In this document: positions 1 through 42,126 of the stretch, piece by piece
Numbering within the stretch: the stretch's first letter is position 1
Layout: every line of letters starts with the position of its first letter
Origin: a virus
Taxonomy: Duplodnaviria > Heunggongvirae > Uroviricota > Caudoviricetes
IMG/VR virus record: IMGVR_UViG_2541047766_000003
Direction: 5' to 3' (one strand)
DNA length: 42,126 nt
Notes under the pieces: generated by a model
What the model was told of the DNA's origin: nothing
The model's input: the letters and a program-made list of their open reading frames with translations, nothing else
Databases searched by the model: none
Translations under genes and position numbers: made by a program

Positions 1-516
1 ATGAAATTTAAAAAATGTCTTCTGCCTGTGGCAACGTTAGCGTCATTCACTCTGGCAGGATGCCAGTCAAATGCTGATGATCATGCCGCCGATGTTTATC
101 AAACCGATCAACTGAATACCAAACAAGAAACTAAAACCGTTAATATTATTTCCATTCTTCCCGCAAAAGTTGCCGTAGACAACTCCCAAAATAAACGAAA
201 CGCACAAGCCTTCGGCGCGCTTATTGGTGCAGTCGCTGGCGGTGTTATTGGCCACAACGTCGGGTCTGGCAGCAATTCCGGAACGACGGCAGGTGCAGTT
301 GGCGGCGGAGCTGTTGGCGCGGCAGCGGGTTCTATGGTGAATGATAAAACCTTAGTGGAAGGTGTTTCTTTAACGTATAAGGAAGGCACCAAAGTGTATA
401 CCTCCACCCAGGTGGGTAAAGAGTGCCAGTTTACGACAGGTTTAGCCGTTGTTATTACCACGACGTATAACGAAACGCGTATTCAGCCAAATACGAAATG
501 TCCTGAAAAGAGCTAA
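1..516 (+). CDS. Glycine-zipper lipoprotein (SlyB/YcfJ-like), probably host-encoded
   Basis: ATG at 1; signal peptide with lipobox LAGC; Gly/Ala-rich glycine-zipper stretch (GALIGAVAGGVIGH...). Family assignment from memory. Confidence 0.6.
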   Translation: MKFKKCLLPVATLASFTLAGCQSNADDHAADVYQTDQLNTKQETKTVNIISILPAKVAVDNSQNKRNAQAFGALIGAVAGGVIGHNVGSGSNSGTTAGAVGGGAVGAAAGSMVNDKTLVEGVSLTYKEGTKVYTSTQVGKECQFTTGLAVVITTTYNETRIQPNTKCPEKS

Positions 517-531
517 TGATCAGGAGGAGTC

Positions 532-1071
532 ATGAAGAAAGTTTTTCTTTGCGCCATCTTAGCCTCCTTAAGCTATCCGGCTATCGCCTCATCATTGCAG
601 GATCAACTCTCTGCTGTCGCAGAAGCGGAACAGCAAGGTAAAAATGAAGAGCAAAGGCAGCATGACGAATGGATCGCGGAGCGCAACAGGGAAATCCAGC
701 AAGAGAAGCAACGTCGCGCAAACGCCCAGGCCGCCGCTAACAAAAGAGCGGCAACGGCAGCGGCAAATAAGAAAGCTCGTCAGGATAAACTGGATGCCGA
801 AGCCACTGCGGACAAAAAACGCGATCAAAGTTATGAAGATGAGCTACGCAGCTTAGAGATTCAGAAACAAAAACTGGCGCTGGCGAAAGAAGAAGCCCGC
901 GTTAAGCGCGAAAACGAATTTATCGATCAGGAACTGAAGCACAAAGCTGCGCAAACCGATGTGGTGCAATCTGAAGCTGACGCAAACAGGAATATGACTG
1001 AGGGCGGTCGCGATCTGATGAAAAGCGTGGGCAAAGCAGAAGAGAACAAATCGGACAGCTGGTTTAACTAA
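532..1071 (+). CDS. Secreted Lys/Glu/Ala-rich coiled-coil protein, unknown function
   Basis: RBS caggagg before ATG; N-terminal signal peptide; highly charged low-complexity body. Confidence 0.5.
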   Translation: MKKVFLCAILASLSYPAIASSLQDQLSAVAEAEQQGKNEEQRQHDEWIAERNREIQQEKQRRANAQAAANKRAATAAANKKARQDKLDAEATADKKRDQSYEDELRSLEIQKQKLALAKEEARVKRENEFIDQELKHKAAQTDVVQSEADANRNMTEGGRDLMKSVGKAEENKSDSWFN

Positions 1072-1118
1072 GCGATGTCAGTAACTTCAAGCCTATGATT
1101 CGTGAGTATAATAAATAT

Positions 1119-1143
1119 CCTCCGGCATAGCCGGAGGTTTTTC
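1119..1143 (+). terminator. Rho-independent terminator after 532..1071
   Basis: Hairpin cctccggc-atag-ccggagg followed by tttttc. Confidence 0.5.
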
Positions 1144-1149
1144 AAATGC

Positions 1150-1862
1150 GCCTATAAGGCTCTCTTACCAGCCGCGCCCTAACAGGCGCACACGATCTGA
1201 CATTTGCATCCAACTTCGTTACTTACGGCCCGTAAACGGGCTGCCCGGATAGGGAATCGATAACTGCTCTCCCATTTTATCCTCTTCAAGCTGGTGCTTT
1301 ATGTAATCCTGTATCTTCGCCGTGTTCTTACCCACTGTATCGACGTAGTACCCTCTGCACCAGAACTCCCTGTTCCTGTATTTGAATTTCAAATCACCAA
1401 ACTGCTCGTAAAGCATCAGACTGCTTTTCCCTTTCAGATATCCCATAAACCCGGATACGCTCATTTTAGGCGGGATCTCCACAAGCATATGGATATGATC
1501 TGCACAGCATTCAGCTTCCAGAATCCGTACGCTTTTCCACTCACACAGCTTTCTCAAAATACTGCCTATTGCTCTACGCTTCTCTCTGTAGAACACCTGT
1601 CTTCGGTATTTTGGCGCAAAAACTATGTGATATTTACAGTTCCATCGGGTGTGCGCTAAGCTCTTTTCGTTCCCCATTGGGACCCCCTTTTGATTTCTTG
1701 TTTGACACTTGCAGTTGCCAGACCGCAAGGTGTTTTAACAAATCAAAAGGGGTTTTAATAACTGGCTCAAAGCTGAAAGCTTTCCGGAACCCCCAGCCTA
1801 GCTGGGGGTTTTCTGTGCACAAAAAACCCTCTGTAGTAACAGAGGGTTTTGTTCATTCATAG
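1150..1862 (-). mobile_element. IS200 (IS200/IS605 family) insertion; boundaries approximate
   Basis: Contains a tnpA whose product matches IS200 TnpA as recalled; two hairpins upstream of tnpA (aaaaccctctgt-agtaa-cagagggtttt and cccccagcc-tag-ctggggg) typical of the IS200 left end; size ~0.7 kb. Confidence 0.75.
1219..1677 (-). CDS. tnpA: IS200 transposase TnpA (Y1/HUH type)
   Basis: 152-aa product MGNEKSLAHTRWNCKYHIVFAPKYRRQ... with HxH motif (ADHIHMLVEIPPK); start chosen at internal Met of the track ORF 1219..1728. Confidence 0.9.
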   Translation of the reverse strand: MGNEKSLAHTRWNCKYHIVFAPKYRRQVFYREKRRAIGSILRKLCEWKSVRILEAECCADHIHMLVEIPPKMSVSGFMGYLKGKSSLMLYEQFGDLKFKYRNREFWCRGYYVDTVGKNTAKIQDYIKHQLEEDKMGEQLSIPYPGSPFTGRK

Positions 1863-1976
1863 TGCAGGGTCAAATCATTCCCACTCAATTATTTACGGCA
1901 CGCATAACCAATTGACTGGTAACAACTTTCTGTAACCTGATTTTCACCGTACCGTTTTATATACCGTCACCGGAAA

Positions 1977-2474
1977 TCAGTGCCACGATTTTTGCTTCTT
2001 CAGTGAATCGTATTGCTGCTCGCAGAATTCCCCTGCGATACGATACTTTTCAGCCTCAGCTGCTGTTGCGTTGTAAACTCGGTTGCTTTCTTCAAGCATG
2101 TCGGCGAGCACACCGATGACCTTGCTGGCTGGCGTGCCAGGGGGGAAAGATCCGGTATAGTGTTCGGCGAGCCGCCTGGTTTTGTCAAGCTCGGCGCGCA
2201 TGCTGTCAGCAGCGGAATTAGCATACTCAGCATCAGCACGCGCCGCATCGATACGGGATTGTGCTTCACGTTCAATTTGTGTTTTCTCCTGCTCACGCTG
2301 TGACCTTAACTTATCATCAGCCTGTTTCTGATCTTCCTTCGCCTGCGCATACCCGGCATCGTACTGACGGATGCCGTGCACATTCCAGGCAACAACTCCT
2401 GATATGACCAGAACAGCAAGCACCGCCATGATAATCAACTGTTTCCGGTATGCTTTTACGAATGCCCAGATCAT
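1977..2474 (-). CDS. Rz: Rz-like i-spanin
   Basis: N-terminal TM helix then charged coiled-coil body; start overlaps endolysin stop; contains an embedded +1-frame lipoprotein ORF. Confidence 0.7.
2000..2248 (-). CDS. Rz1: Rz1-like o-spanin lipoprotein embedded in Rz
   Basis: Embedded ORF with signal peptide and lipobox LLTAC, Pro-rich mature part; start set at internal Met (MRRVLMLSM...). Confidence 0.5.
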   Translation of the reverse strand: MRRVLMLSMLIPLLTACAPSLTKPGGSPNTIPDLSPLARQPARSSVCSPTCLKKATEFTTQQQLRLKSIVSQGNSASSNTIH

Positions 2475-3100
2475 ACCGCCAGCACCTTACTGGCATTGAT
2501 GTATCGCGCGCGCCGGTCGTCGATGCCGTTCCGGCCACCATTGATAATCAGAGTTACACGTGCAATATCGCCGGTATACTTCATGCATCCTTTGCTGGCA
2601 AAGAACCACGCCGCGCTACGAGCCGCGTATTCGTCCTGCGCCAGCAGTTCAGGACTCTCCAGCAGGTCAACCTTAAGACCGTTTCCACAGTCACGATAGT
2701 TATTCAAACCGGTAACCTGGATAAGCCCGCGCCCACGGTAGTTCCAGCCATCACCAGGGGCATTGTTCCCCATGCGTTTGCTGTACACCAGATTGGCAAT
2801 CGCTCTCTGGCGCTCAAGTGGCAATGGTGGTTCGCCTGCACGTCGCCCCAATGCGTTGGCCTGTCCCTGAGTGAGACGCCCAGCCCGAACAAAGTTAGCC
2901 AGTCCGCTGACGCTGTAGTTGAAATTCTCCTGCAACCGGGTGAAGCCTCCAGACTCATGCCCGACCTGAGCAATAAACATAGCCTGATCTTCTGGTTTGC
3001 TGATACCAAACTCTTTCATCGCAGAAGTTATATGCGAGAACCAGCGTGCGGCCAGTGCCTCGCTGATACCAGCAGCTCGCTGGAATTGTTTAATCTCCAT
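2471..3100 (-). CDS. Endolysin, glycoside hydrolase family 19 (chitinase-like)
   Basis: [20 protein letters not shown]...[12 protein letters not shown]...[12 protein letters not shown]; resembles the SPN1S/epsilon15-type endolysin as recalled. Confidence 0.9.
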
Positions 3101-3398
3101 GTTTAGACCTCGATACTTTGAAAATTTGAACGACGTTACCGCGCGTTTTAATAACCGCAGCTAGCATGACAGCGTTGATAATGACCTCAGATAAATCCAC
3201 AGCCATTGGCGTACGTAACCAGATTGCATAGGCGACACGAACAGGAATACTGGCCGCAGCAACAATCAGGAAATAAGCAAGCCATCCTCCCCACCTTCGG
3301 TGTTGAGAGCCGTTACGCCGGAATGTGACAACGCGAATTGCTATGCCAGTGCAAATAACTGCATTGGTGATAAGCAAAAAAAACTCATGCGTTACCAT
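3090..3398 (-). CDS. Putative holin (small multi-TM protein)
   Basis: Hydrophobic segments, charged C-terminus, immediately upstream of the endolysin. Confidence 0.55.
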
Positions 3399-3798
3399 CG
3401 TCTTTTCTCCCCGGAATTAACTCGCGTGGATTATCGGAACGGTGATAGAGCCATATACCAATACGCACAGCGACAATTGCTGACACGAATGCGCCTGCAG
3501 AGAAAACAATCCCTTCTTCAAAAGAGTCCTGCGTGATGGTAGGGATCAGGCTGGCTATGCCGATAAGAATTGATGCTGCTGGTTTGTAAAAGAGAAGGCC
3601 GCAAAGAAAGCTGAGCATCGACAGGAGCACCCGGCGACGGATGGGGTACTCTACTGCAGAGGTAACAAAAATTACCGCTCCAGCCAAAGCACCCAAAGCA
3701 ACCTCAGGAGGAACTCCTGCTATCACCGCCGCCAGAGAACTCATGCTAAGCCACTGATTTAAAGTTTCACTGGTTAGTTGAGCTGACATGTTTTCCAC
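3385..3798 (-). CDS. Putative holin/antiholin-like membrane protein
   Basis: Several predicted TM helices; first gene of the lysis cassette. Confidence 0.5.
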   Translation of the reverse strand: MENMSAQLTSETLNQWLSMSSLAAVIAGVPPEVALGALAGAVIFVTSAVEYPIRRRVLLSMLSFLCGLLFYKPAASILIGIASLIPTITQDSFEEGIVFSAGAFVSAIVAVRIGIWLYHRSDNPRELIPGRKDDGNA

Positions 3799-3991
3799 CG
3801 TTTATATGCATAACAACCTCCTGAACAGTAAAGCATTACGCATAATAAACCATTTATGGTTTTTTGTTACTTTAACATCGTCAATTCCCTGTTTTTCATG
3901 CCGAGAATAAAGCTCACCTTTTACATGACTCTGAAGAAACAAACAGTGAAGAGCAGGTTGAATACCGCACCATTTAATGGCGCGGTAGCAG

Positions 3992-4288
3992 TCAAATAGA
4001 GAAATAAACACAAAAACAAAAAACAACAGGAACAGCAAAATCCAACAGACTTCCCACATCCCACACGCGTGGATCAAAACCTCCCCACCACGGCATGTTG
4101 ATACGTTTCCCTTTCCCAAACTTTTCTATCCAGCGATATTCTGCCTGGGTGTGTTCACGCGCAATGAAGAACGTACAACCGGCTATCGCACCGTAAGCCC
4201 AGTTTCCGGTAAAAATACCAACCAGTACCTGAGCCGCAAAAGCGCAAAGCGAGTGAAGAAATGGAGTGACATCAATGCTCTTAATCAT
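3992..4288 (-). CDS. Small membrane protein of unknown function downstream of tailspike
   Basis: ATG overlaps tailspike stop (ATGA); 2-3 hydrophobic helices. Confidence 0.4.
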   Translation of the reverse strand: MIKSIDVTPFLHSLCAFAAQVLVGIFTGNWAYGAIAGCTFFIAREHTQAEYRWIEKFGKGKRINMPWWGGFDPRVWDVGSLLDFAVPVVFCFCVYFSI

Positions 4289-6474
4289 GAAACTTCCCCA
4301 TTGGTTGAAAATATGGCTCCTCCAACGCCAAGTGTATTTCGTGTTGTGCTCAACCTCAGAGGGCTGGAGTCAGAATTAGAATATCCTGTAGCAGAAATAA
4401 AAGATCCTCCACTAATAGTCAACTGCGGAACATCGGCTATATCTGAATAAGTTCTGTCAGCAACAGTATTATTTATAGCCACATATGATCCAAAAAAACT
4501 TCTTATTGTTTGGTTTTTAACTTTACTTCCTTCAATGGTTATCCTACTACCACAGTCGGCAATAAATCCTGAATCTGCATCCAGCGTTGCATTCATAAAA
4601 GAAGCTTCAGATCTCTCTACATCAATCCATCTAATATCTTTTGTGGGATTTGCACCAAATACATGACAAATATTAGAGTTAAACCTTACACCATCTTGGA
4701 GGTGCATTAATTTTTTTATATCTGTACCCCATAGCCTTGGAAAATTAACAGATGCTCCTGCATGGCAATCAAATCCCAGCTCAGCCCCTGAGATATCTAC
4801 AGCCTTTCCTGAAATAACAGCACCAGTGTCTGCATTAACGGCTGTTCCACAATTGCGCATATCATTACCAGCAACATCAACGCAACCCGCACCATCAATA
4901 CGCACACCAAGTGCACATCCATAAAAACCTTTTTCAATATTTGGTTCAAGGACTTTACCACTTGTTTCTGCATCACTTTCTTCAACGTCATGTCGTCTTG
5001 CATCAACATATGCTGTATGAATGCAGGTTAATCCACGATATGAGCAATGTATAGTTTTATGGTCGCGTATATTAACATTTGAACCATCTCTTACATTCCA
5101 TCCTATATAACAATAGCTTGCACTTGACCCCTGAAAATCTGCTTTAACATTATAAATACAATTAACTGACGCAACCGTACTCTCTGTGCACCGTTCAAAC
5201 TTGCTTACAGGCATTGATGCCTTGACATTATTTACCAGTTGCAGGGAAGAGTATCTGCTATAAGAAAAATCACATACGTAATACCCTTCTGGCATATATG
5301 CAGCAACACTTTCCTCATCAGGAGCACATCCGGTATGATATGCACTAATTTTTGCACCAAAACTACCATGAATTCCAACGTAGAACTTTCGAGCACCTGA
5401 ATACGGATAGAAATTAAGTTCAGCTTTTTGAGTTACAATAAATGCACAAACATCGCTATCATCTCTATTTTCTTCGATCTGAATAGCAAATACAGGACTT
5501 TTTGCTGCATCGCAAATGTAAAATAAATACTTGTATTCGTAATACGTTCTAACGATTTTAGTAAACAAACGAGTGTCAGAGAAAACCACTGAGTCTTCTG
5601 ATGTTATTTTAATCCAAGACAAATCAACACCTGAACTGAATTCAATTTGATAGTTGATAATATGCCCGGTCTTAATTCTTATTTCGCAGAAAGCATTACC
5701 ACCATCCCACATAGGCCTCATTGACTGGGCTGCAATGATTGCATCTTTGAGTGTAGGGTAATCACCCCATTCGCCAACAGTAATAACAAAAGTATAATAT
5801 GAGTTAAAAACAGCGGCATTTTTGCCTTTGGATATCAACTCCTTAATCATAAAAATATTATCTTCGTAATCACAAGGAGAAATTATATCCCTCATTTTGC
5901 TTTGAAATGTTCGTTGTCTTGCCCCGCTTCCTGACGGTATAAACCAACCAAAACCACCAACAACCCCGGCGATTGCAGCATCGACATAATTACGCATTGA
6001 GCGATTATTTACAGCGTCCTGCTCAAATGATGGATCTGCAAGGTTAGAAATTTTGTTTTGCTTTGCATCGTAATATTTTGCAAGCAAAGATGGTTTCATC
6101 AATGCACGTCTGAACCACCCAAAACATCGCTGGATCAGCATCGTCAGGTAGTCAAATGCATCTTCATGAACTTCGGGGAAAAATTTTCCCTGATTGCGAA
6201 GATCAGTCTCCTGCACCACATCAAGCACACGCTCTATCGTAATTCGCCAGCCAGCAGCAAGCGGCGACGGGAGAACCACTTCACCGCCACTATAAGTGCC
6301 CGCTCCAGTTACCTTATAACCGGTATCCAGAACCAATTCTGTTACGTTCCCGTTCAGGTCAGACACCTGAACAACCAGGTCGGTTTTTTTGAAAATACGG
6401 AAGGTATACGGAAATGATGTCGTAGCTCCGTTACCAGTGTATTCGTTGTGGTCAACTTCGGTTGAGACCGTCAT
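4285..6474 (-). CDS. Tailspike / tail fiber with conserved N-terminal adaptor domain and beta-helix-like C-terminal receptor-binding domain
   Basis: N-terminus MTVSTEVDHNEYTGNGATTSFPYTFRIF... typical of enterobacterial tailspike N-domains; C-terminal two thirds Gly/Asn/Ser/Cys-rich repetitive and AT-rich. Confidence 0.85.
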   Translation of the reverse strand: MTVSTEVDHNEYTGNGATTSFPYTFRIFKKTDLVVQVSDLNGNVTELVLDTGYKVTGAGTYSGGEVVLPSPLAAGWRITIERVLDVVQETDLRNQGKFFPEVHEDAFDYLTMLIQRCFGWFRRALMKPSLLAKYYDAKQNKISNLADPSFEQDAVNNRSMRNYVDAAIAGVVGGFGWFIPSGSGARQRTFQSKMRDIISPCDYEDNIFMIKELISKGKNAAVFNSYYTFVITVGEWGDYPTLKDAIIAAQSMRPMWDGGNAFCEIRIKTGHIINYQIEFSSGVDLSWIKITSEDSVVFSDTRLFTKIVRTYYEYKYLFYICDAAKSPVFAIQIEENRDDSDVCAFIVTQKAELNFYPYSGARKFYVGIHGSFGAKISAYHTGCAPDEESVAAYMPEGYYVCDFSYSRYSSLQLVNNVKASMPVSKFERCTESTVASVNCIYNVKADFQGSSASYCYIGWNVRDGSNVNIRDHKTIHCSYRGLTCIHTAYVDARRHDVEESDAETSGKVLEPNIEKGFYGCALGVRIDGAGCVDVAGNDMRNCGTAVNADTGAVISGKAVDISGAELGFDCHAGASVNFPRLWGTDIKKLMHLQDGVRFNSNICHVFGANPTKDIRWIDVERSEASFMNATLDADSGFIADCGSRITIEGSKVKNQTIRSFFGSYVAINNTVADRTYSDIADVPQLTISGGSFISATGYSNSDSSPLRLSTTRNTLGVGGAIFSTNGEVS

Positions 6475-6578
6475 GTTAAATCTCCAGATAGTCGCAGCAC
6501 CCGTTGCGCCGCATATCTGGTTATTCTATTACCTGAAAAACCACATATGGATAGAAAGACTATAAATACCAATAGATA

Positions 6579-6593
6579 TTACCTTTCGGGTAA
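6579..6593. promoter_or_regulatory. Operator-like palindrome TTACC-TTTCG-GGTAA
   Basis: Same 15-bp palindrome family as the OL/OR sites; lies in the divergent tailspike / small-gene intergenic region. Confidence 0.5.
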
Positions 6594-6630
6594 TTTGCAA
6601 AACGTGCTGGATAGCAAACAAATTATTTGA

Positions 6631-6650
6631 TACTGTATAAATATACAGTT
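6631..6650 (+). promoter_or_regulatory. LexA (SOS) box
   Basis: tACTGTataaatatACAGtt = CTGT-N8-ACAG with AT-rich spacer, 20 bp before the ATG at 6670. Confidence 0.7.
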
Positions 6651-6669
6651 ATTGCATGGAGAAGATAAG

Positions 6670-6927
6670 ATGCAGCAGTATCACTATCCACTGGAAGACG
6701 GATTTACCGAAAGGATTCACACGCCGGGAGGCGTCAGGTCACTGGTGGAGGGATCGCACTTGATGAAATTACTCCGGGATCTCGATAAGGATGGATTTAA
6801 TGTCGATGGCCCACTTGCCGAACTGACTGCACTGATTAACTACGTCACCAGCTCACAGATGTCTATGCAGGATCTGCAAACACATCTCGACTATTGTGCC
6901 GAACAATTACGAAAACAAACCACATAA
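6670..6927 (+). CDS. Small protein (85 aa) homologous to C-terminal domain of the Bro-N protein; candidate SOS-controlled antirepressor
   Basis: RBS ggagaag then ATG; ...LMKLLRDLDKDGFNVDGPLAELT...DLQTH aligns with the C-terminus of 8075..8770 (...LMNLLNQLQDDGHDVSGAAAELT...DIQTH). Confidence 0.6.
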   Translation: MQQYHYPLEDGFTERIHTPGGVRSLVEGSHLMKLLRDLDKDGFNVDGPLAELTALINYVTSSQMSMQDLQTHLDYCAEQLRKQTT

Positions 6928-6932
6928 AGAAA

Positions 6933-6950
6933 AGGCCGCTAGAGCGGCCT
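6933..6950. terminator. Hairpin terminator between convergent genes
   Basis: aggccgc-taga-gcggcct; T-run follows on the minus strand. Confidence 0.5.
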
Positions 6951-7677
6951 ATCGTTTCGCTTTGTGCTCGTCCCAGCACGTTTTACACCATGCCATTAAG
7001 CCATCCGCATTTTGATTATTAGGGTAAAAGCTGGTTCGTTTTCTGCGGACATTACAAATTGGGCACCACTTCATATGACGTGTATTCTTTGGGCCATCGA
7101 GACACCTTGCACACCACTTAGTCAATCCATCTGGATTTTTTGACGATTTCCTGAACTTCTCATACGGAAGGTTTATTCTGCATCGCAAGCACTGCTTGCT
7201 ACCACTTGAAACTCTGTTAGCTGATTCTTCTTTTGGCGGCGATACAGAAGGTATTCTTGCTGGCTCTGATACTGCCTGAGGTGCTTTTTTAGATGACTGA
7301 GACGATATGTCATCACCAGGGAATCTTCCATGATATGCCGGAGGCGTTGACACTCCAGGTGGAAGCTCAGCTGTAAACGGCTTTGGCTGAATCAGTTGCC
7401 TCTCTTTTGCTAACTCCTGCTGTTTATAATATGTCTGGATTACCGCACTATCATAAGCAGGAGGTGCGGAAATATTAGGCGCATTACCTCCAGTTTTTTG
7501 AAACTGAGTAGAGGTGTGTTCTATCACCTGTGTACGATTAATCGTTATCTCCCCATCTTCGGTCTTTATCGTTTTGTTATGATTAACGACCGTACGATCA
7601 GAGATCTTAGTCTTGTTCTGGTTGATAACGTAAATAATCACCGCAACCACACCAACAACTATCCAGAAAACTTCCAT
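6949..7677 (-). CDS. Membrane-anchored protein with two PPAY motifs and a tandem C-terminal zinc ribbon
   Basis: N-terminal TM helix (VFWIVVGVVAVIIYVI); APPAY and TPPAY; four CxxC pairs (CLRC, CARC, CPIC, CKTC). Confidence 0.6.
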   Translation of the reverse strand: MEVFWIVVGVVAVIIYVINQNKTKISDRTVVNHNKTIKTEDGEITINRTQVIEHTSTQFQKTGGNAPNISAPPAYDSAVIQTYYKQQELAKERQLIQPKPFTAELPPGVSTPPAYHGRFPGDDISSQSSKKAPQAVSEPARIPSVSPPKEESANRVSSGSKQCLRCRINLPYEKFRKSSKNPDGLTKWCARCLDGPKNTRHMKWCPICNVRRKRTSFYPNNQNADGLMAWCKTCWDEHKAKR

Positions 7678-7697
7678 TGCTTTTCCTCACAATAACA

Positions 7698-7712
7698 TTA
7701 CCTTAAAGGTAA
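7698..7712. promoter_or_regulatory. Operator-like palindrome TTACC-TTAAA-GGTAA overlapping the promoter of 6949..7677
   Basis: 21 bp upstream of the minus-strand start; TTGATC -35-like element upstream on the minus strand. Confidence 0.5.
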
Positions 7713-7790
7713 TATCTTGCTTTCAGGTGATCAAGCGCTAAACGCCACCAACCAAATACGGTTGATTTTTATATACCTCCGCGCTTATCA

Positions 7791-7805
7791 TTACCTTTGC
7801 GGTAA
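7791..7805. promoter_or_regulatory. Operator-like palindrome TTACC-TTTGC-GGTAA with rightward promoter (TTGATT-18 bp-TATCAT)
   Basis: -35/-10-like hexamers immediately precede the palindrome; would transcribe toward the Bro-N gene. Confidence 0.45.
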
Positions 7806-8074
7806 ATTTACATCGCACTCCTCTTGTGTCATAGTAATCGGGCACTGGAAAAATCCAGTGCCGGGATTGGCGTCCCGGATTACTAAAAGGCGCATTCACC
7901 GCGCAAGCGGTTTTTTTATGCGTATAGCACGGCCACATTCGTATTATGGTGGGCTGTGTGGGGGCACCGAAAGGTGCGCCGGGTCCTTTTAGCCGGTTAC
8001 GCCAACCCTGCACAGTTCACCACCAACCGATTGGCGTCGGTAGTGGTGATTAACCAGACTAAAAGGTAACCACT

Positions 8075-8770
8075 ATGACAGCTACAAAAAGCACGTCCAT
8101 TTTTTCTTTCGAATCCCAAGCCGATATACGGGTAATCGTCATTAATGGTGAGCCATGGTTTATCGCTTCAGATGTTTGTCGGGCTATAGGCATAGCAAAC
8201 CATCGAGATGCTGTTCGAAAACTTGATGATGATGAGAAGGGCGTCGCTTCAACCGACACCCCTGGCGGTGAGCAAGAATCGATCATCATCTCCGAGTCAG
8301 GCCTCTACACACTGATCCTCCGCTGCCGCGATGCGGTGACACCAGGCACTATCCCCTACCGCTTTCGTAAATGGGTTACAGGTGAGGTTCTTCCTCAGAT
8401 CCGCCGCACCGGAAGTTACATTAAAAACTCGCTCCCGCAGGAAGAACGCATAAAGATGGTTGCCGACCAGGTAGCCAACGCCACGGCGTCAGCAGTAATG
8501 CAGGCGATGAAGATAGAGAACAAAACCTACAGCGCCCCGCTGAAGCCCGGCTACCGTAGCCTGATTCACTCGCCGTCTGGTGTTCTCGGCCTGACGGAAA
8601 ACTCACTGCTGATGAATCTGCTGAACCAGTTACAGGACGACGGGCACGATGTATCGGGCGCGGCGGCGGAGCTGACCACCATGTTCTGCTACATCGTCGG
8701 TGTGAGCAAATGCCTGCGTGATATCCAGACGCACGCGGAGTACATCAACGACAAAGCAGGGTTCTTCTGA
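8075..8770 (+). CDS. Bro-N domain protein, antirepressor-like
   Basis: N-terminal Bro-N signature (FSFESQADIRVIVINGEPWFIASDVCRAIGIANHRDAVRKLDDDEK); C-terminal domain is paralogous to 6670..6927. Confidence 0.8.
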   Translation: MTATKSTSIFSFESQADIRVIVINGEPWFIASDVCRAIGIANHRDAVRKLDDDEKGVASTDTPGGEQESIIISESGLYTLILRCRDAVTPGTIPYRFRKWVTGEVLPQIRRTGSYIKNSLPQEERIKMVADQVANATASAVMQAMKIENKTYSAPLKPGYRSLIHSPSGVLGLTENSLLMNLLNQLQDDGHDVSGAAAELTTMFCYIVGVSKCLRDIQTHAEYINDKAGFF

Positions 8771-8778
8771 CGGGCGGT

Positions 8779-8797
8779 GGCACAGGGATGTGCCTTT
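8779..8797 (+). terminator. Hairpin terminator after the Bro-N gene
   Basis: ggcaca-ggga-tgtgcc followed by ttt. Confidence 0.4.
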
Positions 8798-8842
8798 AAA
8801 TAATTCTGTACAGATTGCAGACTGTGGGTGAATAGCGTACTA

Positions 8843-8857
8843 TTACCTTAAAGGTAA
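8843..8857. promoter_or_regulatory. Operator-like palindrome TTACC-TTAAA-GGTAA overlapping RBS region of 8870..9037
   Basis: Identical 15-mer to the 7698 site; ends 13 bp before the ATG. Confidence 0.5.
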
Positions 8858-8869
8858 AGGAGGCGCGAT

Positions 8870-9037
8870 ATGACAGCGTTGAAAAATCGTACTCAGCACA
8901 ATAAACAAGCCAAGCAATGCTGGGATGTCATTGGAAAAGTTATGCTTGGCCGCGCAAGCAAAGAGCGCGACAAGGATATGGTTTACCAGACAGGAACATC
9001 TTTCAGCGACTTCAAGGCGGCATTTCGCTCCAAATAG
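8870..9037 (+). CDS. Small basic protein (55 aa), unknown function
   Basis: Strong RBS aaggagg 7 nt before ATG; not in the ORF track because under 60 aa. Confidence 0.5.
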   Translation: MTALKNRTQHNKQAKQCWDVIGKVMLGRASKERDKDMVYQTGTSFSDFKAAFRSK

Positions 9038-9057
9038 AAGCACATCAGGAGTTTTCC

Positions 9058-9498
9058 TTGAAGTTTAACATTAGAATATCTAATAGTTTTCTACATGGGG
9101 AAAGCAACACCCCTTTCGCTGTAGACGGACCTTTCCTTACTGATGATGAAATAAAAATCATACAAAGTTTTTTAGAGGATGTTGCCAATGGAAGGGCGCT
9201 TGTTGGAAAAAACAAGCCCTCGTGGGTTGATGATAACCATGATAAAATTCCCGGCTCAGACAATTATGAGCAAGAGAATTATTGGCATTATCATTGTGGG
9301 CCAACATGGTATCCAAACACATTTAAGAATTATACCATTAACTTAAATTTCAACCCTGGCGGAAGGCATTCTAATGAATGCATTCATTATGCAAAAAATG
9401 ATAATGAAATTGTCATTGTTGGATTTTCAAGAGAACACATACCTTTCCTTTCATCAGATGGAAACAACAATCCGCTTTTTAATGATGAAGAAGAATAG
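9058..9498 (+). CDS. Hypothetical AT-rich accessory protein (~146 aa), probable TTG start
   Basis: Open frame has no internal Met after the track start at 8917; RBS caggag 5 nt before TTG 9058; AT-rich; acidic C-terminal tail. Confidence 0.45.
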   Translation: MKFNIRISNSFLHGESNTPFAVDGPFLTDDEIKIIQSFLEDVANGRALVGKNKPSWVDDNHDKIPGSDNYEQENYWHYHCGPTWYPNTFKNYTINLNFNPGGRHSNECIHYAKNDNEIVIVGFSREHIPFLSSDGNNNPLFNDEEE

Positions 9499-9518
9499 CC
9501 CGCGCTGCGGGCTTTTTT
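9498..9518 (+). terminator. Rho-independent terminator
   Basis: gcccgc-gct-gcgggc followed by tttttt. Confidence 0.65.
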
Positions 9519-9590
9519 GTGGACGAAACAAAAGTCAGTGCTACACTCATTGACGCCACATTGAGGTGGCTTATAGATGGAAATTTCACA

Positions 9591-9752
9591 ATGAAAAAAG
9601 CATTTGCTGCACTGTTCGTTTTATTGTCTCTGGTAGCTTCAACTCAGGCCTTTGCCGGTCGTTGTCAGCACGACAGCGACACTGCTGCTGACGGCTCCCG
9701 CTGCGGTGGGCGTTCTGCGGATTCCCGCCCTGGCGGCGGTGGCATTCGTTAA
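9591..9752 (+). CDS. Small secreted peptide (signal peptide plus ~31-aa Gly/Arg/Asp-rich mature region with 2 Cys)
   Basis: MKKAFAALFVLLSLVASTQAFA then GRCQHDSDTAADGSRCGG...; weak RBS. Confidence 0.4.
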   Translation: MKKAFAALFVLLSLVASTQAFAGRCQHDSDTAADGSRCGGRSADSRPGGGGIR

Positions 9753-9758
9753 AAACAA

Positions 9759-9774
9759 GGCCGCGAAAGCGGCC
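9759..9774. terminator. Bidirectional hairpin terminator
   Basis: ggccgc-gaaa-gcggcc with U-runs on both strands; probable 3' end of the minus-strand late operon. Confidence 0.55.
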
Positions 9775-9783
9775 TGTGACATG

Positions 9784-10080
9784 TCACGTTCCTTTTCTGA
9801 ATGATAGCCGTTCGAAAAATGATGACATTCCACCGCAGACAATAGCAAAGATGATCCCACCAAAGAAGAGAAGGCCAGCCTGCCACCACTCCCACCGCCA
9901 TACATCCACAGCGCCAACCATACCAACAATCGCTCCAACAAATGGAATATAGCTCACGATGAAAGCAATGGGGGCTGCAATTATCCAGTGCAATCCCCAC
10001 CATGATTCAAGCCCAGCCATAATTGCTGCCAACTGAAAAAGACCAACGACGATATAAACAATGAATCCTATAGCTTGCAT
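9784..10080 (-). CDS. Small multi-TM membrane protein
   Basis: Three hydrophobic helices, Trp-rich. Confidence 0.55.
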   Translation of the reverse strand: MQAIGFIVYIVVGLFQLAAIMAGLESWWGLHWIIAAPIAFIVSYIPFVGAIVGMVGAVDVWRWEWWQAGLLFFGGIIFAIVCGGMSSFFERLSFRKGT

Positions 10081-10275
10081 GTAGTCACCTATTTACCCAG
10101 TAAAAATCAGAGGCCTCCCCTCAATAAGGCTTGCAACAAGAACTATTCCCTGCACAACAAAGATGAACCAGCAAATAGCTTGAGTCTGAGGGTTAAGAAA
10201 ATATTTGTAGCGGTCAATAAATAACAACCCACCAGAAATTATCACACTCAAAATAATTAAAAACACAACACTTCC

Positions 10276-12750
10276 TTATTGCGGAGTGACATCCTGAGGT
10301 CGCCACCAGTATGTCTGATTAAACTCTTTCTTCGAACGTTGCTCCATTTTGCGCAAATAGCCTGGTGAAAAATACTCCTGCATCTGGTTAAAGATCATGT
10401 GATCGAGAGCCGCCTTCAAGTACCAGAGATTCGCACCTGGCATCAAACCTTTCCCCAGTTTCACCAGATCACCTCCAGTCTGCTCACTCTTCCCTTCCAC
10501 AGCATTTAGCGGTATGCCCTGAGCAATCTTCACTACGTCATCAACCAGACCAGCTACCGGGCCAAGCATCGACGCCAGCGCGCCGCTTCCGTACCTAGTG
10601 TGATCTGACAATAAAAAGTCACCGTAAAGACCAAGACCACCACCTTTCAGTAGAGCACCAAGCCAGAATTTTGCGGCATCTTCTCCTGTCATCTCTCGAG
10701 GATTACGACCAGACGCAAGGTCGTTAAGTTGCTGCGACAAAGCGCCAAGAATGGTCGTACTGGCAATAAACGTCGCAATATATGCCGCACGACCACCAGC
10801 AGACGGCATACCCATAGCGCGTGACCAGTGACGCATAACAACCGAGATAGGGAACGATTTAAACAGGAAAACACTTCTCGTTAATTCACCTTTCCATGTT
10901 CCACGCTGAATACCAGAACCGGTTATCAGTTGCTCACGTGCTCCCGGTGTAATAACAGCCATATCAACTTCTTCAGTTACGGCACCGAGCAGTTTACGCA
11001 TTGCCTCAAATTTCACGCGTTCAGGCTCACCAAGATGTTTAACTGCTGAATCAGGGATACGCATAATGCTTTCCGGTGTCAGCATCGTATTATTACCGTT
11101 CCCCCAGTCCTCTTGTTGCGCCAGCTTCCATACGCTCCAGTCTGTGTCAGTAATCCCTTTGCTTTTCAGGATACGAAAATCAGAGTCATCGAGGCTACGA
11201 AGGTCTGGTGTCCGTGACACTACTTCTCCCAGGCTTCCCATCATAGTTACGCCATAGGCGCGCTTGTGCGCATCTGACCATGCTGTAAGCCCACTGGCAC
11301 GCATTACCGCCGTTGCCGCCCAACGAGACACAGACGGCCCCATATTATCCATCGCCCAGCGGTTAACGCTGCCAAGTAGAGATTCCATCGCCAGACCAGC
11401 GCGGCGCGCCCGCGCAAGTTCTGTACGGTTCGTTGGGTCCATAGCTTCAAGCTGGTTGCGGAATAACTGGTTCATTGGAAGGTTGGTAACCTTCGCAGAC
11501 AGATACATGGTTCCAAGGTCAGAGAACGATGACAGCAACGCGGATCCGAGTCTGCTGGCAACCAACCAGTTGCGGATATTGTCAGACCATCGCGCGATGT
11601 GCGGATTCGCTACAGGCTGTGTCTTTCCGGAAATAAAGTTGTACAGATTCTCTGTGTTGTTCGCCAGCCGCTCGACTTTACCGGTTTTACTCGGGTTAGC
11701 TGTTGCCGTTTCTGCCTTCACCTGATCAAGAAGAGAGCGGAAAACATGATCGGGGTTTGGGCCATATGTTTCCACCAGTGCAATATCTTTACTGATACCT
11801 TCAAGGTGACCGACCATGATTTCCCATAGAGAGCGATCGCCATAAAGTTGCTGATATTGCAGATAGGAATCTGCATCTTTGAAATGTATCTGTCGTGATG
11901 CATTACCACGGTTAGCACGTGCGCCGGAAATTCGCATTCCGGTATCAGTAAGCTTATTCAGCCCACCTGTAGCGATCGTGTTATAAGCCTCTCCAAGAAA
12001 TGCAGACAACTCGTCATCGTTCATCAGTTGTCCATCGGCTCGGGTATAATATTTGCGATCCAGCTTACCTATAACATCGCTAACCCATTTATCTTTTGAT
12101 ACCGCACCAACCTTTTCCATAGAATGATGTTGAGGGATCCCCCAGTTTTCGAGATAGCCAATGTCCCCACCAGCATCATTAAACCTGCGGCGGAGTAGAT
12201 CTGTCACTTCTCTCCACGCCTTAGCACCTTTTCTTGCTTTAGCATTGCCAGTATTTTGCCCTCGCATTTCATATACCAGGTCACGCACGCCAGCTTCATC
12301 TTCAAACAGGCCAAAAAAGCGAGGATCAACTGCTTCGAATGCCTCCTGCAATTGACTCAATGCATAATCACGAGTGGCTTTTGTTCTGGACTCAACAGAG
12401 AGGAAATTCGATTTACCGTCTGCATTAAAAGCAATAGTACGGTTAAGAGCGCCAAGTTTCCCATCAGCCCCTTGATAGCTATTGATAAATTTATCCAATC
12501 TCTGACGTGCAGCTATAGTGAGAGCCACACGACGTTTCTTTAATGCCGCTTCTCGCTGTAATTCTTCAGATGCCAATTGTGCTGCACGATACAGCCGCTC
12601 TGACTCGGAAAGTTGTCGCCACGACATAGGGTCATCACGAGCAATGGAGCGCATATTGCGATAAATGCGGTCTTCAATGTTCTGTATTTCTCGCGCCGTT
12701 AACGTGCGCTGCGCCGCCTTCTGGACCGCTTGTATACATTCCTGTCTCAT
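10276..12750 (-). CDS. Large virion/ejection (internal core) protein
   Basis: 824 aa, last of four consecutive large ORFs downstream of the gp11/gp12-like tail genes, as in podoviruses. Confidence 0.7.
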   Translation of the reverse strand: MRQECIQAVQKAAQRTLTAREIQNIEDRIYRNMRSIARDDPMSWRQLSESERLYRAAQLASEELQREAALKKRRVALTIAARQRLDKFINSYQGADGKLGALNRTIAFNADGKSNFLSVESRTKATRDYALSQLQEAFEAVDPRFFGLFEDEAGVRDLVYEMRGQNTGNAKARKGAKAWREVTDLLRRRFNDAGGDIGYLENWGIPQHHSMEKVGAVSKDKWVSDVIGKLDRKYYTRADGQLMNDDELSAFLGEAYNTIATGGLNKLTDTGMRISGARANRGNASRQIHFKDADSYLQYQQLYGDRSLWEIMVGHLEGISKDIALVETYGPNPDHVFRSLLDQVKAETATANPSKTGKVERLANNTENLYNFISGKTQPVANPHIARWSDNIRNWLVASRLGSALLSSFSDLGTMYLSAKVTNLPMNQLFRNQLEAMDPTNRTELARARRAGLAMESLLGSVNRWAMDNMGPSVSRWAATAVMRASGLTAWSDAHKRAYGVTMMGSLGEVVSRTPDLRSLDDSDFRILKSKGITDTDWSVWKLAQQEDWGNGNNTMLTPESIMRIPDSAVKHLGEPERVKFEAMRKLLGAVTEEVDMAVITPGAREQLITGSGIQRGTWKGELTRSVFLFKSFPISVVMRHWSRAMGMPSAGGRAAYIATFIASTTILGALSQQLNDLASGRNPREMTGEDAAKFWLGALLKGGGLGLYGDFLLSDHTRYGSGALASMLGPVAGLVDDVVKIAQGIPLNAVEGKSEQTGGDLVKLGKGLMPGANLWYLKAALDHMIFNQMQEYFSPGYLRKMEQRSKKEFNQTYWWRPQDVTPQ

Positions 12751-12755
12751 TTAAT

Positions 12756-14558
12756 TTAACCTCTCAAGAAACACGCCACAGCAACATCAAACAGGCTGGA
12801 ATCCTGTATTGCCTGCTCACTTTCCCTGTTAGCTTCATCCAGTACTTCACGCGCACTGCGCGATTGTGGATTACCATCATCATCCAGCACGGTGATTATC
12901 ATGTCAGGTGATTCAAGCAGCGAGTCTTCAGCTATACGCAGATCAATATCTCCTGCCGGATCTGCCATCATTTTTTGTTCTGTCTGTTGCAATATCTTAC
13001 CGGGCTCAAAAGGAGCTACTTCGTCTGGCGTCCTGACCTCTGCTGTTTTATAGAATGAAACAGCCTGAGCATTAAGTTCACTTTCTGCCTGCTGTCGCCG
13101 TGCCAGTTCTGCTCGAGCTTCAAAAAACTGACCTCCAGGCTCGTGCGGTGCCAACGCGTTACGGGAAAATTCCAGGCGTTCTTGTGCCTGCCGGATTCGT
13201 TGATCAATATCACGAAGTCTGGCCTGTTTATCTGATCGAGCACGAGACAAAGCTTTACCGCTACCGGTTGGCTCTTCTGCAAGAATTTGTGCACGCTGTT
13301 CAGTGAGATTTTCAATAATTCGTTGGCTATTAGCGATTTCAGACTGGTAAACCTGTCTATCTCCACGCGGCAAAAGCTGCGCGGCCTGTTCTTCAAGCAA
13401 CCGATTTTCTATAGCGCGCGCCGTTACTCCATCATCTACAGATGACAGAGCCTCATTAACTGCCTGAGACAGCAGACTCTTGCGCTCTGGAATTTCACTG
13501 AAAGATGCAGACTCAACAATGCTGGCAACGTCTACAGGTCTCCCCTGGCTAACATCAGACATAGCTTTTCGCAGAGCCTGAATGTGAGAATTGCGCGAAA
13601 GCACGTTGATCGGCACGCCGGGAGCAATATCAATTTCAGCATGATGAGCGGCATTCGCCGCCAGTGCAGCATCGACATCAACTGGTGAAAAATTTGGTGC
13701 GCTTGTAGACTCGCCGCGAGAGTTAATAAATCTGCCGACACCACCAAACGCCACCCCAAGAACAGCATCAATAGCAATTGCCTGTCGATCCAACACATCA
13801 TACTGGTTAGCCATTTCGCTATAGCCACCATCACGAAGCGTTTTTGCAGTAAGCCCACGCTGTGCCATACCGAACGCAATATTTGTACCTGCGGCATAGG
13901 CAATATCTGGCGTTGCACGTACTGCTGTTGCTGCGGCGCGTCGCACTGAACTCTCACCCGTCCGCGCGAGCTGAGCCGCCACACCTTCCGCCAGCGCACC
14001 ACCAGCACGTAACCCGAGGCTCATAGGGATCAATGTTCCGGCACCAGCAGTAATGCCCTGCACTAATCCCGCTTCCTGCGCTGTCCTGAAATCAACACCC
14101 TGTGCTGTCAGCCGTTCAAACTCAGAAAAACCCTGTAGCGAAGTTACCGCCGCTGCACCTCCGACCGGACCACCGAGCGTTGTACCGACAACAGCCTGCC
14201 CGCCCATATCGAACAACCCATAAAGAACCTGCCCTGCGGTTCCGGTTGTCGCGGCATCAGGCGTCAGCCGCTTAACCTGCTGCTCTGCTAGTTTTCTCTG
14301 CTCGGCAATGTATGAAACTGAAGTGTCATTGAGCGAGGTGTTTTCGTTAACAAACTGAGCAATCGGGGATACGATTTTATCCATCCCTGCCCATAGCAAC
14401 TGATCTGGCTTTGCCACCAGCCCGGAGTACAAACCAGACAATGCCGCTCCTACAGCATTGTCGAAAAAACCAACATCGCTGTTAAAGCCAGCTGGATTTG
14501 ATACTGCTTCGTCAAGCTGCTGATTCTGGTTTACTGGATTAAGGCCAAAGTAACTCAT
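12756..14558 (-). CDS. Virion/ejection protein
   Basis: 600 aa, Ala/Gly-rich N-terminal part, coiled-coil C-terminal part; operon position. Confidence 0.7.
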   Translation of the reverse strand: MSYFGLNPVNQNQQLDEAVSNPAGFNSDVGFFDNAVGAALSGLYSGLVAKPDQLLWAGMDKIVSPIAQFVNENTSLNDTSVSYIAEQRKLAEQQVKRLTPDAATTGTAGQVLYGLFDMGGQAVVGTTLGGPVGGAAAVTSLQGFSEFERLTAQGVDFRTAQEAGLVQGITAGAGTLIPMSLGLRAGGALAEGVAAQLARTGESSVRRAAATAVRATPDIAYAAGTNIAFGMAQRGLTAKTLRDGGYSEMANQYDVLDRQAIAIDAVLGVAFGGVGRFINSRGESTSAPNFSPVDVDAALAANAAHHAEIDIAPGVPINVLSRNSHIQALRKAMSDVSQGRPVDVASIVESASFSEIPERKSLLSQAVNEALSSVDDGVTARAIENRLLEEQAAQLLPRGDRQVYQSEIANSQRIIENLTEQRAQILAEEPTGSGKALSRARSDKQARLRDIDQRIRQAQERLEFSRNALAPHEPGGQFFEARAELARRQQAESELNAQAVSFYKTAEVRTPDEVAPFEPGKILQQTEQKMMADPAGDIDLRIAEDSLLESPDMIITVLDDDGNPQSRSAREVLDEANRESEQAIQDSSLFDVAVACFLRG

Positions 14559-17068
14559 TGCGGAATATCTCCGGAGAATCTCTGACGCTTCTGTGTCAGA
14601 TCAAGAACAACAGGAGAACCATCATCTTTCAGCAGATAACCAGTACCAAGTTTCACCAGATACTGACTATCGCCGTAACTTTGCAAACCATACTGACCAG
14701 GCGGTGTTTTTATCCCAGTGCCGACAACTTGTTCATTCCAAGCCTGATTAACCTGCTTATCGAATTGCTCTGCAGACATTCCCCACGGCAAAAGGACATT
14801 CCCCATTCCGTTATAGTCATGCACGCCACCTGTAGCTACGTTAACAGCCTGTTTCCAGGTATCAGTGTCAATTTCACCTGATATCACGCCTTTTTTCGCC
14901 ATCACACCAGCGTAATAGTCCTTTGCGATCTCGTATGCCATTGATGCCCCCTGAGCATCACCAGCAAATGCATCCTTCACCATGTCAGAAAACTCAAGGC
15001 GAAGATCAGCATCTTTAGGCATCGGAATACCTTTCGCATCATCAGTACCTTTACGAGCCGCCGCGCCAGCAAGAATTGTCTGCGCAGCGGTTTCAGGAGA
15101 CACGGAAACATCCGGATTAAACCAGTTTTTTTCTGCCAAAATACCACCAGGCTTGTCCATCAGTATCCCGGCAACGGCAGCAGATGGAGCGTTGGCACTG
15201 ATCTGCTGTAGTGCTGACATATACACCTGCCCACCACCAGTGCTCTGCCTGATGGTATCGAGATATGCTGCCTGTTGGGAAACTGGAGCATCACGAAAGA
15301 AAACACCGATCTGATTGGCCTCGTCTTTGGAAAAGAACGTCAGTGGAGTGCCATATGACTTAGCAAGGTCACTGACCTGAGCGGCACGCAAGGCAACGCT
15401 CTGTCCAAAGTTATCCTTATTGCTCATGTCGATAGGCTTTGTCTGTCCGGAGGCAAGAGAGAACTGCACAGGATCCGACTGCCGCTGCTTTATCACCTGA
15501 TTTGCAGCCGAAACAACGTTGTCATAAAGAGCTGCGCGTGCCGCATACCCCTCCCCTGTTTCACCAGTATCCGGGCGCAATTTCTCAACATATGCGGTAA
15601 TGCTGCTTGTCGGCATGTTGCGGAAAGAGCCTATATACTGTCCGGCGATCTGCGTATTTCTGAACTCGGTATATCGCAGGTTTCCTTCTCTGACGCCATA
15701 AGCTGCAATAAAATCATCCTCACCTGGTGGGTTAGGAAATTCAACGCCACGCATATACGCAGCCGTCGCATCGCGAACCCGGCTGTCGAGCATCGTTTTA
15801 TATTCAGCCTGCTGTTGTCTGGCTAGTGCATCAGTCTGTCGCAACACGCTGGCCTGATCTGATTCACTTAAAGCATCGAACCAGGCTACACCGGTATAAC
15901 GTTTATTTTTTGTCGGTAGCTGAGAAAGCCCCAGAGCAGCACTAACACCTGCAGTTAACTGCTGATCACTGTATGGCTGGCTACCGTTTTCATGATGGAT
16001 AATGGCTGCACAAAGCGCCTTCAGGGTATCAGGATTTGATGCATCGAGAGGCTCATCAGCAGAAACGCCAAGTTGTTCGCACACTGCTTTGATATACGAC
16101 ATAGTGTCATTTTTATCAGTAGGCGGTGCCCAGCGATTAATTATCTCGCTGACGGTATCAATACCCTGCCGCTGATACGACATCAGGTTCCGCCCTAATG
16201 CACGAATACCGTGTTCAGGGGTTTCGAATTTGGCAAAGCGACCATCATCACCAGTCTGCCCAACCCACGGATTAGTTTTGCTGTATTCAAGATTGCCGGG
16301 GTTATTGTTGCGTATACCGCGGGTACGATCGGAAGAGCCACTATCTGCTACAGCACGGCGAGATCCAGCAGCAGTATCGCTTAACTCGCCGTTTTGCTGT
16401 CTTACCTGAAGATAGTTTGCTCCAATAGCATTTTGAGCAGTTGCTTTTGCTGTTGCTTCTTTAAACTCGATTTTCTTGGCCTGGATTTGCTCGTCACTCC
16501 AGCCATGTGCAATGCCGTAATCCTCAATTTGCTGGAAAGTTTGCTTATTAGCCAATACGTATGCGACGTTGTCGCCATACAATGCTGCGGCATTTTTACC
16601 ATTGTTCAGCAGCGTAGCCTGAAACTGGCCTTCTTCGTAGGCATTTATTTGCCCTATCTCGTGCCGCCCTGCCTGCGTAGTGAACTGAATGCGCTGCTGC
16701 TGCGCCTGCTGCATGAAAGCATTACGAGCCTGTTCATCCGGCAGCGACATAGCCAGTTGTTCGACCTGAGCATCAAACTGCTGCGTATACTCCTGACCTT
16801 TTCCAATAGCATTTTTCCCTTTCAGGTTAAGCAATCCTGTTTCAGGATTATTCAGCAGATCACTGCTTATCTGACTGAGGTTAAGAGATGCCTCCTGAGC
16901 CAGAGCGATATTGGCACGCTGTTTTGCCTGACCAAAAACATCAATTGCCTCTGTCCCTGCCCGAACAAAAGCATCACCAATACCTGGCTGAGAAAACGTC
17001 TGCAAGCCTGCTGACTGAACTCCACGGCTCTGAACCTGACGGCCGGATACTGTTGGTACGACTGGCAT
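14555..17068 (-). CDS. Virion/ejection protein with GIRNNNPGN motif
   Basis: Start set at ATG overlapping upstream stop (TAATG) with RBS ggagg; the track ORF extends to 17143. Confidence 0.7.
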   Translation of the reverse strand: MPVVPTVSGRQVQSRGVQSAGLQTFSQPGIGDAFVRAGTEAIDVFGQAKQRANIALAQEASLNLSQISSDLLNNPETGLLNLKGKNAIGKGQEYTQQFDAQVEQLAMSLPDEQARNAFMQQAQQQRIQFTTQAGRHEIGQINAYEEGQFQATLLNNGKNAAALYGDNVAYVLANKQTFQQIEDYGIAHGWSDEQIQAKKIEFKEATAKATAQNAIGANYLQVRQQNGELSDTAAGSRRAVADSGSSDRTRGIRNNNPGNLEYSKTNPWVGQTGDDGRFAKFETPEHGIRALGRNLMSYQRQGIDTVSEIINRWAPPTDKNDTMSYIKAVCEQLGVSADEPLDASNPDTLKALCAAIIHHENGSQPYSDQQLTAGVSAALGLSQLPTKNKRYTGVAWFDALSESDQASVLRQTDALARQQQAEYKTMLDSRVRDATAAYMRGVEFPNPPGEDDFIAAYGVREGNLRYTEFRNTQIAGQYIGSFRNMPTSSITAYVEKLRPDTGETGEGYAARAALYDNVVSAANQVIKQRQSDPVQFSLASGQTKPIDMSNKDNFGQSVALRAAQVSDLAKSYGTPLTFFSKDEANQIGVFFRDAPVSQQAAYLDTIRQSTGGGQVYMSALQQISANAPSAAVAGILMDKPGGILAEKNWFNPDVSVSPETAAQTILAGAAARKGTDDAKGIPMPKDADLRLEFSDMVKDAFAGDAQGASMAYEIAKDYYAGVMAKKGVISGEIDTDTWKQAVNVATGGVHDYNGMGNVLLPWGMSAEQFDKQVNQAWNEQVVGTGIKTPPGQYGLQSYGDSQYLVKLGTGYLLKDDGSPVVLDLTQKRQRFSGDIPQ

Positions 17069-17613
17069 TATAATCCTCCGGGTAATCTGGTTCCTGCTGC
17101 TGCCCCGATTGGCGCAGGGGTGCTTTGAGTAAACGGACTCCACGTCCCACCAAACATCTGGTACGCACCGTATGCCTTCAGAGGCGCAGTGAGCAATGTT
17201 GTTGCTGCTCCCACATTCCCCTGTTTACGGGCTGAACTGGCTTCTGCTTTATAGTTGGCAGCCTGAACCTGATAACCGTAAGCCTCGCGTTGCGCGTTAT
17301 TCACCGTCGTCAGCGAATCAAGAGCGCCAAACTGAGCAGTGTCACCAAATATATCCAGCGCGTTACCTGTAGATAAATCGGCGCCGGTCGCCCCCATTGT
17401 CGCCGCCTGTGTACCAAGCCGCTGTCGGGTCTCTCTGCGCCGTTGCTCAGCTTCAGCGTTACCCCTGTTTATTGCATCATTTGCCTGAGCTGTGGCTATA
17501 TCTGCGTTCGCTTCTGCAACCTTCGAGGCATACCTTACCTGTTGGTACTGGGTGTATGCCTGAATGCCACTCATGGCGAGCATTGCGCCACCAGCAATAA
17601 CCGGATCGCACAT
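17068..17613 (-). CDS. Internal virion protein (gp14-like position)
   Basis: 181 aa, Ala/Gln-rich, in the tail/core operon. Confidence 0.6.
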   Translation of the reverse strand: MCDPVIAGGAMLAMSGIQAYTQYQQVRYASKVAEANADIATAQANDAINRGNAEAEQRRRETRQRLGTQAATMGATGADLSTGNALDIFGDTAQFGALDSLTTVNNAQREAYGYQVQAANYKAEASSARKQGNVGAATTLLTAPLKAYGAYQMFGGTWSPFTQSTPAPIGAAAGTRLPGGL

Positions 17614-18077
17614 TATTTTCTCTCCATGTGAAATCTGTGGAAATTAAGACCAAGAGCACCATAAGGCGCGGCTTCTTCAAGCCTGAATCCAAGCCAGTGC
17701 AGCCATGCTTTGGCAACATGGTTTCGCTCGTCGACGTAGTTTTCCAGGCGCGGATAAACTGCCAGCATCTGCTGCAATACAGGGCGGCAGTGGCGCAGAA
17801 ATGTCTTCTGATATTTTTCAATACGGCTGGTTCCTACCAGCCAGGGCGTACCATTGCCACCGATCATTGACGCCGGAGATACACCAAACATGGTTACCAG
17901 TTCTCCGTTCGCGAACCCTGACCAGGCCATAGTCGCAGTGCGAAGACCAACGCGCAGCGCATCTTCGGTAGTCATCAGCGATACCGCATACAGTTCGTCA
18001 ATATCAGCCTGACGAACATCCGGCAAAATCATCTGAAGATGCTCTTCGGTAGCGGGAATAATTTGAACATCGATCAT
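17613..18077 (-). CDS. Virion assembly protein (gp13-like position)
   Basis: 154 aa directly after the tail tubular B-like gene. Confidence 0.55.
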   Translation of the reverse strand: MIDVQIIPATEEHLQMILPDVRQADIDELYAVSLMTTEDALRVGLRTATMAWSGFANGELVTMFGVSPASMIGGNGTPWLVGTSRIEKYQKTFLRHCRPVLQQMLAVYPRLENYVDERNHVAKAWLHWLGFRLEEAAPYGALGLNFHRFHMERK

Positions 18078-20548
18078 CAGAATCCCCCAACAGTAAGGCG
18101 AGGAATAACGGCAAGAACAGACAGCGGCAACGGGTCAAGCTGACGGATTTTTACACGCCCGTTTTTGCCCCAGTTACTGTCCAGTTTCACTTCTACTTTT
18201 CCGGTAGCATCATCAACAGGATCATCGTAGAACTCGAATTCACGCTGTGGATATTCGTACCATTTACCGCCGGGCGTAGTCGCCCAGATGCCGCGACTGG
18301 CATTCACAACCAGAGTAACGGACGGGATCACCTGTTTTTTGTCCAGCAGCGTTTCCTGTCCGTTAATGTTGATATCCAGTGTTTCGAATTCAGCAGTTAT
18401 TGGCAGGCCGATGTGCACAACAGCCCCCGGTGATTCCAGCGTGACGGCACCTCCGGAAACCACTTTTTGTGGTTCCACGTTCGCATCAGAGAGGATGTTT
18501 ACGGTCTGGCCTTCAAGATGAGACAAGCCGCCAAATGTCCGGCGCGCCATCTGCCAGTTCGTGGTGGCCACATTCCTGAGGGATGGCGGGACGTTCCTGT
18601 TAGCACGAACCACTACTGCGGTATTGCTGGTTACAGAAATAATGTCGCAACGTAATTCTTTTGACAATTCATCGCCAGTATCAGGATCAGCTCCGGTATA
18701 AGGGAACTGTAGTTGCGCACCAACATCACTACTGGTGAAGTACGCACCACCAGAAACACTGATTGTATATTCCGCGTGGTAATCCCATTCACCAGAACCA
18801 CCAGTGATGGTCATCGTTCTGTCAGACGTATTTCTTCCATCATAGCTAAGGCCAGAATCAACAAAGAAAGCATCTTCATCGCTGGTAAATAAACGGCTGG
18901 ACAGTCGCTCTATGTATCTCACTGTTTGCCCGTTAACGGTTCGGTTAACGACGAAATACACCGCATCTTCATTGCCTTCGCTGATACTGCATGTGCTTTC
19001 ATATTTCCCGGTACTGGATTGTGGTGCCCATGCAAAAACCTGCTGATCACGCAAATAGGTCATCACCAGTAATTTACCGTCATCACGAATGCAGAAGGCG
19101 CTGGAGTAAGGGACAATAGAGAAGCACCAGTCAACAATGCTGTGCTTCTGAAAAAGATGATTGGCAAGGATAGTAAGGTCGTTCCCCTGATAGCCGTCAA
19201 CATCGAATGAGTAGGCCAGATCACGGACAACACTGCCTTTCTCCTGGACGAACAGAGCAATATTCGCCACGGCAATTGGTGGGACATTGCTCGAGCCATT
19301 TGATCCCTGAGAGCTGAATGCAAATGATGATGGGGTTAATACTTTGTTCTGGTCGCCGGTGATGACGTACTCACCTCCGGAAGTCAGCGCCACCAGCGAA
19401 CCAACATCAATCAGGTGGCGGATCTCATTAACCTGACGCCCGGCATAGGTGTAGATAATTCTGTCGTCATCCTGCGTAGGATTGCTTTTGCCAAAATCCT
19501 TATAATCCCCAGTACGGCTGGCCCAGATAGTCTGAGGGAACGCAGTCGATGCGGCGAAGTAAAGACGTTGTTGATAATAAACAACAGTGCCAGGATAACC
19601 GTTAATACTGTTCCAGGCATATTTAGCCCATTTGTAGCTGGCATTATCCTCGCCAACAACCTGCGAAGGGATATAGGAAATCACCTCGGCAGTTGCAGTA
19701 GTTCCATTTGCAGCAGAGATACGGGCAATGCCAAAACCACTGTGCAGATACTCCCACTCAATGCCGGTATCATCATCACCGGATCCGCCCCAGCCATCCC
19801 ATGATGTGCCTTCTGTATGCGAAGGGCGCAAAGTGCCTGTTTTGCCTGCTGTAACGGCGCGATAGTAGTTACTGTCTGCACGGCGAATATCGCCAATCGA
19901 CGTACTCTTACTGGTTTCCCATACCGGCACAGAATCCACTGCAGGCTGTTCCAGATAGAACAATTTGCCTACCTGCTCCGCGCCAAAAATAGAGGCGCTT
20001 GCCGTTAACGTAATTGTCCCGGTGCTGGCGCTGGCATAAACCGTCACTGACTCGTCAATATTGATATCTTCAAATGGCCCGTTCTTCGTTACCACATCAA
20101 CCAGTTGCCAGTTGTCATGCGCATAGCGGCGCAACTCTTTCGGCGGGTATGCCGGATGAACCAGCGTAAGCACGTCTGCGCTTTGCGTGAATTTAATTCG
20201 GAACAGATCGGCTTCAGTATATGGCGTGGCAATTTCATAAATAACATTGCTGCTGTTCAGCACCAACGCACCATCTTTGATAACGCGCATGTACTGGTGT
20301 CCGAACTCCAGAGCATAGGTCTGAACAGTCGAGAACTGGAACGGGATCAGGCGGCATTTCCGATTTGGGTATTTGGCGGCACCGACAAAACGCGTACCCG
20401 GTCGATTCTCAACGCCGCCATACTGCCGCACGATAAAGTTATCGCACTTGCGCAAAGCCACCTGGTACTTCGCCATGTCGATACGACCGTACAACGACGG
20501 TCCAATCTCACCACCGGCAAAGCTGGGCTGGATCCAACTGATAGCCAT
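18077..20548 (-). CDS. Tail tubular protein B-like (nozzle)
   Basis: 823 aa; N-terminus MAISWIQPSFAGGEIGPSLYGRID resembles gp12-type N-termini; follows the gp11-like gene. Confidence 0.7.
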   Translation of the reverse strand: MAISWIQPSFAGGEIGPSLYGRIDMAKYQVALRKCDNFIVRQYGGVENRPGTRFVGAAKYPNRKCRLIPFQFSTVQTYALEFGHQYMRVIKDGALVLNSSNVIYEIATPYTEADLFRIKFTQSADVLTLVHPAYPPKELRRYAHDNWQLVDVVTKNGPFEDINIDESVTVYASASTGTITLTASASIFGAEQVGKLFYLEQPAVDSVPVWETSKSTSIGDIRRADSNYYRAVTAGKTGTLRPSHTEGTSWDGWGGSGDDDTGIEWEYLHSGFGIARISAANGTTATAEVISYIPSQVVGEDNASYKWAKYAWNSINGYPGTVVYYQQRLYFAASTAFPQTIWASRTGDYKDFGKSNPTQDDDRIIYTYAGRQVNEIRHLIDVGSLVALTSGGEYVITGDQNKVLTPSSFAFSSQGSNGSSNVPPIAVANIALFVQEKGSVVRDLAYSFDVDGYQGNDLTILANHLFQKHSIVDWCFSIVPYSSAFCIRDDGKLLVMTYLRDQQVFAWAPQSSTGKYESTCSISEGNEDAVYFVVNRTVNGQTVRYIERLSSRLFTSDEDAFFVDSGLSYDGRNTSDRTMTITGGSGEWDYHAEYTISVSGGAYFTSSDVGAQLQFPYTGADPDTGDELSKELRCDIISVTSNTAVVVRANRNVPPSLRNVATTNWQMARRTFGGLSHLEGQTVNILSDANVEPQKVVSGGAVTLESPGAVVHIGLPITAEFETLDININGQETLLDKKQVIPSVTLVVNASRGIWATTPGGKWYEYPQREFEFYDDPVDDATGKVEVKLDSNWGKNGRVKIRQLDPLPLSVLAVIPRLTVGGF

Positions 20549-21153
20549 CAGGACAACCTCGCAATGGTAAACTCGTCAACCGGTGGCTGTGGTTCCTGTG
20601 ATTCATTCTGGCTATGCGAGCCAGCACTAAGAATCACGCGATTGTACATATTGAGGGCAAACGTACCGAGGTCTGCATTCCCAGTCAGCGCCATGTTAAT
20701 AGCTGCCGCAAGACGCCAGGCCAACGCCTCCATAAAAATGGCATCAAACATGTTCACATCTGAAACGCGAGAGACATACTTGAGCCATGCCTGCGGCTGG
20801 TCTGTGTAGATCAACTTTCCTGTTCCGTCGGTGTCTGCACCAACTTCGTACTGAACGCGCATTGCTGCTGTTGGATTGCGTACACCAGGAAGCATAATTT
20901 CAGTAATGCGCAGACAATCGGACGGGTACTGGTACGCATATTCCCAGTCAGGCGGTGGATTGCTCGTATCTGCAAGCGCCACGCGTTTGGTAGCAAAGTT
21001 CCAGTCAAAATCAGAAAGCACAGCATCACGGCAGGCCTCAAAGTGCAGCGAACATTCCCCCGCTTCCTTGCTGGCTTCCGTCAGGCTGTTAATGCTGCGG
21101 CTGTTGCCAATATTGGACAGCGCACGATTACAGATCTCTACTACAGAGGCCAT
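20548..21153 (-). CDS. Tail tubular protein A-like (adaptor/gatekeeper)
   Basis: 201 aa; N-terminal VVEICNRALSNIG and C-terminal FMEALAWRLAAAI resemble T7 gp11 as recalled. Confidence 0.65.
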   Translation of the reverse strand: MASVVEICNRALSNIGNSRSINSLTEASKEAGECSLHFEACRDAVLSDFDWNFATKRVALADTSNPPPDWEYAYQYPSDCLRITEIMLPGVRNPTAAMRVQYEVGADTDGTGKLIYTDQPQAWLKYVSRVSDVNMFDAIFMEALAWRLAAAINMALTGNADLGTFALNMYNRVILSAGSHSQNESQEPQPPVDEFTIARLS

Positions 21154-21482
21154 TACTCACCCCCATTGCCGTACAGAGTTTCAGCCGCTGATTTTTCTAC
21201 ATCCCCGGAAACAGGAGCGATCGCCATATCAGTGATCTGCAGATCGGCGCTGCGATTAACACCATCGTCAGTTTCTCTGGCAGACAGGCCTCGAATAACA
21301 GCCTTTGCAGTTATCATCACTTCTGTTCCGACGCCCTGAGGTTGCGCCTTCAGCTTATTCAATGTGTCGTTATTAAGAGTGATGCACAGCCCCCACGGGT
21401 ATTCATCGCGAGTTCTGGTTTCTCCGCTCTCATCCTGGTAGCTGTCAGTGCCGGTTTTGAGGTTTACGAGTTCCATATACAC
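21153..21482 (-). CDS. Hypothetical head/neck protein
   Basis: ORF in the structural operon. Confidence 0.55.
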   Translation of the reverse strand: MYMELVNLKTGTDSYQDESGETRTRDEYPWGLCITLNNDTLNKLKAQPQGVGTEVMITAKAVIRGLSARETDDGVNRSADLQITDMAIAPVSGDVEKSAAETLYGNGGE

Positions 21483-21526
21483 TCCTGCAATAAAGGGGCC
21501 GAAGCCCCTTGTCGGATTCGCGAGGC

Positions 21527-21871
21527 TTACACGCCCAGTTCTTTACGCTTATCTGCGATCTTCTCGCGGAGCGTTTCGGCTTTAGCGTTATGGTGTGGCT
21601 TCTCGTTAAAGAGCAATTCGTACTCTTCACGGAGCTTATCCAGTTCACCATCATCTGACACATCGTTGATGATTTTGGTGCTGGTTGCTGCCATAGACAC
21701 CTTTCCTGCTACCTTTGCTTTTGCCTGTCTGGCTGCATCGTTAACAGGTTCCAGTGCGCTACCAGGCTCACCTTCGTATTCGATTTCTGCCCCCTCCGGC
21801 CACAGTGTGTTATGGATATGAGAGAGGCGCAGAACGCGGTATCTTGGTTTCTCACCTGACATCGATATCAC
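21527..21871 (-). CDS. Hypothetical structural-operon protein
   Basis: ORF in the structural operon; start may be an internal Met. Confidence 0.5.
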   Translation of the reverse strand: MISMSGEKPRYRVLRLSHIHNTLWPEGAEIEYEGEPGSALEPVNDAARQAKAKVAGKVSMAATSTKIINDVSDDGELDKLREEYELLFNEKPHHNAKAETLREKIADKRKELGV

Positions 21872-21872
21872 C

Positions 21873-22310
21873 TTAACCAGTTACTTTTGAGCGGATCGGG
21901 TACGGTGTATTGGCATCAACATCCAGACTGATACCCGCAGTGAATTTGCCGGCCGTTAGTGGGCCAGTTGCGACGGAGTAGTTAACACGCAGATATCGCT
22001 GAACACCGGCAGGCACCTTTGCAGAAACAACTCGTTTACCTGCTGTCAGGGTAGCCTTTGCCAGTGCGCCACTATCATAAATAGTGGACCATGAGCTGTT
22101 ATTCTCACTCGTCTGCAACTGGATGTTTACAGTTGCCTCACCACTTGCCGTGGCGGCTTCGTTAACCAGCACCCAAAACTCAAGCGGATAACCCACGCCG
22201 ATATCGCGACGGTTTCCATCAATTGGACCGAGATCGATTACGTCAGTAGAAGCCGCGGTATTCGTAACCGCCTGAGCTTCGGAGAACATCAACAGTTTGT
22301 CGGTGATCAT
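21873..22310 (-). CDS. Putative capsid decoration/cement protein
   Basis: 145 aa, beta-rich, immediately downstream of the major capsid gene. Confidence 0.55.
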   Translation of the reverse strand: MITDKLLMFSEAQAVTNTAASTDVIDLGPIDGNRRDIGVGYPLEFWVLVNEAATASGEATVNIQLQTSENNSSWSTIYDSGALAKATLTAGKRVVSAKVPAGVQRYLRVNYSVATGPLTAGKFTAGISLDVDANTPYPIRSKVTG

Positions 22311-22361
22311 CTTCTTTCTCCATTAGTGGGTCTGTTACGACCCACAGGTTAATAACAGGCG

Positions 22362-23354
22362 TTACACCACGCGGGCTTCTGTTTCCAGAAGCGCATCAGT
22401 TTCACGGATTGGTACACCACGGAATGAAGTCCACCACTCGCCTTCTGTCTCTTTTACGCTGATCGCCAGAGATGTTTTCTCCAGAGATTGCAGATCAAGA
22501 GCCTGGCCTACAGTGCGGTTCATGTAGAACACCGGGCGGCCCATGCCACGGTTTGGAATGCGATGCAGTGCTTTAACCATCAACTTCGCAATATTTGCGG
22601 CAGAGGAAGGTTCTGAAAGATTGCTGACATCGATGTTTGCAATGCGAACAACATAACGCCAGTCACGCAGAGCAAGTCCGTTGTCCCATTTGTAATGGGT
22701 GCGATAGCCTTCGTACTTGCCGCCATTAGCATCTTCCAGTGTCACCTGGCCTTTATCTTCCATCTGGATGCCAGCCTTCTGCCCTTTCGGGAAGATGCCA
22801 TGCACGGTGTTTTCGCCCCACACCACTAACCAGATTGAGGTGTTATCTGTACCCGTGCCACCAGCATCAATGATGTTCTGAGCATTACCCGCAGACAGGC
22901 TGGAATAGCGGGAGGACAGTCCCATAAACTGCTGAGGGTTAACGCTGGAATCACCATAAAACAGCGTCTGCGCCATCTGCTGATTCATCGCTTCAATAAA
23001 TGCGCGGTCTTCAGACAGGCGGAATTCAGCGGTATTGCCGTTCAGATCAGCCAGTGACTTATCGACTTCAGCATAGGTTTCCAGCATGCCAACGGAATCG
23101 GTTACCTGCACTGTGGTTGATTTGCTTGGCTGTACGCCATAGTTCAGCAAACGCCAGGTAGCTGAAGGTAAACCAGAACGAATGGTGGTTCGGTGTCCGG
23201 TAGGAAGGTTCCCTTCGACAAAAGGCATATCCTGAAGGATCGGGTTAGTTTGACCGAGAAGCTCGATAATCTTATCGACTTTCCCGTTTGGATCGACGCG
23301 CTTACCCCAGTCAGCCAGCGTTAGCGCAGTTAAGCCTTTAACAGCCATTGTCAT
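22362..23354 (-). CDS. Major capsid protein
   Basis: 330 aa following the scaffold gene; size matches epsilon15/BPP-1-type capsid proteins as recalled. Confidence 0.75.
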   Translation of the reverse strand: MTMAVKGLTALTLADWGKRVDPNGKVDKIIELLGQTNPILQDMPFVEGNLPTGHRTTIRSGLPSATWRLLNYGVQPSKSTTVQVTDSVGMLETYAEVDKSLADLNGNTAEFRLSEDRAFIEAMNQQMAQTLFYGDSSVNPQQFMGLSSRYSSLSAGNAQNIIDAGGTGTDNTSIWLVVWGENTVHGIFPKGQKAGIQMEDKGQVTLEDANGGKYEGYRTHYKWDNGLALRDWRYVVRIANIDVSNLSEPSSAANIAKLMVKALHRIPNRGMGRPVFYMNRTVGQALDLQSLEKTSLAISVKETEGEWWTSFRGVPIRETDALLETEARVV

Positions 23355-23362
23355 TTCCTCTC

Positions 23363-24064
23363 TTATTTGCCATAGAGCACTTCGGCCGCACTACGCTGGC
23401 CTTCATTACCACCGGTGACCATGCCATCTTCAGACATCGCCTTTCCGATTTTCACGAACGTTTTGACCAGATCAGGGTGATTACCCAGCCCGGTGGTGTT
23501 CAGATATTCTTTGAGTTCAGGTGTCCCGAACTGGTCAAGCGCACGCTGTGCGGCGCTAAGGTTATAAATCAACTTGTCGCCACCGATTTCTTTGTCAGCT
23601 TTTACATCCGCAGCCCACTGCTCGGTTGTTTTCTGCCAGGCTTCTGCCTGGCGCTGCTGAACACCTGCCAGAATCTTCGGATAAGCATCAACCAGCTTTT
23701 GCGCTTGCTCGTTGGTCAGGTTAAGTTCTCGCGCCACCGGCTCGAATTCCTTCAACGCTTCTGTATCCAGCTCTACGCCTTCGGCAGCCTGAAACTCGTA
23801 CTTCTCAGGCGCACCCTCTGGTTTATCGCCGTCCTTTTTTTCATCCTGCTTATCGTTTTCAGGCTTTTTGTCATCAGCAGGTTTATCGCCATCAGCAACA
23901 GGTTGTGGCTTATCACCTTCCTGTTGTGATGGATCACCAACTGGAGCAGGGTTATCACCTGCAGGCGCTGACGGTTCTGACGCAGCCGGAGCTGCTCCAC
24001 CATCGACTGGTTGCTCATTGCAAAGACGGCGATACAGCAAACGCTCAAATAAATTCATGATCAC
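23363..24064 (-). CDS. Scaffolding protein
   Basis: Acidic, Pro/Asp/Lys-rich low-complexity N-terminal half and helical C-terminal half, between portal and capsid genes. Confidence 0.7.
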   Translation of the reverse strand: MIMNLFERLLYRRLCNEQPVDGGAAPAASEPSAPAGDNPAPVGDPSQQEGDKPQPVADGDKPADDKKPENDKQDEKKDGDKPEGAPEKYEFQAAEGVELDTEALKEFEPVARELNLTNEQAQKLVDAYPKILAGVQQRQAEAWQKTTEQWAADVKADKEIGGDKLIYNLSAAQRALDQFGTPELKEYLNTTGLGNHPDLVKTFVKIGKAMSEDGMVTGGNEGQRSAAEVLYGK

Positions 24065-24357
24065 TCCTGTTCACTGGCCTCTTTGGCCATCTTCAAATAC
24101 TGTTCAGGGCAATGCGCCATAACGCGCTGAAACAGTTCCAGCGCCAGATTGCGTTGCCCCTCATTAAATGCCATTGCCATAGCGTCCATCGGTGAGATAG
24201 CGGAAAACACACGGCCTTTCTCCAGCACCGACCAGACAACGCGACGCCCATGTTCACTGCTCATGACAAAGCGAATGTCATCAATTTCACGCTGTGCCAT
24301 GTCACGTTGCTTACTGGCGCTTTCTTCTTTCAGTTGATCGTCTTCGTAATCTGTCAT
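24061..24357 (-). CDS. Small acidic protein between portal and scaffold
   Basis: 98-aa ORF overlapping neighbours by 4 nt. Confidence 0.5.
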   Translation of the reverse strand: MTDYEDDQLKEESASKQRDMAQREIDDIRFVMSSEHGRRVVWSVLEKGRVFSAISPMDAMAMAFNEGQRNLALELFQRVMAHCPEQYLKMAKEASEQE

Positions 24358-26033
24358 TGTGATTGCCCACCCTGACCACTAACTGCATTCGCCATAGCTG
24401 ACAAAACACTCGGATCCGAAGTTTTAGCTTCGCTTAGCGTTTTGGCACCCTGTGCCGCCGCCATCCCCATCGCCATCATTTGTTGCTGCTGTTGCTGCTG
24501 TGCCCGTTGCTGGCGAGCCTGCTCAACCTGTTCCTGCGGAACAATGACGGTTGGAGACACTCCGGACATATCAGCGAATGCATCGATCGCCTGATCAACG
24601 TTGAGTTTGTCGAGAGCTTCTGGTTTCGCTTGCGCAAGTTGACCAATGAAGTTGACCGTAGACGCCAGACTGGACAAGCCGATAGACTTCTGCGCCTGAG
24701 CCATGACGGAAATGTATTCGACCTTCAGGGGCATACCTTCCATCGCGTCAGGCGGTGGCGGCAGCATGTTTTTACGCACCATCATCGAGAAAGCGCGGTC
24801 AATGAGAGGATTAAGACATTCGTCGTTCAGACGCTCCAGAACCGGCCCCAACATCAGAAGTTTTTCTTCTTTCATTTCGATCACCGCTTCAACAGGCATC
24901 GAGCGGGTATTGATGTTCTGCAACATCATGAACAGATCGACAAAGTAGGCGCTGTTAATGATTTGACGAGTGTCCTGAATGTCTGCTACCAGATCTGCTG
25001 TACTGGGGTTAACCAGATAAGCAGGCCTGAAACCATCCTGACCAGTAATCTGATCGATATACGTGATGTCGCCAGGAAGAAGGGAGGCGCGCTGATTCTT
25101 GAGGGAAGTCGGAGCAACCATCGGCGGATTGGTGGCTTTATCAATCAACTGCGACTTGCGCTTCTGGAGAAGTTGCAATGCCTTAACAGGTCCAAGCGCC
25201 AGCATACCCGGGCATGATGATCCATAAACATCTTCGCCGTTAACTTCCCAGCGCGGAGCCATAATTGGAAACTCATCGAATCCGGACTCACGCAACAACT
25301 TGTCGTTATCGCCACCAACCTCGTAATAAACCGATTTGAATGGCTTGTTCTTGCTATCCAGCTTCGATGTATCGCGGTCAATGTTCGGGTAAACCGAATG
25401 CATCACTTCAATCCACTTCTCGTAGGTGCCGCTTTCCCACATGCTTTTTACGGATTCGCTGACGTTATTTAGCCCGAACTCCTGAACAAGCTGACGAACA
25501 GTCATAGAGAACTTGCGGAAACAGGTGTCCACACTGCCACGAGGTGAGTTAGCCAGGTAGTAACTGCCTATAGGGAATGGCATTGTGCGAATGATGTCCT
25601 CGTCATCCTCCAGCACCGCCATTGCACCAGTGCTGTATGTGCCGAGGCTTCCGTATAACTGCGGCAGCGACTGATAGAGATTCGACTTATTGAACATATC
25701 GTTCATGCGGTTCTGCACCGCCTCAAGCCACAACTTAACAGGGCCATAATCCATCATTTCAGGATCTGGCGTAGCCAGGCGAAACCACGGACGCGCGGGG
25801 CTTGTGATGCCTGACATCATGCCGCTGGCGAGAGTGCGCGCCGCCATAGTCCCGGTCGAATCAATAATGCGTGTATTGCGTCGATCGTTACGGTTGACCT
25901 CAGAAGTCAGAAAGCGGGAACCACGCGGGTTGATGTAATCACTCAACTCGCGCCAGTGCGGCTCGAACGACTGACGCTCGCTTTCAAGTTGTGCGAACTG
26001 TTTGTTCAATCGCTCTTTAGTTGTTTCCGCCAT
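24354..26033 (-). CDS. Portal protein, T7 gp8-like head-to-tail connector
   Basis: 559 aa; C-terminal QQRAQQQQQQQMMAMGMAAAQGA tail and central TNPPMVAPTSLKNQRASLLPGD resemble T7 gp8 as recalled. Confidence 0.85.
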   Translation of the reverse strand: MAETTKERLNKQFAQLESERQSFEPHWRELSDYINPRGSRFLTSEVNRNDRRNTRIIDSTGTMAARTLASGMMSGITSPARPWFRLATPDPEMMDYGPVKLWLEAVQNRMNDMFNKSNLYQSLPQLYGSLGTYSTGAMAVLEDDEDIIRTMPFPIGSYYLANSPRGSVDTCFRKFSMTVRQLVQEFGLNNVSESVKSMWESGTYEKWIEVMHSVYPNIDRDTSKLDSKNKPFKSVYYEVGGDNDKLLRESGFDEFPIMAPRWEVNGEDVYGSSCPGMLALGPVKALQLLQKRKSQLIDKATNPPMVAPTSLKNQRASLLPGDITYIDQITGQDGFRPAYLVNPSTADLVADIQDTRQIINSAYFVDLFMMLQNINTRSMPVEAVIEMKEEKLLMLGPVLERLNDECLNPLIDRAFSMMVRKNMLPPPPDAMEGMPLKVEYISVMAQAQKSIGLSSLASTVNFIGQLAQAKPEALDKLNVDQAIDAFADMSGVSPTVIVPQEQVEQARQQRAQQQQQQQMMAMGMAAAQGAKTLSEAKTSDPSVLSAMANAVSGQGGQSQ

Positions 26034-26047
26034 TTCAATGACTCCGG

Positions 26048-26254
26048 TTACTGACCAAGTAGCGTTTTACCGCTGGTATTAGCGGTTGATGTGTCGCCCT
26101 GAGAACCGGTAAGCAGCGTAGAACTACGACCAGCAGCAGCGCGACGGCGACGTGTTTCTTCGTCGCGGGCATCAACAACGGCGGCATCCTGCTCCTGTGG
26201 TGCTGCCTGAACTTCTGGTGTTGCAGGCACTGATGGTGAGCTACCCATGCACAT
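26048..26254 (-). CDS. Small hypothetical protein upstream of portal
   Basis: 68-aa ORF with ggag RBS; frame choice uncertain. Confidence 0.3.
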   Translation of the reverse strand: MCMGSSPSVPATPEVQAAPQEQDAAVVDARDEETRRRRAAAGRSSTLLTGSQGDTSTANTSGKTLLGQ

Positions 26255-26322
26255 ATCAATGACTCCGTACGCAATTAAATTATTACCAATTTAACCACAT
26301 ATGATTTATTTATCGTAGGCAG

Positions 26323-26359
26323 TTGACATTTAACGCACGAATTATTACCTTTCAGGTAA
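26323..26359 (+). promoter_or_regulatory. Promoter-like TTGACA plus operator palindrome TTACC-TTTCA-GGTAA
   Basis: Architecture parallels pL (ttgacat...attattacc...ggtaa); faces the tRNA/Gp49 islet. Confidence 0.45.
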
Positions 26360-26681
26360 GTAAATAGTTCATTCCGGTTATTAACCTGACTGGCTTGTCG
26401 TTAAATTGAACAGGTGGAGTGAGCTTTTATTTTGAGCAGTACGGCGTATGGCACATGCGCCGATAGCGGTCTGGATACGTTTAAGGGGCACCCTCCCTTG
26501 CTCGGGCAAACGAACCAGGTAGCCGGAATGTGCAAGTCGAGCGGTTTTATTCCGCGCACGGGGATTCACCATCCCGGCGATTCGGTGTGACACCTCGGAA
26601 GAGACGAGGGTGCAACGATGAGAGCATTTATGGAGCCGCGACAAAGTGTGGCGCCTTAACAGGCTAAGTGCTCTCAGCGTT

Positions 26682-26758
26682 GTGGCATTAGCTCAGTTGG
26701 ACAGAGCAACCGCCTTCTAAGCGGTTGGTCGCAGGTTCGAATCCTGCATGCTACGCCA
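26682..26758 (+). tRNA. tRNA-Arg (anticodon TCT)
   Basis: Cloverleaf folded by hand: acceptor GTGGCAT/ATGCTAC, D-stem GCTC/GAGC, anticodon stem ACCGC/GCGGT with loop CTTCTAA, T-arm GCAGG-TTCGAAT-CCTGC, encoded CCA. Confidence 0.85.
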
Positions 26759-26801
26759 GAATCACGCCTAATGACCGTGATGCCAGAAGTTCCAGGTGCT
26801 T

Positions 26802-26845
26802 GGCGGTGATGGTTTCCCTTGAAGGACTATCACCGCCCTTTTTAC
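26802..26845 (+). terminator. Rho-independent terminator after the tRNA
   Basis: 9-bp stem ggcggtgat/atcaccgcc followed by ctttttac. Confidence 0.6.
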
Positions 26846-26921
26846 AGCAGGACGCCATTGCGATGACTTCATGCTGTAAACCAGTACAGCCACGGAAGGC
26901 AGAACTCATTGCTTCCAGTTC

Positions 26922-26946
26922 GCCCGGTTCGCCGGGCATTTTTTTA
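26922..26946 (+). terminator. Terminator/attenuator hairpin directly upstream of the Gp49-like gene
   Basis: gcccgg-ttcg-ccgggc followed by attttttt; RBS aaggtgag follows. Confidence 0.55.
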
Positions 26947-26956
26947 AGGTGAGATT

Positions 26957-27328
26957 ATGAACGACCAGCAAATCGAAAAAGAAATCGTTGAGAAAGGCAA
27001 AACGGCACCGCGCGTTACGCCAGACCATATCGAAGGCATTATTGCTCAGGAGGCATATTTCACAGCAGAAGATGGTGCCTTTGGCAAAGCCATAAAAGCG
27101 AAACATACTGGCGGAGAGGTAAACTACCAGCCGCACGAATCACTTTCTCTGCTGACGTTCTGCGTCCTGGTGCTGCGCAACGGCTTCACCGTCACCGGAG
27201 AGAGCGCCTGTGCAAGCCAGGAAAACTTTGATGCAGAAATTGGTCGGAAGATTGCCCGGCAGAATGCTGTAAACAAAATCTGGATGCTCGAAGGTTACTT
27301 GCTGAAGCAGAAGCTAAGCGAGCAATAA
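26957..27328 (+). CDS. Gp49-like phage protein (Phage_gp49_66-type), unknown function
   Basis: 123 aa; ...LLTFCVLVLRNGFTVTGESACASQENFDAEIGRKIARQNAVNKIWMLEGY recalled as this family; opposite strand to flanking late genes. Confidence 0.6.
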   Translation: MNDQQIEKEIVEKGKTAPRVTPDHIEGIIAQEAYFTAEDGAFGKAIKAKHTGGEVNYQPHESLSLLTFCVLVLRNGFTVTGESACASQENFDAEIGRKIARQNAVNKIWMLEGYLLKQKLSEQ

Positions 27329-27348
27329 CACCGTGACATGTCACAAAC

Positions 27349-27376
27349 AGCCAGCCGATGAGCTGGCTTTGTTTTA
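27349..27376 (+). terminator. Rho-independent terminator after the Gp49-like gene
   Basis: agccagc-cgatga-gctggct followed by ttgtttta. Confidence 0.7.
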
Positions 27377-27418
27377 TCCTCATCAGAGGATATCAACGAC
27401 ATTATCCCCACCAGCGGA

Positions 27419-28894
27419 TTAAGCATATGGATCGTAATCTGTGATGGCCTTGCCTTGCTGGTTCTGCTGCCCGGGAATTCGCAGACGCTTCGACACAGGG
27501 AACGCAAACGTCAGCAGTAGCGCATCGCCTTTACCAGGAGAACGCCCAAGCCGCTCCTTGATATCTTCCTTCGGTTCGATAACAATTTTACCGTCCACTC
27601 GAACTTTGTACTCTGCCGCAGACAGGTCGTCCGCTGTTTCCTGGTCATCCAGCATGCCGCCCAGCCTCAGCCATGTCTTGCATGAGTTGAACATCTCCCC
27701 ACGCTTGTTGAACATCTGCGGGTCAGTAGACGCGCCACCGAACGGAACAAGTTGCCATGTACGACCCCAGCCATCACCGATTGACTTCAGACCAGTTCCG
27801 TAACCGAAGTCGATGAACACTGCGTCAGCCTGGTACTGGTCTTCAAAGTCAGCGATACGCTTCGCCATAATCAGATCGTCAGTGGTCTTGTTGCCAGTCC
27901 ACAGCACCTTACTGTGCAGCCCCTGCCGCAGGTATATCACAGCGTCATCAACGCCGGAGTATGCCGGGTCAACGCCGATTATCACCGGAGCATGTGCAAC
28001 CTGCGCAGCGGTTACCACCCGTTTCATTGCCTCGTCAGTAAGGCCGGTAGGGATAAACTGCAATTCAGATGCATCCGGGAATATGCCGCGCACACGGATT
28101 TTAACGAAGTCGCTGTCTTCCCCGTAGTCATCAACCCATTTCTGCAACTGCTGTTTGTTAGTGCCTTCCACCGTCCGGCTGTCAATCTGCGCAGTTTTCC
28201 AGCGGTGTTTATATTTGCGGAAACATTCGCGGAAACGTCCGGTATTACGCGTCGGGTTTCCGAACGCCACCCAGATAATCTCAGTGTCTTCGTCCGTCAG
28301 CGCACCCTCTGCTACCTCCCACACCAGATCGGCAATGTTGGATGCTTCGTCGAATACCACGATGATGCGTTTGCGCTCGTTGTGTAGTCCGGCGAATGCC
28401 TCAGTGTTGTGCTCAGACCAGGGGATTGCGTCAGCTCGCCACCGCTTGTCGTGCCCAGGGTCATTGCTGTACATCGCGGTAGCGGTACAGGTAAACCAGT
28501 CTTTCGTGATAGCAAGGTTTGACCACTTGATAATTTCCGGCCAGGTCTTCGTTCGTAGCTGGTTGTCGGTGTTGGCGGTCACCACGACCTTACAATCCTC
28601 GCAAGTGGACATGCCCCAGTTGATCAACATTGAGATGAATGCTGATTTACCAATACCGTGACCCGAAGCACGTGCCAGCATAAGCGGCTGATAACGCGTC
28701 TCTGGATTCTGCAGGTGATCACGTATCTCTCGGAACGCATCGGCCTGCCACTGACGTGGACCGGTAGCATGTGCCAGTTCAGTCCCCTCTTCCCCCCAAG
28801 GGAACGCATAGAGGGCATAGCCAAGCGGATCGTGAGTGAACCCTGCAATATCTTCGATTAACTGCTCTTCAGGAGATAACGCTGCATCTGTCAC
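27419..28894 (-). CDS. Terminase large subunit
   Basis: 491 aa; Walker A-like GHGIGKS, ATPase and nuclease halves; follows the small subunit with 4-nt overlap. Confidence 0.9.
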   Translation of the reverse strand: MTDAALSPEEQLIEDIAGFTHDPLGYALYAFPWGEEGTELAHATGPRQWQADAFREIRDHLQNPETRYQPLMLARASGHGIGKSAFISMLINWGMSTCEDCKVVVTANTDNQLRTKTWPEIIKWSNLAITKDWFTCTATAMYSNDPGHDKRWRADAIPWSEHNTEAFAGLHNERKRIIVVFDEASNIADLVWEVAEGALTDEDTEIIWVAFGNPTRNTGRFRECFRKYKHRWKTAQIDSRTVEGTNKQQLQKWVDDYGEDSDFVKIRVRGIFPDASELQFIPTGLTDEAMKRVVTAAQVAHAPVIIGVDPAYSGVDDAVIYLRQGLHSKVLWTGNKTTDDLIMAKRIADFEDQYQADAVFIDFGYGTGLKSIGDGWGRTWQLVPFGGASTDPQMFNKRGEMFNSCKTWLRLGGMLDDQETADDLSAAEYKVRVDGKIVIEPKEDIKERLGRSPGKGDALLLTFAFPVSKRLRIPGQQNQQGKAITDYDPYA

Positions 28895-29487
28895 TGATTA
28901 CCATCCTGACGTTCTTTGAGTCGCTTCCTGGCTGCTGCTATGCGATCAGCAATTGTCACATTCACATTAACATCCAGGCGTTCTTTGAATGCGTTGACGT
29001 CGACGTGCTTACCAATCAGTTCGAGGTTCTTCACCTTGTCAGGCCATTTAATTTTTTTGAGGATTGTCTCTATCGAATCCTCGTTCATGTTCATGATGGT
29101 CGATGACAGATCAAAGCCACTAAGCGTAGTGCGCCAGATTTTCGGCCACTCACGGATTGGTTTAAGGCTCCCATCGTCGTTGAGGATGTCGATCACGTCC
29201 ATCTGGTCGATCTCCACCAGGCGCATGAGAACGTAATCAGCACTGACGCGCATTCGTTTGTTGCGCTCCTCCATCAACTCGGCAATCCGTTTTTGAATGC
29301 GTTCATCGCGCATCATGACACTGGCTTTAACTGCCGCTGTATTTGGGGAGAATCCTGCGTTAATCGCTGCCTGAGTCTGGTTTTCAGGCGTTTTGATGTA
29401 TGACTGGCAATAAGCCTCCTGCATTGCTGTTAGTGGCTTAAATTGCGTTGATTTGCGTTTATAGGTTTTAGGTTCAGCAGGCATCAT
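28891..29487 (-). CDS. Terminase small subunit (start uncertain; the open frame runs to 29565)
   Basis: Terminase_2-like ...FKPLTAMQEAYCQSYIKTPENQTQAAINAGFSPNTA...; start set at the internal MMPAEP because the upstream 26 codons translate a DNA tandem repeat. Confidence 0.7.
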   Translation of the reverse strand: MMPAEPKTYKRKSTQFKPLTAMQEAYCQSYIKTPENQTQAAINAGFSPNTAAVKASVMMRDERIQKRIAELMEERNKRMRVSADYVLMRLVEIDQMDVIDILNDDGSLKPIREWPKIWRTTLSGFDLSSTIMNMNEDSIETILKKIKWPDKVKNLELIGKHVDVNAFKERLDVNVNVTIADRIAAARKRLKERQDGNQ

Positions 29488-29561
29488 AACCACCGTGGTA
29501 ATAGTTACCGTTGTGGTAATAGTAACATGCAAAATAAAGCCGCCATAGTTGGCGGCAGCAT

Positions 29562-29795
29562 TCAAAGTCCATCAAATTCATCGTAAAAACTCTCGTCAAG
29601 ATACCCTTCCCATTTACCGCGAATGAAAATTACATCCTCACCGCAAGGGTGCTGACTGTCGATAACTATATCCCTCCTGGCGCAACCATACTTGTGCATA
29701 AGAAATTTAACCTCTTTCGGAAAATTTGCTGAGTTATCTCTCATATCTTCAAGGTCGTAGCGTATTTTTGGCATAACACCTTCGTGACATGTCAC
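29562..29795 (-). CDS. Hypothetical small protein
   Basis: 77-aa ORF; ATG lies inside the GTGACATGTCAC palindrome. Confidence 0.5.
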   Translation of the reverse strand: MTCHEGVMPKIRYDLEDMRDNSANFPKEVKFLMHKYGCARRDIVIDSQHPCGEDVIFIRGKWEGYLDESFYDEFDGL

Positions 29796-30133
29796 ACTAT
29801 TAATTTCGTTTCATGCCAGCCTTTGGTCACCCAGCATTGCGAGTCACCATTACACGGGCATGAATTCACAGGTACTCTCTCGCCGCACTTACCGCAACGT
29901 TTTCTGCTGATCGATTTTATACGCCCGCGCACGCGTGCATCATCCTGGCGGATCAGTAACGCTATATACTCACCAAATTCGTAAGGCGCACGCCCGGGGC
30001 GACGCGTGGCACAGTTACGCTCCAGCATTTCAATTTCCTGAGCATCAAGCACAATCTCCAGCTTACGTACACCGGATTCAGCTTGTCTGGCTCTCTGAGC
30101 GGCTTTGCGCTCTGCTGCTGATTTAGCCATCAA
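29792..30133 (-). CDS. Hypothetical protein with C-terminal Cys-rich zinc-finger-like motif
   Basis: CGKCG...CPCNGDSQC. Confidence 0.5.
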   Translation of the reverse strand: MMAKSAAERKAAQRARQAESGVRKLEIVLDAQEIEMLERNCATRRPGRAPYEFGEYIALLIRQDDARVRGRIKSISRKRCGKCGERVPVNSCPCNGDSQCWVTKGWHETKLIV

Positions 30134-30404
30134 TATTTACCTTTATCGCGAACACCTTTACCGGTTTATCGCCGAAGTGCGGATGTGTGATTGTCTTGAT
30201 TTCATATCCGTCATACGGGACGTTAATTCTGCGACTGAAGTCGTCGCGCTTCGGATATCCCTTTGTGATAATCAGGCGGTCATACTTACGGTTAACGAGG
30301 CGCTTATTCCAATAGTCATTAACAAGGCGATACTCTTCCGTTTTCTCTCCGCGAATCATGGCATCGAAGTATTCACCTTTAACGGCTAGTTGCAGGTTAG
30401 CCAC
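30123..30404 (-). CDS. Hypothetical protein (ASCH-like?), GTG start
   Basis: RBS aggagg then GTG; VKGEYFDAMIRGEKTEEYRL motif. Confidence 0.45.
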   Translation of the reverse strand: MANLQLAVKGEYFDAMIRGEKTEEYRLVNDYWNKRLVNRKYDRLIITKGYPKRDDFSRRINVPYDGYEIKTITHPHFGDKPVKVFAIKVNIDG

Positions 30405-31332
30405 GGTTAACCTCCTGCGGCGGTTCTGGTAGCGGCATCCAGTGTGACGGCTCACATACCCCCTCAACACCATTCATGTAAAAGAATTGAAATAACCCTT
30501 TACCTTTGTGAAACCCTACCATCTGCTCTTTTGTGTCTGAGCAATAAACCAAAACATCTTCTTCGTTCGGCATTCGCTCACTACAGCTTATCCAACCATC
30601 CGGAGTTACCGGATAGTTGCCAGCCAGTCTACGCAAAACAGCCTTAACAGCCTCAATACGGTCATCATCGCAACTTTCCAGCGTATCTATGCGATCGAGC
30701 ATGATGATGGCGTTATCAATATCAGGATTGCCGGTCCACTCATTACCGCGATTGGATTCGGCAGTCTGGTTGCCGCGTACTGGTTGATTCTCGGCTTTAC
30801 CCTGTCTGTCGTTGCTGCATGAATGCCCTTCCAGCCAGACCAGTGCTTGTCGCATGAAATACGCAATATGCTTGCCGTGGTAATCGTCTTCATCGATGTG
30901 AAAAGCGATACTGCGGATATATTCAATTGCGTTTTCAATGGCCTCTAACGCTATCGGTGCTGGCGGAGTGGTATATAGTTTTCGACATTTGTTTATCCAA
31001 CCGGCATGGTCAGGCGTGTCTGTAAAGCGCAAATCGTCTTCGTAGCACTCACGACTTCGTTCTTTCCATTCCGTCCACGGAACACCGCTATTCCAGGTGG
31101 GACGAGTGCAGGACTGATACAGAACAGGCTCTGCTTCCAGTGATGCCAGTGCAATCCGTGCCAGCTCACGCACAACTTCCGGCGGCGCGTAACGGTCATT
31201 CAGGTCATCCCACAGGCGTAGCATGTTATCGCTACCAGGGTGAACATCCTCGTTAGTTCCGGCCAGCGCACTAATAACCTCATCGGCTGCTTCAATAATT
31301 TTCTGTGCCTGTTCTCTGGTAATAGTGGTCAT
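30397..31332 (-). CDS. DUF551-domain protein with ead-like N-terminal module
   Basis: C-terminal DGWISCSERMPNEEDVLV...HWMPLPEPP is DUF551-like; N-terminal MTTIT... module repeated in 31765..32160. Confidence 0.65.
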   Translation of the reverse strand: MTTITREQAQKIIEAADEVISALAGTNEDVHPGSDNMLRLWDDLNDRYAPPEVVRELARIALASLEAEPVLYQSCTRPTWNSGVPWTEWKERSRECYEDDLRFTDTPDHAGWINKCRKLYTTPPAPIALEAIENAIEYIRSIAFHIDEDDYHGKHIAYFMRQALVWLEGHSCSNDRQGKAENQPVRGNQTAESNRGNEWTGNPDIDNAIIMLDRIDTLESCDDDRIEAVKAVLRRLAGNYPVTPDGWISCSERMPNEEDVLVYCSDTKEQMVGFHKGKGLFQFFYMNGVEGVCEPSHWMPLPEPPQEVNRG

Positions 31333-31342
31333 TTGTTATGCC

Positions 31343-31540
31343 TCAATACACGAAATCTGTTTTAAATTCATGGTTACATTCTGGACAGCATGTTTCGTAA
31401 CCTTTTATTTCTTCACATGCCTGTTTAGCTCCAGAAAACTCCCAGAAATCAGCATCACAAAGCAGATCGAAATTGTGACCGCATTTTGGGCATTCGGTAT
31501 CAAGTGACAGATTCCAGTAAGCAGTGGTGTTTTTATCCAT
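31343..31540 (-). CDS. Small zinc-ribbon protein
   Basis: RBS aaaggag; CPKCGH...CCPECNH. Confidence 0.5.
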   Translation of the reverse strand: MDKNTTAYWNLSLDTECPKCGHNFDLLCDADFWEFSGAKQACEEIKGYETCCPECNHEFKTDFVY

Positions 31541-31541
31541 A

Positions 31542-31763
31542 TCAGTCTCCTTTACCCGCTGCTTTCTCCTGCTCTTTAGCAAGCCGCTCCGCTTCTCTGA
31601 AATCCCAGTCAACTCGACGTGCTATATCAATTGCAGAACGCACGGTACGTTCAATTAGCGTATCCAGATTATCGATTGTCATTGCCATATCTGGATTGCG
31701 AGATAAAATCTCCGCCCTCTGAATCTGCCAGTTGTTGCAGGTTTCAAGTAATGAGTTAGCCAT
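31542..31763 (-). CDS. Hypothetical small protein
   Basis: RBS ggaaagg before internal Met MANSLL. Confidence 0.5.
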   Translation of the reverse strand: MANSLLETCNNWQIQRAEILSRNPDMAMTIDNLDTLIERTVRSAIDIARRVDWDFREAERLAKEQEKAAGKGD

Positions 31764-31764
31764 A

Positions 31765-32160
31765 TCACTTTCCTTTCCCATGAAGCATAGCCGCGCGGCA
31801 GGCATTCCAGCCTCTCACCTCTGCAATAGCGGCAACAGCATCAACCGCGTACATGCTAAGAGGATTAGGCATTGGTTTTTCTTCCGGTACTACTGGCGCT
31901 GGAGGGGCGGCGTAAATACCCTCTATCACTAAATGTTTGCGCTCAAAATCATCTGGCTCTCGATGATATACGTAACTCCAATCACCAAGGTTATCATTGC
32001 GCCTGCAACGGAAACCTATCGGCTCGACTTCCAGCGCTGCCAGAGCAATTCGTGCCAGTTCTTCCGCTTCTTCTGCTGGCAGTACAACGTTGCTACCAGG
32101 TCCGTATGTTTCGCGCCACTGCTTGATTGTCAGTAGTCGCTCTTTGGTAATAGTGGTCAT
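31765..32160 (-). CDS. Hypothetical protein with N-terminal module paralogous to 30397..31332
   Basis: RBS aaaggag; MTTITKERLL...ELARIALAALEVEP. Confidence 0.55.
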   Translation of the reverse strand: MTTITKERLLTIKQWRETYGPGSNVVLPAEEAEELARIALAALEVEPIGFRCRRNDNLGDWSYVYHREPDDFERKHLVIEGIYAAPPAPVVPEEKPMPNPLSMYAVDAVAAIAEVRGWNACRAAMLHGKGK

Positions 32161-32161
32161 C

Positions 32162-32884
32162 TCACTCTCCTTTGATGCGAATGCCAGCGGCGCGGGAATC
32201 ATTCCATCGCTTTACTTCTTCACGAATTACGTCAATGCATTCTTTCGAATCCATTAGGTAATCTTCATCAAAAAGACGTTCCTGTTCGTTTTCTATCGCA
32301 ACAATGATTGCTTCAACTAACTTTTGTGCCTGAGAACCACTTTCTAACTCTGCTATGCGCTTACTTCCATCCGCGATTACTCCCTCGTAATATTCACGCT
32401 GCTCGTTGAGTTTTGATTTTGCGGCTTCCAGCGCCGCAACCAATTCGTCTACAGTTCCGGCAGCTTGCAGTGCGTAATCGGTAATAGACATCTCATGATC
32501 AATTTCAGTACCGTTCTCATTAGTTGAGGTGATAGCAAAATAATCAGAGTCGATTTCGTTATCAGCTAAGTGGCGTAGCGTATCGGCAACAAGCTGACCG
32601 TTTTCGATTAACAGCTTCCCTACCGTTAGCGCAATATCCTCGTTCTCCTGGTCGCGAGATTTGATGTATTGCTGGTTTCTTTCCCGTTCATCCAGTAGCG
32701 CCAGCACGGTTTCTGGTCCGGCCAGAATTTTGAAGGCGTTGAGCGCATCAATATCAACACCGCTATCTTTAAGTTCCTGCTCGCTTATCAGATCATCATC
32801 AACTGGCAACATTAACAGGCGTTCCATTGCCGGAATTGCACGCTCTGCCGCCTCACGCAGTGCCTGATAGTCAATCTTGCTCAC
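32162..32884 (-). CDS. ead/Ea22-like protein
   Basis: MSKIDYQALREAAERA... acidic coiled-coil protein typical of this family. Confidence 0.6.
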   Translation of the reverse strand: MSKIDYQALREAAERAIPAMERLLMLPVDDDLISEQELKDSGVDIDALNAFKILAGPETVLALLDERERNQQYIKSRDQENEDIALTVGKLLIENGQLVADTLRHLADNEIDSDYFAITSTNENGTEIDHEMSITDYALQAAGTVDELVAALEAAKSKLNEQREYYEGVIADGSKRIAELESGSQAQKLVEAIIVAIENEQERLFDEDYLMDSKECIDVIREEVKRWNDSRAAGIRIKGE

Positions 32885-33570
32885 TGGTTGCCTCCTTTGC
32901 GAAGCTGGGCTGCGAACTCGTGAGCCAACGATGAATATGGATGCTCTTGACCACCAACAACCTTCAGGCTGGCAGCAAACATCTCCACACCACGCGCCCG
33001 CACTTCAGCCAGGAAGGCGTCAGTGGACGGAGTTTGCACCGTGATGCTGTCACGCAGGATGAAGTACGCGTTAAGCATTCCGGTTTCAGGCATCTCCTCT
33101 GCATTAAATGCATCGATTGCAGCATCCATTACAGGGCCAAGTGGTTGAGGGTGTGCGCTACGGATAGCATCACATTCAGCTATGATAGATTTGATTTTAT
33201 CTACCAGGTCAGATGGTGACACGTCGTCAGCTGACCGATTAAACCCAAGTGCCTCCCGAACTGCGCACGACTCCGACATTCTTTGGTCTGCTTGCCCTGC
33301 TGACATTGAGTAGCGAGCATTCTCAGCAGCCAGAGCCGAAAACTTCTCGTGTGCCAACTTAACAGCCGCATCAGCCTGCTTAATTGACTCAATCGCTCTC
33401 TGGTGGTCTTCGGCCAGCGCATTAGCACGCACCAGTTGCACTTCCAGTTGCGTTGCCAAATCGCTGAGCAGCTTTGCCACATTACGCATATCAACGGCAC
33501 CACATTCTGCTTTCAGTTCCGAAGCCATCTCATGCCCGGCGGCAACGAACCCTTTGATATTACTTTCCAT
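32881..33570 (-). CDS. Hypothetical early protein
   Basis: 229-aa ORF with 4-nt overlap to the next gene. Confidence 0.55.
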   Translation of the reverse strand: MESNIKGFVAAGHEMASELKAECGAVDMRNVAKLLSDLATQLEVQLVRANALAEDHQRAIESIKQADAAVKLAHEKFSALAAENARYSMSAGQADQRMSESCAVREALGFNRSADDVSPSDLVDKIKSIIAECDAIRSAHPQPLGPVMDAAIDAFNAEEMPETGMLNAYFILRDSITVQTPSTDAFLAEVRARGVEMFAASLKVVGGQEHPYSSLAHEFAAQLRKGGNQ

Positions 33571-33631
33571 CTTTACCCTCGCTTATCCACATAACTTATT
33601 GATTACATTGATAACTAAAAAGATCGTCGAT

Positions 33632-33976
33632 TCAGAACTCTTCGATTTTCCAGCCACCACCTGCTTTCTTTGGTTTAACCGTTACCCCGATGATTCGGAA
33701 CGGATACTGATCTGCGGCGACTTTGGTTTTCACCCTGGCGTCTTCGGTCCAGAAACCTTTCACTTCGTGCAGTTCCATCTCGCCGGTGGCGAGCATCACA
33801 GCGAAATCGGGCGTATAAAACGTGTTATCAGCTAACCGCAGCTTGATACCCTCGAATCGATACCAGGCGATTTCCCCTGCACGTTTACGCTGCTCAAGGT
33901 GCTGGCAATACGCAGATTCTGTTTTGTTCATCTGGCCTGTTTTGAGTCGACCAAGAGCCTGTATCTGTTTTCTCAT
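33632..33976 (-). CDS. DUF1064-family phage protein
   Basis: 114 aa; ...YTPDFAVMLATGEMELHEVKGFWTEDARVK... pattern. Confidence 0.6.
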   Translation of the reverse strand: MRKQIQALGRLKTGQMNKTESAYCQHLEQRKRAGEIAWYRFEGIKLRLADNTFYTPDFAVMLATGEMELHEVKGFWTEDARVKTKVAADQYPFRIIGVTVKPKKAGGGWKIEEF

Positions 33977-33979
33977 GAT

Positions 33980-33994
33980 TTACCTCTAAGGTAA
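33980..33994. promoter_or_regulatory. Operator-like palindrome TTACC-TCTAA-GGTAA immediately upstream of the DUF1064 gene
   Basis: Ends 4 bp before the ATG; TTGATT -35-like element upstream on the minus strand. Confidence 0.5.
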
Positions 33995-34041
33995 TTAAAA
34001 ACCACATAAGACACGAAATCAATAGAATTTAGAATATTTTG

Positions 34042-34056
34042 TTACCCAATAGGTAA
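34042..34056. promoter_or_regulatory. Operator-like palindrome TTACC-CAATA-GGTAA
   Basis: Second site in the same intergenic region, after a terminator-like hairpin at the end of the P-like gene. Confidence 0.5.
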
Positions 34057-34093
34057 CTATCGAGGCGTAAAAAAATGCGCTATCGCGCTGGTA

Positions 34094-34879
34094 TTACTTG
34101 ATAAATCCTGCCGCCTTTCCCCGCCTGTATTCCTCCATCAGCCACTGCGCCGGTGTTATTCCCCCAAGGGTGGCGGCGTTAGGCATGCACCCGAAACTTC
34201 GCCCTGGTGGATGGTAAACGTCTCTCCCTGTGTCCGGAGGCGTACTCATGGGTTCTGGCTTTGCCTGTATGCTGATCACCGGATCCGGTATCTGCTGTCC
34301 GGAAGCCACCTTTTTCGCCCAATCATCGAGCAGCCTGCGCGCGTGTTTCTCAACCTCAATCTCGCTAAGCTGGCGCTGATACATTGCACGGCGGGTATCA
34401 CATACGACCCAGTACATAACCGGATGTCGCCACGGGAATCTTTCGGGACCACCAGGATATAAACTTTTTTCCTTGCTGTACCTGTGAAACTCCGCCATCA
34501 CATCGTCAATGGTGACGCCAAGAACCATCTTGCTGTCTTTGCACCACTTGATAAATTGCCCTGGAGACGGCCAGAACGGAGATTCACTGGCGCGGGCGTG
34601 GCGCATACCAGCAGAAACCTGTTCACGGGTTCGGATCCCCCCTTCGGCAAACGCAGCAATCCACTGCTGTTTTGCAGCAACTTCCTGCTCTGGCGTCTTC
34701 AGGTTGGTTACCACTGCCGCCGGAAACAGTTGTTTCAGCTGTTTGAAAAGGGCATCAACAAGCCTCTCTGCTGACATGTTCACCACGTTGTCATTGTTGG
34801 TGTACTGATGCTCATAACCTGACATGCGAGAAAGGGCTTCTCCGTCACGGTTTTGTATCGCGGTAAAAACGTTGTTCAC
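34094..34879 (-). CDS. Replication protein P-like (helicase loader)
   Basis: ...REQVSAGMRHARASESPFWPSPGQFIKWCKD aligns with lambda P (EQVNAGMRVARRQNRPFLPSPGQFVAWCRE, from memory); GTG start after RBS ggagga. Confidence 0.75.
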   Translation of the reverse strand: MNNVFTAIQNRDGEALSRMSGYEHQYTNNDNVVNMSAERLVDALFKQLKQLFPAAVVTNLKTPEQEVAAKQQWIAAFAEGGIRTREQVSAGMRHARASESPFWPSPGQFIKWCKDSKMVLGVTIDDVMAEFHRYSKEKSLYPGGPERFPWRHPVMYWVVCDTRRAMYQRQLSEIEVEKHARRLLDDWAKKVASGQQIPDPVISIQAKPEPMSTPPDTGRDVYHPPGRSFGCMPNAATLGGITPAQWLMEEYRRGKAAGFIK

Positions 34880-35691
34880 AAGAAATCCTCCCATGCTTCA
34901 GGGCTGTTCCAGTGCGGAACGTTGTTATCAGGTAATGTTGATTGCTTCTGTCTGCTAATCTGCAGCCGCCTTGCCAGCTTCTGCTCCCACTGTGCCTGAT
35001 GGTATGCCTTACCCTCAGCCATCCAGTAAATTCTGAACTCTGCAAGTTCCTGTGCCGTTGGCAGACTGTCCAGGTAGATCCCCTGCAATGAGCTTTTCCG
35101 AAGAAAGTCATCTGATGGCTGCCATTGTTCATGCATGACAAATTTGCCTAATTGCCCTGGCCCACCAGGAGGAACAAAGTTATTCATCACGGCGTTGTTT
35201 GCGCCGGGGTCATGAGGCACAGAATCCCCGGTTTTTGTCCTGCTCTCCCTCTCTTGGTTAAATGACTGGTTATATGACTGGTTCTGGATCCCGTTTTTGG
35301 GATCATTCAACATCCCGTTTTTGGGATCATTCAACATCCCGTTTTTGGGTATATTCCCGTTTTCGGTAACATTACCGTTTTCGGGTTCATTACCCCCTTC
35401 CCGGTTGCCTTTAATGTTCCCGTTTTTGGTTATATTAAGAGAGAAAACCCGCACTCTTTTCGTCGCTCCCTTTCTCTCTCCGGTATCTGAAATAAGCCCC
35501 ATTTTCATGAGCGATATAAGTCCGGCCTGCACGGTTTTTTTATTCAGGCAAGTGTCTTTAACGAGGCGTTCTATGCTGGGGTAGCAGAGGTTATATTCAT
35601 CGGCTCTGTCAGCCATCGAGAGCAGTATGAGCTTTAATGACGAGCTACCTGGATCTGTCTCCCAGGCCCAATCTGTTGCATGTCTGCTCAT
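34876..35691 (-). CDS. Replication initiator, lambda O-like, with in-gene origin
   Basis: N-terminal HTH; central Asn/Gly/Pro repeats encoded by iterons. Confidence 0.75.
   Translation of the reverse strand: MSRHATDWAWETDPGSSSLKLILLSMADRADEYNLCYPSIERLVKDTCLNKKTVQAGLISLMKMGLISDTGERKGATKRVRVFSLNITKNGNIKGNREGGNEPENGNVTENGNIPKNGMLNDPKNGMLNDPKNGIQNQSYNQSFNQERESRTKTGDSVPHDPGANNAVMNNFVPPGGPGQLGKFVMHEQWQPSDDFLRKSSLQGIYLDSLPTAQELAEFRIYWMAEGKAYHQAQWEQKLARRLQISRQKQSTLPDNNVPHWNSPEAWEDFL
35288..35436. repeat. Replication-origin iterons (about six copies of CCGTTTT(T/C)GG, two perfect 24-bp repeats)
   Basis: atcccgtttttgggatcattcaac repeated in tandem, then degenerate copies at ~19-bp spacing. Confidence 0.7.
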
Positions 35692-35706
35692 GATTAATCT
35701 CAGCTA

Positions 35707-35976
35707 TCAGCTTGAATGTTGTGGGGAGGAATTAATCATGATCTGCTTAATCTCTGCCCTGATACGACGGTTTGATTCCATGGTGCACTCAACACAGTGT
35801 CCGTTGTAAACCCAGCGTTCACTGTCATGTCCGTGCTTACATGTTTTTCCGGTGTAGTAGCGTTTAAGTCCGCGCTTTGCGGCATCAATACGTGTAATGA
35901 TTTCCATGGTAAGCCCTGTTATTGGTATTGGGATTACGGTCATTTTGTGCTGACACAAAAAAAAGATCAACCACAT
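35707..35976 (-). CDS. Hypothetical protein at cII position (Cys/His-rich), start uncertain
   Basis: ORF after a tR1-like terminator downstream of the cro-like gene; alternative starts at MTVIP or MEIITR. Confidence 0.4.
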   Translation of the reverse strand: MWLIFFLCQHKMTVIPIPITGLTMEIITRIDAAKRGLKRYYTGKTCKHGHDSERWVYNGHCVECTMESNRRIRAEIKQIMINSSPQHSS

Positions 35977-35987
35977 TTGGTTTTTTA

Positions 35988-36002
35988 TTACCTTTGAGGT
36001 AC
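35988..36002. promoter_or_regulatory. Operator-like palindrome TTACC-TTTGA-GGTAC (imperfect)
   Basis: Lies between a hairpin terminator (gaccgcc-gggt-ggcggtc, ~36012..36031) and the next gene. Confidence 0.35.
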
Positions 36003-36057
36003 GAATAGATATGAAAAGACCGCCGGGTGGCGGTCTACAGAGGGTTGTAGCTGGATA

Positions 36058-36288
36058 TCATGAGTAGAAGAAGTATGCCAGTTCTGCTTTTGAGCGCAGC
36101 CATTGTCTTGTTTTACAGGCTTTAAAAAGCCCATTCATCAATACTTTACCTGGCATTTTGCGCTTACCTGTTAAGTGAGTCTGGATATAATGACTCGTCG
36201 TTCCGGCTTCCTGTGCGAAGGCTTCACGCTCATCCGGAGTAAGTGCAAGCCAGTGCTTTTTGAAATCGAAATGTCCGTTATCGCTCAT
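36058..36288 (-). CDS. Cro-like HTH regulator
   Basis: Divergent from the repressor; HTH segment EAFAQEAGTTSHYIQTHLTG. Confidence 0.6.
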   Translation of the reverse strand: MSDNGHFDFKKHWLALTPDEREAFAQEAGTTSHYIQTHLTGKRKMPGKVLMNGLFKACKTRQWLRSKAELAYFFYS

Positions 36289-36324
36289 AGCTATTGCCTG
36301 ATATTTATTTCAGATAATAAATAT

Positions 36325-36387
36325 TCACCCATAAGGTAACAAAAATCAAGGATAGTTACCTATGGGGTGCATTTACCTATTGGGTAA
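36325..36387. promoter_or_regulatory. OR-like tripartite operator
   Basis: Three palindromes: tCACC-CATAA-GGTAA (36325..36339), TTACC-TATGG-GGTgc (36356..36370), TTACC-TATTG-GGTAA (36373..36387). Confidence 0.6.
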
Positions 36388-36442
36388 TATTGCTTTAAAT
36401 TGAATCATCTACTGATTCATATATGAGGCGATTTTCCAGAAA

Positions 36443-37027
36443 ATGAAAAGTATCCAGGACGTCCGCAGGCAAAATCTCAACGACTTGATCGACCGTGAAT
36501 TCAATGGTGTTCAGACGCGGATGGCTGAAAAACTTGGAACTCAGGCAAATCTGGTAAACCGCTGGGCTCTTGGCAAGAAGGTTATCGGCGACCAGGTTGC
36601 GCGAAAAATTGAAGCTGCCGCCAATAAACCCCGTAACTGGCTTGATATCGATCGCTCGCTTTCTCAGGAAGGTTTTCAGCCTGTCGGCCCAAGCGACATT
36701 GGTCAGCTGGCGGCTCACAACCTGGAACGCTGGATGAGCGAAAGCCGCGACCTTTCAACACAGGGAAAACTTCACCGCGCATCCGGCGTCGCCCAGGTGA
36801 CAATCAGCCGCCTGTTAAACAATGAGGTCAGCGTTTCCATTTCCACCCTGGAGAATGTTGCATCTGCATTCGGGCGTCACGGATATGAACTACTGATTCA
36901 CCCGCACGACCCTGCAACTATCAACTATGACCGCTCGCGCTACGCATTGTTACCTGAAACCGAGAAAGCAAAGATCGAAAGTTACATTGAATTTGTCATC
37001 AACCAGAACGAAAAAAACAAACAATAA
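36443..37027 (+). CDS. Prophage repressor, dual-HTH, without LexA-like peptidase domain
   Basis: Position between the divergent cro-like gene and the pL-side operon; two HTH-like segments; no Ala-Gly/Ser-Lys S24 signature. Confidence 0.7.
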   Translation: MKSIQDVRRQNLNDLIDREFNGVQTRMAEKLGTQANLVNRWALGKKVIGDQVARKIEAAANKPRNWLDIDRSLSQEGFQPVGPSDIGQLAAHNLERWMSESRDLSTQGKLHRASGVAQVTISRLLNNEVSVSISTLENVASAFGRHGYELLIHPHDPATINYDRSRYALLPETEKAKIESYIEFVINQNEKNKQ

Positions 37028-37048
37028 AATAATACTTTTCAGTAAGTA

Positions 37049-37072
37049 AGCCGCCTTCTGGCGGCTTTTTTA
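37049..37072 (+). terminator. Rho-independent terminator after the repressor gene
   Basis: agccgcc-ttct-ggcggct followed by tttttt. Confidence 0.7.
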
Positions 37073-37084
37073 TTGCCTATACTA

Positions 37085-37161
37085 TTACCTAATGGGTAAT
37101 TTTTTTAACTCATATCTATTGACATCAAACCAAATACGCATAATTATTACCTAAACGGTAA
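37085..37161 (+). promoter_or_regulatory. OL-like operators and pL-like promoter
   Basis: TTACC-TAATG-GGTAA (37085..37099), TTGACA at 37119..37124, TTACC-TAAAC-GGTAA (37147..37161) overlapping the -10/+1 region. Confidence 0.55.
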
Positions 37162-37180
37162 CAGACCGAGGTAACAAGTT

Positions 37181-37333
37181 ATGCAGTGGAAAATCATCAA
37201 CGGTTGGTACTGCGTTACTGCATGCGGATTCATGAGCTGGAAGTTCCGCACCTTACAGGAAGGCATTAAGTGGGCTTTCGTCAGCAAAGAAGCTCGCGAT
37301 GTGGCCAACGATAACGAGATATGGGAGGGCTGA
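37181..37333 (+). CDS. Small hypothetical protein (50 aa), first gene of the leftward-type early operon
   Basis: RBS gaggt then ATG; MQWKIINGWYCVTACGFMSWKF...; under the 60-aa track cutoff. Confidence 0.4.
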   Translation: MQWKIINGWYCVTACGFMSWKFRTLQEGIKWAFVSKEARDVANDNEIWEG

Positions 37334-37335
37334 TA

Positions 37336-37635
37336 ATGAACGTTAATCAGCAGAAAAATCTTCAAAAAATCATGCTGGCATTCGACAAGGACTACCGCCT
37401 GTCAGAACAGCTATATGACCGACAAGTTGAACTGATTGAGAGCATCCGACTTCATCAACTGTCCTCAACTTTCGACGTTGTAACAGGCAAAGGCGTTCGT
37501 CAGGAAGTACTGGAGGCTGCTAAAGACAGCCCTGAGTTCGAAGAACTGATGGATGCCTATCGGCGAGAGGCAATGGCAATTATCGCCCGCTGGGATCTGG
37601 CGGATCAGCTTGATGGACAGAGGGACGCGGCATGA
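37336..37635 (+). CDS. Hypothetical early protein
   Basis: RBS gggaggg; 99 aa. Confidence 0.5.
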   Translation: MNVNQQKNLQKIMLAFDKDYRLSEQLYDRQVELIESIRLHQLSSTFDVVTGKGVRQEVLEAAKDSPEFEELMDAYRREAMAIIARWDLADQLDGQRDAA

Positions 37636-38453
37636 AACCGGGAATTTATTTCGACATCAGCAACGAAGACTACCACGCCGGTGACGGCGTGAGTAAGTCG
37701 CAACTGGACATGGTTGCCAAGAATCCGGCGCTTCTTAAATGGGTTCAGGCAGCACCAGAAGACGAAGAGAAAAAGTCTGCACTGGATATGGGAACCGCAT
37801 TGCACTGTCTGCTTCTGGAGCCTGGAGAGTTCGACAAACGCTTCATTGTTTCACCGAAATTCGATCGTCGGACAAAACAAGGTAAAGCTGACGAAGAAGC
37901 ATTTCTTCGTGATGTGGCGGATATGGGTATTACGGTACTTGATGTCGAGCAGTGGCGAAAACTGGAGCTGATGCGTGATAGCGCAATGGCTCACCCGGCT
38001 GCACGCTGGATGCTGGAAGCACCTGGTTACTGCGAAGCATCAATGTACTGGAACGATGAAGAGACTGGTGAGTTGTGCCGCATTCGTCCAGACAAATGGC
38101 TGAACGAGCACAACGTGATCGTCGACGTGAAAAAGGTTGCAGATATGGACCGTTTTGCACGCCACATCGAGGAATTCCGCTACCACGTGCAGGACGCAAT
38201 GTACCGCGAAGGCGCAATGAAGGTTACTGGTCAGCCGCATGGTTTTTTCTTTCTTGCCGTGAGCGAAAGCATTGATTGTGGTCGGTATCCGGTACGCGTG
38301 TTCGAGCTGGATGCGCCGGATGTCGATGCCGGGCACGCTCTGTTCCGCCGGGATCTGAATACCTATCACGAATGCCGCATCAACGATGAGTGGGGCGGAG
38401 TGGAAATTATTAAACGCCCTGACTGGGCACGTAAACAGGATATGTACGTATGA
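37632..38453 (+). CDS. PD-(D/E)XK exonuclease, RecE C-terminal-domain-like
   Basis: ...GELCRIRPDKWLNEHNVIVDVKKVADM... and gene order directly upstream of recT. Confidence 0.75.
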   Translation: MKPGIYFDISNEDYHAGDGVSKSQLDMVAKNPALLKWVQAAPEDEEKKSALDMGTALHCLLLEPGEFDKRFIVSPKFDRRTKQGKADEEAFLRDVADMGITVLDVEQWRKLELMRDSAMAHPAARWMLEAPGYCEASMYWNDEETGELCRIRPDKWLNEHNVIVDVKKVADMDRFARHIEEFRYHVQDAMYREGAMKVTGQPHGFFFLAVSESIDCGRYPVRVFELDAPDVDAGHALFRRDLNTYHECRINDEWGGVEIIKRPDWARKQDMYV

Positions 38454-39331
38454 GCAATGATATCGCAATCACATCACAACCAGGCGCAACTGTAGGTACT
38501 GCTGCGGCAATCTTCAGCCCGGAGGGCATGAATCAACTGGTGCGTTTCGCGGAGTTGATGTCACAAAGCAAAGCGACTGTACCGAAACATCTTGAAGGCA
38601 AACCTGCCGATTGTCTGGCGGTGACCATGCAGGCGGCACAGTGGGGAATGAATCCTTTCGCCGTGGCGCAGAAAACGCATGTGGTAAACGGAACGTTAGG
38701 CTACGAAGCACAGTTGGTAAACGCGGTCGTATCCTCTTCCAGCCTGCTAGCGACACGCCTGAATTATCGCTGGAGCGGTGACTGGTCGAATGTTAACGGC
38801 AAAACAGATAAATCACCGAATCTGACGGTAACTGTGTCAGCAGTTCTTAAAGGAGAAGCAGAACCCCGTGAGCTTACCATCAGTATGGCGCAAGCCGGAG
38901 TGCGTAACTCTCCATTGTGGGAACAGGATCCGCGCCAGCAGCTTGCCTATCTTTGCACGAAACGATGGGCTCGCCTGCACGCTCCTGATGTACTTCTCGG
39001 TGTTTACACCCCTGACGAATTACAGGAAACGGCACCGCGCGTTGAGCGAGACATTACTCCGCAAACGACCACTGCTGCGGGAATGAACAGTCTGATCAAC
39101 GCTAAACCAGCGAAAAAGCCTGATGAGCAAACGCGTAAAGCGGATAGCCGTGATCCAGAAGAAATGCTGATGGCCTTTACCAGCGCAGCGATGAATTACA
39201 GCACTGTCTCCGAACTGGATAAGGCTTACAAATACATTGCACAAAAACTTTCAGATGATGAAGAACTGCTGGCAAAAGCCACCGACGTTTACAGCGTTCG
39301 TCGGGAAGAATTAAACGAAACATCTATGTAA
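38450..39331 (+). CDS. recT: RecT-family single-strand annealing recombinase
   Basis: ...GMNPFAVAQKTHVVNGTLGYEAQLVNAVV...; paired with the exonuclease. Confidence 0.85.
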   Translation: MSNDIAITSQPGATVGTAAAIFSPEGMNQLVRFAELMSQSKATVPKHLEGKPADCLAVTMQAAQWGMNPFAVAQKTHVVNGTLGYEAQLVNAVVSSSSLLATRLNYRWSGDWSNVNGKTDKSPNLTVTVSAVLKGEAEPRELTISMAQAGVRNSPLWEQDPRQQLAYLCTKRWARLHAPDVLLGVYTPDELQETAPRVERDITPQTTTAAGMNSLINAKPAKKPDEQTRKADSRDPEEMLMAFTSAAMNYSTVSELDKAYKYIAQKLSDDEELLAKATDVYSVRREELNETSM

Positions 39332-39380
39332 CCACCACCGCGGCGCCACGCGCGCCGCACTGCAACCAAGAGAGGTATTT

Positions 39381-39629
39381 ATGAAAGGTGCATTAGGTAA
39401 GAAGGAACTCCTGGCGGTGGTGCCACTGTCATGGAGCACTATCGACCGTATGGAGCGCGCAGGGGAATTTCCTAAACGCTGGTATATCACTGACAAACGC
39501 TGCGCATGGAACCGTGATGAAGTTGAGCGTTGGCTTGATGAACGTCAGGCAGCAAGCCCGGCAGAGTTCCAGGGTAAAAAACCTCCTGTTCAGCAACGTG
39601 TATATCGTCCTGTGAGCAACGCTGCATGA
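39381..39629 (+). CDS. AlpA/Xis-like excisionase
   Basis: 82-aa HTH protein (LSWSTIDRMERAGEFPKRWYITDKRCAWNRDEVERWL) next to the integrase. Confidence 0.65.
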   Translation: MKGALGKKELLAVVPLSWSTIDRMERAGEFPKRWYITDKRCAWNRDEVERWLDERQAASPAEFQGKKPPVQQRVYRPVSNAA

Positions 39630-39738
39630 GTGCGCTGCTAAGGCACTGGAGCAAATGGTCAGGCTGGTACTTATTCCTGGCCTCTGTTTCAGCATGGCTT
39701 TATCTGCTGGCATTAATTTTCAGAGAGGGTTGGATTAA

Positions 39739-40038
39739 GTGAGAAAGTTAAGCCGACTTGAAAAATATCACATGAATAAGGTTTCAATGCGCAGTCCGTC
39801 AAAGATTGTCGCCGTTACTCCTGCGGCGATAGAGATCGAAAAACGCGCGATTGAAAGAGAGAAAAAAGGGCAATTCCGCATTGCCGCTCACCTTTGGCTT
39901 CAGTGTATGGATGTTGCTTCTGGTGATGTTGAACGTGCAAGGATCGCGGTTCGCAGGGACCAATGTATCACAAAAGGTAACGGCCTTCGCCGTGGCGACT
40001 ATAGCGGCATAGGATGTTGTGGGGTGGTTTATGACTAA
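39739..40038 (+). CDS. Hypothetical protein
   Basis: 99-aa ORF; start may be the internal Met at 39772. Confidence 0.4.
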   Translation: MRKLSRLEKYHMNKVSMRSPSKIVAVTPAAIEIEKRAIEREKKGQFRIAAHLWLQCMDVASGDVERARIAVRRDQCITKGNGLRRGDYSGIGCCGVVYD

Positions 40039-40681
40039 GAAATACACACTAATCTATGCAGATCCACCCTGGGTATACCGGGACAAAGCCGCAGATGGTA
40101 ATCGCGGTGCCTGTTTTAAATATCCAGTTATGAGTGTGCTGGATATCTGCCGCCTTCCTGTGTGGGATTTGACCGCTGAAAACTGTCTGTTGGCCATGTG
40201 GTGGGTGCCAACACAACCACTCGAAGCACTAAAAGTTGTTGAAGCCTGGGGATTCCGTCTGATGACCATGAAGGGCTTCACGTGGATAAAATGTGGTAGT
40301 CGACAACCAGATAAACTGGTTATGGGTATGGGACACATGACTCGCGCCAATAGTGAAGATTGCCTGTTTGCGGTAAAGGGAAAACTACCTACGCGCATTA
40401 ATGCAGGGATCGTTCAGTCATTTACCGCACCGCGGCTTGAGCATTCAAGAAAACCAGATATCGTTCGTGAAAAACTTGTGCAATTGTTAGGCGATGTTTC
40501 TCGCATTGAACTGTTCGCCCGCCAGACGTCTCATGGCTTCGATGTTTGGGGTAATCAGTGTGAAGACCCGGCAGTGCAACTACACCCCGGATACGCGTTG
40601 GATATTGGCGGATTAACAAATGCATTCAGCAATTCTCCGCTGTCACCAACAGACAACCAGGGACGGGAGCGTGCAGCATGA
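40031..40681 (+). CDS. MT-A70-family DNA adenine methyltransferase
   Basis: DPPW motif (LIYADPPWVY) and MT-A70-like core; start set at the internal Met. Confidence 0.8.
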   Translation: MTKKYTLIYADPPWVYRDKAADGNRGACFKYPVMSVLDICRLPVWDLTAENCLLAMWWVPTQPLEALKVVEAWGFRLMTMKGFTWIKCGSRQPDKLVMGMGHMTRANSEDCLFAVKGKLPTRINAGIVQSFTAPRLEHSRKPDIVREKLVQLLGDVSRIELFARQTSHGFDVWGNQCEDPAVQLHPGYALDIGGLTNAFSNSPLSPTDNQGRERAA

Positions 40682-40872
40682 ACAGGGCATCACCAGCAGA
40701 TTTAAGGAAATGCCTTGAAACTGCAAACATGCTTGCACACAGCGGGATCAGGTTTGTTCCAATTCCCGCTGTCACTGATGCTGAATTTGCAACACTGTCA
40801 GCAATATTCGCAGATAAAATTGAATCACTGGCAGCAGAAGCAGAGATGGAAGAAAATCAGCAGAACTATTAA
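40678..40872 (+). CDS. Small phage protein (DUF1382-like?)
   Basis: 64-aa ORF with 4-nt overlap to the methyltransferase gene. Confidence 0.5.
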   Translation: MNRASPADLRKCLETANMLAHSGIRFVPIPAVTDAEFATLSAIFADKIESLAAEAEMEENQQNY

Positions 40873-40875
40873 ACG

Positions 40876-42126
40876 TTATTCCCCCGCCATCCACTTCTCA
40901 AACTTCGACGGGGAGAACGGAATCAGATCCGTATGCTCCCCGTTAATCCAGGAATCAATCATATCGGCCCACTGCTGCAACATGTAGGCGCGCTGTCTGG
41001 CGTATTCCGCTTTGTTATATACGGCGCGCACACCTTTCTGCTCATGTGCCAGAGCCTTTTCAATCCAGTCTGAAGGATAACCAGCCTCATGCAACAACGT
41101 ACTGGCTGTACGGCGCATATCGTGTACGGTGAAGTCCTGAATATGCTCACCATCTTCATTTATTATTTTCACCGTTCTGTCGATCAGAGAGTTCAGCGCG
41201 GCATTAGATAATGGCTTCCGGAAATTGTAACGACCAGGAACCAGATATTCACTTCCACCAGCGCACATCTGCAACCCGACCAATATATCCTGTGCCTGTT
41301 TAGGCAGGTAAATAACGTGCGCCCGGCTTCCCTTCATGCGGTCTGGAGGAATTGTCCATGTCCATTTTTTAAAATCTATTTCATCCCACGTTGCATTGGT
41401 GAATTCGCCCTTACGAACCATAGTGATAAGCACCAGTTTTAAAGCCATTTTCATAGTGCCCATAGCACCAATGGCATCCAGCGTGCGGAAGAACATGCCA
41501 ATTTCTTCTGGTGTCAGTGTTCGCTCTCGTGGTTTAAATATGGCGATAGACGAAGGTTTAATGTCAGCCGCAGGATTAAACAAACCATGACCACGGTCAT
41601 TGGCGTGACGGTATACGCTGCTGATGATCTCTCTGGCCTGTACTGCTGTTGCCCGACCACCGCGTTCGACAATCCGGTCACACAAATCACGAACCATCGA
41701 TGTGGTAATTTCAGCCATCATTTTGTTGCCAAGAACCGGAAGTATGTCACGGTCGATCACCGCCTGCTTCATTGCGCGGGTACTGTCAGCCAGGATGACG
41801 TGTTTCATATAACTGTCGGTATGTACCGCAAACGTCTCGGCACCACGAATCTTTTTGATACCGTCACGTTTAGCCGCAGCCGGTGACTGGCCTGCTTTAA
41901 GCAGCTTCTTTGCAGCAATCAGTTCTTCTCGCGCTTCTGCCAGGCTGATACCGTCACGCCCATACTGCCCGATTACCAGTGTTTCGCGGCGACCGTTGAT
42001 ACGGTAGTCATAGCGAAACGAGACCGTGCCTGACGTAAGCACAGCTACATACAGCCCGTCACGATCGGAGACCTTGTACAGTTTGTCCTGCGGCTTGAGG
42101 TTTTTTAATTTTGTATCGGTAAGCAC
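40876..42126 (-). CDS. int: Tyrosine integrase (P4-like); N-terminus at the window edge
   Basis: N-terminal DUF4102-like (LTDTKLKNLKPQDKLYKVSDRDGLY), C-terminal catalytic ...HDMRRTASTLL...; GTG at the last three bases of the window, so the true start may lie just outside. Confidence 0.9.
   Translation of the reverse strand: MLTDTKLKNLKPQDKLYKVSDRDGLYVAVLTSGTVSFRYDYRINGRRETLVIGQYGRDGISLAEAREELIAAKKLLKAGQSPAAAKRDGIKKIRGAETFAVHTDSYMKHVILADSTRAMKQAVIDRDILPVLGNKMMAEITTSMVRDLCDRIVERGGRATAVQAREIISSVYRHANDRGHGLFNPAADIKPSSIAIFKPRERTLTPEEIGMFFRTLDAIGAMGTMKMALKLVLITMVRKGEFTNATWDEIDFKKWTWTIPPDRMKGSRAHVIYLPKQAQDILVGLQMCAGGSEYLVPGRYNFRKPLSNAALNSLIDRTVKIINEDGEHIQDFTVHDMRRTASTLLHEAGYPSDWIEKALAHEQKGVRAVYNKAEYARQRAYMLQQWADMIDSWINGEHTDLIPFSPSKFEKWMAGE

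Follow-up and report, generated by a model that had tools for sequence, protein, structure and literature searches.

Organization of the locus

The window (the whole stretch of DNA analyzed here, 42,126 nucleotides) is a Uetakevirus (phiV10/epsilon15-like) prophage of E. coli, and the region of interest shares 99.7% identity with phage phiv142-3 and 97% with HEMP4. It is flanked upstream by a phage P1-type immunity region, with matches to IsrK and C4 antisense RNA at 7842-8027 followed by a Bro-N antirepressor gene (8075..8770), and downstream by a conserved gene coding for a 52-aa membrane protein. Two co-oriented genes, which we refer to as A and B, lie within 8843-9518 (Table 1), and a search against Rfam found no known RNA in this segment. 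The RefSeq PGAP annotation places coding sequences at exactly the coordinates of both genes.

Table 1. Features of the two-gene cassette and of the slot that carries it, with coordinates in the window
Feature	Coordinates	Strand	Remarks
Hairpin GGCACA-GGGA-TGTGCC	8780..8795	+	Left slot anchor, just after the Bro-N antirepressor stop codon; sequence reading
Sigma-70-like promoter candidate: -35 TTGCAG (8815-8820), 17-nt spacer, -10 TACTAT (8838-8843)	8815..8843	+	Sequence reading
Palindrome TACCTT-A-AAGGTA (TACCTTAAAGGTA)	8844..8856	.	Directly after the -10 element
RBS of gene A, AAGGAGG	8857..8863	+	6 nt before ATG; read from sequence
Gene A, 55 aa, putative antitoxin	8870..9037	+	ORF call
RBS of gene B, AGGAG	9047..9051	+	6 nt before TTG; read from sequence
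Gene B, 146 aa, TTG start, putative toxin	9058..9498	+	ORF call
Intrinsic terminator AGCCCGC-GCT-GCGGGCT + TTTTTT	9497..9519	+	Right slot anchor; overlaps the TAG stop of gene B

The initial annotation of this DNA described gene A as coding for a basic protein behind a strong ribosome-binding site, and both properties are borne out: the product has a pI of 10.1 and a net charge of +7, and the RBS is well placed (Table 1). The product of gene B is acidic (pI 4.9) and, as had been read, its gene is preceded by an RBS and the protein ends in an acidic tail, NDEEE. Gene B is also far poorer in G+C than the DNA around it, in agreement with the initial annotation: its G+C content is 35.6% (GC3 30.6%) against 48.9% for the whole window, and only 0.4% of 441-nt windows are as GC-poor.

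The start of gene B warrants closer attention. It had been proposed that the gene has no Met codon in frame and starts at a TTG; gene B indeed contains neither an in-frame ATG nor an internal Met, and its relatives agree with the TTG, although there is an in-frame ATG upstream, at 8917. A 193-aa ORF starting from that ATG was considered as an alternative gene B and is ruled out by the starts and upstream stops in relatives. The start codons of gene B relatives (TTG, GTG, or ATG) fall where the TTG is, behind purine-rich sites comparable to AGGAG, and in-frame stop codons lie directly before this position in loci L034-L038 and three codons before it in a 95%-identical locus (L023); because the starts coincide and the stops lie just upstream of them, the TTG start is upheld. 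This weak start is kept among the enterobacterial loci. The stop codon of gene A abuts or nearly abuts the gene B start in several loci, which suggests that the two genes may be translationally coupled.

A cargo slot with conserved boundaries

The position occupied by genes A and B is variable among related prophages. It is empty in phiV10, whereas TL-2011b carries a 59-aa gene followed by one for a 181-aa protein that matches Pfam YafO_toxin (PF13957, E 8e-6) and is annotated as a YafO-family toxin; E. coli PK6 has a 108-aa gene and a gene for a 170-aa protein annotated in RefSeq as a YafO-family toxin, and EC.W1-9 has an unrelated pair (phrog_10654 and a membrane protein) that brings its own promoter. 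When the junctions are aligned, the slots that carry cargo share both the hairpin at 8780-8795 and the terminator, whereas the empty phiV10 diverges. The hairpin, which may act as a weak terminator for the operon before it, is kept in TL-2011b, PK6, and EC.W1-9, with EC.W1-9 diverging right after it, and the block at 8797-8858, which contains the promoter candidate and the palindrome, is common to the window, PK6, and TL-2011b. Alignment with the latter two places the left junction at ~8860, such that the cassette-specific stretch extends only from about 8860 to 9493. At the right-hand end, the annotated strong terminator is readily recognized as a stem of 7 bp (9497-9513), six of them G-C, followed by six T residues, and it is kept after the differing cargos of TL-2011b and EC.W1-9. 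Among complete E. coli genomes, the cassette is present in 77 of 5426 (about 1.4%) and the promoter block (8797-8858) in 309 of the same 5426; most of the genomes with the block have other cargo.

These comparisons agree well with the earlier suggestion of a moron-like layout, as the slot is empty in phiV10, is filled with other two-gene cargo in TL-2011b, PK6, and EC.W1-9, and combines deviant G+C content with a terminator. Judged from its sequence context, the A-B pair is a horizontally exchanged cassette. It resembles phage morons in its promoter-like site, its strong terminator, its deviant G+C content, its absence from phiV10, and its replacement by other cargo, but differs from them in that exchange affects the coding cargo alone, the promoter and terminator being part of the conserved slot.

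An operator-controlled promoter had been proposed as well, and here the data are less favorable. The promoter candidate is present (Table 1) but is weaker than was implied, matching 8 of 12 consensus positions and falling under the reporting threshold of the promoter scan, although it may still be active. The operator is not sustained: the block with the palindrome is common to slots with other cargo (the palindrome itself is identical in PK6 and has two substitutions in TL-2011b), the window contains 59 comparable palindromes (6-bp arms, spacer 0-3), which is no more than expected by chance, and gene A codes for no DNA-binding domain recognizable in a Pfam scan or in its AlphaFold2 (AF2) model. 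Because the same block is found in prophages with different cargo, the palindrome is a feature of the slot and not of genes A and B. An autoregulated toxin-antitoxin operon was considered and rejected on these same grounds, namely a palindrome that is not cassette-specific and occurs at chance frequency, and no DNA-binding domain detected in A.

Gene B defines a conserved family with a predicted RelE/ParE fold

No family could be assigned to gene B by eye, and at the sequence level this holds, although a fold can now be given. Gene B has no Pfam match (E ≤ 1) and none in NCBIfam or PADLOC, and among PHROGs it matches only PHROG 5954, which is annotated as function unknown. Searching 64 of its relatives against Pfam (E ≤ 0.1) returned no relevant family and only scattered chance matches, as did a sequence search of the PDB with the gene B profile. 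None of the 13 Pfam families that a review gives for monodomain BECR-fold toxins of type II modules (PMC11980606) matches B, and the Pfam PBECR models match neither B nor its relatives. Five further BECR families were defined in a 2026 preprint (bioRxiv 10.64898/2026.08.28.747851), and these can be compared by description only; our literature search found no description of the gene B family. By these searches, B represents a sequence family matched by no current Pfam, NCBIfam, or PADLOC model.

The family is nonetheless sizable. A first search yielded 34 protein clusters from Enterobacterales and Pasteurellaceae, all named hypothetical, and an exhaustive profile search extended this to 118 clusters at 50% identity, with relatives reaching down to 21% identity. 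They are found overwhelmingly in viral contigs and prophages, including prophages of other Enterobacterales, Pasteurellaceae, Neisseriaceae, and Aeromonas. Three histidines (H77, H79, and H127) are invariant across 64 sequences that are 21-54% identical to B, and seven further residues (G50, N52, K53, Y78, H110, Y111, and F130) reach at least 90% conservation in the same set; the recurring motifs are GKNKPSW, WHYHxG, TSxxxIHY, and HxPF, and the conserved core comprises ~80 of the 146 residues.

Structure prediction, which had been proposed as a check on both proteins, is informative for B. The AlphaFold model (29 sequences) is confident (pLDDT 91.9, pTM 0.87) and predicts a small alpha/beta domain in which an antiparallel sheet packs against N-terminal helices, with the elements in the order strand, helix, helix, and then further strands; this is a RelE/ParE (BECR) fold with insertions. 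In the model, H77, H79, H127, K53, H110, and Y111 are positioned on or next to the predicted strands 75-79, 108-113, and 117-124. Structural alignments of B with RelE/ParE-fold toxins have 7-19% sequence identity. A Foldseek search of the PDB ranked the same proteins first with E-values that are not significant (best 0.32), and a search of BFVD gave no significant E-values and added nothing; the structural scores of the model fall short of proving homology with a particular family. The AF2 model of A alone contains one long helix and a short one and is of low confidence (pLDDT 71, pTM 0.33).

Genes A and B are real. That they might be reading frames arisen by chance, or remnants in decay, within AT-rich filler DNA could be argued from the GenBank record of the nearly identical phiv142-3, which lacks gene B and has a short ORF in another frame instead, but we give this reading a negligible probability. 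The breadth of the B family, its invariant residues, and its confident fold all speak against it, as do relatives of gene A from other genera (HMM E-values between 1e-15 and 1e-26), the ribosome-binding sites on both genes, and the RefSeq annotation of both; the conservation data refute it.

A conserved partner gene with a short shared motif

Gene A matches PHROG 8607 (phrog_8607), also annotated as function unknown, and has no Pfam family; NCBIfam and PADLOC scans are likewise empty. To describe its association with gene B, we used 96 loci fetched around B relatives, together with those collected earlier. A homolog of gene A, identified by iterated HMM search, lies directly upstream of gene B in 44 of 44 enterobacterial loci, some of them in epsilon15-like prophages and others in the nin region of lambdoid Klebsiella prophages, which encode a partner of 102 aa. 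Gene B is thus accompanied by an adjacent, co-oriented small gene as in toxin-antitoxin modules, a likeness that concerns the pairing only.

The upstream gene differs in Pasteurellaceae, Neisseriaceae, and Aeromonas, where it is longer (69 to 211 aa), but wherever these partners were read, a pattern found in A recurs in their last ~20-30 residues. The conserved segment of A spans approximately residues 25-53 (LGR28 ... Y39 ... S44-F-S-D-F48 ... A-F), and the more general pattern is two hydrophobic residues, any residue, [G/S/P], R, then 6-9 residues, an aromatic residue, and [S/T]-x-[D/E]-[D/E]-[F/I/L]. When 29 diverse partners are aligned, all of them have the arginine that corresponds to R28 of A. 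Four distant metagenomic relatives of B have directly adjacent upstream genes of 50-60 aa in three instances and an upstream gene of 300 aa in one; the C-termini of these four partners resemble the motif to varying degrees, and the clearest ends SFEDFQKWMIENDS. A variable partner that retains one short segment is the picture expected if an inhibitor uses a short peptide for binding.

Outside this segment the partners are diverse, with N-terminal parts that range from the bare basic helix in this window to domains of 160-300 residues, some of which start with a signal-peptide-like stretch. Pasteurellaceae partners of 185-194 aa have a hydrophobic segment at the N-terminus (Kyte-Doolittle 1.7-2.0 over 15 residues) with an AxA-like end, and by sequence they look like signal-peptide proteins. 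Such partners fit poorly with a cytoplasmic antitoxin, which should have no signal peptide. Among the distant metagenomic pairs, one adjoins an integrase gene and one adjoins restriction-modification-like genes.

A probable toxin-antitoxin-like module and the alternatives

We favor the interpretation that A and B constitute a toxin-antitoxin-like module of type II, with B as a probable mRNA endonuclease, and we put the probability of this at roughly 60%. A toxin-antitoxin cassette was among the possibilities raised in the initial annotation, and that proposal has gained from the RelE/ParE fold of B and the conserved upstream partner, but not from any sequence link to a toxin family. Several observations count against it: neither sequence nor profile comparison links B significantly to a validated toxin, the conserved core takes up only part of B, the charge polarity is the reverse of that in canonical RelBE (B pI 4.9, A pI 10.1), A has no DNA-binding domain and a weak model, and some distant partners look exported.

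The absence of a link to a validated toxin, the acidity of B, which is unlike that of typical ribosome-binding RelE toxins, and the exported appearance of some partners would also suit a conserved accessory module in which B is a non-toxic RelE-fold regulator or a ribosome- or RNA-binding factor and A its co-factor, the likeness to toxin-antitoxin systems being structural only. We consider this unlikely, as the three histidines that are invariant in so divergent a family appear to point to catalysis, the strict pairing with a partner sharing only a short binding-type motif is the pattern of an inhibitor and its effector, and the weak TTG start on B is kept in the enterobacterial loci.

We have similarly limited confidence, perhaps marginally greater, that B is an effector used by the phage during infection (an RNase, or an RNA- or ribosome-binding protein) against the host or rival elements, with A serving as its chaperone or providing immunity, in the manner of the BECR-fold effectors that occur with phage polyvalent proteins. 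In a Pasteurellaceae locus the pair lies directly downstream of a gene for a 2935-aa polyvalent protein with MuF_C, ART-PolyVal, and LPD domains, although this neighborhood is seen in a single lineage. MuF-associated phage BECR effectors are described in the 2026 preprint (bioRxiv 10.64898/2026.08.28.747851, citing Iyer et al. 2017), but neither B nor its relatives match the PBECR models. The strong bias of the family toward viral contigs and prophages is in keeping with such a role; however, the pair here is placed next to the immunity region, in a slot with promoter and terminator, and not in a virion or early operon, and YafO-family toxin pairs fill the same slot in related prophages.

For the toxin-antitoxin-like module we propose the following mechanism. 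The pair would be transcribed from the weak promoter of the slot, with transcription ending at the terminator at 9519, and the weak TTG start of gene B together with possible translational coupling would yield A in excess over B. B would be a RelE/YafO-like endoribonuclease that probably cuts mRNA on translating ribosomes, with a putative histidine-rich active site consisting of H77, H79, and H127 along with K53 and Y111. A, small and largely helical or unstructured, would bind and block B through residues ~25-53 (R28, the aromatic residue, and S-F-x-D-F). In a lysogen, the pair may serve to stabilize the prophage or to abort infections by other phages once A is lost.

A more speculative and rather improbable extension is that the partner is a modular sensor, responding for example to signals from the envelope or from infection, and sets free an RNase directed at the ribosome. 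The inhibitor motif of ~20-30 residues would then be grafted onto differing N-terminal parts, and B would belong to an unclassified family of RelE/BECR-fold effectors acting in sensor-coupled abortive infection and not in plain addiction.

If B proves to be a toxin, it adds to the 13 RelE/ParE-type toxin families one that is missed by Pfam, NCBIfam, and PADLOC. Moreover, at least three different toxin-like pairs alternate in a single prophage slot whose promoter and terminator stay the same, which provides a natural comparison set suited to testing the value of the cargo to the lysogen, such as in prophage retention or the exclusion of other phages. The partner motif may also help in finding cognate inhibitors that have no recognizable domain.

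Comparison with known systems

Among the recently defined BECR families, BECR-Tox2 (bioRxiv 10.64898/2026.08.28.747851) is set apart from A-B by its description, with a downstream immunity gene and a Menshen defense-system context. A different comparison is offered by PaaA2-ParE2, which is associated with a prophage of E. coli O157, and it bears on whether B could be a ParE-like toxin that poisons DNA gyrase and does not cut RNA, paired with a short PaaA2-like antitoxin. Such a toxin would have the same fold, and its antitoxin would, like A, lack a DNA-binding domain, but ParE2 scores below the RNase members for B, B keeps the RNase-like histidine set, and the cassette has no third regulator gene; we regard gyrase poisoning as distinctly improbable, more so than the effector or non-toxic readings above.

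In working principle, A-B is closest to YafNO and to the group comprising RelBE, DinJ-YafQ, YefM-YoeB, and HigBA. YafO belongs to the RelE superfamily and cleaves translated mRNA, and HigB, like YafO, cuts mRNA on translating ribosomes (PMC2814082). From the RelBE group, B differs in its low identity in the structural alignments (7-19%) with no family model matching, and in being ~60 residues longer and acidic; the antitoxins of the group carry RHH, Phd, or HTH DNA-binding domains, which A lacks.

With YafN-YafO there are several likenesses. The small gene comes first and the toxin gene second, an order of small gene and RelE-fold gene that is listed for the YafO, YafQ, and YhaV modules (PMC11980606), and the YafO-family pairs of TL-2011b and PK6 occupy the very prophage slot of A-B. 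The TL-2011b pair also combines an acidic effector with a basic partner. The YafO-like proteins and B have their conserved residues in a corresponding order, RHTH...TSDxxLVY...AH in the former and WHYH...TSxxxIHY...H in the latter, invariant in both alignments, giving a common layout of [W/R]-H-x-H, then T-S-x3-h-h-Y, and then a late H. Profile comparison (hhalign) of B with the TL-2011b YafO-like family aligned these motifs, but not significantly (E 0.089, probability 0.6%; E 0.52 in another run), pairwise BLASTP between B and the TL-2011b YafO-like protein is not significant, and gene A has no similarity to the TL-2011b small protein. B is therefore not assigned to the YafO family, given that PF13957 matches neither B nor its 64 relatives and the profile comparison is not significant; it is the layout alone that agrees. 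B further differs from YafO in its GKNKPSW motif and in a long stretch inserted between core strands two and three, and A differs from YafN in that it is no recognizable Phd/YefM-type antitoxin, having no Pfam match and a helical model. The A-B pair adds a new sequence family to a kind of system that is already known, its RelE-fold member being unannotated and its partner defined by a motif.

Slot cargo in related genomes

The cargo between the Bro-N antirepressor gene and the gene for a 52-aa membrane protein varies from genome to genome, ranging from toxin pairs of another family to an empty site in phiV10 (see table), and judging by the alignable sequence at either end, the hairpin at 8780-8795 and the intrinsic terminator serve as the fixed junctions of this slot. 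The 52-aa gene forms the right flank; it is missing from phiV10. Its product begins with a signal-peptide-like N-terminus (MKKAFAALFVLLSLVASTQAFA), and a -35-like hexamer, TTGACG, lies ahead of the gene at 9552-9557.

Features of the window and of the slot in related genomes. Coordinates are those of the window except where a fetched locus (L-number) is named.
Feature	Coordinates	Strand	Remarks
STnc490 Hfq-binding sRNA	1687-1810	-	Full-length match, 146 bits, close to left end of window
729-aa ORF	4285..6474	-	Coincides with low-GC region; tail fibre/tail protein gene in related phages' annotation
242-aa protein, function unassigned	6949..7677	-	phrog_6762; two C-terminal cysteine-rich repeats
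IsrK Hfq-binding sRNA	7842-7917	+	Rfam match, 76.7 bits
C4 antisense RNA	7942-8027	+	Rfam match, 77.7 bits
Conserved 52-aa protein gene	9594..9752	+	phrog_14503 'membrane associated protein', moron category
tRNA-Arg (anticodon TCT)	26682-26758	+	
TL-2011b slot	L002 3219-3918		YafO-family toxin pair
E. coli PK6 slot	L108 1904-2729		YafO-family toxin pair, different from TL-2011b pair
EC.W1-9 slot	L105 1693-2494		Unrelated pair: phrog_10654 + membrane protein
phiV10 slot	L106 about 2570-2640		Empty

Frameshifted relatives and annotation gaps of gene B

Within the codons for the conserved GKNK motif of B, the putative toxin, lies a run of six A residues (9207-9212), and several database relatives, for example P0129, P0133, P0120, and P0115, carry a frameshift or break off at this motif or shortly past it. 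These disruptions may reflect slippage-prone inactivation of a toxin, or else sequencing error. Annotation of the gene is also uneven: the GenBank entry for phiv142-3 (L001, MN187550), a phage with 99.7% identity, leaves the gene out and lists a 52-aa ORF in another frame within B (L001 3489-3647, equivalent to 9188-9346 of the window), and cluster P0006 (195 aa) appears to be an over-long call that starts from the upstream ATG equivalent to 8917.

Distant partners of B

In the Pasteurellaceae loci (L049-L099), the B homolog is immediately preceded by a gene for a protein of 185-194 aa (phrog_18778; for example, L072 2435-2992) whose likeness to protein A, the putative antitoxin, is confined to the final ~30 residues. 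A hydrophobic stretch at residues ~22-37 ends in AxA-like sites, and these partners therefore look like signal peptide-bearing proteins; a cytoplasmic antitoxin role is hard to square with an exported partner. The phage contexts also differ, with the window's cassette in a prophage moron slot, whereas in Pasteurellaceae bacterium LFhippo2 (L008 1-4363) the B homolog and its 159-aa partner follow immediately 3′ of the gene for a polyvalent protein of 2935 aa that contains MuF_C, ART-PolyVal, and LPD domains. Two metagenomic contigs (L111 280-3163 and L109 606-2378) carry more distant B relatives. One of these pairs adjoins genes that match Eco57I and N6_Mtase faintly, which suggests a defence-island-like setting, and the other adjoins a phage-integrase-like gene; each is a single observation.

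Other regions of the window and the immunity region

A second, larger low-GC region spans 4201-6222, with a minimum of 34.7% GC. It overlaps the 729-aa ORF, at whose position related phages have an annotated gene for a tail fibre or tail protein, so horizontal exchange of a receptor-binding gene is a plausible explanation. The cysteine-rich repeats of the 242-aa protein give weak PHROG matches, HNH/endonuclease VII-like and Lar-like zinc-finger, and a below-threshold match to Pfam Stc1. The cassette itself lies just 3′ of an operon in which the IsrK and C4 RNA matches directly precede the antirepressor gene (8075..8770), and this layout, spanning 7842-8770, is similar to that of phage P1 immI, in which C4 RNA controls the antirepressor.

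Follow-up and report, generated by a model that had tools for sequence, protein, structure and literature searches.

A strictly conserved palindrome in a prophage genome is most likely the predicted binding site of a gp49-like protein

Sequence comparison indicates that a palindrome repeated three times in the prophage described here is a real, strictly conserved DNA signal, and that it is most likely the predicted binding site of a small gp49-like protein encoded in the same genome. We consider it somewhat better than an even bet that the palindromes serve as operators of this protein (29792-30130, minus strand), which would act there on elongating RNA polymerase at operon boundaries.

Results

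Three copies of a palindrome at the ends of transcription units

The window, by which we mean the whole stretch of DNA analyzed (42,126 nucleotides), carries an epsilon15/phiV10-type prophage. The 12-mer GTGACATGTCAC occurs in it as exactly three exact copies (Table 1), at the positions reported in an earlier note, whose expectation of about 0.003 copies per window is reproduced by a first-order Markov model; a chance origin was rejected on these numbers. Under the same model, GTGACNNGTCAC is expected 0.031 times in the window (Poisson P for at least three copies, 5e-6), and GTGACATGTCAC is the only palindromic 10-mer or 12-mer that is repeated there. The 14-mer that had been described for the last two copies is indeed present in both but is not restricted to them, since copy 1 has CGTGACATGTCACA in its opposite-strand form. 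Identity between the three copies ends at 14 bases, and a fragment of a longer repeat was rejected accordingly. The one-mismatch copy in Table 1 is also present at the homologous place in phiV10.

Table 1. Coordinates of the palindrome copies and neighboring features in the window
Feature	Position	Strand	Context
Intrinsic terminator hairpin AGGCCGCTTTCGCGGCCT, then TGTTTTT	9758..9775	minus	0 nt past copy 1, in the direction of late transcription
Copy 1 (site B)	9776..9787	none	End of the virion-gene operon, converging with the antirepressor island
One-mismatch copy GTGCCATGTCAC	24294..24305	none	Inside head-gene coding region
Gp49_66-family gene	26957-27328	plus	Convergent with the large terminase gene
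Copy 2 (site A)	27333..27344	none	Between the 3' end of the large terminase gene and the Gp49_66-family gene
Terminator hairpin AGCCAGCCGATGAGCTGGCT, then TTGTTTT	27349..27368	plus	4 nt past copy 2
Large terminase gene	27419-28894	minus	
Intrinsic terminator ending the early-right operon	29539..29559	minus	Followed by repressor-type operators and the small terminase gene
70-aa accessory gene, phrog_1541	29562..29774	minus	Inserted between copy 3 and the next terminator
Copy 3 (site C)	29784..29795	none	Upstream of the small terminase gene
Candidate binding protein, 112 aa, phrog_536	29792..30130	minus	Homologs: epsilon15 gp49, phiV10 p55, N15 gp46, ZF40 gp22

The three sites mark the 3' ends of consecutive transcription units, namely, the early-right operon, the terminase genes, and the virion genes, and none of the three lies at a promoter. 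Their neighborhoods are those named previously: the end of the antirepressor (accessory) island for copy 1, the end of the tRNA-Arg/Gp49_66 islet beside the large terminase gene for copy 2, and, for copy 3, the junction of two small genes that precede the small terminase gene. Copies 1 and 2 directly abut terminator hairpins between convergent genes. Copies 1 and 3 hold a TGA stop codon in the same palindrome register, copy 1 that of a 98-aa gene at 9784-10080(-) (stop at 9786-9784, minus strand) and copy 3 that of the gp49-like gene, the last in the early-right operon (stop at 29794-29792, minus strand). Copy 3 had been thought to contain a start codon but is not the source of that of the downstream 70-aa gene; this accessory gene, missing from phiV10 and epsilon15, starts at an ATG at 29774. 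The palindrome itself was rejected as an intrinsic terminator, as it has no T-run and a stem of 4 bp at most.

Conservation and consensus of the site

Related phages at the homologous junctions, where the earlier note had suggested looking, carry GTGACATGTCAC at the same places. The exact 12-mer is found at all three homologous positions in epsilon15, SPN1S, Tyrion, and the Klebsiella phage Kp4865-1, while phiV10 has two exact copies and one with a single mismatch; at the place of copy 1, the 12-mer is identical in phiV10, epsilon15, SPN1S, and Tyrion. At homologous places, identity is 100% in the motif versus 44 to 80% in the flanks. Copy 2 shows no change in any of 13 diverse relatives, where flank identity is 0.80 and 0.56, and the exact motif of copy 3 lies on or beside the stop codon of the gp49-like gene in 77 of 80 close relatives and in most distant ones. 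The terminase-side site was missing at the expected distance in 23 of 75 close relatives.

The wider consensus is a symmetric 14-mer, YGTGAC-NN-GTCACR. The half-sites are invariant in all 76 sites surveyed, and variation is confined to the central two bases, which differ by subfamily (AT, TG/CA, GC, AC, or CT), with an AT center in every epsilon15-type site. Of 152 half-sites, 98% have a pyrimidine at the outer flanking position, a sign that the site is recognized with two-fold symmetry. The motif is also kept inside conserved coding sequences, including a cII-like gene and the start of a Q-like gene, and the exact DNA motif is present in all seven phrog_2479 genes, which share 33 to 100% amino acid identity. 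This last pattern suggests selection on the DNA itself and action within transcription units. A scan of IMG/VR for the 14-mer returned 120 loci; these are contig fragments, so that absence of the gp49-like gene from 74 of them is uninformative. Some high-GC contigs have arrays of GTCACGC repeats around the motif and look like a different, iteron-type system.

The motif travels with a gp49-like gene

Seven unrelated motif-bearing genomes were compared with the window, and the gp49-like open reading frame is the only one of the window's frames that has a homolog in each of them. The unrelated phages ZF40, N15, and Vibrio K303, which have a homolog, also carry two to three sites each: the myovirus ZF40 carries three exact copies, one of them 3 nt past the gp22 stop codon; N15 carries three copies of the form GTGAC(TG/CA)GTCAC, one on the stop codon of gene 46; and K303 carries three motif copies within 24 kb. 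The per-genome Poisson P value for most gene-carrying genomes is 1e-5 to 1e-8. A P2-like Yersinia phage has one site, and lambda and P22, both without a gp49-like gene, have none. An Aeromonas phage with a 30%-identical homolog showed no GTGACNNGTCAC in the 22.9 kb examined.

A protein scan of IMG/VR gave close relatives only (96 to 100% identity), and diversity came from a scan of GTDB. Among 34 GTDB prophage loci picked by protein similarity alone (38 to 82% identity), 33 contain the motif, with 51 sites in 632 kb versus 0.6 expected, and a site lies within 60 nt of the gene end in about 24. In most loci with a homolog, including those whose protein is as little as about 35% identical, the TGA stop codon falls inside the motif. 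Part of the association between gene and motif is physical linkage, because one site overlaps the gene. The pair is found in epsilon15/phiV10-type podoviruses, ZF40-type myoviruses, N15-type linear plasmid prophages, and many lambdoid prophages.

A predicted ribbon-helix-helix-like protein

The gp49-like protein consists of an N-terminal ribbon-helix-helix (RHH)-like domain and a conserved Cys-rich C-terminal part. Its structure model, built from 58 sequences after an earlier 31-sequence model (pLDDT 63) was discarded as too poor, has a beta-alpha-alpha fold similar to solved RHH (Arc/MetJ/CopG) proteins. In RHH proteins, an N-terminal beta-strand pairs across the dimer and forms the ribbon that reads the DNA; the segment RKLEIVLD (about residues 22 to 29) has the alternating pattern of such a strand and is coil in the monomer model. 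RHH-fold proteins bind DNA as dimers, and by analogy the model leads us to expect binding as a symmetric dimer. Searches with the sequence found no family in Pfam at an E value of ≤0.01 and no match in PDB; the sole curated-family match was the NCBIfam "LexA regulated protein" PRK11675 (E value of 0.004 to 0.07, far below the cut-off), so that Pfam, PDB, and NCBIfam gave no significant match to a curated RHH sequence family. A TraR/DksA-like zinc finger was rejected, its profile match being nonsignificant (E value of 0.16) and its cysteine spacing different. The literature found contains no paper on the 12-mer, the wider motif, or the gp49-like protein.

From co-occurrence and the structure model, we infer that the gp49-like protein binds the palindrome. 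The suggestion in the earlier note of a site for a dimeric protein thus gains support, at the level of sequence and model, from the conservation, symmetry, and fixed half-sites of the motif, its co-occurrence with the gene, and the RHH-like model.

Site contexts across phages

Across phages the contexts of the sites are mixed and include the gene's own stop codon, positions beside a terminator, the interior of coding sequences, and positions near a start codon or -35 element. A GC-rich hairpin with a T-tail lies within 8 nt of 20 of the 76 sites, versus 2% of random positions. In Klebsiella-type phages and N15, sites are located 6 or 25 bp upstream of -35 elements. A classic promoter-proximal activator site was rejected, given that the distance to the nearest promoter varies from ∼48 bp (Klebsiella-type) and 66.5 bp (N15) up to hundreds of base pairs.

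Alternative explanations for the motif

A host protein such as MatP or SlmA might bind the sites and tie the phage DNA to chromosome-organization or division systems. matS is GTGACRNYGTCAC, 13 bp long with a 3-bp spacer, and the SlmA site is GTGAGTACTCAC. The phage half-sites GTGAC/GTCAC are the same as in matS, the outer GTGA...TCAC and the 12-bp length resemble the SlmA site, and MatP, itself an RHH protein, is among the fold matches of the gp49-like model. However, matS was rejected, as the phage motif has a 12-bp core with a 2-bp spacer in 76 of 76 sites and departs from the matS consensus; the central bases are unlike those of the SlmA site; lambda and P22 infect the same hosts and are without sites; and the motif tracks a phage gene across Vibrio, Pectobacterium, Yersinia, and Escherichia. 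The phage sites also differ from matS in their location, namely, the ends of operons and the stop codons of genes in phage DNA. MatP, the organizer of the Escherichia coli Ter macrodomain, combines an N-terminal helical bundle, an RHH domain, and a C-terminal coiled coil; the 112-aa gp49-like protein appears to be without the bundle and has a Cys-rich C-terminal part instead, and the two sequences match at a nonsignificant hhalign E value of 0.68. We regard recognition by a host protein as improbable. A CRP/FNR-type site, TGTGA-N6-TCACA, was likewise rejected, as GTGA and TCAC are 4 bases apart here, not 6.

We give little chance to an RNA element, that is, a 3'-end hairpin or protein-recognition sequence upstream of a terminator that affects termination, processing, or stability. 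Copies 1 and 2, like many copies elsewhere, are transcribed and precede a terminator hairpin by 0 to 8 nt, and a start codon follows 9 to 19 nt downstream of copy 3 of the window, the N15 gene 46 site, and two K303 sites. An RNA stem would tolerate covariation, whereas the half-sites are fixed in 76 of 76 sites with no compensatory changes, and around a 2-nt center the longest stem that can form is 4 bp, with a loop of 4 nt. Recognition of duplex DNA would account for the symmetry of the pyrimidine/purine flanks and for a partner protein with a DNA-binding fold. At the Rfam gathering threshold, a scan of the whole window found STnc490, isrK, C4, and tRNA only, with no family at the three palindromes.

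The sites might instead be signals for DNA processing or exchange: microhomology linkers, targets of moron insertion, or packaging or nuclease sites near the terminase genes. One flank is conserved and the other variable at every site, and accessory genes differ between relatives, which bears out that part of the previous suggestion of mosaic junctions; copies 2 and 3 also bracket the terminase genes, and one K303 site precedes the small terminase gene by 19 nt. As a primary function, the linker is unsupported. Conserved coding sequences that lie far from any terminase gene also retain the motif in ZF40, N15 (a cos phage), and lambdoid prophages; it co-occurs with the RHH gene alone and not with any recombinase or nuclease gene; 12 bases are very short for homologous exchange; and accessory genes cluster beside terminators anyway. 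The chance of such a role is slim. Modification of the embedded ACATGT or CATG by a phage MT-A70-type adenine methylase is very improbable indeed: the AT center is kept in every epsilon15-type site and the phiV10 and epsilon15 homologs are annotated as adenine methylases, but, against this idea, other subfamilies have a different central dinucleotide (TG/CA, GC, AC, or CT) while the half-sites outside ACATGT stay invariant, and the target of a methylase would not be limited to three sites of 12 to 14 bp.

Discussion

Operators of the gp49-like protein are our preferred interpretation of the palindromes. We propose that the gp49-like RHH protein binds YGTGAC-NN-GTCACR as a symmetric dimer, with YGTGACATGTCACR as its predicted target duplex. 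One site lies at or beside the stop codon with which the protein's own gene ends, and the others are spread over the genome. Once bound, the dimer may act as a roadblock or insulator, making termination tighter or modulating it, and may feed back on its own transcript, like LacI at O3, and the outcome would be that early, late, and antirepressor transcription are kept apart. It is the position of the sites that suggests such a roadblock or insulator: they lie at operon ends beside terminators rather than at promoters, so that they probably control read-through there. The reason for making a boundary factor from the very operon that it bounds is not obvious.

LacI bound to O3 at the end of lacI, as Abo et al. 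reportedly described in 2000, blocks polymerase within its own transcript and so provides feedback on its own synthesis. The likeness lies in an operator into which the coding sequence of its own regulator extends at the 3' end, as is seen here. LacI differs in being a helix-turn-helix tetramer with its main operator at a promoter, whereas no promoter-proximal main operator is evident in the phage system; the phage site still overlaps the stop codon in homologs of only about 35% protein identity, and roadblocking by the gp49-like protein is a proposal. In autoregulation of the LacI-O3 kind, polymerase halted by the bound regulator gives truncated products that are tagged by tmRNA.

The operators of the prophage repressor offer a comparison within the same genome. 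The epsilon15 record has seven annotated repressor sites with the sequence ATTACC-N5-GGTAAT, of which the window has 11 copies versus 0.04 expected; as these differ in sequence and lie at other positions, the palindrome was rejected as a prophage repressor operator. Both are palindromic families dispersed over one genome, but the Rep operators (epsilon15/SPC32H-type) lie at promoters, upstream of the small terminase, portal, tail-fiber, antirepressor, and early genes, whereas the GTGAC palindrome lies at 3' ends and terminators.

Arc and Mnt of P22 and ArtA of pSK41, small RHH regulators of the kind that occupies a single short operator as one dimer, resemble the gp49-like protein in size and fold class. 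The site of the ArtA RHH dimer is contained within a 12-mer duplex, and the protein regulates several dispersed promoters (PMC2777438). The operators of these three proteins overlap -35/-10 elements, and the proteins are without a Cys-rich C-terminal domain. The one bacterial match to the 10-mer core in the literature found was the ArtA operator of pSK41, a chance match; the ArtA consensus, within GACATGACATGT, is unrelated to the palindrome but for this chance overlap. Antiterminators of the Q and N type share with the gp49-like system a gene at the distal end of an early operon, before a terminator and the late genes, and a DNA site that precedes a terminator. They differ in that the phage sites have no fixed position relative to a promoter or pause site, and there is no sequence or fold similarity. 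An equivalent of the late antiterminator Q is unlikely, since ZF40 and N15 encode a separate Q-like protein.

A broader proposition, which we hold to be doubtful, is that gp49/gp46 and YGTGAC-NN-GTCACR represent a new and widespread DNA-anchored boundary control, or else a phage counterpart of MatP/matS that would fold or bridge the phage chromosome or shield it against SMC-type complexes. If boundary control is true, an RHH-plus-zinc protein loaded just before intrinsic terminators, on the stop codon of its own gene, and within early genes would determine whether RNA polymerase halts or continues at the end of an operon, which would make it a factor for site-specific termination or antitermination with no relation to N, Q, Nun, or RfaH. 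The identity of the half-sites with those of matS raises the question of how host MatP and the phage system are related.

Temperate phages of Enterobacterales and Vibrio commonly carry a candidate pair of regulator and operator, which sequence comparison alone has brought to light. The placement of the sites at stop codons, at terminators, and inside early genes points to transcription control across operon boundaries, a poorly understood layer of phage gene regulation. With a protein of 112 aa and a site of 14 bp, the pair is small and could serve as an orthogonal DNA-binding module. In the phages themselves, the sites may bear on the insulation of antirepressor genes and hence on the decision between lysis and lysogeny.

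A repeated palindrome in a Uetakevirus prophage

The window, whose virion genes are encoded by the minus strand, is a nearly complete epsilon15/phiV10-type prophage of the genus Uetakevirus. It shares 96-98% identity over long stretches with the E. coli phages phiV10, TL-2011b, phiv142-3, and HEMP4 and ~80% identity with the Salmonella phages epsilon15 and SPN1S. The three copies of a 12-bp palindrome described in an earlier note were confirmed: GTGACATGTCAC occurs exactly three times, against 0.003 copies expected under a first-order Markov model (0.031 for GTGACNNGTCAC), and the same window statistics give a probability of 5e-6 for at least three copies. It is the sole palindromic 10-mer or 12-mer repeated within the window. 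The asymmetric 14-mer CGTGACATGTCACA, previously assigned to copies 2 and 3, is shared by these two but is not restricted to them, as copy 1 carries it in the opposite strand. Copy 3 had been thought to contain a start codon; the ATG of the next gene lies at 29774, and what copy 3 contains is the TGA that ends the upstream 112-aa gene. The TGA stop of a 98-aa gene lies inside copy 1 in the same register.

Palindrome copies and associated features of the window
Feature	Position	Strand	Context
STnc490 (Hfq-binding sRNA), strong Rfam match	1687-1810	-	Near window left end and prophage-host junction
ATTACC-N5-GGTAAT	6578-6594, 7697-7713, 7790-7806, 8842-8858, 26344-26360, 29486-29520, 33979-33995, 36372-36388, 37084-37100, 37146-37162		Upstream of terminase, portal, tail-fibre, antirepressor, and early genes
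isrK and C4 antisense RNA (Rfam)	7842-7917 and 7942-8027	+	Upstream of antirepressor gene
Antirepressor gene	8075-8770		
Terminator hairpin	9775-9758	-	0 nt from copy 1
Copy 1 (site B)	9776-9787		Past final virion-operon gene, toward convergent antirepressor island
98-aa gene	9784-10080	-	
tRNA-Arg (anticodon TCT)	26682-26758	+	Small islet between portal-side genes and Gp49_66-family gene
Two terminator-like hairpins	26802-26837 and 26922-26937		Flanking, in tRNA-Arg islet
Gp49_66-family (PF13876) gene	26957-27328		Ends 4 nt before copy 2
Copy 2 (site A)	27333-27344		Between large terminase gene and convergent accessory gene
Terminator hairpin	27349-27368	+	Copy 2 lies 4 nt before
Terminator	29559-29539	-	After copy 3, beyond inserted 70-aa gene
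Copy 3 (site C)	29784-29795		End of last early-right operon gene; small terminase gene downstream
gp49-like gene (112 aa)	29792-30130	-	
Replication gene	34876-35691	-	
ATCCCGTTTTTGGG, three copies at 24-bp period	35288-35431		Within replication gene; fourth partial copy at ~35418

The isrK/C4 pair lies upstream of the antirepressor gene, and the antirepressor island therefore has small-RNA control of ant of the P1 immI/N15 immA type. The ATCCCGTTTTTGGG repeats look like origin iterons.

Co-occurrence with a gp49-like gene

The gene ending in copy 3 is assigned to PHROG family 536, labeled "transcriptional regulator," and its gp49-like product has no Pfam match. Homologs are encoded by all Uetakeviruses, the Pectobacterium myovirus ZF40 (gp22, 67% identity), P2-like Yersinia phages, N15 and phiKO2 (gp46, 35%), and Vibrio and Aeromonas phages. 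In ZF40, whose virion genes are unrelated, whose early region resembles that of lambda, and which encodes a Q gene of its own, TGTGACATGTCACA occurs exactly three times: 3 nt past the gp22 stop, within a cII-like gene, and within gp08. N15 has three copies of GTGAC(TG/CA)GTCAC, located at the gene 46 stop codon, between the repA operon and the antirepressor locus, and within repA, and Vibrio phage K303 has three copies in 24 kb, with GC or AC centres. No sites were found in lambda or P22, and, as the one exception among homolog-bearing phages, the motif was not found in the 22.9 kb examined of an Aeromonas phage whose homolog is 30% identical.

A protein-profile scan of one genome per bacterial species recovered 34 loci with 38-82% identity, and GTGACNNGTCAC is present in 33 of these profile-selected loci (51 sites in 632 kb versus 0.6 expected). 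A site lies within 60 nt of the gene end in ~24 of the 34, mostly with the TGA stop within the motif. Among the window ORFs, only the gp49-like gene is represented by a homolog in each of the seven unrelated motif-bearing genomes tested. The P2-like Yersinia phage vB_YenM_42.18 (L130) carries its gp49-like gene (8028-8318) just upstream of a large gene (8621-11239) annotated as a Smc-like chromosome partition protein, and its sole motif copy (11708) is just downstream of the latter.

Conservation of the DNA word

The search of related phages proposed in the earlier note recovered the motif at homologous places: the 12-mer occupies the same three positions in epsilon15 (2142, 19517, and 39612), SPN1S, and Enterobacter phage Tyrion, and two of the three are recognisable in Klebsiella phage Kp4865-1. 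phiV10 (DQ126339.2) has two exact copies and, at site C, the one-mismatch form GTGACATGTTAC across the ends of the record, which is cut within the motif. This phage does not have the 70-aa gene of the window, and the TTG annotated as the start of its small terminase gene, which takes in the upstream terminator, is probably placed too far upstream. In alignments anchored on the motif and limited to genomes and loci chosen independently of it, the 12 motif bases are 100% conserved versus a mean identity of 0.44-0.80 in the 30-base flanks. The exact motif is kept on the stop codon in 77 of 80 close relatives picked by protein similarity.

Across 76 distinct sites the half-sites are invariant and the central dinucleotide is AT in ~78%, and the base outside the half-site is a pyrimidine in 98% of the 152 half-sites. 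This makes the element 14 bp long with two-fold symmetry, YGTGAC-NN-GTCACR. All seven phrog_2479 genes (ZF40 gp08 and those of six prophage loci from Serratia, Symbiopectobacterium, Enterobacter, Citrobacter, and Rosenbergiella) keep the exact DNA motif within the coding sequence, where it encodes Cys-Asp-Met-Ser, with amino-acid identities among them of only 33-100%. cII-like genes likewise keep it, as does the beginning of a Q-like gene. This retention inside coding sequences indicates that selection acts on the DNA word itself. In five high-GC IMG/VR contigs (L026, L045, L055, L074, and L112), the 12-mer occurs amid dense GTCACGC/GTGAC repeat arrays in coding sequence; these arrays resemble origin iterons in a replication gene and may belong to a different system with the same half-site.

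A candidate binding protein and competing identities

The gp49-like family shows invariant Arg, Glu, and Cys positions, four conserved cysteines of the C-terminal third among them. A first structure model was poor (pLDDT 63), and a second, built from 58 sequences of three subfamilies, reached pLDDT 78.8, with values of ~90 or more over residues 30-70. Sequence-profile searches with the protein gave no significant match; hhalign pairs the ribbon-helix-helix (RHH) segments of the family and MatP without significance. The assignment of an RHH fold is reasonably supported by the model. Proteins with this fold dimerise obligately and recognise palindromic DNA. A 12-mer duplex is enough to contain the site specified by a single dimer of the RHH protein ArtA (PMC2777438). 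The earlier suggestion of a dimeric protein binding site thus agrees with the symmetry, the conservation, and the co-occurrence with one RHH gene; binding itself we infer, and the copies are rather likely to be sites of the gp49-like protein.

Several known identities were rejected. Seven sites in the epsilon15 record are annotated as repressor-binding and read ATTACC-N5-GGTAAT; the operators of the major repressor are therefore a separate system. The window contains 11 matches to this sequence, each with one mismatch at most (0.04 expected), at promoters, which suggests that the prophage repressor directly controls many of them. A CRP-type site is ruled out by spacing. matS, the 13-bp site of host MatP, has half-sites identical to those of the phage motif but a spacer of 3 bp rather than 2 bp.

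The broader alternatives are that a host protein binds the motif, that it is an RNA element (Rfam found no RNA family at the three sites), that it is a recombination or packaging signal, or that it is a methylation target. All four are disfavoured by specific observations, and none accounts for the fact that the motif accompanies one RHH gene in otherwise unrelated phages.

Position of the sites and proposed action

A GC-rich hairpin with a T-tail lies within 8 nt of 20 of the 76 sites in the unbiased set, versus 2% of random positions, among them sites in independent contexts from Serratia, Rosenbergiella, and Samsonia prophages. There is no constant distance between sites and promoters. Several sites border antirepressor loci: copy 1 marks the 3' end of the isrK/C4-controlled antirepressor operon, and in N15, which has the same isrK/C4 pair at 28301-28489(-), a GTGAC palindrome lies 66.5 bp upstream of the transcription start of the corresponding operon. 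These terminator-adjacent positions, not fixed relative to promoters, favour an elongation-blocking dimer. Bound at operon boundaries, the gp49-like protein would act on the elongating polymerase, serving as roadblock or insulator. It would also exert feedback on the transcript that encodes it, for which LacI at O3 offers a model. Drawn from the position of the sites, this action is our leading but tentative proposal.

Klebsiella-type relatives (loci L007 [12697], L009, L027, L038, L099, L213, and L218) have a near-consensus promoter (TTGACT...TATACT) directly past site C, which is 6 bp upstream of its -35 element; loci L225-L227 have the same kind of arrangement past the gene's end. The Klebsiella-type promoter overlaps a LexA box (CTGT-N8-ACAG), which suggests an SOS-controlled gene inserted at this junction, probably an antirepressor. 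Gp49_66-family genes directly adjoin a motif copy in two unrelated contexts, in the window and in an Enterobacter prophage (L222, 15591), where the gene starts ~30 nt past the motif.

We found no published paper with the 12-mer or the gp49-like protein family. Phage regulators that bind palindromic operators are of a familiar kind. What is unusual here is how the system is laid out and where it appears to act: the half-sites match those of matS, one proposed operator covers the stop codon of the regulator gene itself, and others adjoin terminators or lie within early genes.

Follow-up and report, generated by a model that had tools for sequence, protein, structure and literature searches.

The phages epsilon15 and phiV10 share the architecture of the prophage analysed here, which has been on record for their genus since both were sequenced. 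Two further systems bear on its regulation: the homologous Rep of SPC32H is a tetramer binding palindromic sites (PMC9638917), and a passage of PMC10695390 describes P1 late promoters as made of a -10 element and a 9-bp inverted repeat bound by Lpa. The window, that is, the whole stretch of 42,126 nucleotides that was analysed, contains a piece of E. coli chromosome (yfgH-yfgI-IS200C) and then a Uetakevirus prophage. HEMP4, ZX5, phiv142-3 and phiV10 match positions 10276-26033 at 97.5-98.4% nucleotide identity and 100% coverage, and relatives cover the early half to 57-84% at about 97% identity. The prophage belongs, with nothing unusual about it, to the phiV10/epsilon15 type, a known group of temperate E. 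coli phages with short tails. It is integrated beside guaA, which lies beyond the window end and adjoins int in near-identical prophages.

40876-42126, minus: tyrosine integrase (domain search and near-identical prophages)

Virion module, lysis genes and early region

The virion genes form one minus-strand operon, with a tRNA gene and two further late units around it:

10276-26254, minus: virion structural operon, from a 68-aa first gene to an 824-aa internal protein (ORFs, profile searches, relatives)
26048-26254, minus: 68-aa protein, first gene
24354-26033, minus: portal (PF12236, T7-gp8-type head-tail connector, E 1.6e-187)
23363-24064, minus: protease
22362-23354, minus: capsid protein (PF20911, epsilon15 GP7)
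20548-21153, minus: tail protein, also matching a 'tail tubular protein' PHROG
18077-20548, minus: 823-aa tail protein, tail tubular-B-like
17613-18077, minus: internal virion protein
17068-17613, minus: internal virion protein
14555-17143, minus: large head/internal protein with a transglycosylase-like part
12756-14558, minus: large head/internal protein
10276-12750, minus: large head/internal protein, 824 aa
9758-9775, minus: intrinsic terminator tC at the operon end (AGGCCGCTTTCGCGGCCT then a T tract; top-ranked terminator-like site, kept in relatives)
4285-6474, minus: tailspike gene (position and N-terminus syntenic with phiV10/phiv142-3 tail fibre genes)
1977-3798, minus: lysis cassette (ORFs; synteny with phiV10 p27-p30; PGAP names from a near-identical prophage)
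1977-2474, minus: DUF2514/Rz-like
2471-3100, minus: GH19 endolysin (PF00182)
3090-3398, minus: holin
3385-3798, minus: membrane protein/putative holin
26682-26758, plus: tRNA-Arg(TCT) (ARAGORN; Rfam RF00005, 70.9 bits)
26957-27328, plus: member of the N4 Gp49 / Sf6 gene 66 family, facing terL (convergent) (PF13876, E 1.8e-34)

The initial annotation had described a structural module here, and the ORF list and profile matches place minus-strand ORFs exactly at the positions it gave. Its T7 gp8-like portal is supported by the PF12236 match, its gp11/gp12-like tail tubular proteins correspond to the two tail genes listed, and neither tape-measure nor tube genes are present in the module, as it had said. 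Its four large core/ejection proteins are actually three large internal proteins and the tail tubular-B-like protein. The early region, which it had also put within 10276-26033, lies at 29.8-40.9 kb:

30123-36288, minus: early-right operon (profile, repeat and terminator searches)
36058-36288, minus: Cro-like gene
36017-36036: terminator 3' of cro
34876-35691, minus: DnaT/O-like gene with iterons
34094-34894, minus: lambda-P-like gene
36443-37027, plus: Rep repressor, two HTH regions (PF01381)
37181-40872, plus: early-left operon (Pfam, PHROGs)
37632-38453, plus: PDDEXK exonuclease
38450-39331, plus: RecT
39381-39629, plus: AlpA-type excisionase/regulator
39739-40038, plus: PerC-family protein (PF06069, 30.1 bits against a cut-off of 22.6)

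The early-right operon further encodes a 66-aa Zn-motif protein and DUF1064, Ead/Ea22, DUF551 and ASCH-like proteins; the early-left operon opens with 50-aa and 104-aa proteins and also encodes an MT-A70 methyltransferase and a DUF1382 protein. The combination of a podovirus virion module with an early region that carries O/P-like and RecE/RecT-like genes is indeed there, but this is no unusual chimera: the prophage is a standard member of the described genus Uetakevirus (97-98% to phiV10, HEMP4 and ZX5), and the proposed comparison with epsilon15 and phiV10 genomes yielded the same architecture, syntenic genes and syntenic operator sites. The cI/cro-like switch holds as far as a two-HTH repressor and a Cro-like gene are concerned, but the term 'lambda-style immunity' is misleading, as a domain search detected no LexA-like cleavage/peptidase domain in Rep.

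Searches with Pfam, PHROGs, NCBIfam and tblastn identified no Q, N or Lpa family member in any early ORF, the matches of tblastn with P1 Lpa all having E>5. That no Q-family late regulator, nor any canonical antiterminator or late activator, was recognised agrees with the first description. Non-canonical candidate regulators do exist: in records of relatives a PerC-family protein is entered as an activator, and the gene directly 5' of terS as a 'transcriptional regulator'.

Rep operators and candidate antirepressors

The operator TTACC-N5-GGTAA has 14 matches with at most one mismatch, against 0.83 expected, and none of 100 shuffles reaches 14. All are intergenic, and they are syntenic in phiV10, phiv142-3, epsilon15, Tyrion, 65FD, Kp4865-1 and BUCT554. 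The epsilon15 record carries 'repressor' protein_bind features that coincide with several of them, and notes its Rep homologue as similar to SPC32H repressor 5d50. The operators and the elements around them, apart from those at terS, are the following:

6579-6593: operator between tailspike and small antirepressor genes (syntenic epsilon15 'repressor' site 19895-19911)
6633-6648: LexA box CTGTATAAATATACAG in the spacer of TTGATA-17-TATTGC, kept in 5/5 aligned genomes
6652-6927, plus: small antirepressor candidate, 91 aa (phrog_450; C-terminal match to anti-repressor phrog_1760)
7698-8857, plus: second antirepressor module (operators, Rfam, PF02498)
7698-7712, 7791-7805 and 8843-8857: operators of this module
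7807-7835, plus: promoter-like TTTACA-17-CATAGT
7842-7917, plus: isrK (Rfam, above gathering score, 76.7 bits)
7942-8027, plus: C4 antisense RNA (Rfam, above gathering score, 77.7 bits)
8075-8770, plus: Bro-N protein, candidate antirepressor (PF02498)
26323-26359, plus: promoter-like TTGACA-17-TACCTT towards the tRNA and Gp49-family gene, also in the syntenic epsilon15 region
26345-26359: operator overlapping this promoter
33980-34056: operator pair between P-like and DUF1064 genes (33980-33994, 34042-34056)
35988-36002: operator 3' of the cro terminator
36325-36387: OR, three operators (36325-36339, 36356-36370, 36373-36387)
36314-36342: PR-like TTGTTA-17-TATTAT at OR
37085-37161: OL, two operators (37085-37099, 37147-37161) flanking a PL-like promoter
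37119-37147: PL-like TTGACA-17-AATTAT

The number of these operators, their intergenic location and their synteny suggest that the late operons are probably silenced directly by the repressor, in a P1-like rather than lambda-like manner; operators scattered across every transcription unit resemble the logic of P1 more than that of lambda. The dispersed operators noted initially are real. The 'tandem repeat' described 5' of terS, which Tandem Repeats Finder does not report, corresponds to two 15-bp operator palindromes 18 bp apart, and its involvement in late control, together with the dispersed operators, is plausible; operators adjoin most late units. Induction probably runs through antirepressors, the small one with its LexA box and the Bro-N one behind the isrK/C4 antisense RNAs. 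The former is 83-97% identical across all relatives, and the 65FD record labels it 'putative anti-repressor'.

The candidate terS promoter and the late box

The analysis shows directly what the phage is, which genes it carries, that searches for Q, N and Lpa came up empty, and that the three DNA motifs occur, with their statistics and conservation. All promoter calls made here are consensus readings of the sequence, and the promoter assignments, the protein bound at each site and the timing are inferred. Two kinds of promoter-like region precede the late units:

27419-28894, minus: terminase large subunit gene terL (synteny; P1 PacB similarity note in phiV10)
28891-29484/29487, minus: terminase small subunit gene terS (PF03592)
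29487-29501: operator with one mismatch, overlapping the terS Shine-Dalgarno
29505-29519: exact operator 5' of terS (epsilon15 site 12-27, annotated 'repressor')
29519-29527, minus: candidate terS promoter, extended -10 TGTTACTAT
29539-29559, minus: intrinsic terminator tA, early-right operon/terS boundary (in all relatives; annotated in epsilon15 and phiV10)
3834-3861, minus: late box and -10-like hexamer of the lysis cassette (AACCATAAATGGTT-N7-CGTAAT), kept in phiV10, epsilon15, Tyrion and 65FD
6523-6552, minus: late box and -10-like hexamer of the tailspike gene (ATCCATATGTGGTT-N7-TAATAG), exact 13-mer match
26279-26306, minus: late box and -10-like hexamer of the virion operon (AATCATATGTGGTT-N7-TAATAA, TGG 5')
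35969-35982: late-box-like palindrome AACCACATTTGGTT 3' of the cro terminator, kept in five genomes

At terS, TG-N-TACTAT is kept in phiV10, epsilon15, Tyrion, 65FD and nearly all 38 junction variants found among 80 IMG/VR relatives, and the order terminator, TGnTACTAT, two operators, ATG is kept in five diverged genomes and the 80 relatives. The portal, tailspike and lysis operons have in common a late box, CATAT-N2-GGTT, located 7 bp 5' of a -10 without a -35 and forming part of the palindrome AACCA-N4-TGGTT. Within the window CATA[AT]NNGGTT occurs four times against 0.56 expected, three of the four being correctly oriented 7 bp 5' of a TAnnnN hexamer before three late units, and AACCA-N4-TGGTT nine times against 1.4. 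Relatives of 75-80% identity carry the box at equivalent positions, and that of the virion operon is identical or nearly so in seven Uetakevirus genomes; lambda and N15 contain no exact match, and the single one in ZF40 falls within a coding region. In the three units the -10 precedes the start codon by about 20-55 nt. An alternative pairing at the lysis unit, GTAACA-17-TATTAT, puts the late box in the spacer. Past the cro terminator and within the ant control region the box is present but a -10 is not; there a T tract follows the box, which could form a small RNA hairpin.

At the virion and tailspike units, and likewise at the phiV10 lysis cassette, operators lie about 67-80 bp upstream; the one at 26345 clearly serves the divergent TTGACA-17-TACCTT promoter, and in the window the lysis late box is more than 130 bp from any operator. 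terS is the one unit whose putative core promoter is overlapped by operators. A box shared by three units, 7 bp before a -10 and with no -35, suggests an activator, and the P1 late promoters are a precedent for this layout.

We lean towards late control without Q or N, in which late units would have their own promoters, be repressed by Rep, be induced through antirepressors and be served by a box-reading phage factor. The late genes would be split among four units that all have a promoter-like region of their own, and not depend on one antiterminated transcript: terS-terL, with an extended -10 that starts 5 nt after tA and would be covered by two Rep operators, and the virion, tailspike and lysis units with their box and -10-like hexamer. 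In the lysogen Rep would occupy about 15 sites; nearly all transcription units have one on or next to them, and most late operons would thus be held off directly. Derepression would come from the antirepressors, one behind the LexA box and the other behind the C4/isrK RNAs, after which the -35-less late promoters would most likely be activated by the box-reading factor. The best candidate for this activator is the PerC-family protein, which is confined to this phage group and 64-99% conserved in all relatives. No more than 36 phage records contain a homologue of this version; all of them come from Escherichia, Salmonella, Klebsiella or Enterobacter, and those listed are epsilon15/phiV10-type phages. 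Its predicted structure has a pLDDT of 48, and we know of no demonstrated DNA-binding mode for the PerC family.

Palindromes beside terminators and other possible sources of late control

A further motif, the palindrome GTGAC-N2-GTCAC, co-occurs with a protein of the phiV10 gp55 / epsilon15 gp49 / N15 gp46 family:

29792-30133, minus: ribbon-helix-helix protein with a C-terminal four-Cys zinc ribbon, RHH-Zn (phrog_536)
29562-29795, minus: 77-aa ORF (phrog_1541), variable insert separating the regulator gene from terS, carried by about one third of IMG/VR relatives; a remnant in phiV10
29784-29795: GTGACATGTCAC, site A, overlapping the TGA stop of the RHH-Zn gene
27333-27344: GTGACATGTCAC, site B, 4 nt from a terminator hairpin
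27349-27368: bidirectional terminator hairpin tB, by site B
9776-9787: GTGACATGTCAC, site C, 0-2 nt upstream of the tC hairpin

The RHH-Zn protein might be a functional Q analogue that binds the palindromes by tA, tB and tC and, acting from there on the DNA, causes terminator read-through, so that polymerase passage would join early-right, terminase and virion genes in one late transcript. We consider this doubtful. Its gene occupies the 'Q position', always as the last conserved early-right gene directly 5' of terS (only the variable 77-aa ORF follows in the window), which is also where P1 lpa stands before pacA/pacB, and the conserved strong terminator tA separates it from terS. Moreover, the palindrome occurs exactly three times, at operon ends beside terminators, in syntenic positions in seven Uetakevirus genomes, with B and C 0-5 nt from hairpins whose sequences differ between genomes. 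Family and palindrome also travel together across unrelated phages (N15, ZF40, Vibrio K303, a Yersinia P2-like phage and metagenomic loci), and in several Q-less phages the gene lies one or two genes upstream of holin/terminase genes. However, N15 and ZF40 have a Q-like gene besides a member of the family, a Mu-like phage carries the member in the region of Mu's gemA-mor (gemA called, mor inferred), and in a P2-like phage it accompanies a small, perhaps Ogr-like regulator, so the family does not provide the late switch in those phages. Between site A and tA there are 24 to about 400 bp, depending on the genome, which misfits an action dependent on geometry; most RHH proteins are repressors; and a conserved extended -10 belonging to terS itself lies downstream of tA.

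It is unlikely that there is no dedicated late regulator at all, with ordinary sigma-70 promoters, several of them extended -10, held off by Rep alone. All units would then start together, lateness would come from promoter strength, replication gene dosage and operon length, and the late box would serve a repressor or a host factor, or have a structural role. Operators flanking almost every unit, the TGn extended -10 of the terS and virion promoters, able to work without a -35, and the lack of a recognised activator or antiterminator family are consistent with this, but the tailspike and lysis hexamers have no TG extension, and a box at a fixed 7 bp from the -10 of three late units in diverged genomes looks like an activator site. 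In addition, a passage of PMC10695390 describes late expression as positively controlled in all well-studied phages. Quite improbable is a true Q/N-like antiterminator too diverged for recognition, such as the 50-aa or 104-aa first PL-operon proteins, kept in all relatives at the lambda N position, or the ASCH-like protein: Q families vary greatly, and structure alone revealed some of them, for example Pseudomonas AlpA (PMC9371919), and terminators follow cro, P and the RHH-Zn gene, but these proteins have no arginine-rich motif or family match, and no pR'-tR'-type promoter and terminator cassette precedes the virion, tailspike or lysis units.

We retain self-promoted, Rep-repressed late units served by a box-reading factor as our preferred scheme. 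Two conserved DNA motifs point to putative regulators, and while the phage was already known, these regulatory leads appear to be new.

Identity and gene content of the prophage

The virion operon (10276-26033) aligned over its full length with phages HEMP4, ZX5, phiv142-3 and phiV10 at 97.5-98.4% identity (97.5% with 100% coverage for phiV10), with Enterobacter phage Tyrion at 81% and with the epsilon15-group Salmonella phages at ~75%. Outside this operon, 57-84% of the prophage aligned with HEMP4/ZX5/phiv142-3/phiV10-type phages at ~97% identity, interrupted by the usual mosaic gaps; for 26034-42126 against phiV10 and phiv142-3 the values were 96.9-97.7% across 57-78%. Comparison of our ORF map with the records of phiV10, phiv142-3, epsilon15, Tyrion and 65FD showed that the gene order, from terS-terL-portal through the internal proteins to tailspike-lysis-int-early left-rep-cro-replication, is the Uetakevirus order. 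The whole-prophage comparison recommended in the initial annotation hence places the prophage, by nucleotide identity and gene order, in the genus Uetakevirus, that is, among the phiV10/epsilon15-like temperate podoviruses. E. coli often carries prophages of the phiV10 type; both the phage and its mosaic architecture were known before, and there is nothing new in it as a phage. The left side and extent of the prophage are as follows:

1-1071, E. coli host genes yfgH and yfgI
1219-1677, minus strand, tnpA of an IS200C copy
1687-1810, STnc490 Hfq-binding RNA of the same IS200C copy
~1.9 kb to the right end of the window, prophage, closed by the integrase gene (40876-42126)

The IS200C copy (1219-1810) sits between yfgI and the lysis end of the prophage, at or adjoining the right attachment site. 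Several complete E. coli chromosomes match the left 3.2 kb of the window with 100% identity and carry a near-identical prophage ahead of guaA-guaB. This agrees with the reported integration of a relative, ZX5, at the 3' end of guaA (PMC9782041).

The T7-like structural genes proposed in the initial annotation were recovered by the ORF map and family matches, with the same positions and identities. They encode a T7-gp8-type portal (PF12236, E 1.6e-187), an epsilon15 GP7-type capsid protein (PF20911, E 2.1e-149), a protease, a pair of tail proteins (the smaller one matches a tail-tubular PHROG as well) and five internal or head proteins, three of them large and two small. In a sister prophage PGAP gives one of the small proteins the name 'virion core protein, T7 gp14 family'. 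The early genes predicted together with them are also present, but lie outside the interval 10276-26033 to which they had been assigned. Their products are a repressor (Rep) with two helix-turn-helix (HTH) regions, a Cro-like protein, a DnaT/HTH_36 initiator with internal iteron-like repeats, a lambda-P-type loader, a PDDEXK exonuclease, RecT, an AlpA-type excisionase, a PerC-family protein, an MT-A70 methylase and a tyrosine integrase. Three overlapping tandem-repeat arrays in the DnaT/O-like gene (units of 12, 24 and 18 bp; 35255-35394) encode an NG-rich linker and probably mark the replication origin and its iterons, as in lambda O.

With phiV10 and epsilon15 the prophage shares its gene order throughout, its integration beside guaA and the places of its operators, terminators, late boxes and palindromes, and the virion operon and most early genes are 97-98% identical to those of phiV10-type phages. 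It differs from them in having another tailspike, a 98-aa ORF and no O-acetyltransferase gene before the lysis genes, an extra isrK/C4-Bro-N antirepressor module, a 242-aa membrane protein, an intact 77-aa ORF before terS, and separate RecE and RecT where phiV10 has an annotated fusion. The 242-aa protein (6949-7677) starts with a membrane helix and contains repeated CxxC...CxxC motifs. It is missing from phiV10, epsilon15, Tyrion and 65FD, and is probably a moron. A tRNA-Arg(TCT) at 26682-26758 was placed on the plus strand by ARAGORN, Rfam and PGAP; the phiv142-3 record carries the same tRNA on the opposite strand and 8 nt shorter (23999-24067 of that record), probably through an annotation error.

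Repressor operators and candidate late promoters

The initial annotation had seen no Q-like antiterminator, and this stands within the reach of sequence-family searches. No early-region ORF matched the Q (lambda, 82 or 21 type) or N families in Pfam, PHROGs or NCBIfam, no homologue of P1 Lpa was found in the window (best tblastn E 5.2), and no antiterminator is annotated in the records of phiV10, epsilon15, Tyrion or 65FD. The AlpA-type protein was set aside as a possible Q-like antiterminator: it has 82 aa and is of the excisionase type, whereas the Pseudomonas AlpA is larger and has a 21Q-like fold (PMC9371919). Moreover, no single late promoter with its terminator stands ahead of all late genes. 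We found no account of late-gene regulation in Uetakevirus in the searchable literature, in which a paper on ZX5 and a phiV10 infection study were included.

The immunity region had also been read as lambda-style. This reading was abandoned, as no LexA-type cleavage domain was detected in the repressor, and the control logic looks more like that of P1 than that of lambda because of an immI-like module, scattered operators and a P1 PacB-like terminase (phiV10 record note). The features concerned are:

6633-6648, perfect LexA box filling the promoter spacer of a 91-aa gene, conserved in all relatives
7842-7917, isrK
7942-8027, C4-family antisense RNA
8075-8770, Bro-N antirepressor gene
7698, 7791 and 8843, Rep operators of the isrK/C4-Bro-N module

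The product of the 91-aa gene is a small antirepressor candidate, its C-terminus matching an antirepressor PHROG. The arrangement of the second module is that of P1 immI, and its isrK/C4 Rfam-match region would be absent from phiV10, judging by the annotation of that phage. Another LexA-type box (CTGT-N8-ACAG, 26874-26889) lies between tRNA-Arg and a gene of the Gp49/Sf6-gene-66 family.

The Rep operator, TTACC-N5-GGTAA, flanks the repressor gene, with three copies on the cro side (OR) and two on the other (OL) that overlap PR-like and PL-like early promoters. Allowing up to one mismatch, the window holds 14 copies against 0.83 expected, a count reached in 0 of 100 shuffles, and all 14 are intergenic. 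They recur at the same relative places in phiV10, phiv142-3, epsilon15, Tyrion, 65FD, Kp4865-1 and BUCT554, and the epsilon15 GenBank record labels seven of its own 'repressor / lysogeny'. The dispersed operators suspected at the outset are hence real and syntenic in relatives. Rep itself is only 42% identical between phiV10-type and epsilon15-type phages (Cro, 76-84%), and despite this divergence the operator consensus is common to both groups.

Two of these operators belong to the region between the last early gene and terS:

29559-29539, tA, conserved intrinsic terminator after the last early gene
29505-29519, Rep operator
29487-29501, Rep operator covering the terS ribosome-binding site

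The two operators, 18 bp apart, account for what had been described as a tandem repeat before terS, but no such repeat is called by Tandem Repeats Finder. A candidate terS promoter, consisting of an extended -10 (TG-N-TACTAT) that starts 5 bases past the T tract of tA, is followed by both operators and then by the ATG. It has no -35, and an extended -10 works without one. All of the five diverged genomes compared retain the promoter string, as do essentially all of 80 IMG/VR relatives; the latter were found by portal search, comprise only 100%-identical ones and are informative on junction variants, not on diversity. We infer that terS has a Rep-controlled promoter, and that Rep would silence the late units (terS-terL, virion operon, tailspike and lysis cassette) directly through its scattered operators, most securely at terS. 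In the virion and tailspike units the late box described below is preceded, at a distance of 26-38 bp, by a Rep operator, and in relatives this is also true of the lysis unit. Two observations qualify this placement: the operator at 26345, that of the virion unit, clearly overlaps a divergent promoter (TTGACA-17-TACCTT) that faces tRNA-Arg and the Gp49-family gene, and in the window no Rep operator was found near the lysis box.

The virion, tailspike and lysis units carry -10-like hexamers (TAATAA, TAATAG and TATAAT/TATGAT/CGTAAT, respectively) some 20-55 nt ahead of their start codons, and no -35. Exactly 7 bp upstream of the hexamer, all three have a conserved box, CATAT-N2-GGTT (late box), which is the core of the palindrome AACCA-N4-TGGTT. 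The window has four occurrences of the form CATA[AT]NNGGTT where 0.56 would be expected, three of them being those of the late units in the correct orientation, and the palindrome, with up to one mismatch, nine times against 1.4 expected. The boxes are kept in relatives of only 75-80% identity. Exact CATA[AT]NNGGTT is absent from lambda and N15, and ZF40 has a single copy, inside a gene. From this layout, the three units would need an activator reading the late box, which appears undescribed.

Two copies of the late-box palindrome have no -10. One (35969-35982) lies 5 nt past the Rep operator behind the cro terminator and is followed by GATC and a T run; the other (7750-7763) lies between two operators upstream of the ant promoter and was flagged as a weak terminator-like hairpin. 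Because of these copies, the box may also act as a small RNA hairpin. In the rep leader, between the third OR operator and the start codon, the inverted repeat GAATCA-N5-TGATTC (~36400-36417) has half-sites like those of the late box, with a spacing one base longer.

The criterion for a reader of the late box was conservation across the genus. The early proteins so conserved are Rep, the Cro-like protein, a 66-aa Zn-motif protein, the 50-aa and 104-aa products of the first PL genes, the AlpA-type protein, a 38-aa membrane peptide, the PerC-like protein, the methylase and RHH-Zn, a ribbon-helix-helix and zinc-ribbon protein discussed in the next section. The PerC-like protein (39739-40038) matches PF06069 (30.1 bits against a cut-off of 22.6, E 6e-7) and phrog_868, 'transcriptional activator' (E 5.7e-62). 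Only 36 phage records contain this version; without exception they are from Escherichia, Salmonella, Klebsiella or Enterobacter, and all the matches listed are epsilon15/phiV10-type phages, so that its distribution matches that of the late box. This shared distribution, the sole argument, hints weakly at the PerC-like protein as a candidate late-box activator. Its single-sequence structure model was unusable (pLDDT 48). The 66-aa Zn-motif protein encoded after cro was rejected as a regulator, its homologues being widespread in lytic phages and some of them annotated as endonuclease VII/HNH. RHH-Zn was rejected as the reader as well: ZF40 has a homologue 67% identical, yet no intergenic box, and N15 has no box. 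Among host factors, none of IHF, DnaA, CRP, FNR and LexA, taken by their commonly known consensus sequences, fits the box.

A ribbon-helix-helix protein and a 12-bp palindrome

Because the late box is missing from N15 and from the intergenic DNA of ZF40, RHH-Zn was paired with another sequence, the palindrome GTGAC-N2-GTCAC. Its gene (29792-30133, minus strand), at the 'Q position', is the last conserved one of the early-right region. The protein has no match in Pfam, NCBIfam or PDB sequences; its PHROG is phrog_536, which carries the label 'transcriptional regulator'. Close homologues number more than 600, and there are 151 clusters at the 50% identity level; the 120 among the matches listed are all unnamed, 'hypothetical' or just 'phage protein'. 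In the family alignment a basic helix at the N-terminus is followed by a strand-helix-helix core and, at the C-terminus, by a CxxC...C...C motif, and the beta-alpha-alpha fold that is the criterion for ribbon-helix-helix proteins was found. Comparison of the family with P1 Lpa gave an hhalign E of 0.4. A role as a DksA/TraR zinc-finger RNA-polymerase binder was discarded, there being no significant sequence or fold match.

The slot between this gene and terS (29562-29795) is a hot spot for small inserts. It holds an intact 77-aa ORF (phrog_1541) in the window, only a 3' remnant in phiV10, and in BUCT554 a different gene behind its own LexA box (7860-8260).

The perfect 12-bp palindrome GTGACATGTCAC overlaps the RHH-Zn stop codon and occurs three times in the window:

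29784-29795, site A, overlapping the RHH-Zn stop codon
27333-27344, site B, 4 nt from a bidirectional terminator hairpin (tB, 27349-27368) between terL and the convergent Gp49-family gene
9776-9787, site C, directly upstream of tC (9758-9775), the terminator at the end of the virion operon

The palindromes are thus placed at operon ends, beside intrinsic terminators and just before terS. All three are found in seven Uetakevirus genomes, in which the neighbouring terminator stems differ in sequence. Furthermore, GTGAC-N2-GTCAC was present in one to four copies in every complete phage genome examined that encodes the RHH-Zn family. N15 has three, one overlapping the stop codon of gene 46, a member of the family; ZF40 has three, one of them 2 nt past the gp22 stop; Vibrio phage K303 has three, one of them 31 nt ahead of the terS ATG; and a Yersinia P2-like phage has one and one near-copy. 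One to three copies were also present in four of six partial metagenomic loci whose homologues are only 31-46% identical, one copy overlapping a stop codon and another lying 23 nt before terS. Lambda has none. The arms are invariant and the two central bases vary, as expected from a symmetric protein dimer on double-stranded DNA and not from an RNA hairpin.

In an unbiased count of recurring palindromes, some 5+N+5 palindrome could reach three copies by chance in a shuffled window. The case for this one therefore rests on the 12/12 identity of its copies, their synteny and their recurrence in unrelated phages. A reading of the palindrome as a promoter -35 was rejected, since GTGACA-17-TAAATT fits epsilon15, Tyrion and 65FD but not phiV10 or the window. 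On these comparisons of sequence, we consider it probable that the phrog_536 family binds GTGAC-N2-GTCAC. The 12-mer occurs in no paper of the searchable full-text literature, and the protein-palindrome pair appears undescribed.

The half-sites equal those of matS, the 13-bp GTGAC[AG]N[TC]GTCAC (PMC3603311, PMC3116907) recognized by MatP, but the phage site has 12 bp and a 2-bp centre instead of 13 bp with RNY. MatP is built of a four-helix bundle and a coiled coil, where the phage protein has a zinc ribbon, and sequence comparison of the two gave no significant similarity (hhalign E 0.11 over 24 columns; BLASTP E 13).

That RHH-Zn acts at terminators is speculative. Three features would be in line with a DNA-tethered antiterminator or with a terminator helper or insulator: the gene precedes terS, it is followed by tA, and sites B and C are each closely associated with a terminator. 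On the other hand, N15 and ZF40 encode a Q-like protein besides the family member, and a P2-like phage encodes a small, possibly Ogr-like regulator besides it; in a Mu-like phage the gene of the family lies in the region where Mu carries gemA-mor; and the spacing between site A and tA ranges from 24 to ~400 bp. A role as late switch is less likely on these grounds. We regard as rather unlikely the full proposal that phrog_536 reads the matS-like palindrome and, in Q-less phages, influences RNA polymerase from there at the neighbouring terminator, serving as a terminator-specific antiterminator or insulator. If true, this would be a late-gene switch of a previously undescribed kind.

Relation to other phage control systems

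The prophage shares three features with the lambda system (Q, pR', qut and tR'): late genes placed after the early-right operon, a small regulator gene as the last early gene, and an intrinsic terminator separating that gene from the first late gene. Here, however, there is no Q-family match, the terminator is upstream and not downstream of the candidate terS promoter, and the four late units have promoter-like regions of their own, with repressor operators beside most of them.

In mycobacteriophage L5 one repressor silences the whole prophage from many intergenic sites across the genome, the stoperators, which are asymmetric, depend on orientation and act on elongation. The prophage likewise has one repressor and many scattered intergenic sites, but these are palindromes, most of which lie over or beside promoters.

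P1 has eleven late promoters that depend on Lpa and consist of a -10 and an upstream inverted repeat, with no -35 (PMC10695390). The candidate promoters of three late units of the prophage would have this layout, but their inverted repeat is centred near -26 instead of -22, with a sequence and spacing unlike those of LPhot/LPpac. The prophage further resembles P1 in its many single or paired operators across the genome, in a C4-family antisense RNA ahead of an antirepressor, and in a regulator gene directly before PacA/PacB-like terminase genes. Unlike in P1, there is no Lpa homologue; the phage integrates, P1 being a plasmid; and the HTH_3-domain repressor looks, by its domain, to be of another kind than C1.

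The Rep of the epsilon15-like phage SPC32H is reported to bind palindromic sites as a tetramer, and a small antirepressor inactivates it (PMC9638917). The prophage has a homologous two-domain HTH repressor (epsilon15 record note) and the LexA box before its small antirepressor gene, but its Rep is only 42% identical to the epsilon15-type Rep.

The prophage will not surprise a specialist, and the protein-palindrome pair is a modest lead, in which an uncharacterized and widely distributed family of small DNA-binding proteins is matched with a specific 12-bp site. PhiV10 has been used as a reporter phage for the detection of O157:H7, and the regulatory map could serve to place payload genes under early or late control in engineered phiV10/epsilon15 reporter or therapeutic phages. 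Its main value is that it suggests a route of late-gene control for a group of temperate phages without a detectable Q, in which one repressor, ~15 scattered operators and -35-less late promoters with a common conserved box would operate together.

Follow-up and report, generated by a model that had tools for sequence, protein, structure and literature searches.

A conserved pseudoknotted RNA module in the early leaders of Enterobacteriaceae phages and its possible role in antitermination

GOLLD and ROOL are large structured phage RNAs that often lie beside tRNA genes, and both are Rfam families. tRNA-like 3′-end signals are known from MALAT1-mascRNA, and the tRNA cluster of phage T4 includes the stable RNAs species 1 and 2. 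The put RNA of HK022 is cis-acting and exerts its effect on RNA polymerase via the β′ zinc-binding domain. It is about 70 nt long, consists of two stems and works without a phage protein (PMC9378689). The mEp collection of phages was isolated as Nus-dependent; mEp460 and mEp390 share its naming but are not named in that paper (PMC11893012). The P4 CI and P1 c4 RNAs (Rfam C4, RF01695) are processed RNAs from the early leaders of temperate phages.

We analysed a 42,126-nt stretch of phage DNA (the window), in which a plus-strand islet contains a structured RNA directly ahead of a tRNA-Arg gene (Table 1). The RNA consists of a core and a helix, P6. It resembles HK022 put (putL/putR) in being a non-coding RNA just past an early promoter, in N-less lambdoid phages, and ahead of terminators. 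However, put has two stems in about 70 nt, whereas the core has five helices and two pseudoknots in about 170 nt. In addition, put forms a left and right pair while the core is single-copy, and the core module is also present in P1 and the epsilon15-like phages. Homology to put was rejected because blastn and nhmmer searches with the core profile against the immunity/PL/PR region of HK022 gave chance matches only. The module was also compared with lambda nutL (boxA and boxB) and the rrn boxB-boxA-boxC antiterminator. It shares its position behind OL/PL with nutL. A boxA-like sequence lies 3′ of the core, and it is the canonical GCUCUUUAA in three relatives; the carriers mEp460 and mEp390 are named after the Nus-dependent collection. 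In contrast to the lambda nutL and N system, an N-like protein was not found in the early-left operon of 2H10. The window sequence UGCUCUC differs from the boxA consensus, and its bases are predicted to pair inside P6. Neither nut nor rrn leaders contain anything comparable to the large core.

The RNA is similar to GOLLD and ROOL in being phage-borne, complex and pseudoknotted, in its variable regions, and in being adjacent to or containing a tRNA. However, their Rfam models are unmatched, the core RNA is much smaller, and it is confined, among the genomes of cultured species, to Enterobacteriaceae prophages, where it occupies early-operon leaders. As in MALAT1-mascRNA and T4 species 1 and 2, the structured RNA abuts a tRNA or tRNA-like unit, so that its end would be set by RNase P; the sequences of these RNAs are unrelated to it, and the processing of the module is our proposal. 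Like the C4 RNAs it stems from an early leader, but the leader is unmatched by the C4 model and its cassette has no complementary target in the window. A true C4 RNA is located elsewhere in the window (7942–8027, Rfam).

Table 1. Features of the plus-strand islet, in window coordinates.
Feature	Position	Strand	Details and basis
Early promoter	26323–26351	+	−35 TTGACA 26323–26328, 17-bp spacer, weak −10 TACCTT 26346–26351; read from sequence
Operator palindrome TTACCTTTCAGGTAA	26345–26359		Overlaps −10 and transcription start
5′ leader segment	26360–26440	+	Degenerate remnant of P6-like hairpin module (M0); upstream comparison
Core of structured RNA	26441–26612	+	About 170 nt, five helices and two pseudoknots; 44-sequence alignment
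P1	26442–26448 / 26456–26462	+	Core alignment
PK1 pseudoknot	26451–26455 / 26529–26533	+	Core alignment
P2	26466–26467 and 26470–26474 / 26515–26519 and 26522–26523	+	Core alignment
P3 (variable)	26541–26544 / 26552–26555	+	Core alignment
P4	26561–26565 / 26571–26575	+	Core alignment
PK2 pseudoknot	26567–26570 / 26584–26587	+	Core alignment
P5	26593–26597 / 26605–26609	+	Core alignment
P6	26613–26682	+	16-bp helix (26613–26628 / 26667–26682); apical cassette 26629–26666
tRNA-Arg, anticodon UCU	26682–26758	+	ARAGORN call tRNA-Arg(tct); Rfam RF00005
Conserved hairpin AUCACG...CGUGAU	26761–26781	+	Directly 3′ of tRNA-Arg
Terminator T1	26802–26843 (scan: 26802–26837)	+	14-bp stem and U-run; terminator scan
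Post-T1 hairpin	26841–26880	+	UUUACAGCA (26841–26849) / UGCUGUAAA (26872–26880); read from sequence
LexA-like element CTGTAAACCAGTACAG	26874–26889		CTGT-N8-ACAG
Terminator T2	26922–26945 (scan: 26922–26937)	+	GCCCGG-UUCG-CCGGGC and U7; terminator scan
Shine-Dalgarno AAGGTGAG and Gp49/Sf6-gp66-family gene	26946–27328	+	ATG 26957, 123 aa
Terminator T3	27349–27376 (scan: 27349–27368)	+	Closes islet, opposite converging terminase gene

Judged from the alignments of related loci, positions 26441–26682 constitute a discrete, autonomous, conserved and covarying RNA module, which is horizontally mobile and has no database name. In the 44-sequence alignment, 94.9% of the core cells are paired (23–45% in slid controls), and 13 pairs show changes on both sides. 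Numerous G-U pairs in the core are compatible with the plus strand only. The arms of P6 are 93.8% paired, with both sides changed in 7 of the 16 pairs, and the last base pair of this helix uses G1 of tRNA-Arg. The cassette at the tip of P6 is exchangeable; at least 23 unrelated types occur among 91 parsed loci, and discrete types are common to different scaffolds. The loops of the core are invariant across copies that are 70–98% identical. The leader folds better than its shuffles (z = −3.4). The P2 insert and the T1 loop both carry a UCCYUU-like motif. A co-variation between the two was rejected because own-locus matches are not longer than cross-lineage controls.

The earlier note had described 26360–26681 as a non-coding leader with neither an ORF nor a second tRNA. 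This part stands: no reading frame in the RNA region is open in more than 15 of the 44 representatives, and ARAGORN found no second tRNA in the leader. However, the segment is not a mere leader, since it includes the module at 26441–26682. A leader devoid of conservation, which the note had named as evidence against its reading, was not what we found, as the core is conserved across phages and covaries. No Rfam family, including GOLLD and ROOL, matched the core or P6 in the window at E ≤ 10. In related loci, they were unmatched at the gathering score (12 loci) and at E ≤ 5 (6 loci). Full-text literature queries with the invariant 19-mer and further motifs retrieved unrelated papers only, and a description was not found in the literature on phiV10/tRNA-Arg, put/HK639, P1 transcriptomes, prophage sRNAs, and novel RNA motifs.

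The core is present at more than 150 loci, with one copy per phage. It is carried by epsilon15-like phages, P1, lambdoid phages without a recognisable N gene, and Klebsiella and Enterobacter phages. In the lambdoid carriers, it is located just behind cI and OL/PL. In P1, trnI and ban flank the core, which belongs to the C1-controlled ban operon; Pban is 2.3 kb away, ban comes immediately after the core, and an obvious terminator is absent. The core of Klebsiella phage SopranoGao is located behind the lysis genes. Both core and tRNA are lost from epsilon15, which has kept T2 and the Gp49-like gene. The co-oriented gene upstream of the core is a CI-type repressor of seven different families, and in Stx2a_WGPS2 one operator type is found both ahead of the core and in the cI–cro interval. 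The downstream genes are co-oriented with the core in all of the contexts inspected. No second copy, including near PR, was detected by nhmmer (--max) in the window or in the 2H10 and STEC1575-Stx2k loci. The core occurs in 1836 of 5426 complete E. coli genomes (34%) and is annotated in none of them. A host housekeeping gene is ruled out because the invariant 19-mer is found in just 24 of 185,579 species representatives, all of which are Enterobacteriaceae except two metagenome bins.

The module is directly followed by a tRNA or a tRNA-like module and then by a conserved terminator; none of the contexts inspected has a terminator ahead of the unit formed by P6 and the tRNA or tRNA-like element. 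The tRNA-like unit comprises an acceptor-like stem, a covarying D-arm-like hairpin and a 3′ ACCA, and its interior is not conserved. A tmRNA-like reading of this unit, made by eye, was discarded because ARAGORN reported no tmRNA or extra tRNA and because of the unconserved interior. An obligate linkage to tRNA was also rejected; the core has no tRNA nearby in 83 of 128 loci, and the tRNAs are limited to epsilon15-like (tRNA-Arg 3′ of the core) and P1-like phages (tRNA-Ile 5′). In epsilon15-like loci the AUCACG...CGUGAU hairpin comes after the tRNA; lambdoid loci have the same sequence behind the tRNA-like module. Lambdoid and epsilon15-like phages conserve T1 together with the RNA module, and 62 loci have its GGCGG...CCGCC plus U-run form. 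The post-T1 hairpin is the analogue of a long hairpin 3′ of T1 in lambdoid leaders. An RprA-like sequence precedes T1 in several relatives, with one copy scoring 50 bits (threshold 70).

The TTGACA promoter with an overlapping operator, proposed earlier, was supported as an operator-controlled promoter by the sequence comparisons. The operator is a dispersed and highly over-represented palindrome: TTACC-N5-GGTAA has 14 matches in the window versus 0.83 expected, and 14 were reached in 0 of 100 shuffles. The homologous site carries the annotation "repressor, lysogeny" in the epsilon15 record. The −35 element and the spacing of the promoter are kept in six epsilon15-like lineages, in which the palindrome is also conserved. 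A generic promoter scan made no call at 26323–26351. The M0 hairpin module is intact in Salmonella and Enterobacter relatives, and the homologous hairpin is annotated as an RNase III site in the epsilon15 record. T1, T2 and T3 each have a G+C-rich hairpin and a U-run and are predicted by the scan as intrinsic terminators. Epsilon15 still has T2, described in its record as a rho-independent terminator, and the phiV10 record annotates a terminator at the position of T3. The end of T2 is separated by 9 nt from the Shine-Dalgarno sequence AAGGTGAG of the Gp49-family ORF. This ORF (26957–27328) matches Pfam Phage_gp49_66 (PF13876) with 118.5 bits (cut-off 27) and belongs to phrog_322, which has no function assigned in PHROGs; its RefSeq name is "Gp49 family protein". 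Because two terminators lie ahead of the gene and the promoter scan found no promoter-like site in between, it appears to need read-through, as had been suggested.

The tRNA-Arg(UCU) was confirmed by ARAGORN as the sole tRNA in the window and by a score of 70.9 bits with Rfam RF00005 (gathering score 29). The ORFs of the window contain 7.4 AGA codons per 1000. The average for E. coli is about 3 times lower, which makes codon supply a plausible role of the tRNA. The suggestion of a weak LexA site between the terminators fared less well. CTGT-N8-ACAG has 3 matches in the window versus 0.44 expected. The element has the core pattern, but its spacer is AAACCAGT rather than an AT-rich one. The site is retained in 6 of 21 sequence versions, all in the phiV10 clade, and its 5′ half is inside the 3′ arm of the post-T1 hairpin. 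The LexA reading is weak because of this restriction to the closest clade and the overlap with the hairpin, and the match at 26874–26889 is probably due to chance rather than a functional site. A near-consensus LexA box is located elsewhere in the window (6633–6648).

Our best guess, to which we assign a probability of about 0.4, is that the module works in cis as an early-leader RNA and alters the elongation complex in the manner of antitermination. After derepression, RNA polymerase would transcribe the leader, the core, P6 and tRNA-Arg. RNase P cleavage at 26681/26682 would separate the structured RNA from the tRNA, and T1 would halt most of the transcripts. The Gp49-like gene would then be expressed only via read-through of T1 and T2. 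In the least certain step, the folded core would influence the elongation complex during transcription, in the way of HK022 put RNA or with Nus factors bound to the boxA-like strand 3′ of the core. The polymerase would be carried past the conserved terminator or terminators into the early genes, with the core as an RNA substitute for N. A covarying plus-strand structure at the head of early operons, with no conserved ORF and independent of tRNA, counts for antitermination, and so does the conserved strong terminator between the module and the first ORF. In PHROGs, no antitermination family is matched by the six annotated early-left proteins of 2H10 (leader to xis), and an N gene is unannotated in the records of mEp460, mEp390, WGPS2, 1720a-02 and STEC1575-Stx2k. 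Three core-only loci have a hairpin and the canonical boxA (GCUCUUUAA) 35–45 nt past P5. Among 21 arm variants of P6, 9 have UGCUCUUU in the 3′ strand; in the window, this strand reads UGCUCUC (26669–26675), which is boxA-like but departs from the consensus (boxA CGCUCUUA / UGCUCUUUAACA).

Several observations count against antitermination. There is a single core per genome and none near PR, whereas put and nut sites form left and right pairs. The core is about 3 times larger than the put region of HK022 and has no sequence similarity to it. The P1 core precedes ban without an obvious terminator, the SopranoGao core is behind lysis genes, and epsilon15 has T2 and the Gp49-like gene without the core and tRNA. 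The stem of T1 is long (14 pairs), and one paper associates long terminator stems with resistance to processive antitermination (PMC10325885). The tRNA or tRNA-like unit directly 3′ of the module looks like a device for the release of a free RNA. The main alternative, which we consider somewhat less likely than antitermination, is that the core and P6 are freed by RNase P at the 5′ end of this unit as a stable non-coding RNA acting in trans. Such an RNA would bind a conserved host factor or a defence component during early lytic growth, and the P6 cassette would set its specificity. The presence of the core in different operons of unrelated phages and its dispensability in epsilon15 fit this idea, as do the invariant loops, the boundary with a tRNA (epsilon15-like phages), an upstream tRNA (P1) or a tRNA-like unit, the discrete cassette types on different scaffolds, and the RprA-resembling sequence, even though its score is below the threshold. 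However, no stand-alone gene with its own terminator directly behind the core was observed in the contexts inspected, where the core is co-oriented with downstream genes. An antisense target for the P6 cassette was sought elsewhere in the window and rejected, as complementarity did not exceed chance.

The compact fold with two pseudoknots and invariant joining regions, placed in a 5′ leader ahead of a conserved terminator, would also suit a riboswitch-like sensor, in which the core sets termination versus read-through at T1 by a host metabolite or signal and tunes the early genes. This is improbable, because the core and T1 are 70–250 nt apart with a whole tRNA or tRNA-like unit between them, an alternative pairing of the core and T1 was not found, and P1 has no obvious terminator 3′ of the core. 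That the region is a long precursor leader of the tRNA or a decaying relic without its own function is very improbable. It is directly upstream of tRNA-Arg and epsilon15 is viable without it, but P1 and the lambdoid, Klebsiella and Enterobacter phages carry copies at 70–98% identity, most of them lacking a tRNA, a third of the complete E. coli genomes have the core, and its six helices are kept by compensatory changes. The covariation and the tRNA-free copies contradict a passive leader. A small protein is the least credible of the readings. The window has ORFs of 45–87 aa, such as the 87-aa minus-strand ORF at 26381–26644, and hypothetical proteins are annotated over the element in some records (mEp460, Tyrion). 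The frames are, however, broken by length-variable inserts, and the substitutions are pairwise compensatory with G-U pairs included; protein coding was rejected on the frame analysis of the 44 representatives.

The antitermination reading bears on how early transcription passes terminators in N-less lambdoids; the RNA sits exactly where such a signal is expected. The phage LLS paper (2025) guesses a "put-like" mechanism for the terminator passage (PMC12315714). The RNA is unnamed in Rfam and RefSeq, and its recognition corrects the annotation of several records that place hypothetical proteins over it. Its compact two-pseudoknot fold, invariant loops and swappable cassette make it directly testable. 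The carriers include the model phage P1, Stx2-converting phages, the O157 typing phages, and 34% of the complete E. coli genomes. We consider it conceivable, at less than even odds, that the core represents a new class of phage regulatory RNA, either an N-independent antiterminator that acts on E. coli RNA polymerase/Nus complexes and is non-homologous to put, or a processed RNA whose target specificity lies in the P6 cassette. If so, this class would have been overlooked even though phage P1, Stx-converting phages and one E. coli genome in three carry it.

The stretch between the islet promoter and tRNA-Arg(UCU), which the earlier note described as a 330-nt non-coding leader, is firmly shown to be an autonomous RNA that is conserved and structured and is placed in early transcription units under repressor control. 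When the leader was used by itself in a sensitive search, it matched unrelated phages at 70–83% identity: the lambdoid phages mEp460, cdtI, 2H10, and Stx2c and Stx2a converting phages; P1, P7, and D6; Salmonella, Klebsiella, and Enterobacter phages; and two phages recorded on Stenotrophomonas. At least 120 further viral contigs, and 24 genome contigs, contain an invariant 19-mer, GGTAGCCGGAATGTGCAAG (26518–26536). Alignment of 44 representatives, each below 93% identity, gave a core fold with five helices and two pseudoknots. Standard pairs make up 94.9% of the core pairs in the 44 sequences, compared with 23–45% when the partners were slid. Thirteen pairs have changed on both sides, and the observed covariation was reached by 0 of 500 shuffles. 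The frequent G-U pairs are compatible with the plus strand only. The "leader only" reading is not upheld, because 26441–26682 is conserved, covarying, and present in phages without the tRNA; a functionless leader is thus very improbable. No reading frame is conserved across the module (any frame is open in at most 15 of the 44 representatives), and a small protein is the least credible product. Public records place hypothetical proteins over the module in mEp460 (locus L004, 2443–2811, mEp460_037), Enterobacter phage Tyrion (L007, 1601–1762, gp54), and locus L160 (4426–4803); these calls are probably spurious.

The helix P6, which follows the core, carries tip inserts (cassettes) of 37–172 nt that are unrelated to one another. 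At least 23 cassette types occur among 91 parsed loci; the same type is found in different scaffolds, and nearly identical scaffolds hold different types. Several cassettes in loci L008, L012, L161 (3688–3783), L103, L099, and L076 contain hairpins with T-arm-like loops (GGUUCGAUUCC, GGUUCAAUUCC), and that of L103 looks like almost a whole tRNA, for which ARAGORN makes no call. Of 21 P6 arm variants, 9 have UGCUCUUU on the 3′ strand; the window has UGCUCUC there.

Features of the islet in window coordinates
Feature	Position	Description	Basis
Promoter	26323 (−35)	−35 TTGACA (perfect); 17-bp spacer; −10 TACCTT (weak)	
Operator palindrome	26345–26359	TTACCTTTCAGGTAA	Match to TTACC-N5-GGTAA
Core	26441–26612 (+)	P1–P5, PK1, PK2; about 170 nt	
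P6	26613–26628 with 26667–26682	16-bp helix after P5	93.8% paired; 7/16 pairs covary
tRNA-Arg(TCT)	26682–26758		ARAGORN; Rfam, 70.9 bits
T1	26802–26837	Terminator-like hairpin, 14-bp stem, T-run	Terminator scan
LexA-like element	26874–26889	CTGT-N8-ACAG	Present in sequence
T2	26922–26937	Terminator-like hairpin, T-run	Terminator scan
Phage_gp49_66 protein	26957–27328	ORF	118.5 bits
T3	27349–27368	Terminator-like hairpin, T-run	Terminator scan
Flanks		Large terminase gene on one side; small gene and portal gene on the other	All minus strand

The continuations 3′ of the core are modular. P6 terminates with GUUGUGG in most loci, and next comes either a real tRNA-Arg, whose G1 closes P6 in the window, or a tRNA-like unit. 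This unit combines an acceptor-like stem (GUGGUGA...UCACCAC) with a covarying D-arm-like hairpin (GCGC/GCGC, GCAC/GUGC, GGCGG/CCGCC); its interior is variable, and it also has a hairpin where a T-arm would be and a 3′ ...CACAACCA. Because of an in-frame stop in one copy, a coding role for the unit was rejected. An AUCACG...CGUGAU hairpin and then the conserved T1 follow the tRNA-Arg and the tRNA-like unit alike. Lambdoid leaders have a further long hairpin between T1 and the first gene, and the window has an analogous one at 26841–26880, followed by T2 and the RBS. Three loci have only the core, with a hairpin and then a boxA of canonical sequence, GCUCUUUAA, after it.

Long hairpins of the form CA(C)AAC/purine-rich strand/variable tip/pyrimidine-rich strand/GUUGUGG occur two to four times per leader and look like a repeated RNA module. 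They lie upstream of the core in L012, L043, and L007, after T1 in L013 and L161 (3990–4085), and at 26613–26682 in the window. Some share the tip motif GUCGUUAAAUC, and the epsilon15 record labels one an RNase III site. In L009 (1631–1750), the stretch up to and including T1 (UUGCUGUGUGUAGUCUU, hairpin, and U-run) is similar to the 3′ portion of RprA, a host sRNA (Rfam score 50.2 bits against a threshold of 70). Similar sequences precede T1 in L013, L015, L037, and L109, and the window T1 is without the motif. Such leaders may yield an RprA-like sRNA as well.

Every feature listed in the earlier note is present in the sequence. The earlier proposal of an operator-controlled promoter holds, even though a generic promoter scan did not call it. 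Six epsilon15-like lineages keep its −35 element, spacing, and palindrome, and the epsilon15 record annotates a repressor site at the equivalent position. Because TTACC-N5-GGTAA matches the window 14 times against 0.83 expected, the palindrome appears to be an operator belonging to a dispersed repressor regulon. The 14 candidate sites are spread across the whole prophage (e.g., 6579, 7698, 7791, 8843, 29505, 33980, 34042, 36373, 37085, and 37147), resembling the scattered C1 operators of P1. Rfam also places isrK (7842–7917, 76.7 bits) beside a C4 antisense RNA (7942–8027, 77.7 bits), flanked by the copies at 7698, 7791, and 8843, and STnc490 at 1687–1810 (146.4 bits), which together point to a putative P1/P4-style antisense-RNA immunity module.

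The predicted tRNA-Arg(UCU) was borne out, and it is the sole tRNA in the window. AGA reaches 7.4 per 1000 codons in the window ORFs (12% of Arg codons). The E. coli average is about one third of this value; therefore, the suggested supply of AGA codons is reasonable. Between T1 and T2, which precede the Gp49-like gene, the scan found no promoter-like site; PHROGs gives this gene no function. Its expression would therefore depend on read-through of both terminators, as had been supposed. The weak LexA site proposed between them was not supported: it is kept in 6 of 21 sequence versions, all in the phiV10 clade, and its 5′ half falls within a hairpin arm. A far better, near-consensus LexA box, CTGTATAAATATACAG, lies at 6633–6648, near the operator copy at 6579–6593. 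Tyrion (L007) has an int-alpA RNA (2598–2662; Rfam 44 bits, above threshold) immediately 3′ of its Gp49-like gene; the window has none.

Over its 1.15 kb, the islet region shares 96% identity with Escherichia phage phiV10 and with O157 typing phages 9 and 10, and 98–99% with prophages in many E. coli chromosomes; these are epsilon15-like podoviruses (genus Uetakevirus). Of 5426 complete E. coli genomes, 1836 carry the core; 554 places are on plasmids, consistent with P1-like phage-plasmids, and in the sampled E. coli matches nothing is annotated under it except one 'hypothetical protein'. Among 185,579 species representatives, the 19-mer is on only 24 contigs, all Enterobacteriaceae bar two metagenome bins; therefore, the core is phage cargo, and a host gene was rejected.

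Linkage to a tRNA is limited to two lineages: tRNA-Arg lies directly 3′ of the module in epsilon15-like phages, and tRNA-Ile(CAU) lies 14 nt 5′ of the core in P1-like phages. No tRNA is within reach in 83 of 128 core loci. In P1, the core stands alone between trnI and ban, within the C1-controlled ban operon. A deletion in epsilon15 has removed the core and P6 together with the tRNA and half of T1; its junction reads UUCCCUUGAUGCUGAC, a short repeat present in both the P2 insert and the T1 loop. The motif UCCYUU(G/A) recurs across lineages at the P2 tip (window 26475–26514) and in the T1 loop (26812–26827), which the deletion joined; no lineage-specific co-variation between them was found. In lambdoids, the closest gene on the 5′ side has the same orientation and encodes a CI-type repressor (seven different families); a terminator comes next, then a promoter with operators on its flanks. 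Because the operators upstream of the core in Stx2a_WGPS2 are of the TTGC-N7-GCAA type, as between cI and cro, this promoter is OL/PL, and the RNA is placed at the nutL/putL position. In lambdoid carriers, 0.55–0.8 kb of non-coding sequence precedes the early-left operon, where no N gene is annotated in six carriers or detected by PHROGs in 2H10. The phages of the mEp collection were isolated as Nus-dependent ones (PMC11893012); from their names, we infer that mEp460 and mEp390 belong to this collection.

RNase P would cut at 26681/26682, splitting the structured RNA from tRNA-Arg, and T1 would stop most transcripts. We tentatively favour an antitermination-type action of the core in cis on the elongation complex (probability about 0.4) because of its position, the lambdoid carriers without a recognisable N, the terminator always 3′, the association with boxA, and the downstream genes, co-oriented with the core in all inspected contexts. 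Against this stand the single copy per phage, the dissimilarity to put, the P1 and SopranoGao contexts, the loss in epsilon15, and the long stem of T1. The main rival, a trans-acting RNA freed by RNase P with specificity given by the P6 cassette, is somewhat less probable; no target of the window's cassette was found inside the window. A ligand-sensing leader is a distinctly remoter prospect. The core resembles putL/nutL in position but does not qualify as a put RNA, from which it differs in sequence, size, and pairing of copies. It lacks the N partner of lambda nut, and its likeness to GOLLD and ROOL ends at being a phage-borne RNA of unassigned function next to tRNAs. No Rfam 15 family matches the core or P6, and literature text searches found no description of this RNA. 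Given the differences from put, the missing N partner, and the slight likeness to GOLLD and ROOL, we place the core in a new RNA class among phage early-leader and tRNA-associated structured RNAs, outside every named family.

Follow-up and report, generated by a model that had tools for sequence, protein, structure and literature searches.

How does a prophage leave lysogeny when its repressor carries no domain with which to cleave itself? The question is raised by positions 36,289 to 37,180 of the window (the whole 42,126-nucleotide stretch of viral DNA analyzed here), where a preliminary description had recognized an immunity switch built on a repressor without an autocleavage domain and had considered RecA-mediated self-cleavage unlikely. 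The window is that of a Uetakevirus prophage, a genus of epsilon15-like podophages, and is about 98% identical to the Escherichia coli O157 phage phiV10, including across the immunity region. Many further Uetakevirus relatives also match the immunity region at about 98%, and in a set of 5,426 complete genomes of E. coli, 539 (∼10%) carry it at an identity of at least 95%. We conclude that this region is very probably an immC-type switch of a phiV10/epsilon15-like prophage that operates, by analogy, like the published Rep/Ant antirepression system of phage SPC32H. The earlier reading of the locus as a switch on a non-S24 repressor was therefore sound as far as it went, and what it missed was the other half of the system: a small antirepressor gene at 6670-6927 and a second one, encoding a Bro-N::Ant fusion, at 8075-8770.

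Results

A repressor with two HTH segments and no S24 domain

The immunity region has a lambdoid layout in reverse, with rep on the plus strand (36443..37027) and a cro-like ORF diverging from it on the minus strand. An intrinsic terminator lies directly behind rep (37048..37075, plus strand; also annotated as a terminator in phiV10) and is followed by a promoter, two small ORFs and the genes for a PD-(D/E)XK nuclease and RecT, while the replication genes, encoding a DnaT-like/HTH_36 protein and a homologue of lambda P, are found 3′ of the cro-like ORF.

The rep product is a 194-amino-acid prophage repressor that is homologous to SPC32H Rep over its full length. In a phmmer search against the PDB, its residues 1-190 align with residues 2-197 of SPC32H Rep (5D50_A, E = 4e-42), the two proteins being about 42% identical, and a PDB sequence search also matches 5D4Z, the crystallized SPC32H Rep fragment that spans residues 92-198. 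The protein is 100% identical to p40 of phiV10 and to ORF21 of vB_EcoP_ZX5. Both HTH-like segments attributed to this ORF in the preliminary description were recovered, one as a Pfam HTH_3 match at residues 106-147 (E = 1.2e-9) and the other as a weak Cro/YdaS-type HTH at residues 21-61 (E = 3e-4, under the curated cut-off in Pfam); residues 1-76 are in addition covered by PHROG repressor families (E = 1e-10 to 1e-11). The domain search likewise agreed with the absence of an S24 peptidase signature, with no Peptidase_S24 match in Rep at E ≤ 0.1 in Pfam and none in NCBIfam. What the C-terminal half of Rep matches is not S24 but the MDD and CAD of SPC32H Rep. Since Rep has no S24 domain, RecA-stimulated self-cleavage is very probably not the route by which it is inactivated.

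By homology, we predict that Rep comprises an N-terminal HTH DNA-binding domain (approximately residues 1-72), a middle HTH-like dimerization domain (approximately residues 88-150) and a C-terminal tetramerization/Ant-binding domain (approximately residues 155-190). The architecture of SPC32H Rep is given as DBD-MDD-CAD (PMC9986798). Because the HTH at residues 106-147 corresponds to the middle domain of SPC32H Rep (PMC9986798), it would belong to the dimerization part of the protein. The claim of two HTH segments can thus be kept, but the way they were read needs correction, as the better-scoring one sits in the dimerization domain. By homology, the DNA binder of Rep is the N-terminal HTH and not the stronger Pfam match at residues 106-147. 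In agreement with this, one stretch of the N-terminal HTH, N36-L-V-N-R-W41, is invariant among four aligned Reps of 43-78% identity, and the corresponding helix of the second HTH varies. Strong conservation is also seen in the C-terminal tail of these four proteins (among others at Y162, D163, Y167, L170, P171, E174, K175, K177 and I178), and the C-terminal Ant-binding segment is invariant in them.

A tandem-HTH arrangement, in which a Rep monomer would place one HTH on each half-site of its operator, was considered and rejected. The half-sites are identical and the HTH segments differ, the second HTH corresponds to the dimerization domain of SPC32H Rep, and an invariant helix is seen in the first HTH only. 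AlphaFold2 run on the single Rep sequence gave an unusable model (mean pLDDT 45, pTM 0.22).

One palindrome at OR, at OL and throughout the genome

The three-site OR and two-site OL of one palindrome that had been described as flanking the repressor gene were borne out at the following positions. The shared palindrome is TTACC-N5-GGTAA, 15 bp in length. OR site 1 (TCACCCATAAGGTAA, 36325..36339) has one mismatch and overlaps the core of a predicted leftward promoter, PR (TTGTTA-17-TATTAT, 36342-36314, minus strand); site 2 (TTACCTATGGGGTGC, 36356..36370) has two mismatches and a position that is kept in five genomes; and site 3 (TTACCTATTGGGTAA, 36373..36387) is exact and adjoins the rep promoter region. 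At OL both sites are exact, the distal one (37085..37099) lying upstream of the −35 element of a predicted PL (TTGACA-17-AATTAT, 37119..37147, plus strand, 10/12 matches) and the proximal one (37147..37161), 62 bp away, overlapping its −10/+1 region. Both promoters were placed by consensus scans only, and we infer which promoter each operator would control. The spacing of the three-site OR and of the 62-bp OL pair is kept in the five genomes compared, namely the window, phiV10, Tyrion, the Klebsiella phage BUCT711 and SPC32H.

The AT-rich inverted repeat noted earlier at the start of the cro-like gene (ATATTTATT-N6-AATAAATAT, with 9-bp arms) is found exactly at 36301..36324, as reported, and contains the predicted −10 element of PR (TATTAT, 36319-36314, minus strand). 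It is real but only modestly unusual: when the 154 nt between the two genes were shuffled with dinucleotides preserved, 1.5% of the shuffles produced a perfect 9-bp repeat with a loop of 3-10 nt. Within the comparison of five genomes phiV10 has the repeat in identical form, Tyrion has it with two uncompensated arm changes, and neither SPC32H nor BUCT711 has it. A separate operator at this place, for example one for Cro, is unsupported, given that the repeat overlaps the predicted −10 of PR and is kept in the closest relatives only. Most likely it is simply the AT-rich stretch around the −10 element and start of PR.

The operator palindrome is by no means confined to the immunity region. The window holds 11 exact copies of TTACC-N5-GGTAA where 0.02 would be expected (100 dinucleotide shuffles), and in all five genomes it is the commonest 5+5 palindrome, with 8-11 exact copies in each. 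The copies are syntenic across the five genomes, being found at the start of terS, ahead of the block of head genes, in the gap between tailspike and ant, at PL and at OR. Before a DUF1064 gene there is a second paired-operator promoter module, whose two sites (33980-33994 and 34042-34056) are 62 bp apart and flank a TTGATT −35 element, with identical spacing in five of five genomes. Further copies in the window lie between tailspike and ant (6579..6593; exact in SPC32H, Tyrion and BUCT711, and with one mismatch in phiV10), ahead of the minus-strand gene at 6949-7677 (7698-7712), upstream of the isrK/C4/Bro-Ant module (7791..7805) and ahead of the ORF at 8870 (8843-8857), and other remote palindromes are located at 26345, 29505 and 35988. 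Across the Uetakeviruses examined, the palindrome precedes nearly every transcription unit, including terS, the head genes and tailspike/ant as well as Bro-Ant, PL, PR and the DUF1064 block. The half-site is unchanged even between Reps that are only 42-45% identical.

The cro-like gene (36058..36288, minus strand) heads the leftward, PR-type operon and encodes a 76-amino-acid HTH protein that matches phrog_35 (“transcriptional repressor”, E = 5.6e-13) and has no matches in PDB, Pfam or NCBIfam. The protein is 58-84% identical across the genus, a higher conservation than that of Rep, and its AGTTSHYIQ.HLT stretch is almost wholly invariant. Some of the palindromes might be read chiefly by this protein.

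A small antirepressor gene behind a LexA box

The gene ant (6670..6927, plus strand) lies about 30 kb from rep, outside the immunity region, and, like its SPC32H counterpart, diverges from the tailspike gene. It encodes an antirepressor of 85 amino acids with 88% identity to SPC32H Ant, 74 of 84 residues being identical to those of PDB 5D50_E (E = 1.3e-47). The ant promoter contains a LexA box, TACTGTATAAATATACAGTT with its flanks (6631..6650), within which CTGTATAAATATACAG (6633-6648) is a perfect CTGT-N8-ACAG with an AT-rich core, located 22 nt upstream of the start codon of ant; with flanks, the box scores 18/20 against the E. coli LexA consensus. A LexA box is present at the equivalent position in SPC32H, phiV10 and Tyrion, and BUCT711 has a one-mismatch box. 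The operator copy that lies about 40 bp upstream of the box is found in SPC32H, phiV10 and Tyrion too. LexA boxes as such are not enriched over the window (16 matches with ≤1 mismatch, against 15.3 expected), and among these matches only that of ant has both an AT-rich core and a position conserved in relatives.

These features, together with the likeness to SPC32H, lead us to predict that ant is LexA-controlled in the present phage. The ant gene of SPC32H is reportedly under LexA control, and a point mutation in its LexA box is said to turn that phage lytic. Later papers refer to Kim and Ryu (2013) when giving examples of phages that exploit host LexA to start the lytic cycle. The ZX5 paper mentions neither LexA nor the small ant gene (PMC9782041).

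A second antirepressor with isrK and C4 RNA matches upstream

The second antirepressor gene (8075..8770, plus strand) encodes a Bro-N domain (E = 2.3e-21) fused to an Ant-like C-terminal domain. Over its C-terminal 80 residues the fusion shares 42% identity with the small Ant and also matches 5D50_E (E = 1.9e-13), and the whole protein is 99.6% identical to ORF4 of ZX5. Upstream of the gene, and likewise on the plus strand, are Rfam matches to isrK (7842-7917, 76.7 bits, at gathering level) and to the C4 antisense RNA (RF01695, 7942-8027, 77.7 bits against a gathering score of 45). The isrK/C4 arrangement resembles the immI module of P1/P7. Only 47 nt separate the C4 match from the antirepressor start at 8075, and there is therefore no room for an icd-like ORF. 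Overexpression of ZX5 ORF4 lowers lysogen formation about 1,000-fold and rep transcription by 75% (PMC9782041). We think that the second antirepressor probably reinforces or diversifies induction.

Discussion

The connection between Rep and a LexA-boxed ant gene provides a likely answer to the question of how a repressor of this kind is removed. In a lysogen, the N-terminal HTH of Rep would bind the TTACC-N5-GGTAA palindromes, so that Rep would occlude both the rightward PL, flanked by a pair of sites at 62-bp spacing, and the leftward PR, through OR site 1; OR sites 2 and 3 would stand beside the rep promoter. Having no protease domain, Rep would stay uncleaved. DNA damage would instead lead to self-cleavage of LexA and thereby to derepression of the distant ant gene via its LexA-box promoter, and Ant would then bind the C-terminal domain of Rep and pull it from the DNA, releasing the lytic program. 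Bro-N::Ant, under the putative control of the C4/isrK RNAs and possibly of Rep, may provide another input to the switch or a loop that reinforces it, and Rep would probably also silence units beyond PL and PR.

Background from SPC32H on which this mechanism builds is the non-cleavage of Rep and the LexA control of ant in that phage, whose Rep is reportedly uncleaved during the SOS response. The SPC32H Rep tetramer is assembled via the middle dimerization domain and a p53-like C-terminal tetramerization domain. Our own basis consists of homologies, site positions and conservation; the tetramer and the binding of Ant are taken from the SPC32H literature, according to which Rep is tetrameric on palindromic DNA and an Ant tetramer binds two Rep dimers, disassembling Rep (PMC9638917). 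In ZX5, overexpression of the repressor lowers endolysin transcripts by 99.99% and holin transcripts by 99.97% and abolishes free phage (PMC9782041).

Other ways of operating such a switch have to be weighed. Rep might still be inactivated by RecA-stimulated self-cleavage if it possessed a cryptic catalytic site of a kind not recognizable as S24, and a missing Pfam match is indeed not proof of absence. Nevertheless, we consider this extremely improbable, as no S24 match appears at E ≤ 0.1, the full length of Rep is explained by its homology to SPC32H Rep (DNA binding, dimerization and tetramerization), and a conserved Ant with a LexA box is present. Alternatively, Bro-N::Ant with the C4/isrK RNAs may be the main induction route. 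Induction would then be for the most part spontaneous or independent of the SOS response, and the small Ant would be accessory or redundant. The antirepressor tested in ZX5 is in fact the Bro-N type (99.6% identity) and shifts the lysis-lysogeny balance, ZX5 lysogens spontaneously release 10^7 PFU/mL, and the gene in the window bears an Ant-like C-terminal domain and has the C4 and isrK matches upstream. However, the annotation of SPC32H contains the small ant only and no Bro-N::Ant, and the genus has kept both the small ant and the LexA box ahead of it, which argues for a primary role, so that a merely accessory Ant strikes us as quite improbable. The small ant alone is said to switch SPC32H.

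The palindromes outside OR and OL pose a separate problem, as their main reader may be the cro-like protein or some other regulator of the phage, for instance in lytic-phase control, in which case they would not be Rep operators. The almost invariant HTH of the cro-like protein (58-84% identity overall) parallels the invariant half-site, and several of the remote copies are located at ribosome-binding sites, away from obvious promoters. We nevertheless regard this as unlikely, since the remote copies share the OL sequence, the DUF1064 pair shares the 62-bp layout, and the putative recognition stretch of Rep is invariant too. In classical switches Cro and the repressor share operators, so both readings are compatible. 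If Rep is the reader of the remote copies, it would be a genome-wide silencer as well as the switch protein of OR and OL, a view that we hold tentatively and at present lean somewhat against. The fixed 62-bp pairs at two promoters would suit one looping tetramer. Should Rep bind the remote palindromes, Ant released through LexA would lift the repression of Bro-N::Ant and perhaps that of its own gene, forming a self-reinforcing latch.

SPC32H (Kim and Ryu 2013; Kim et al. 2016) is the closest published model for the Rep/Ant reading. Both phages belong to the genus Uetakevirus and share the palindrome and the OR/OL layout, and SPC32H has a full-length homologue of Rep, an Ant of 88% identity, the LexA box and the position of ant beside the tailspike gene. 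The two differ in that SPC32H has three OL-side sites and the window two, in that SPC32H is a Salmonella phage and the present host is E. coli, and in that the present phage carries the Bro-N::Ant fusion and the C4/isrK RNAs, which SPC32H does not have. The present Rep has diverged from that of SPC32H except in the DNA-recognition stretch and in the tail that binds Ant. Relative to phiV10 and ZX5 the differences are minor, with single-base changes in the operator spacers and an extra 242-amino-acid gene between ant and Bro-Ant here; in addition, recE and recT are separate ORFs here and are annotated as a fusion in phiV10. The phiV10 record (p40, p41, p23 and p24) already notes “two helix-turn-helix motifs”.

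The logic of a non-cleavable repressor with a LexA-controlled antirepressor encoded elsewhere is common to the Gifsy phages, to coliphage 186 with CI and Tum, and to N15 with AntC (PMC3121763). In Gifsy-1, -2 and -3 the repressors are GfoR, GtgR and GfhR and the LexA-controlled antirepressors GfoA, GftA and GfhA (PMC3121763). The Gifsy repressors are single-domain proteins of about 136-150 amino acids that resemble the N-terminal part of lambda CI over almost their entire length (PMC3121763), whereas Rep has 194 amino acids, three parts and a tetrameric homologue in SPC32H; from their descriptions, Rep and Ant stand apart from the Gifsy repressors and antirepressors, with Ant being of a different family. 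The lambda CI, P22 C2 and LexA type of system is similar in its divergent rep and cro, its three-site OR, and the leading of OL/PL into recombination and of PR into replication genes, but its proteins carry the S24 peptidase that Rep lacks. As with the immI region of P1/P7 and IsrK of Gifsy-1, C4 and isrK lie directly upstream of the antirepressor gene here, judging by the Rfam matches. Unlike P1/P7 immI, this module leaves no room for an icd-like ORF, and its antirepressor is a fusion of Bro-N with the SPC32H Ant domain.

The Rep/Ant immunity switch is already known: the literature covers it for the identical protein of ZX5 and phiV10, and the structure of the SPC32H homologue has been solved. 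With the identical repressor tested in ZX5 and the family structurally solved via SPC32H, the discovery value of the present analysis is small. Its sole new element is possibly the phased network of operators that extends across the genus and takes in the antirepressor loci, a modest but testable addition. A more immediate use lies in annotation, where rep is labeled only “helix-turn-helix domain-containing protein” and the small ant “hypothetical” in E. coli genomes. Recognizing the Rep and Ant pair predicts that the prophages carrying it are SOS-inducible via LexA and Ant rather than by repressor cleavage, and this prediction extends to the phiV10-type phages used as O157 reporter phages.

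Operator copies and the paired promoter module

The TTACC-N5-GGTAA palindrome of OR and OL, the putative operator of the 194-aa repressor Rep, recurs well outside the immunity region (36289-37180), with exact copies at 6579, 7698, 7791, 8843, 26345, 29505, 33980 and 34042 and copies carrying one mismatch at 29487 and 35988. Most of the remote copies lie just 5' of gene starts, and the remote palindromes have syntenic counterparts in SPC32H, Tyrion, BUCT711 and phiV10. Two pairs of operators in the window are built into the same promoter module, one containing PL (37085-37161) and the other preceding the DUF1064 gene (33980-34056). In each, a terminator is followed by the distal operator, a -35 element (TTGACA at PL, TTGATT at the DUF1064 gene), the proximal operator, a Shine-Dalgarno sequence and an ATG, and the operators are exactly 62 bp apart; this spacing is 62-63 bp in the paired module of all five Uetakevirus genomes.

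Another motif, ATGTGGTT, occurs five times (6539, 6918, 26293, 34000 and 35969), always on the minus strand, and all but one of these copies are found in promoter-like regions close to operator copies. The motif is weakly enriched, with 5 matches where 1.7 would be expected, a count that 3 of 100 shuffles reached. The stretch upstream of the tailspike gene around the copy at 6539 is kept in all five genomes.

Divergence and spread of the switch genes

Identity to the switch proteins of SPC32H is uneven, at 88% for the small antirepressor Ant, 76% for the cro-like protein and only about 42% for Rep. The part of Rep that varies across the genus comprises the linker and the dimerisation domain, and the operator half-site is unchanged despite this divergence. 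Among 5,426 complete E. coli genomes, 539 carry an immunity region at least 95% identical to that of the window, and their annotation describes rep as no more than a "helix-turn-helix domain-containing protein".

A second exact CTGT-N8-ACAG site, CTGTAAACCAGTACAG, lies at 26874-26889, about 70 nt upstream of the ORF at 26957-27328; it is shared with phiV10 and absent from SPC32H and Tyrion. Since its core is less AT-rich than that of the LexA box at ant, it may be either a weak LexA site or a chance occurrence.

Neighbouring genes and RNA elements

Between ant and the module of the second antirepressor gene, Bro-N::Ant, a gene for a 242-aa protein (6949-7677, minus strand) has an operator copy 21 nt ahead of its start. 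The protein combines an N-terminal hydrophobic segment with C-terminal Cys-rich repeats that match endonuclease VII, Lar-like and HNH-type families in PHROG. A CDS is lacking at the corresponding place in phiV10. The phiV10 record also differs in giving a single fused "recET" CDS, where the window, like SPC32H, Tyrion and BUCT711, has overlapping but separate ORFs for a PD-(D/E)XK nuclease (37632-38453) and RecT (38450-39331).

The prophage also carries a plus-strand tRNA gene (26682-26755), and a match to the Hfq-binding sRNA STnc490 lies on the minus strand at 1687-1810 (146 bits). Directly preceding Bro-N::Ant (start 8075) are two plus-strand, gathering-level Rfam matches, to isrK (7842-7917, 76.7 bits) and to C4 antisense RNA (7942-8027, 77.7 bits). 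This arrangement looks like an RNA control module of the P1/P7 immI or Gifsy-1 IsrK kind, here in a podophage.
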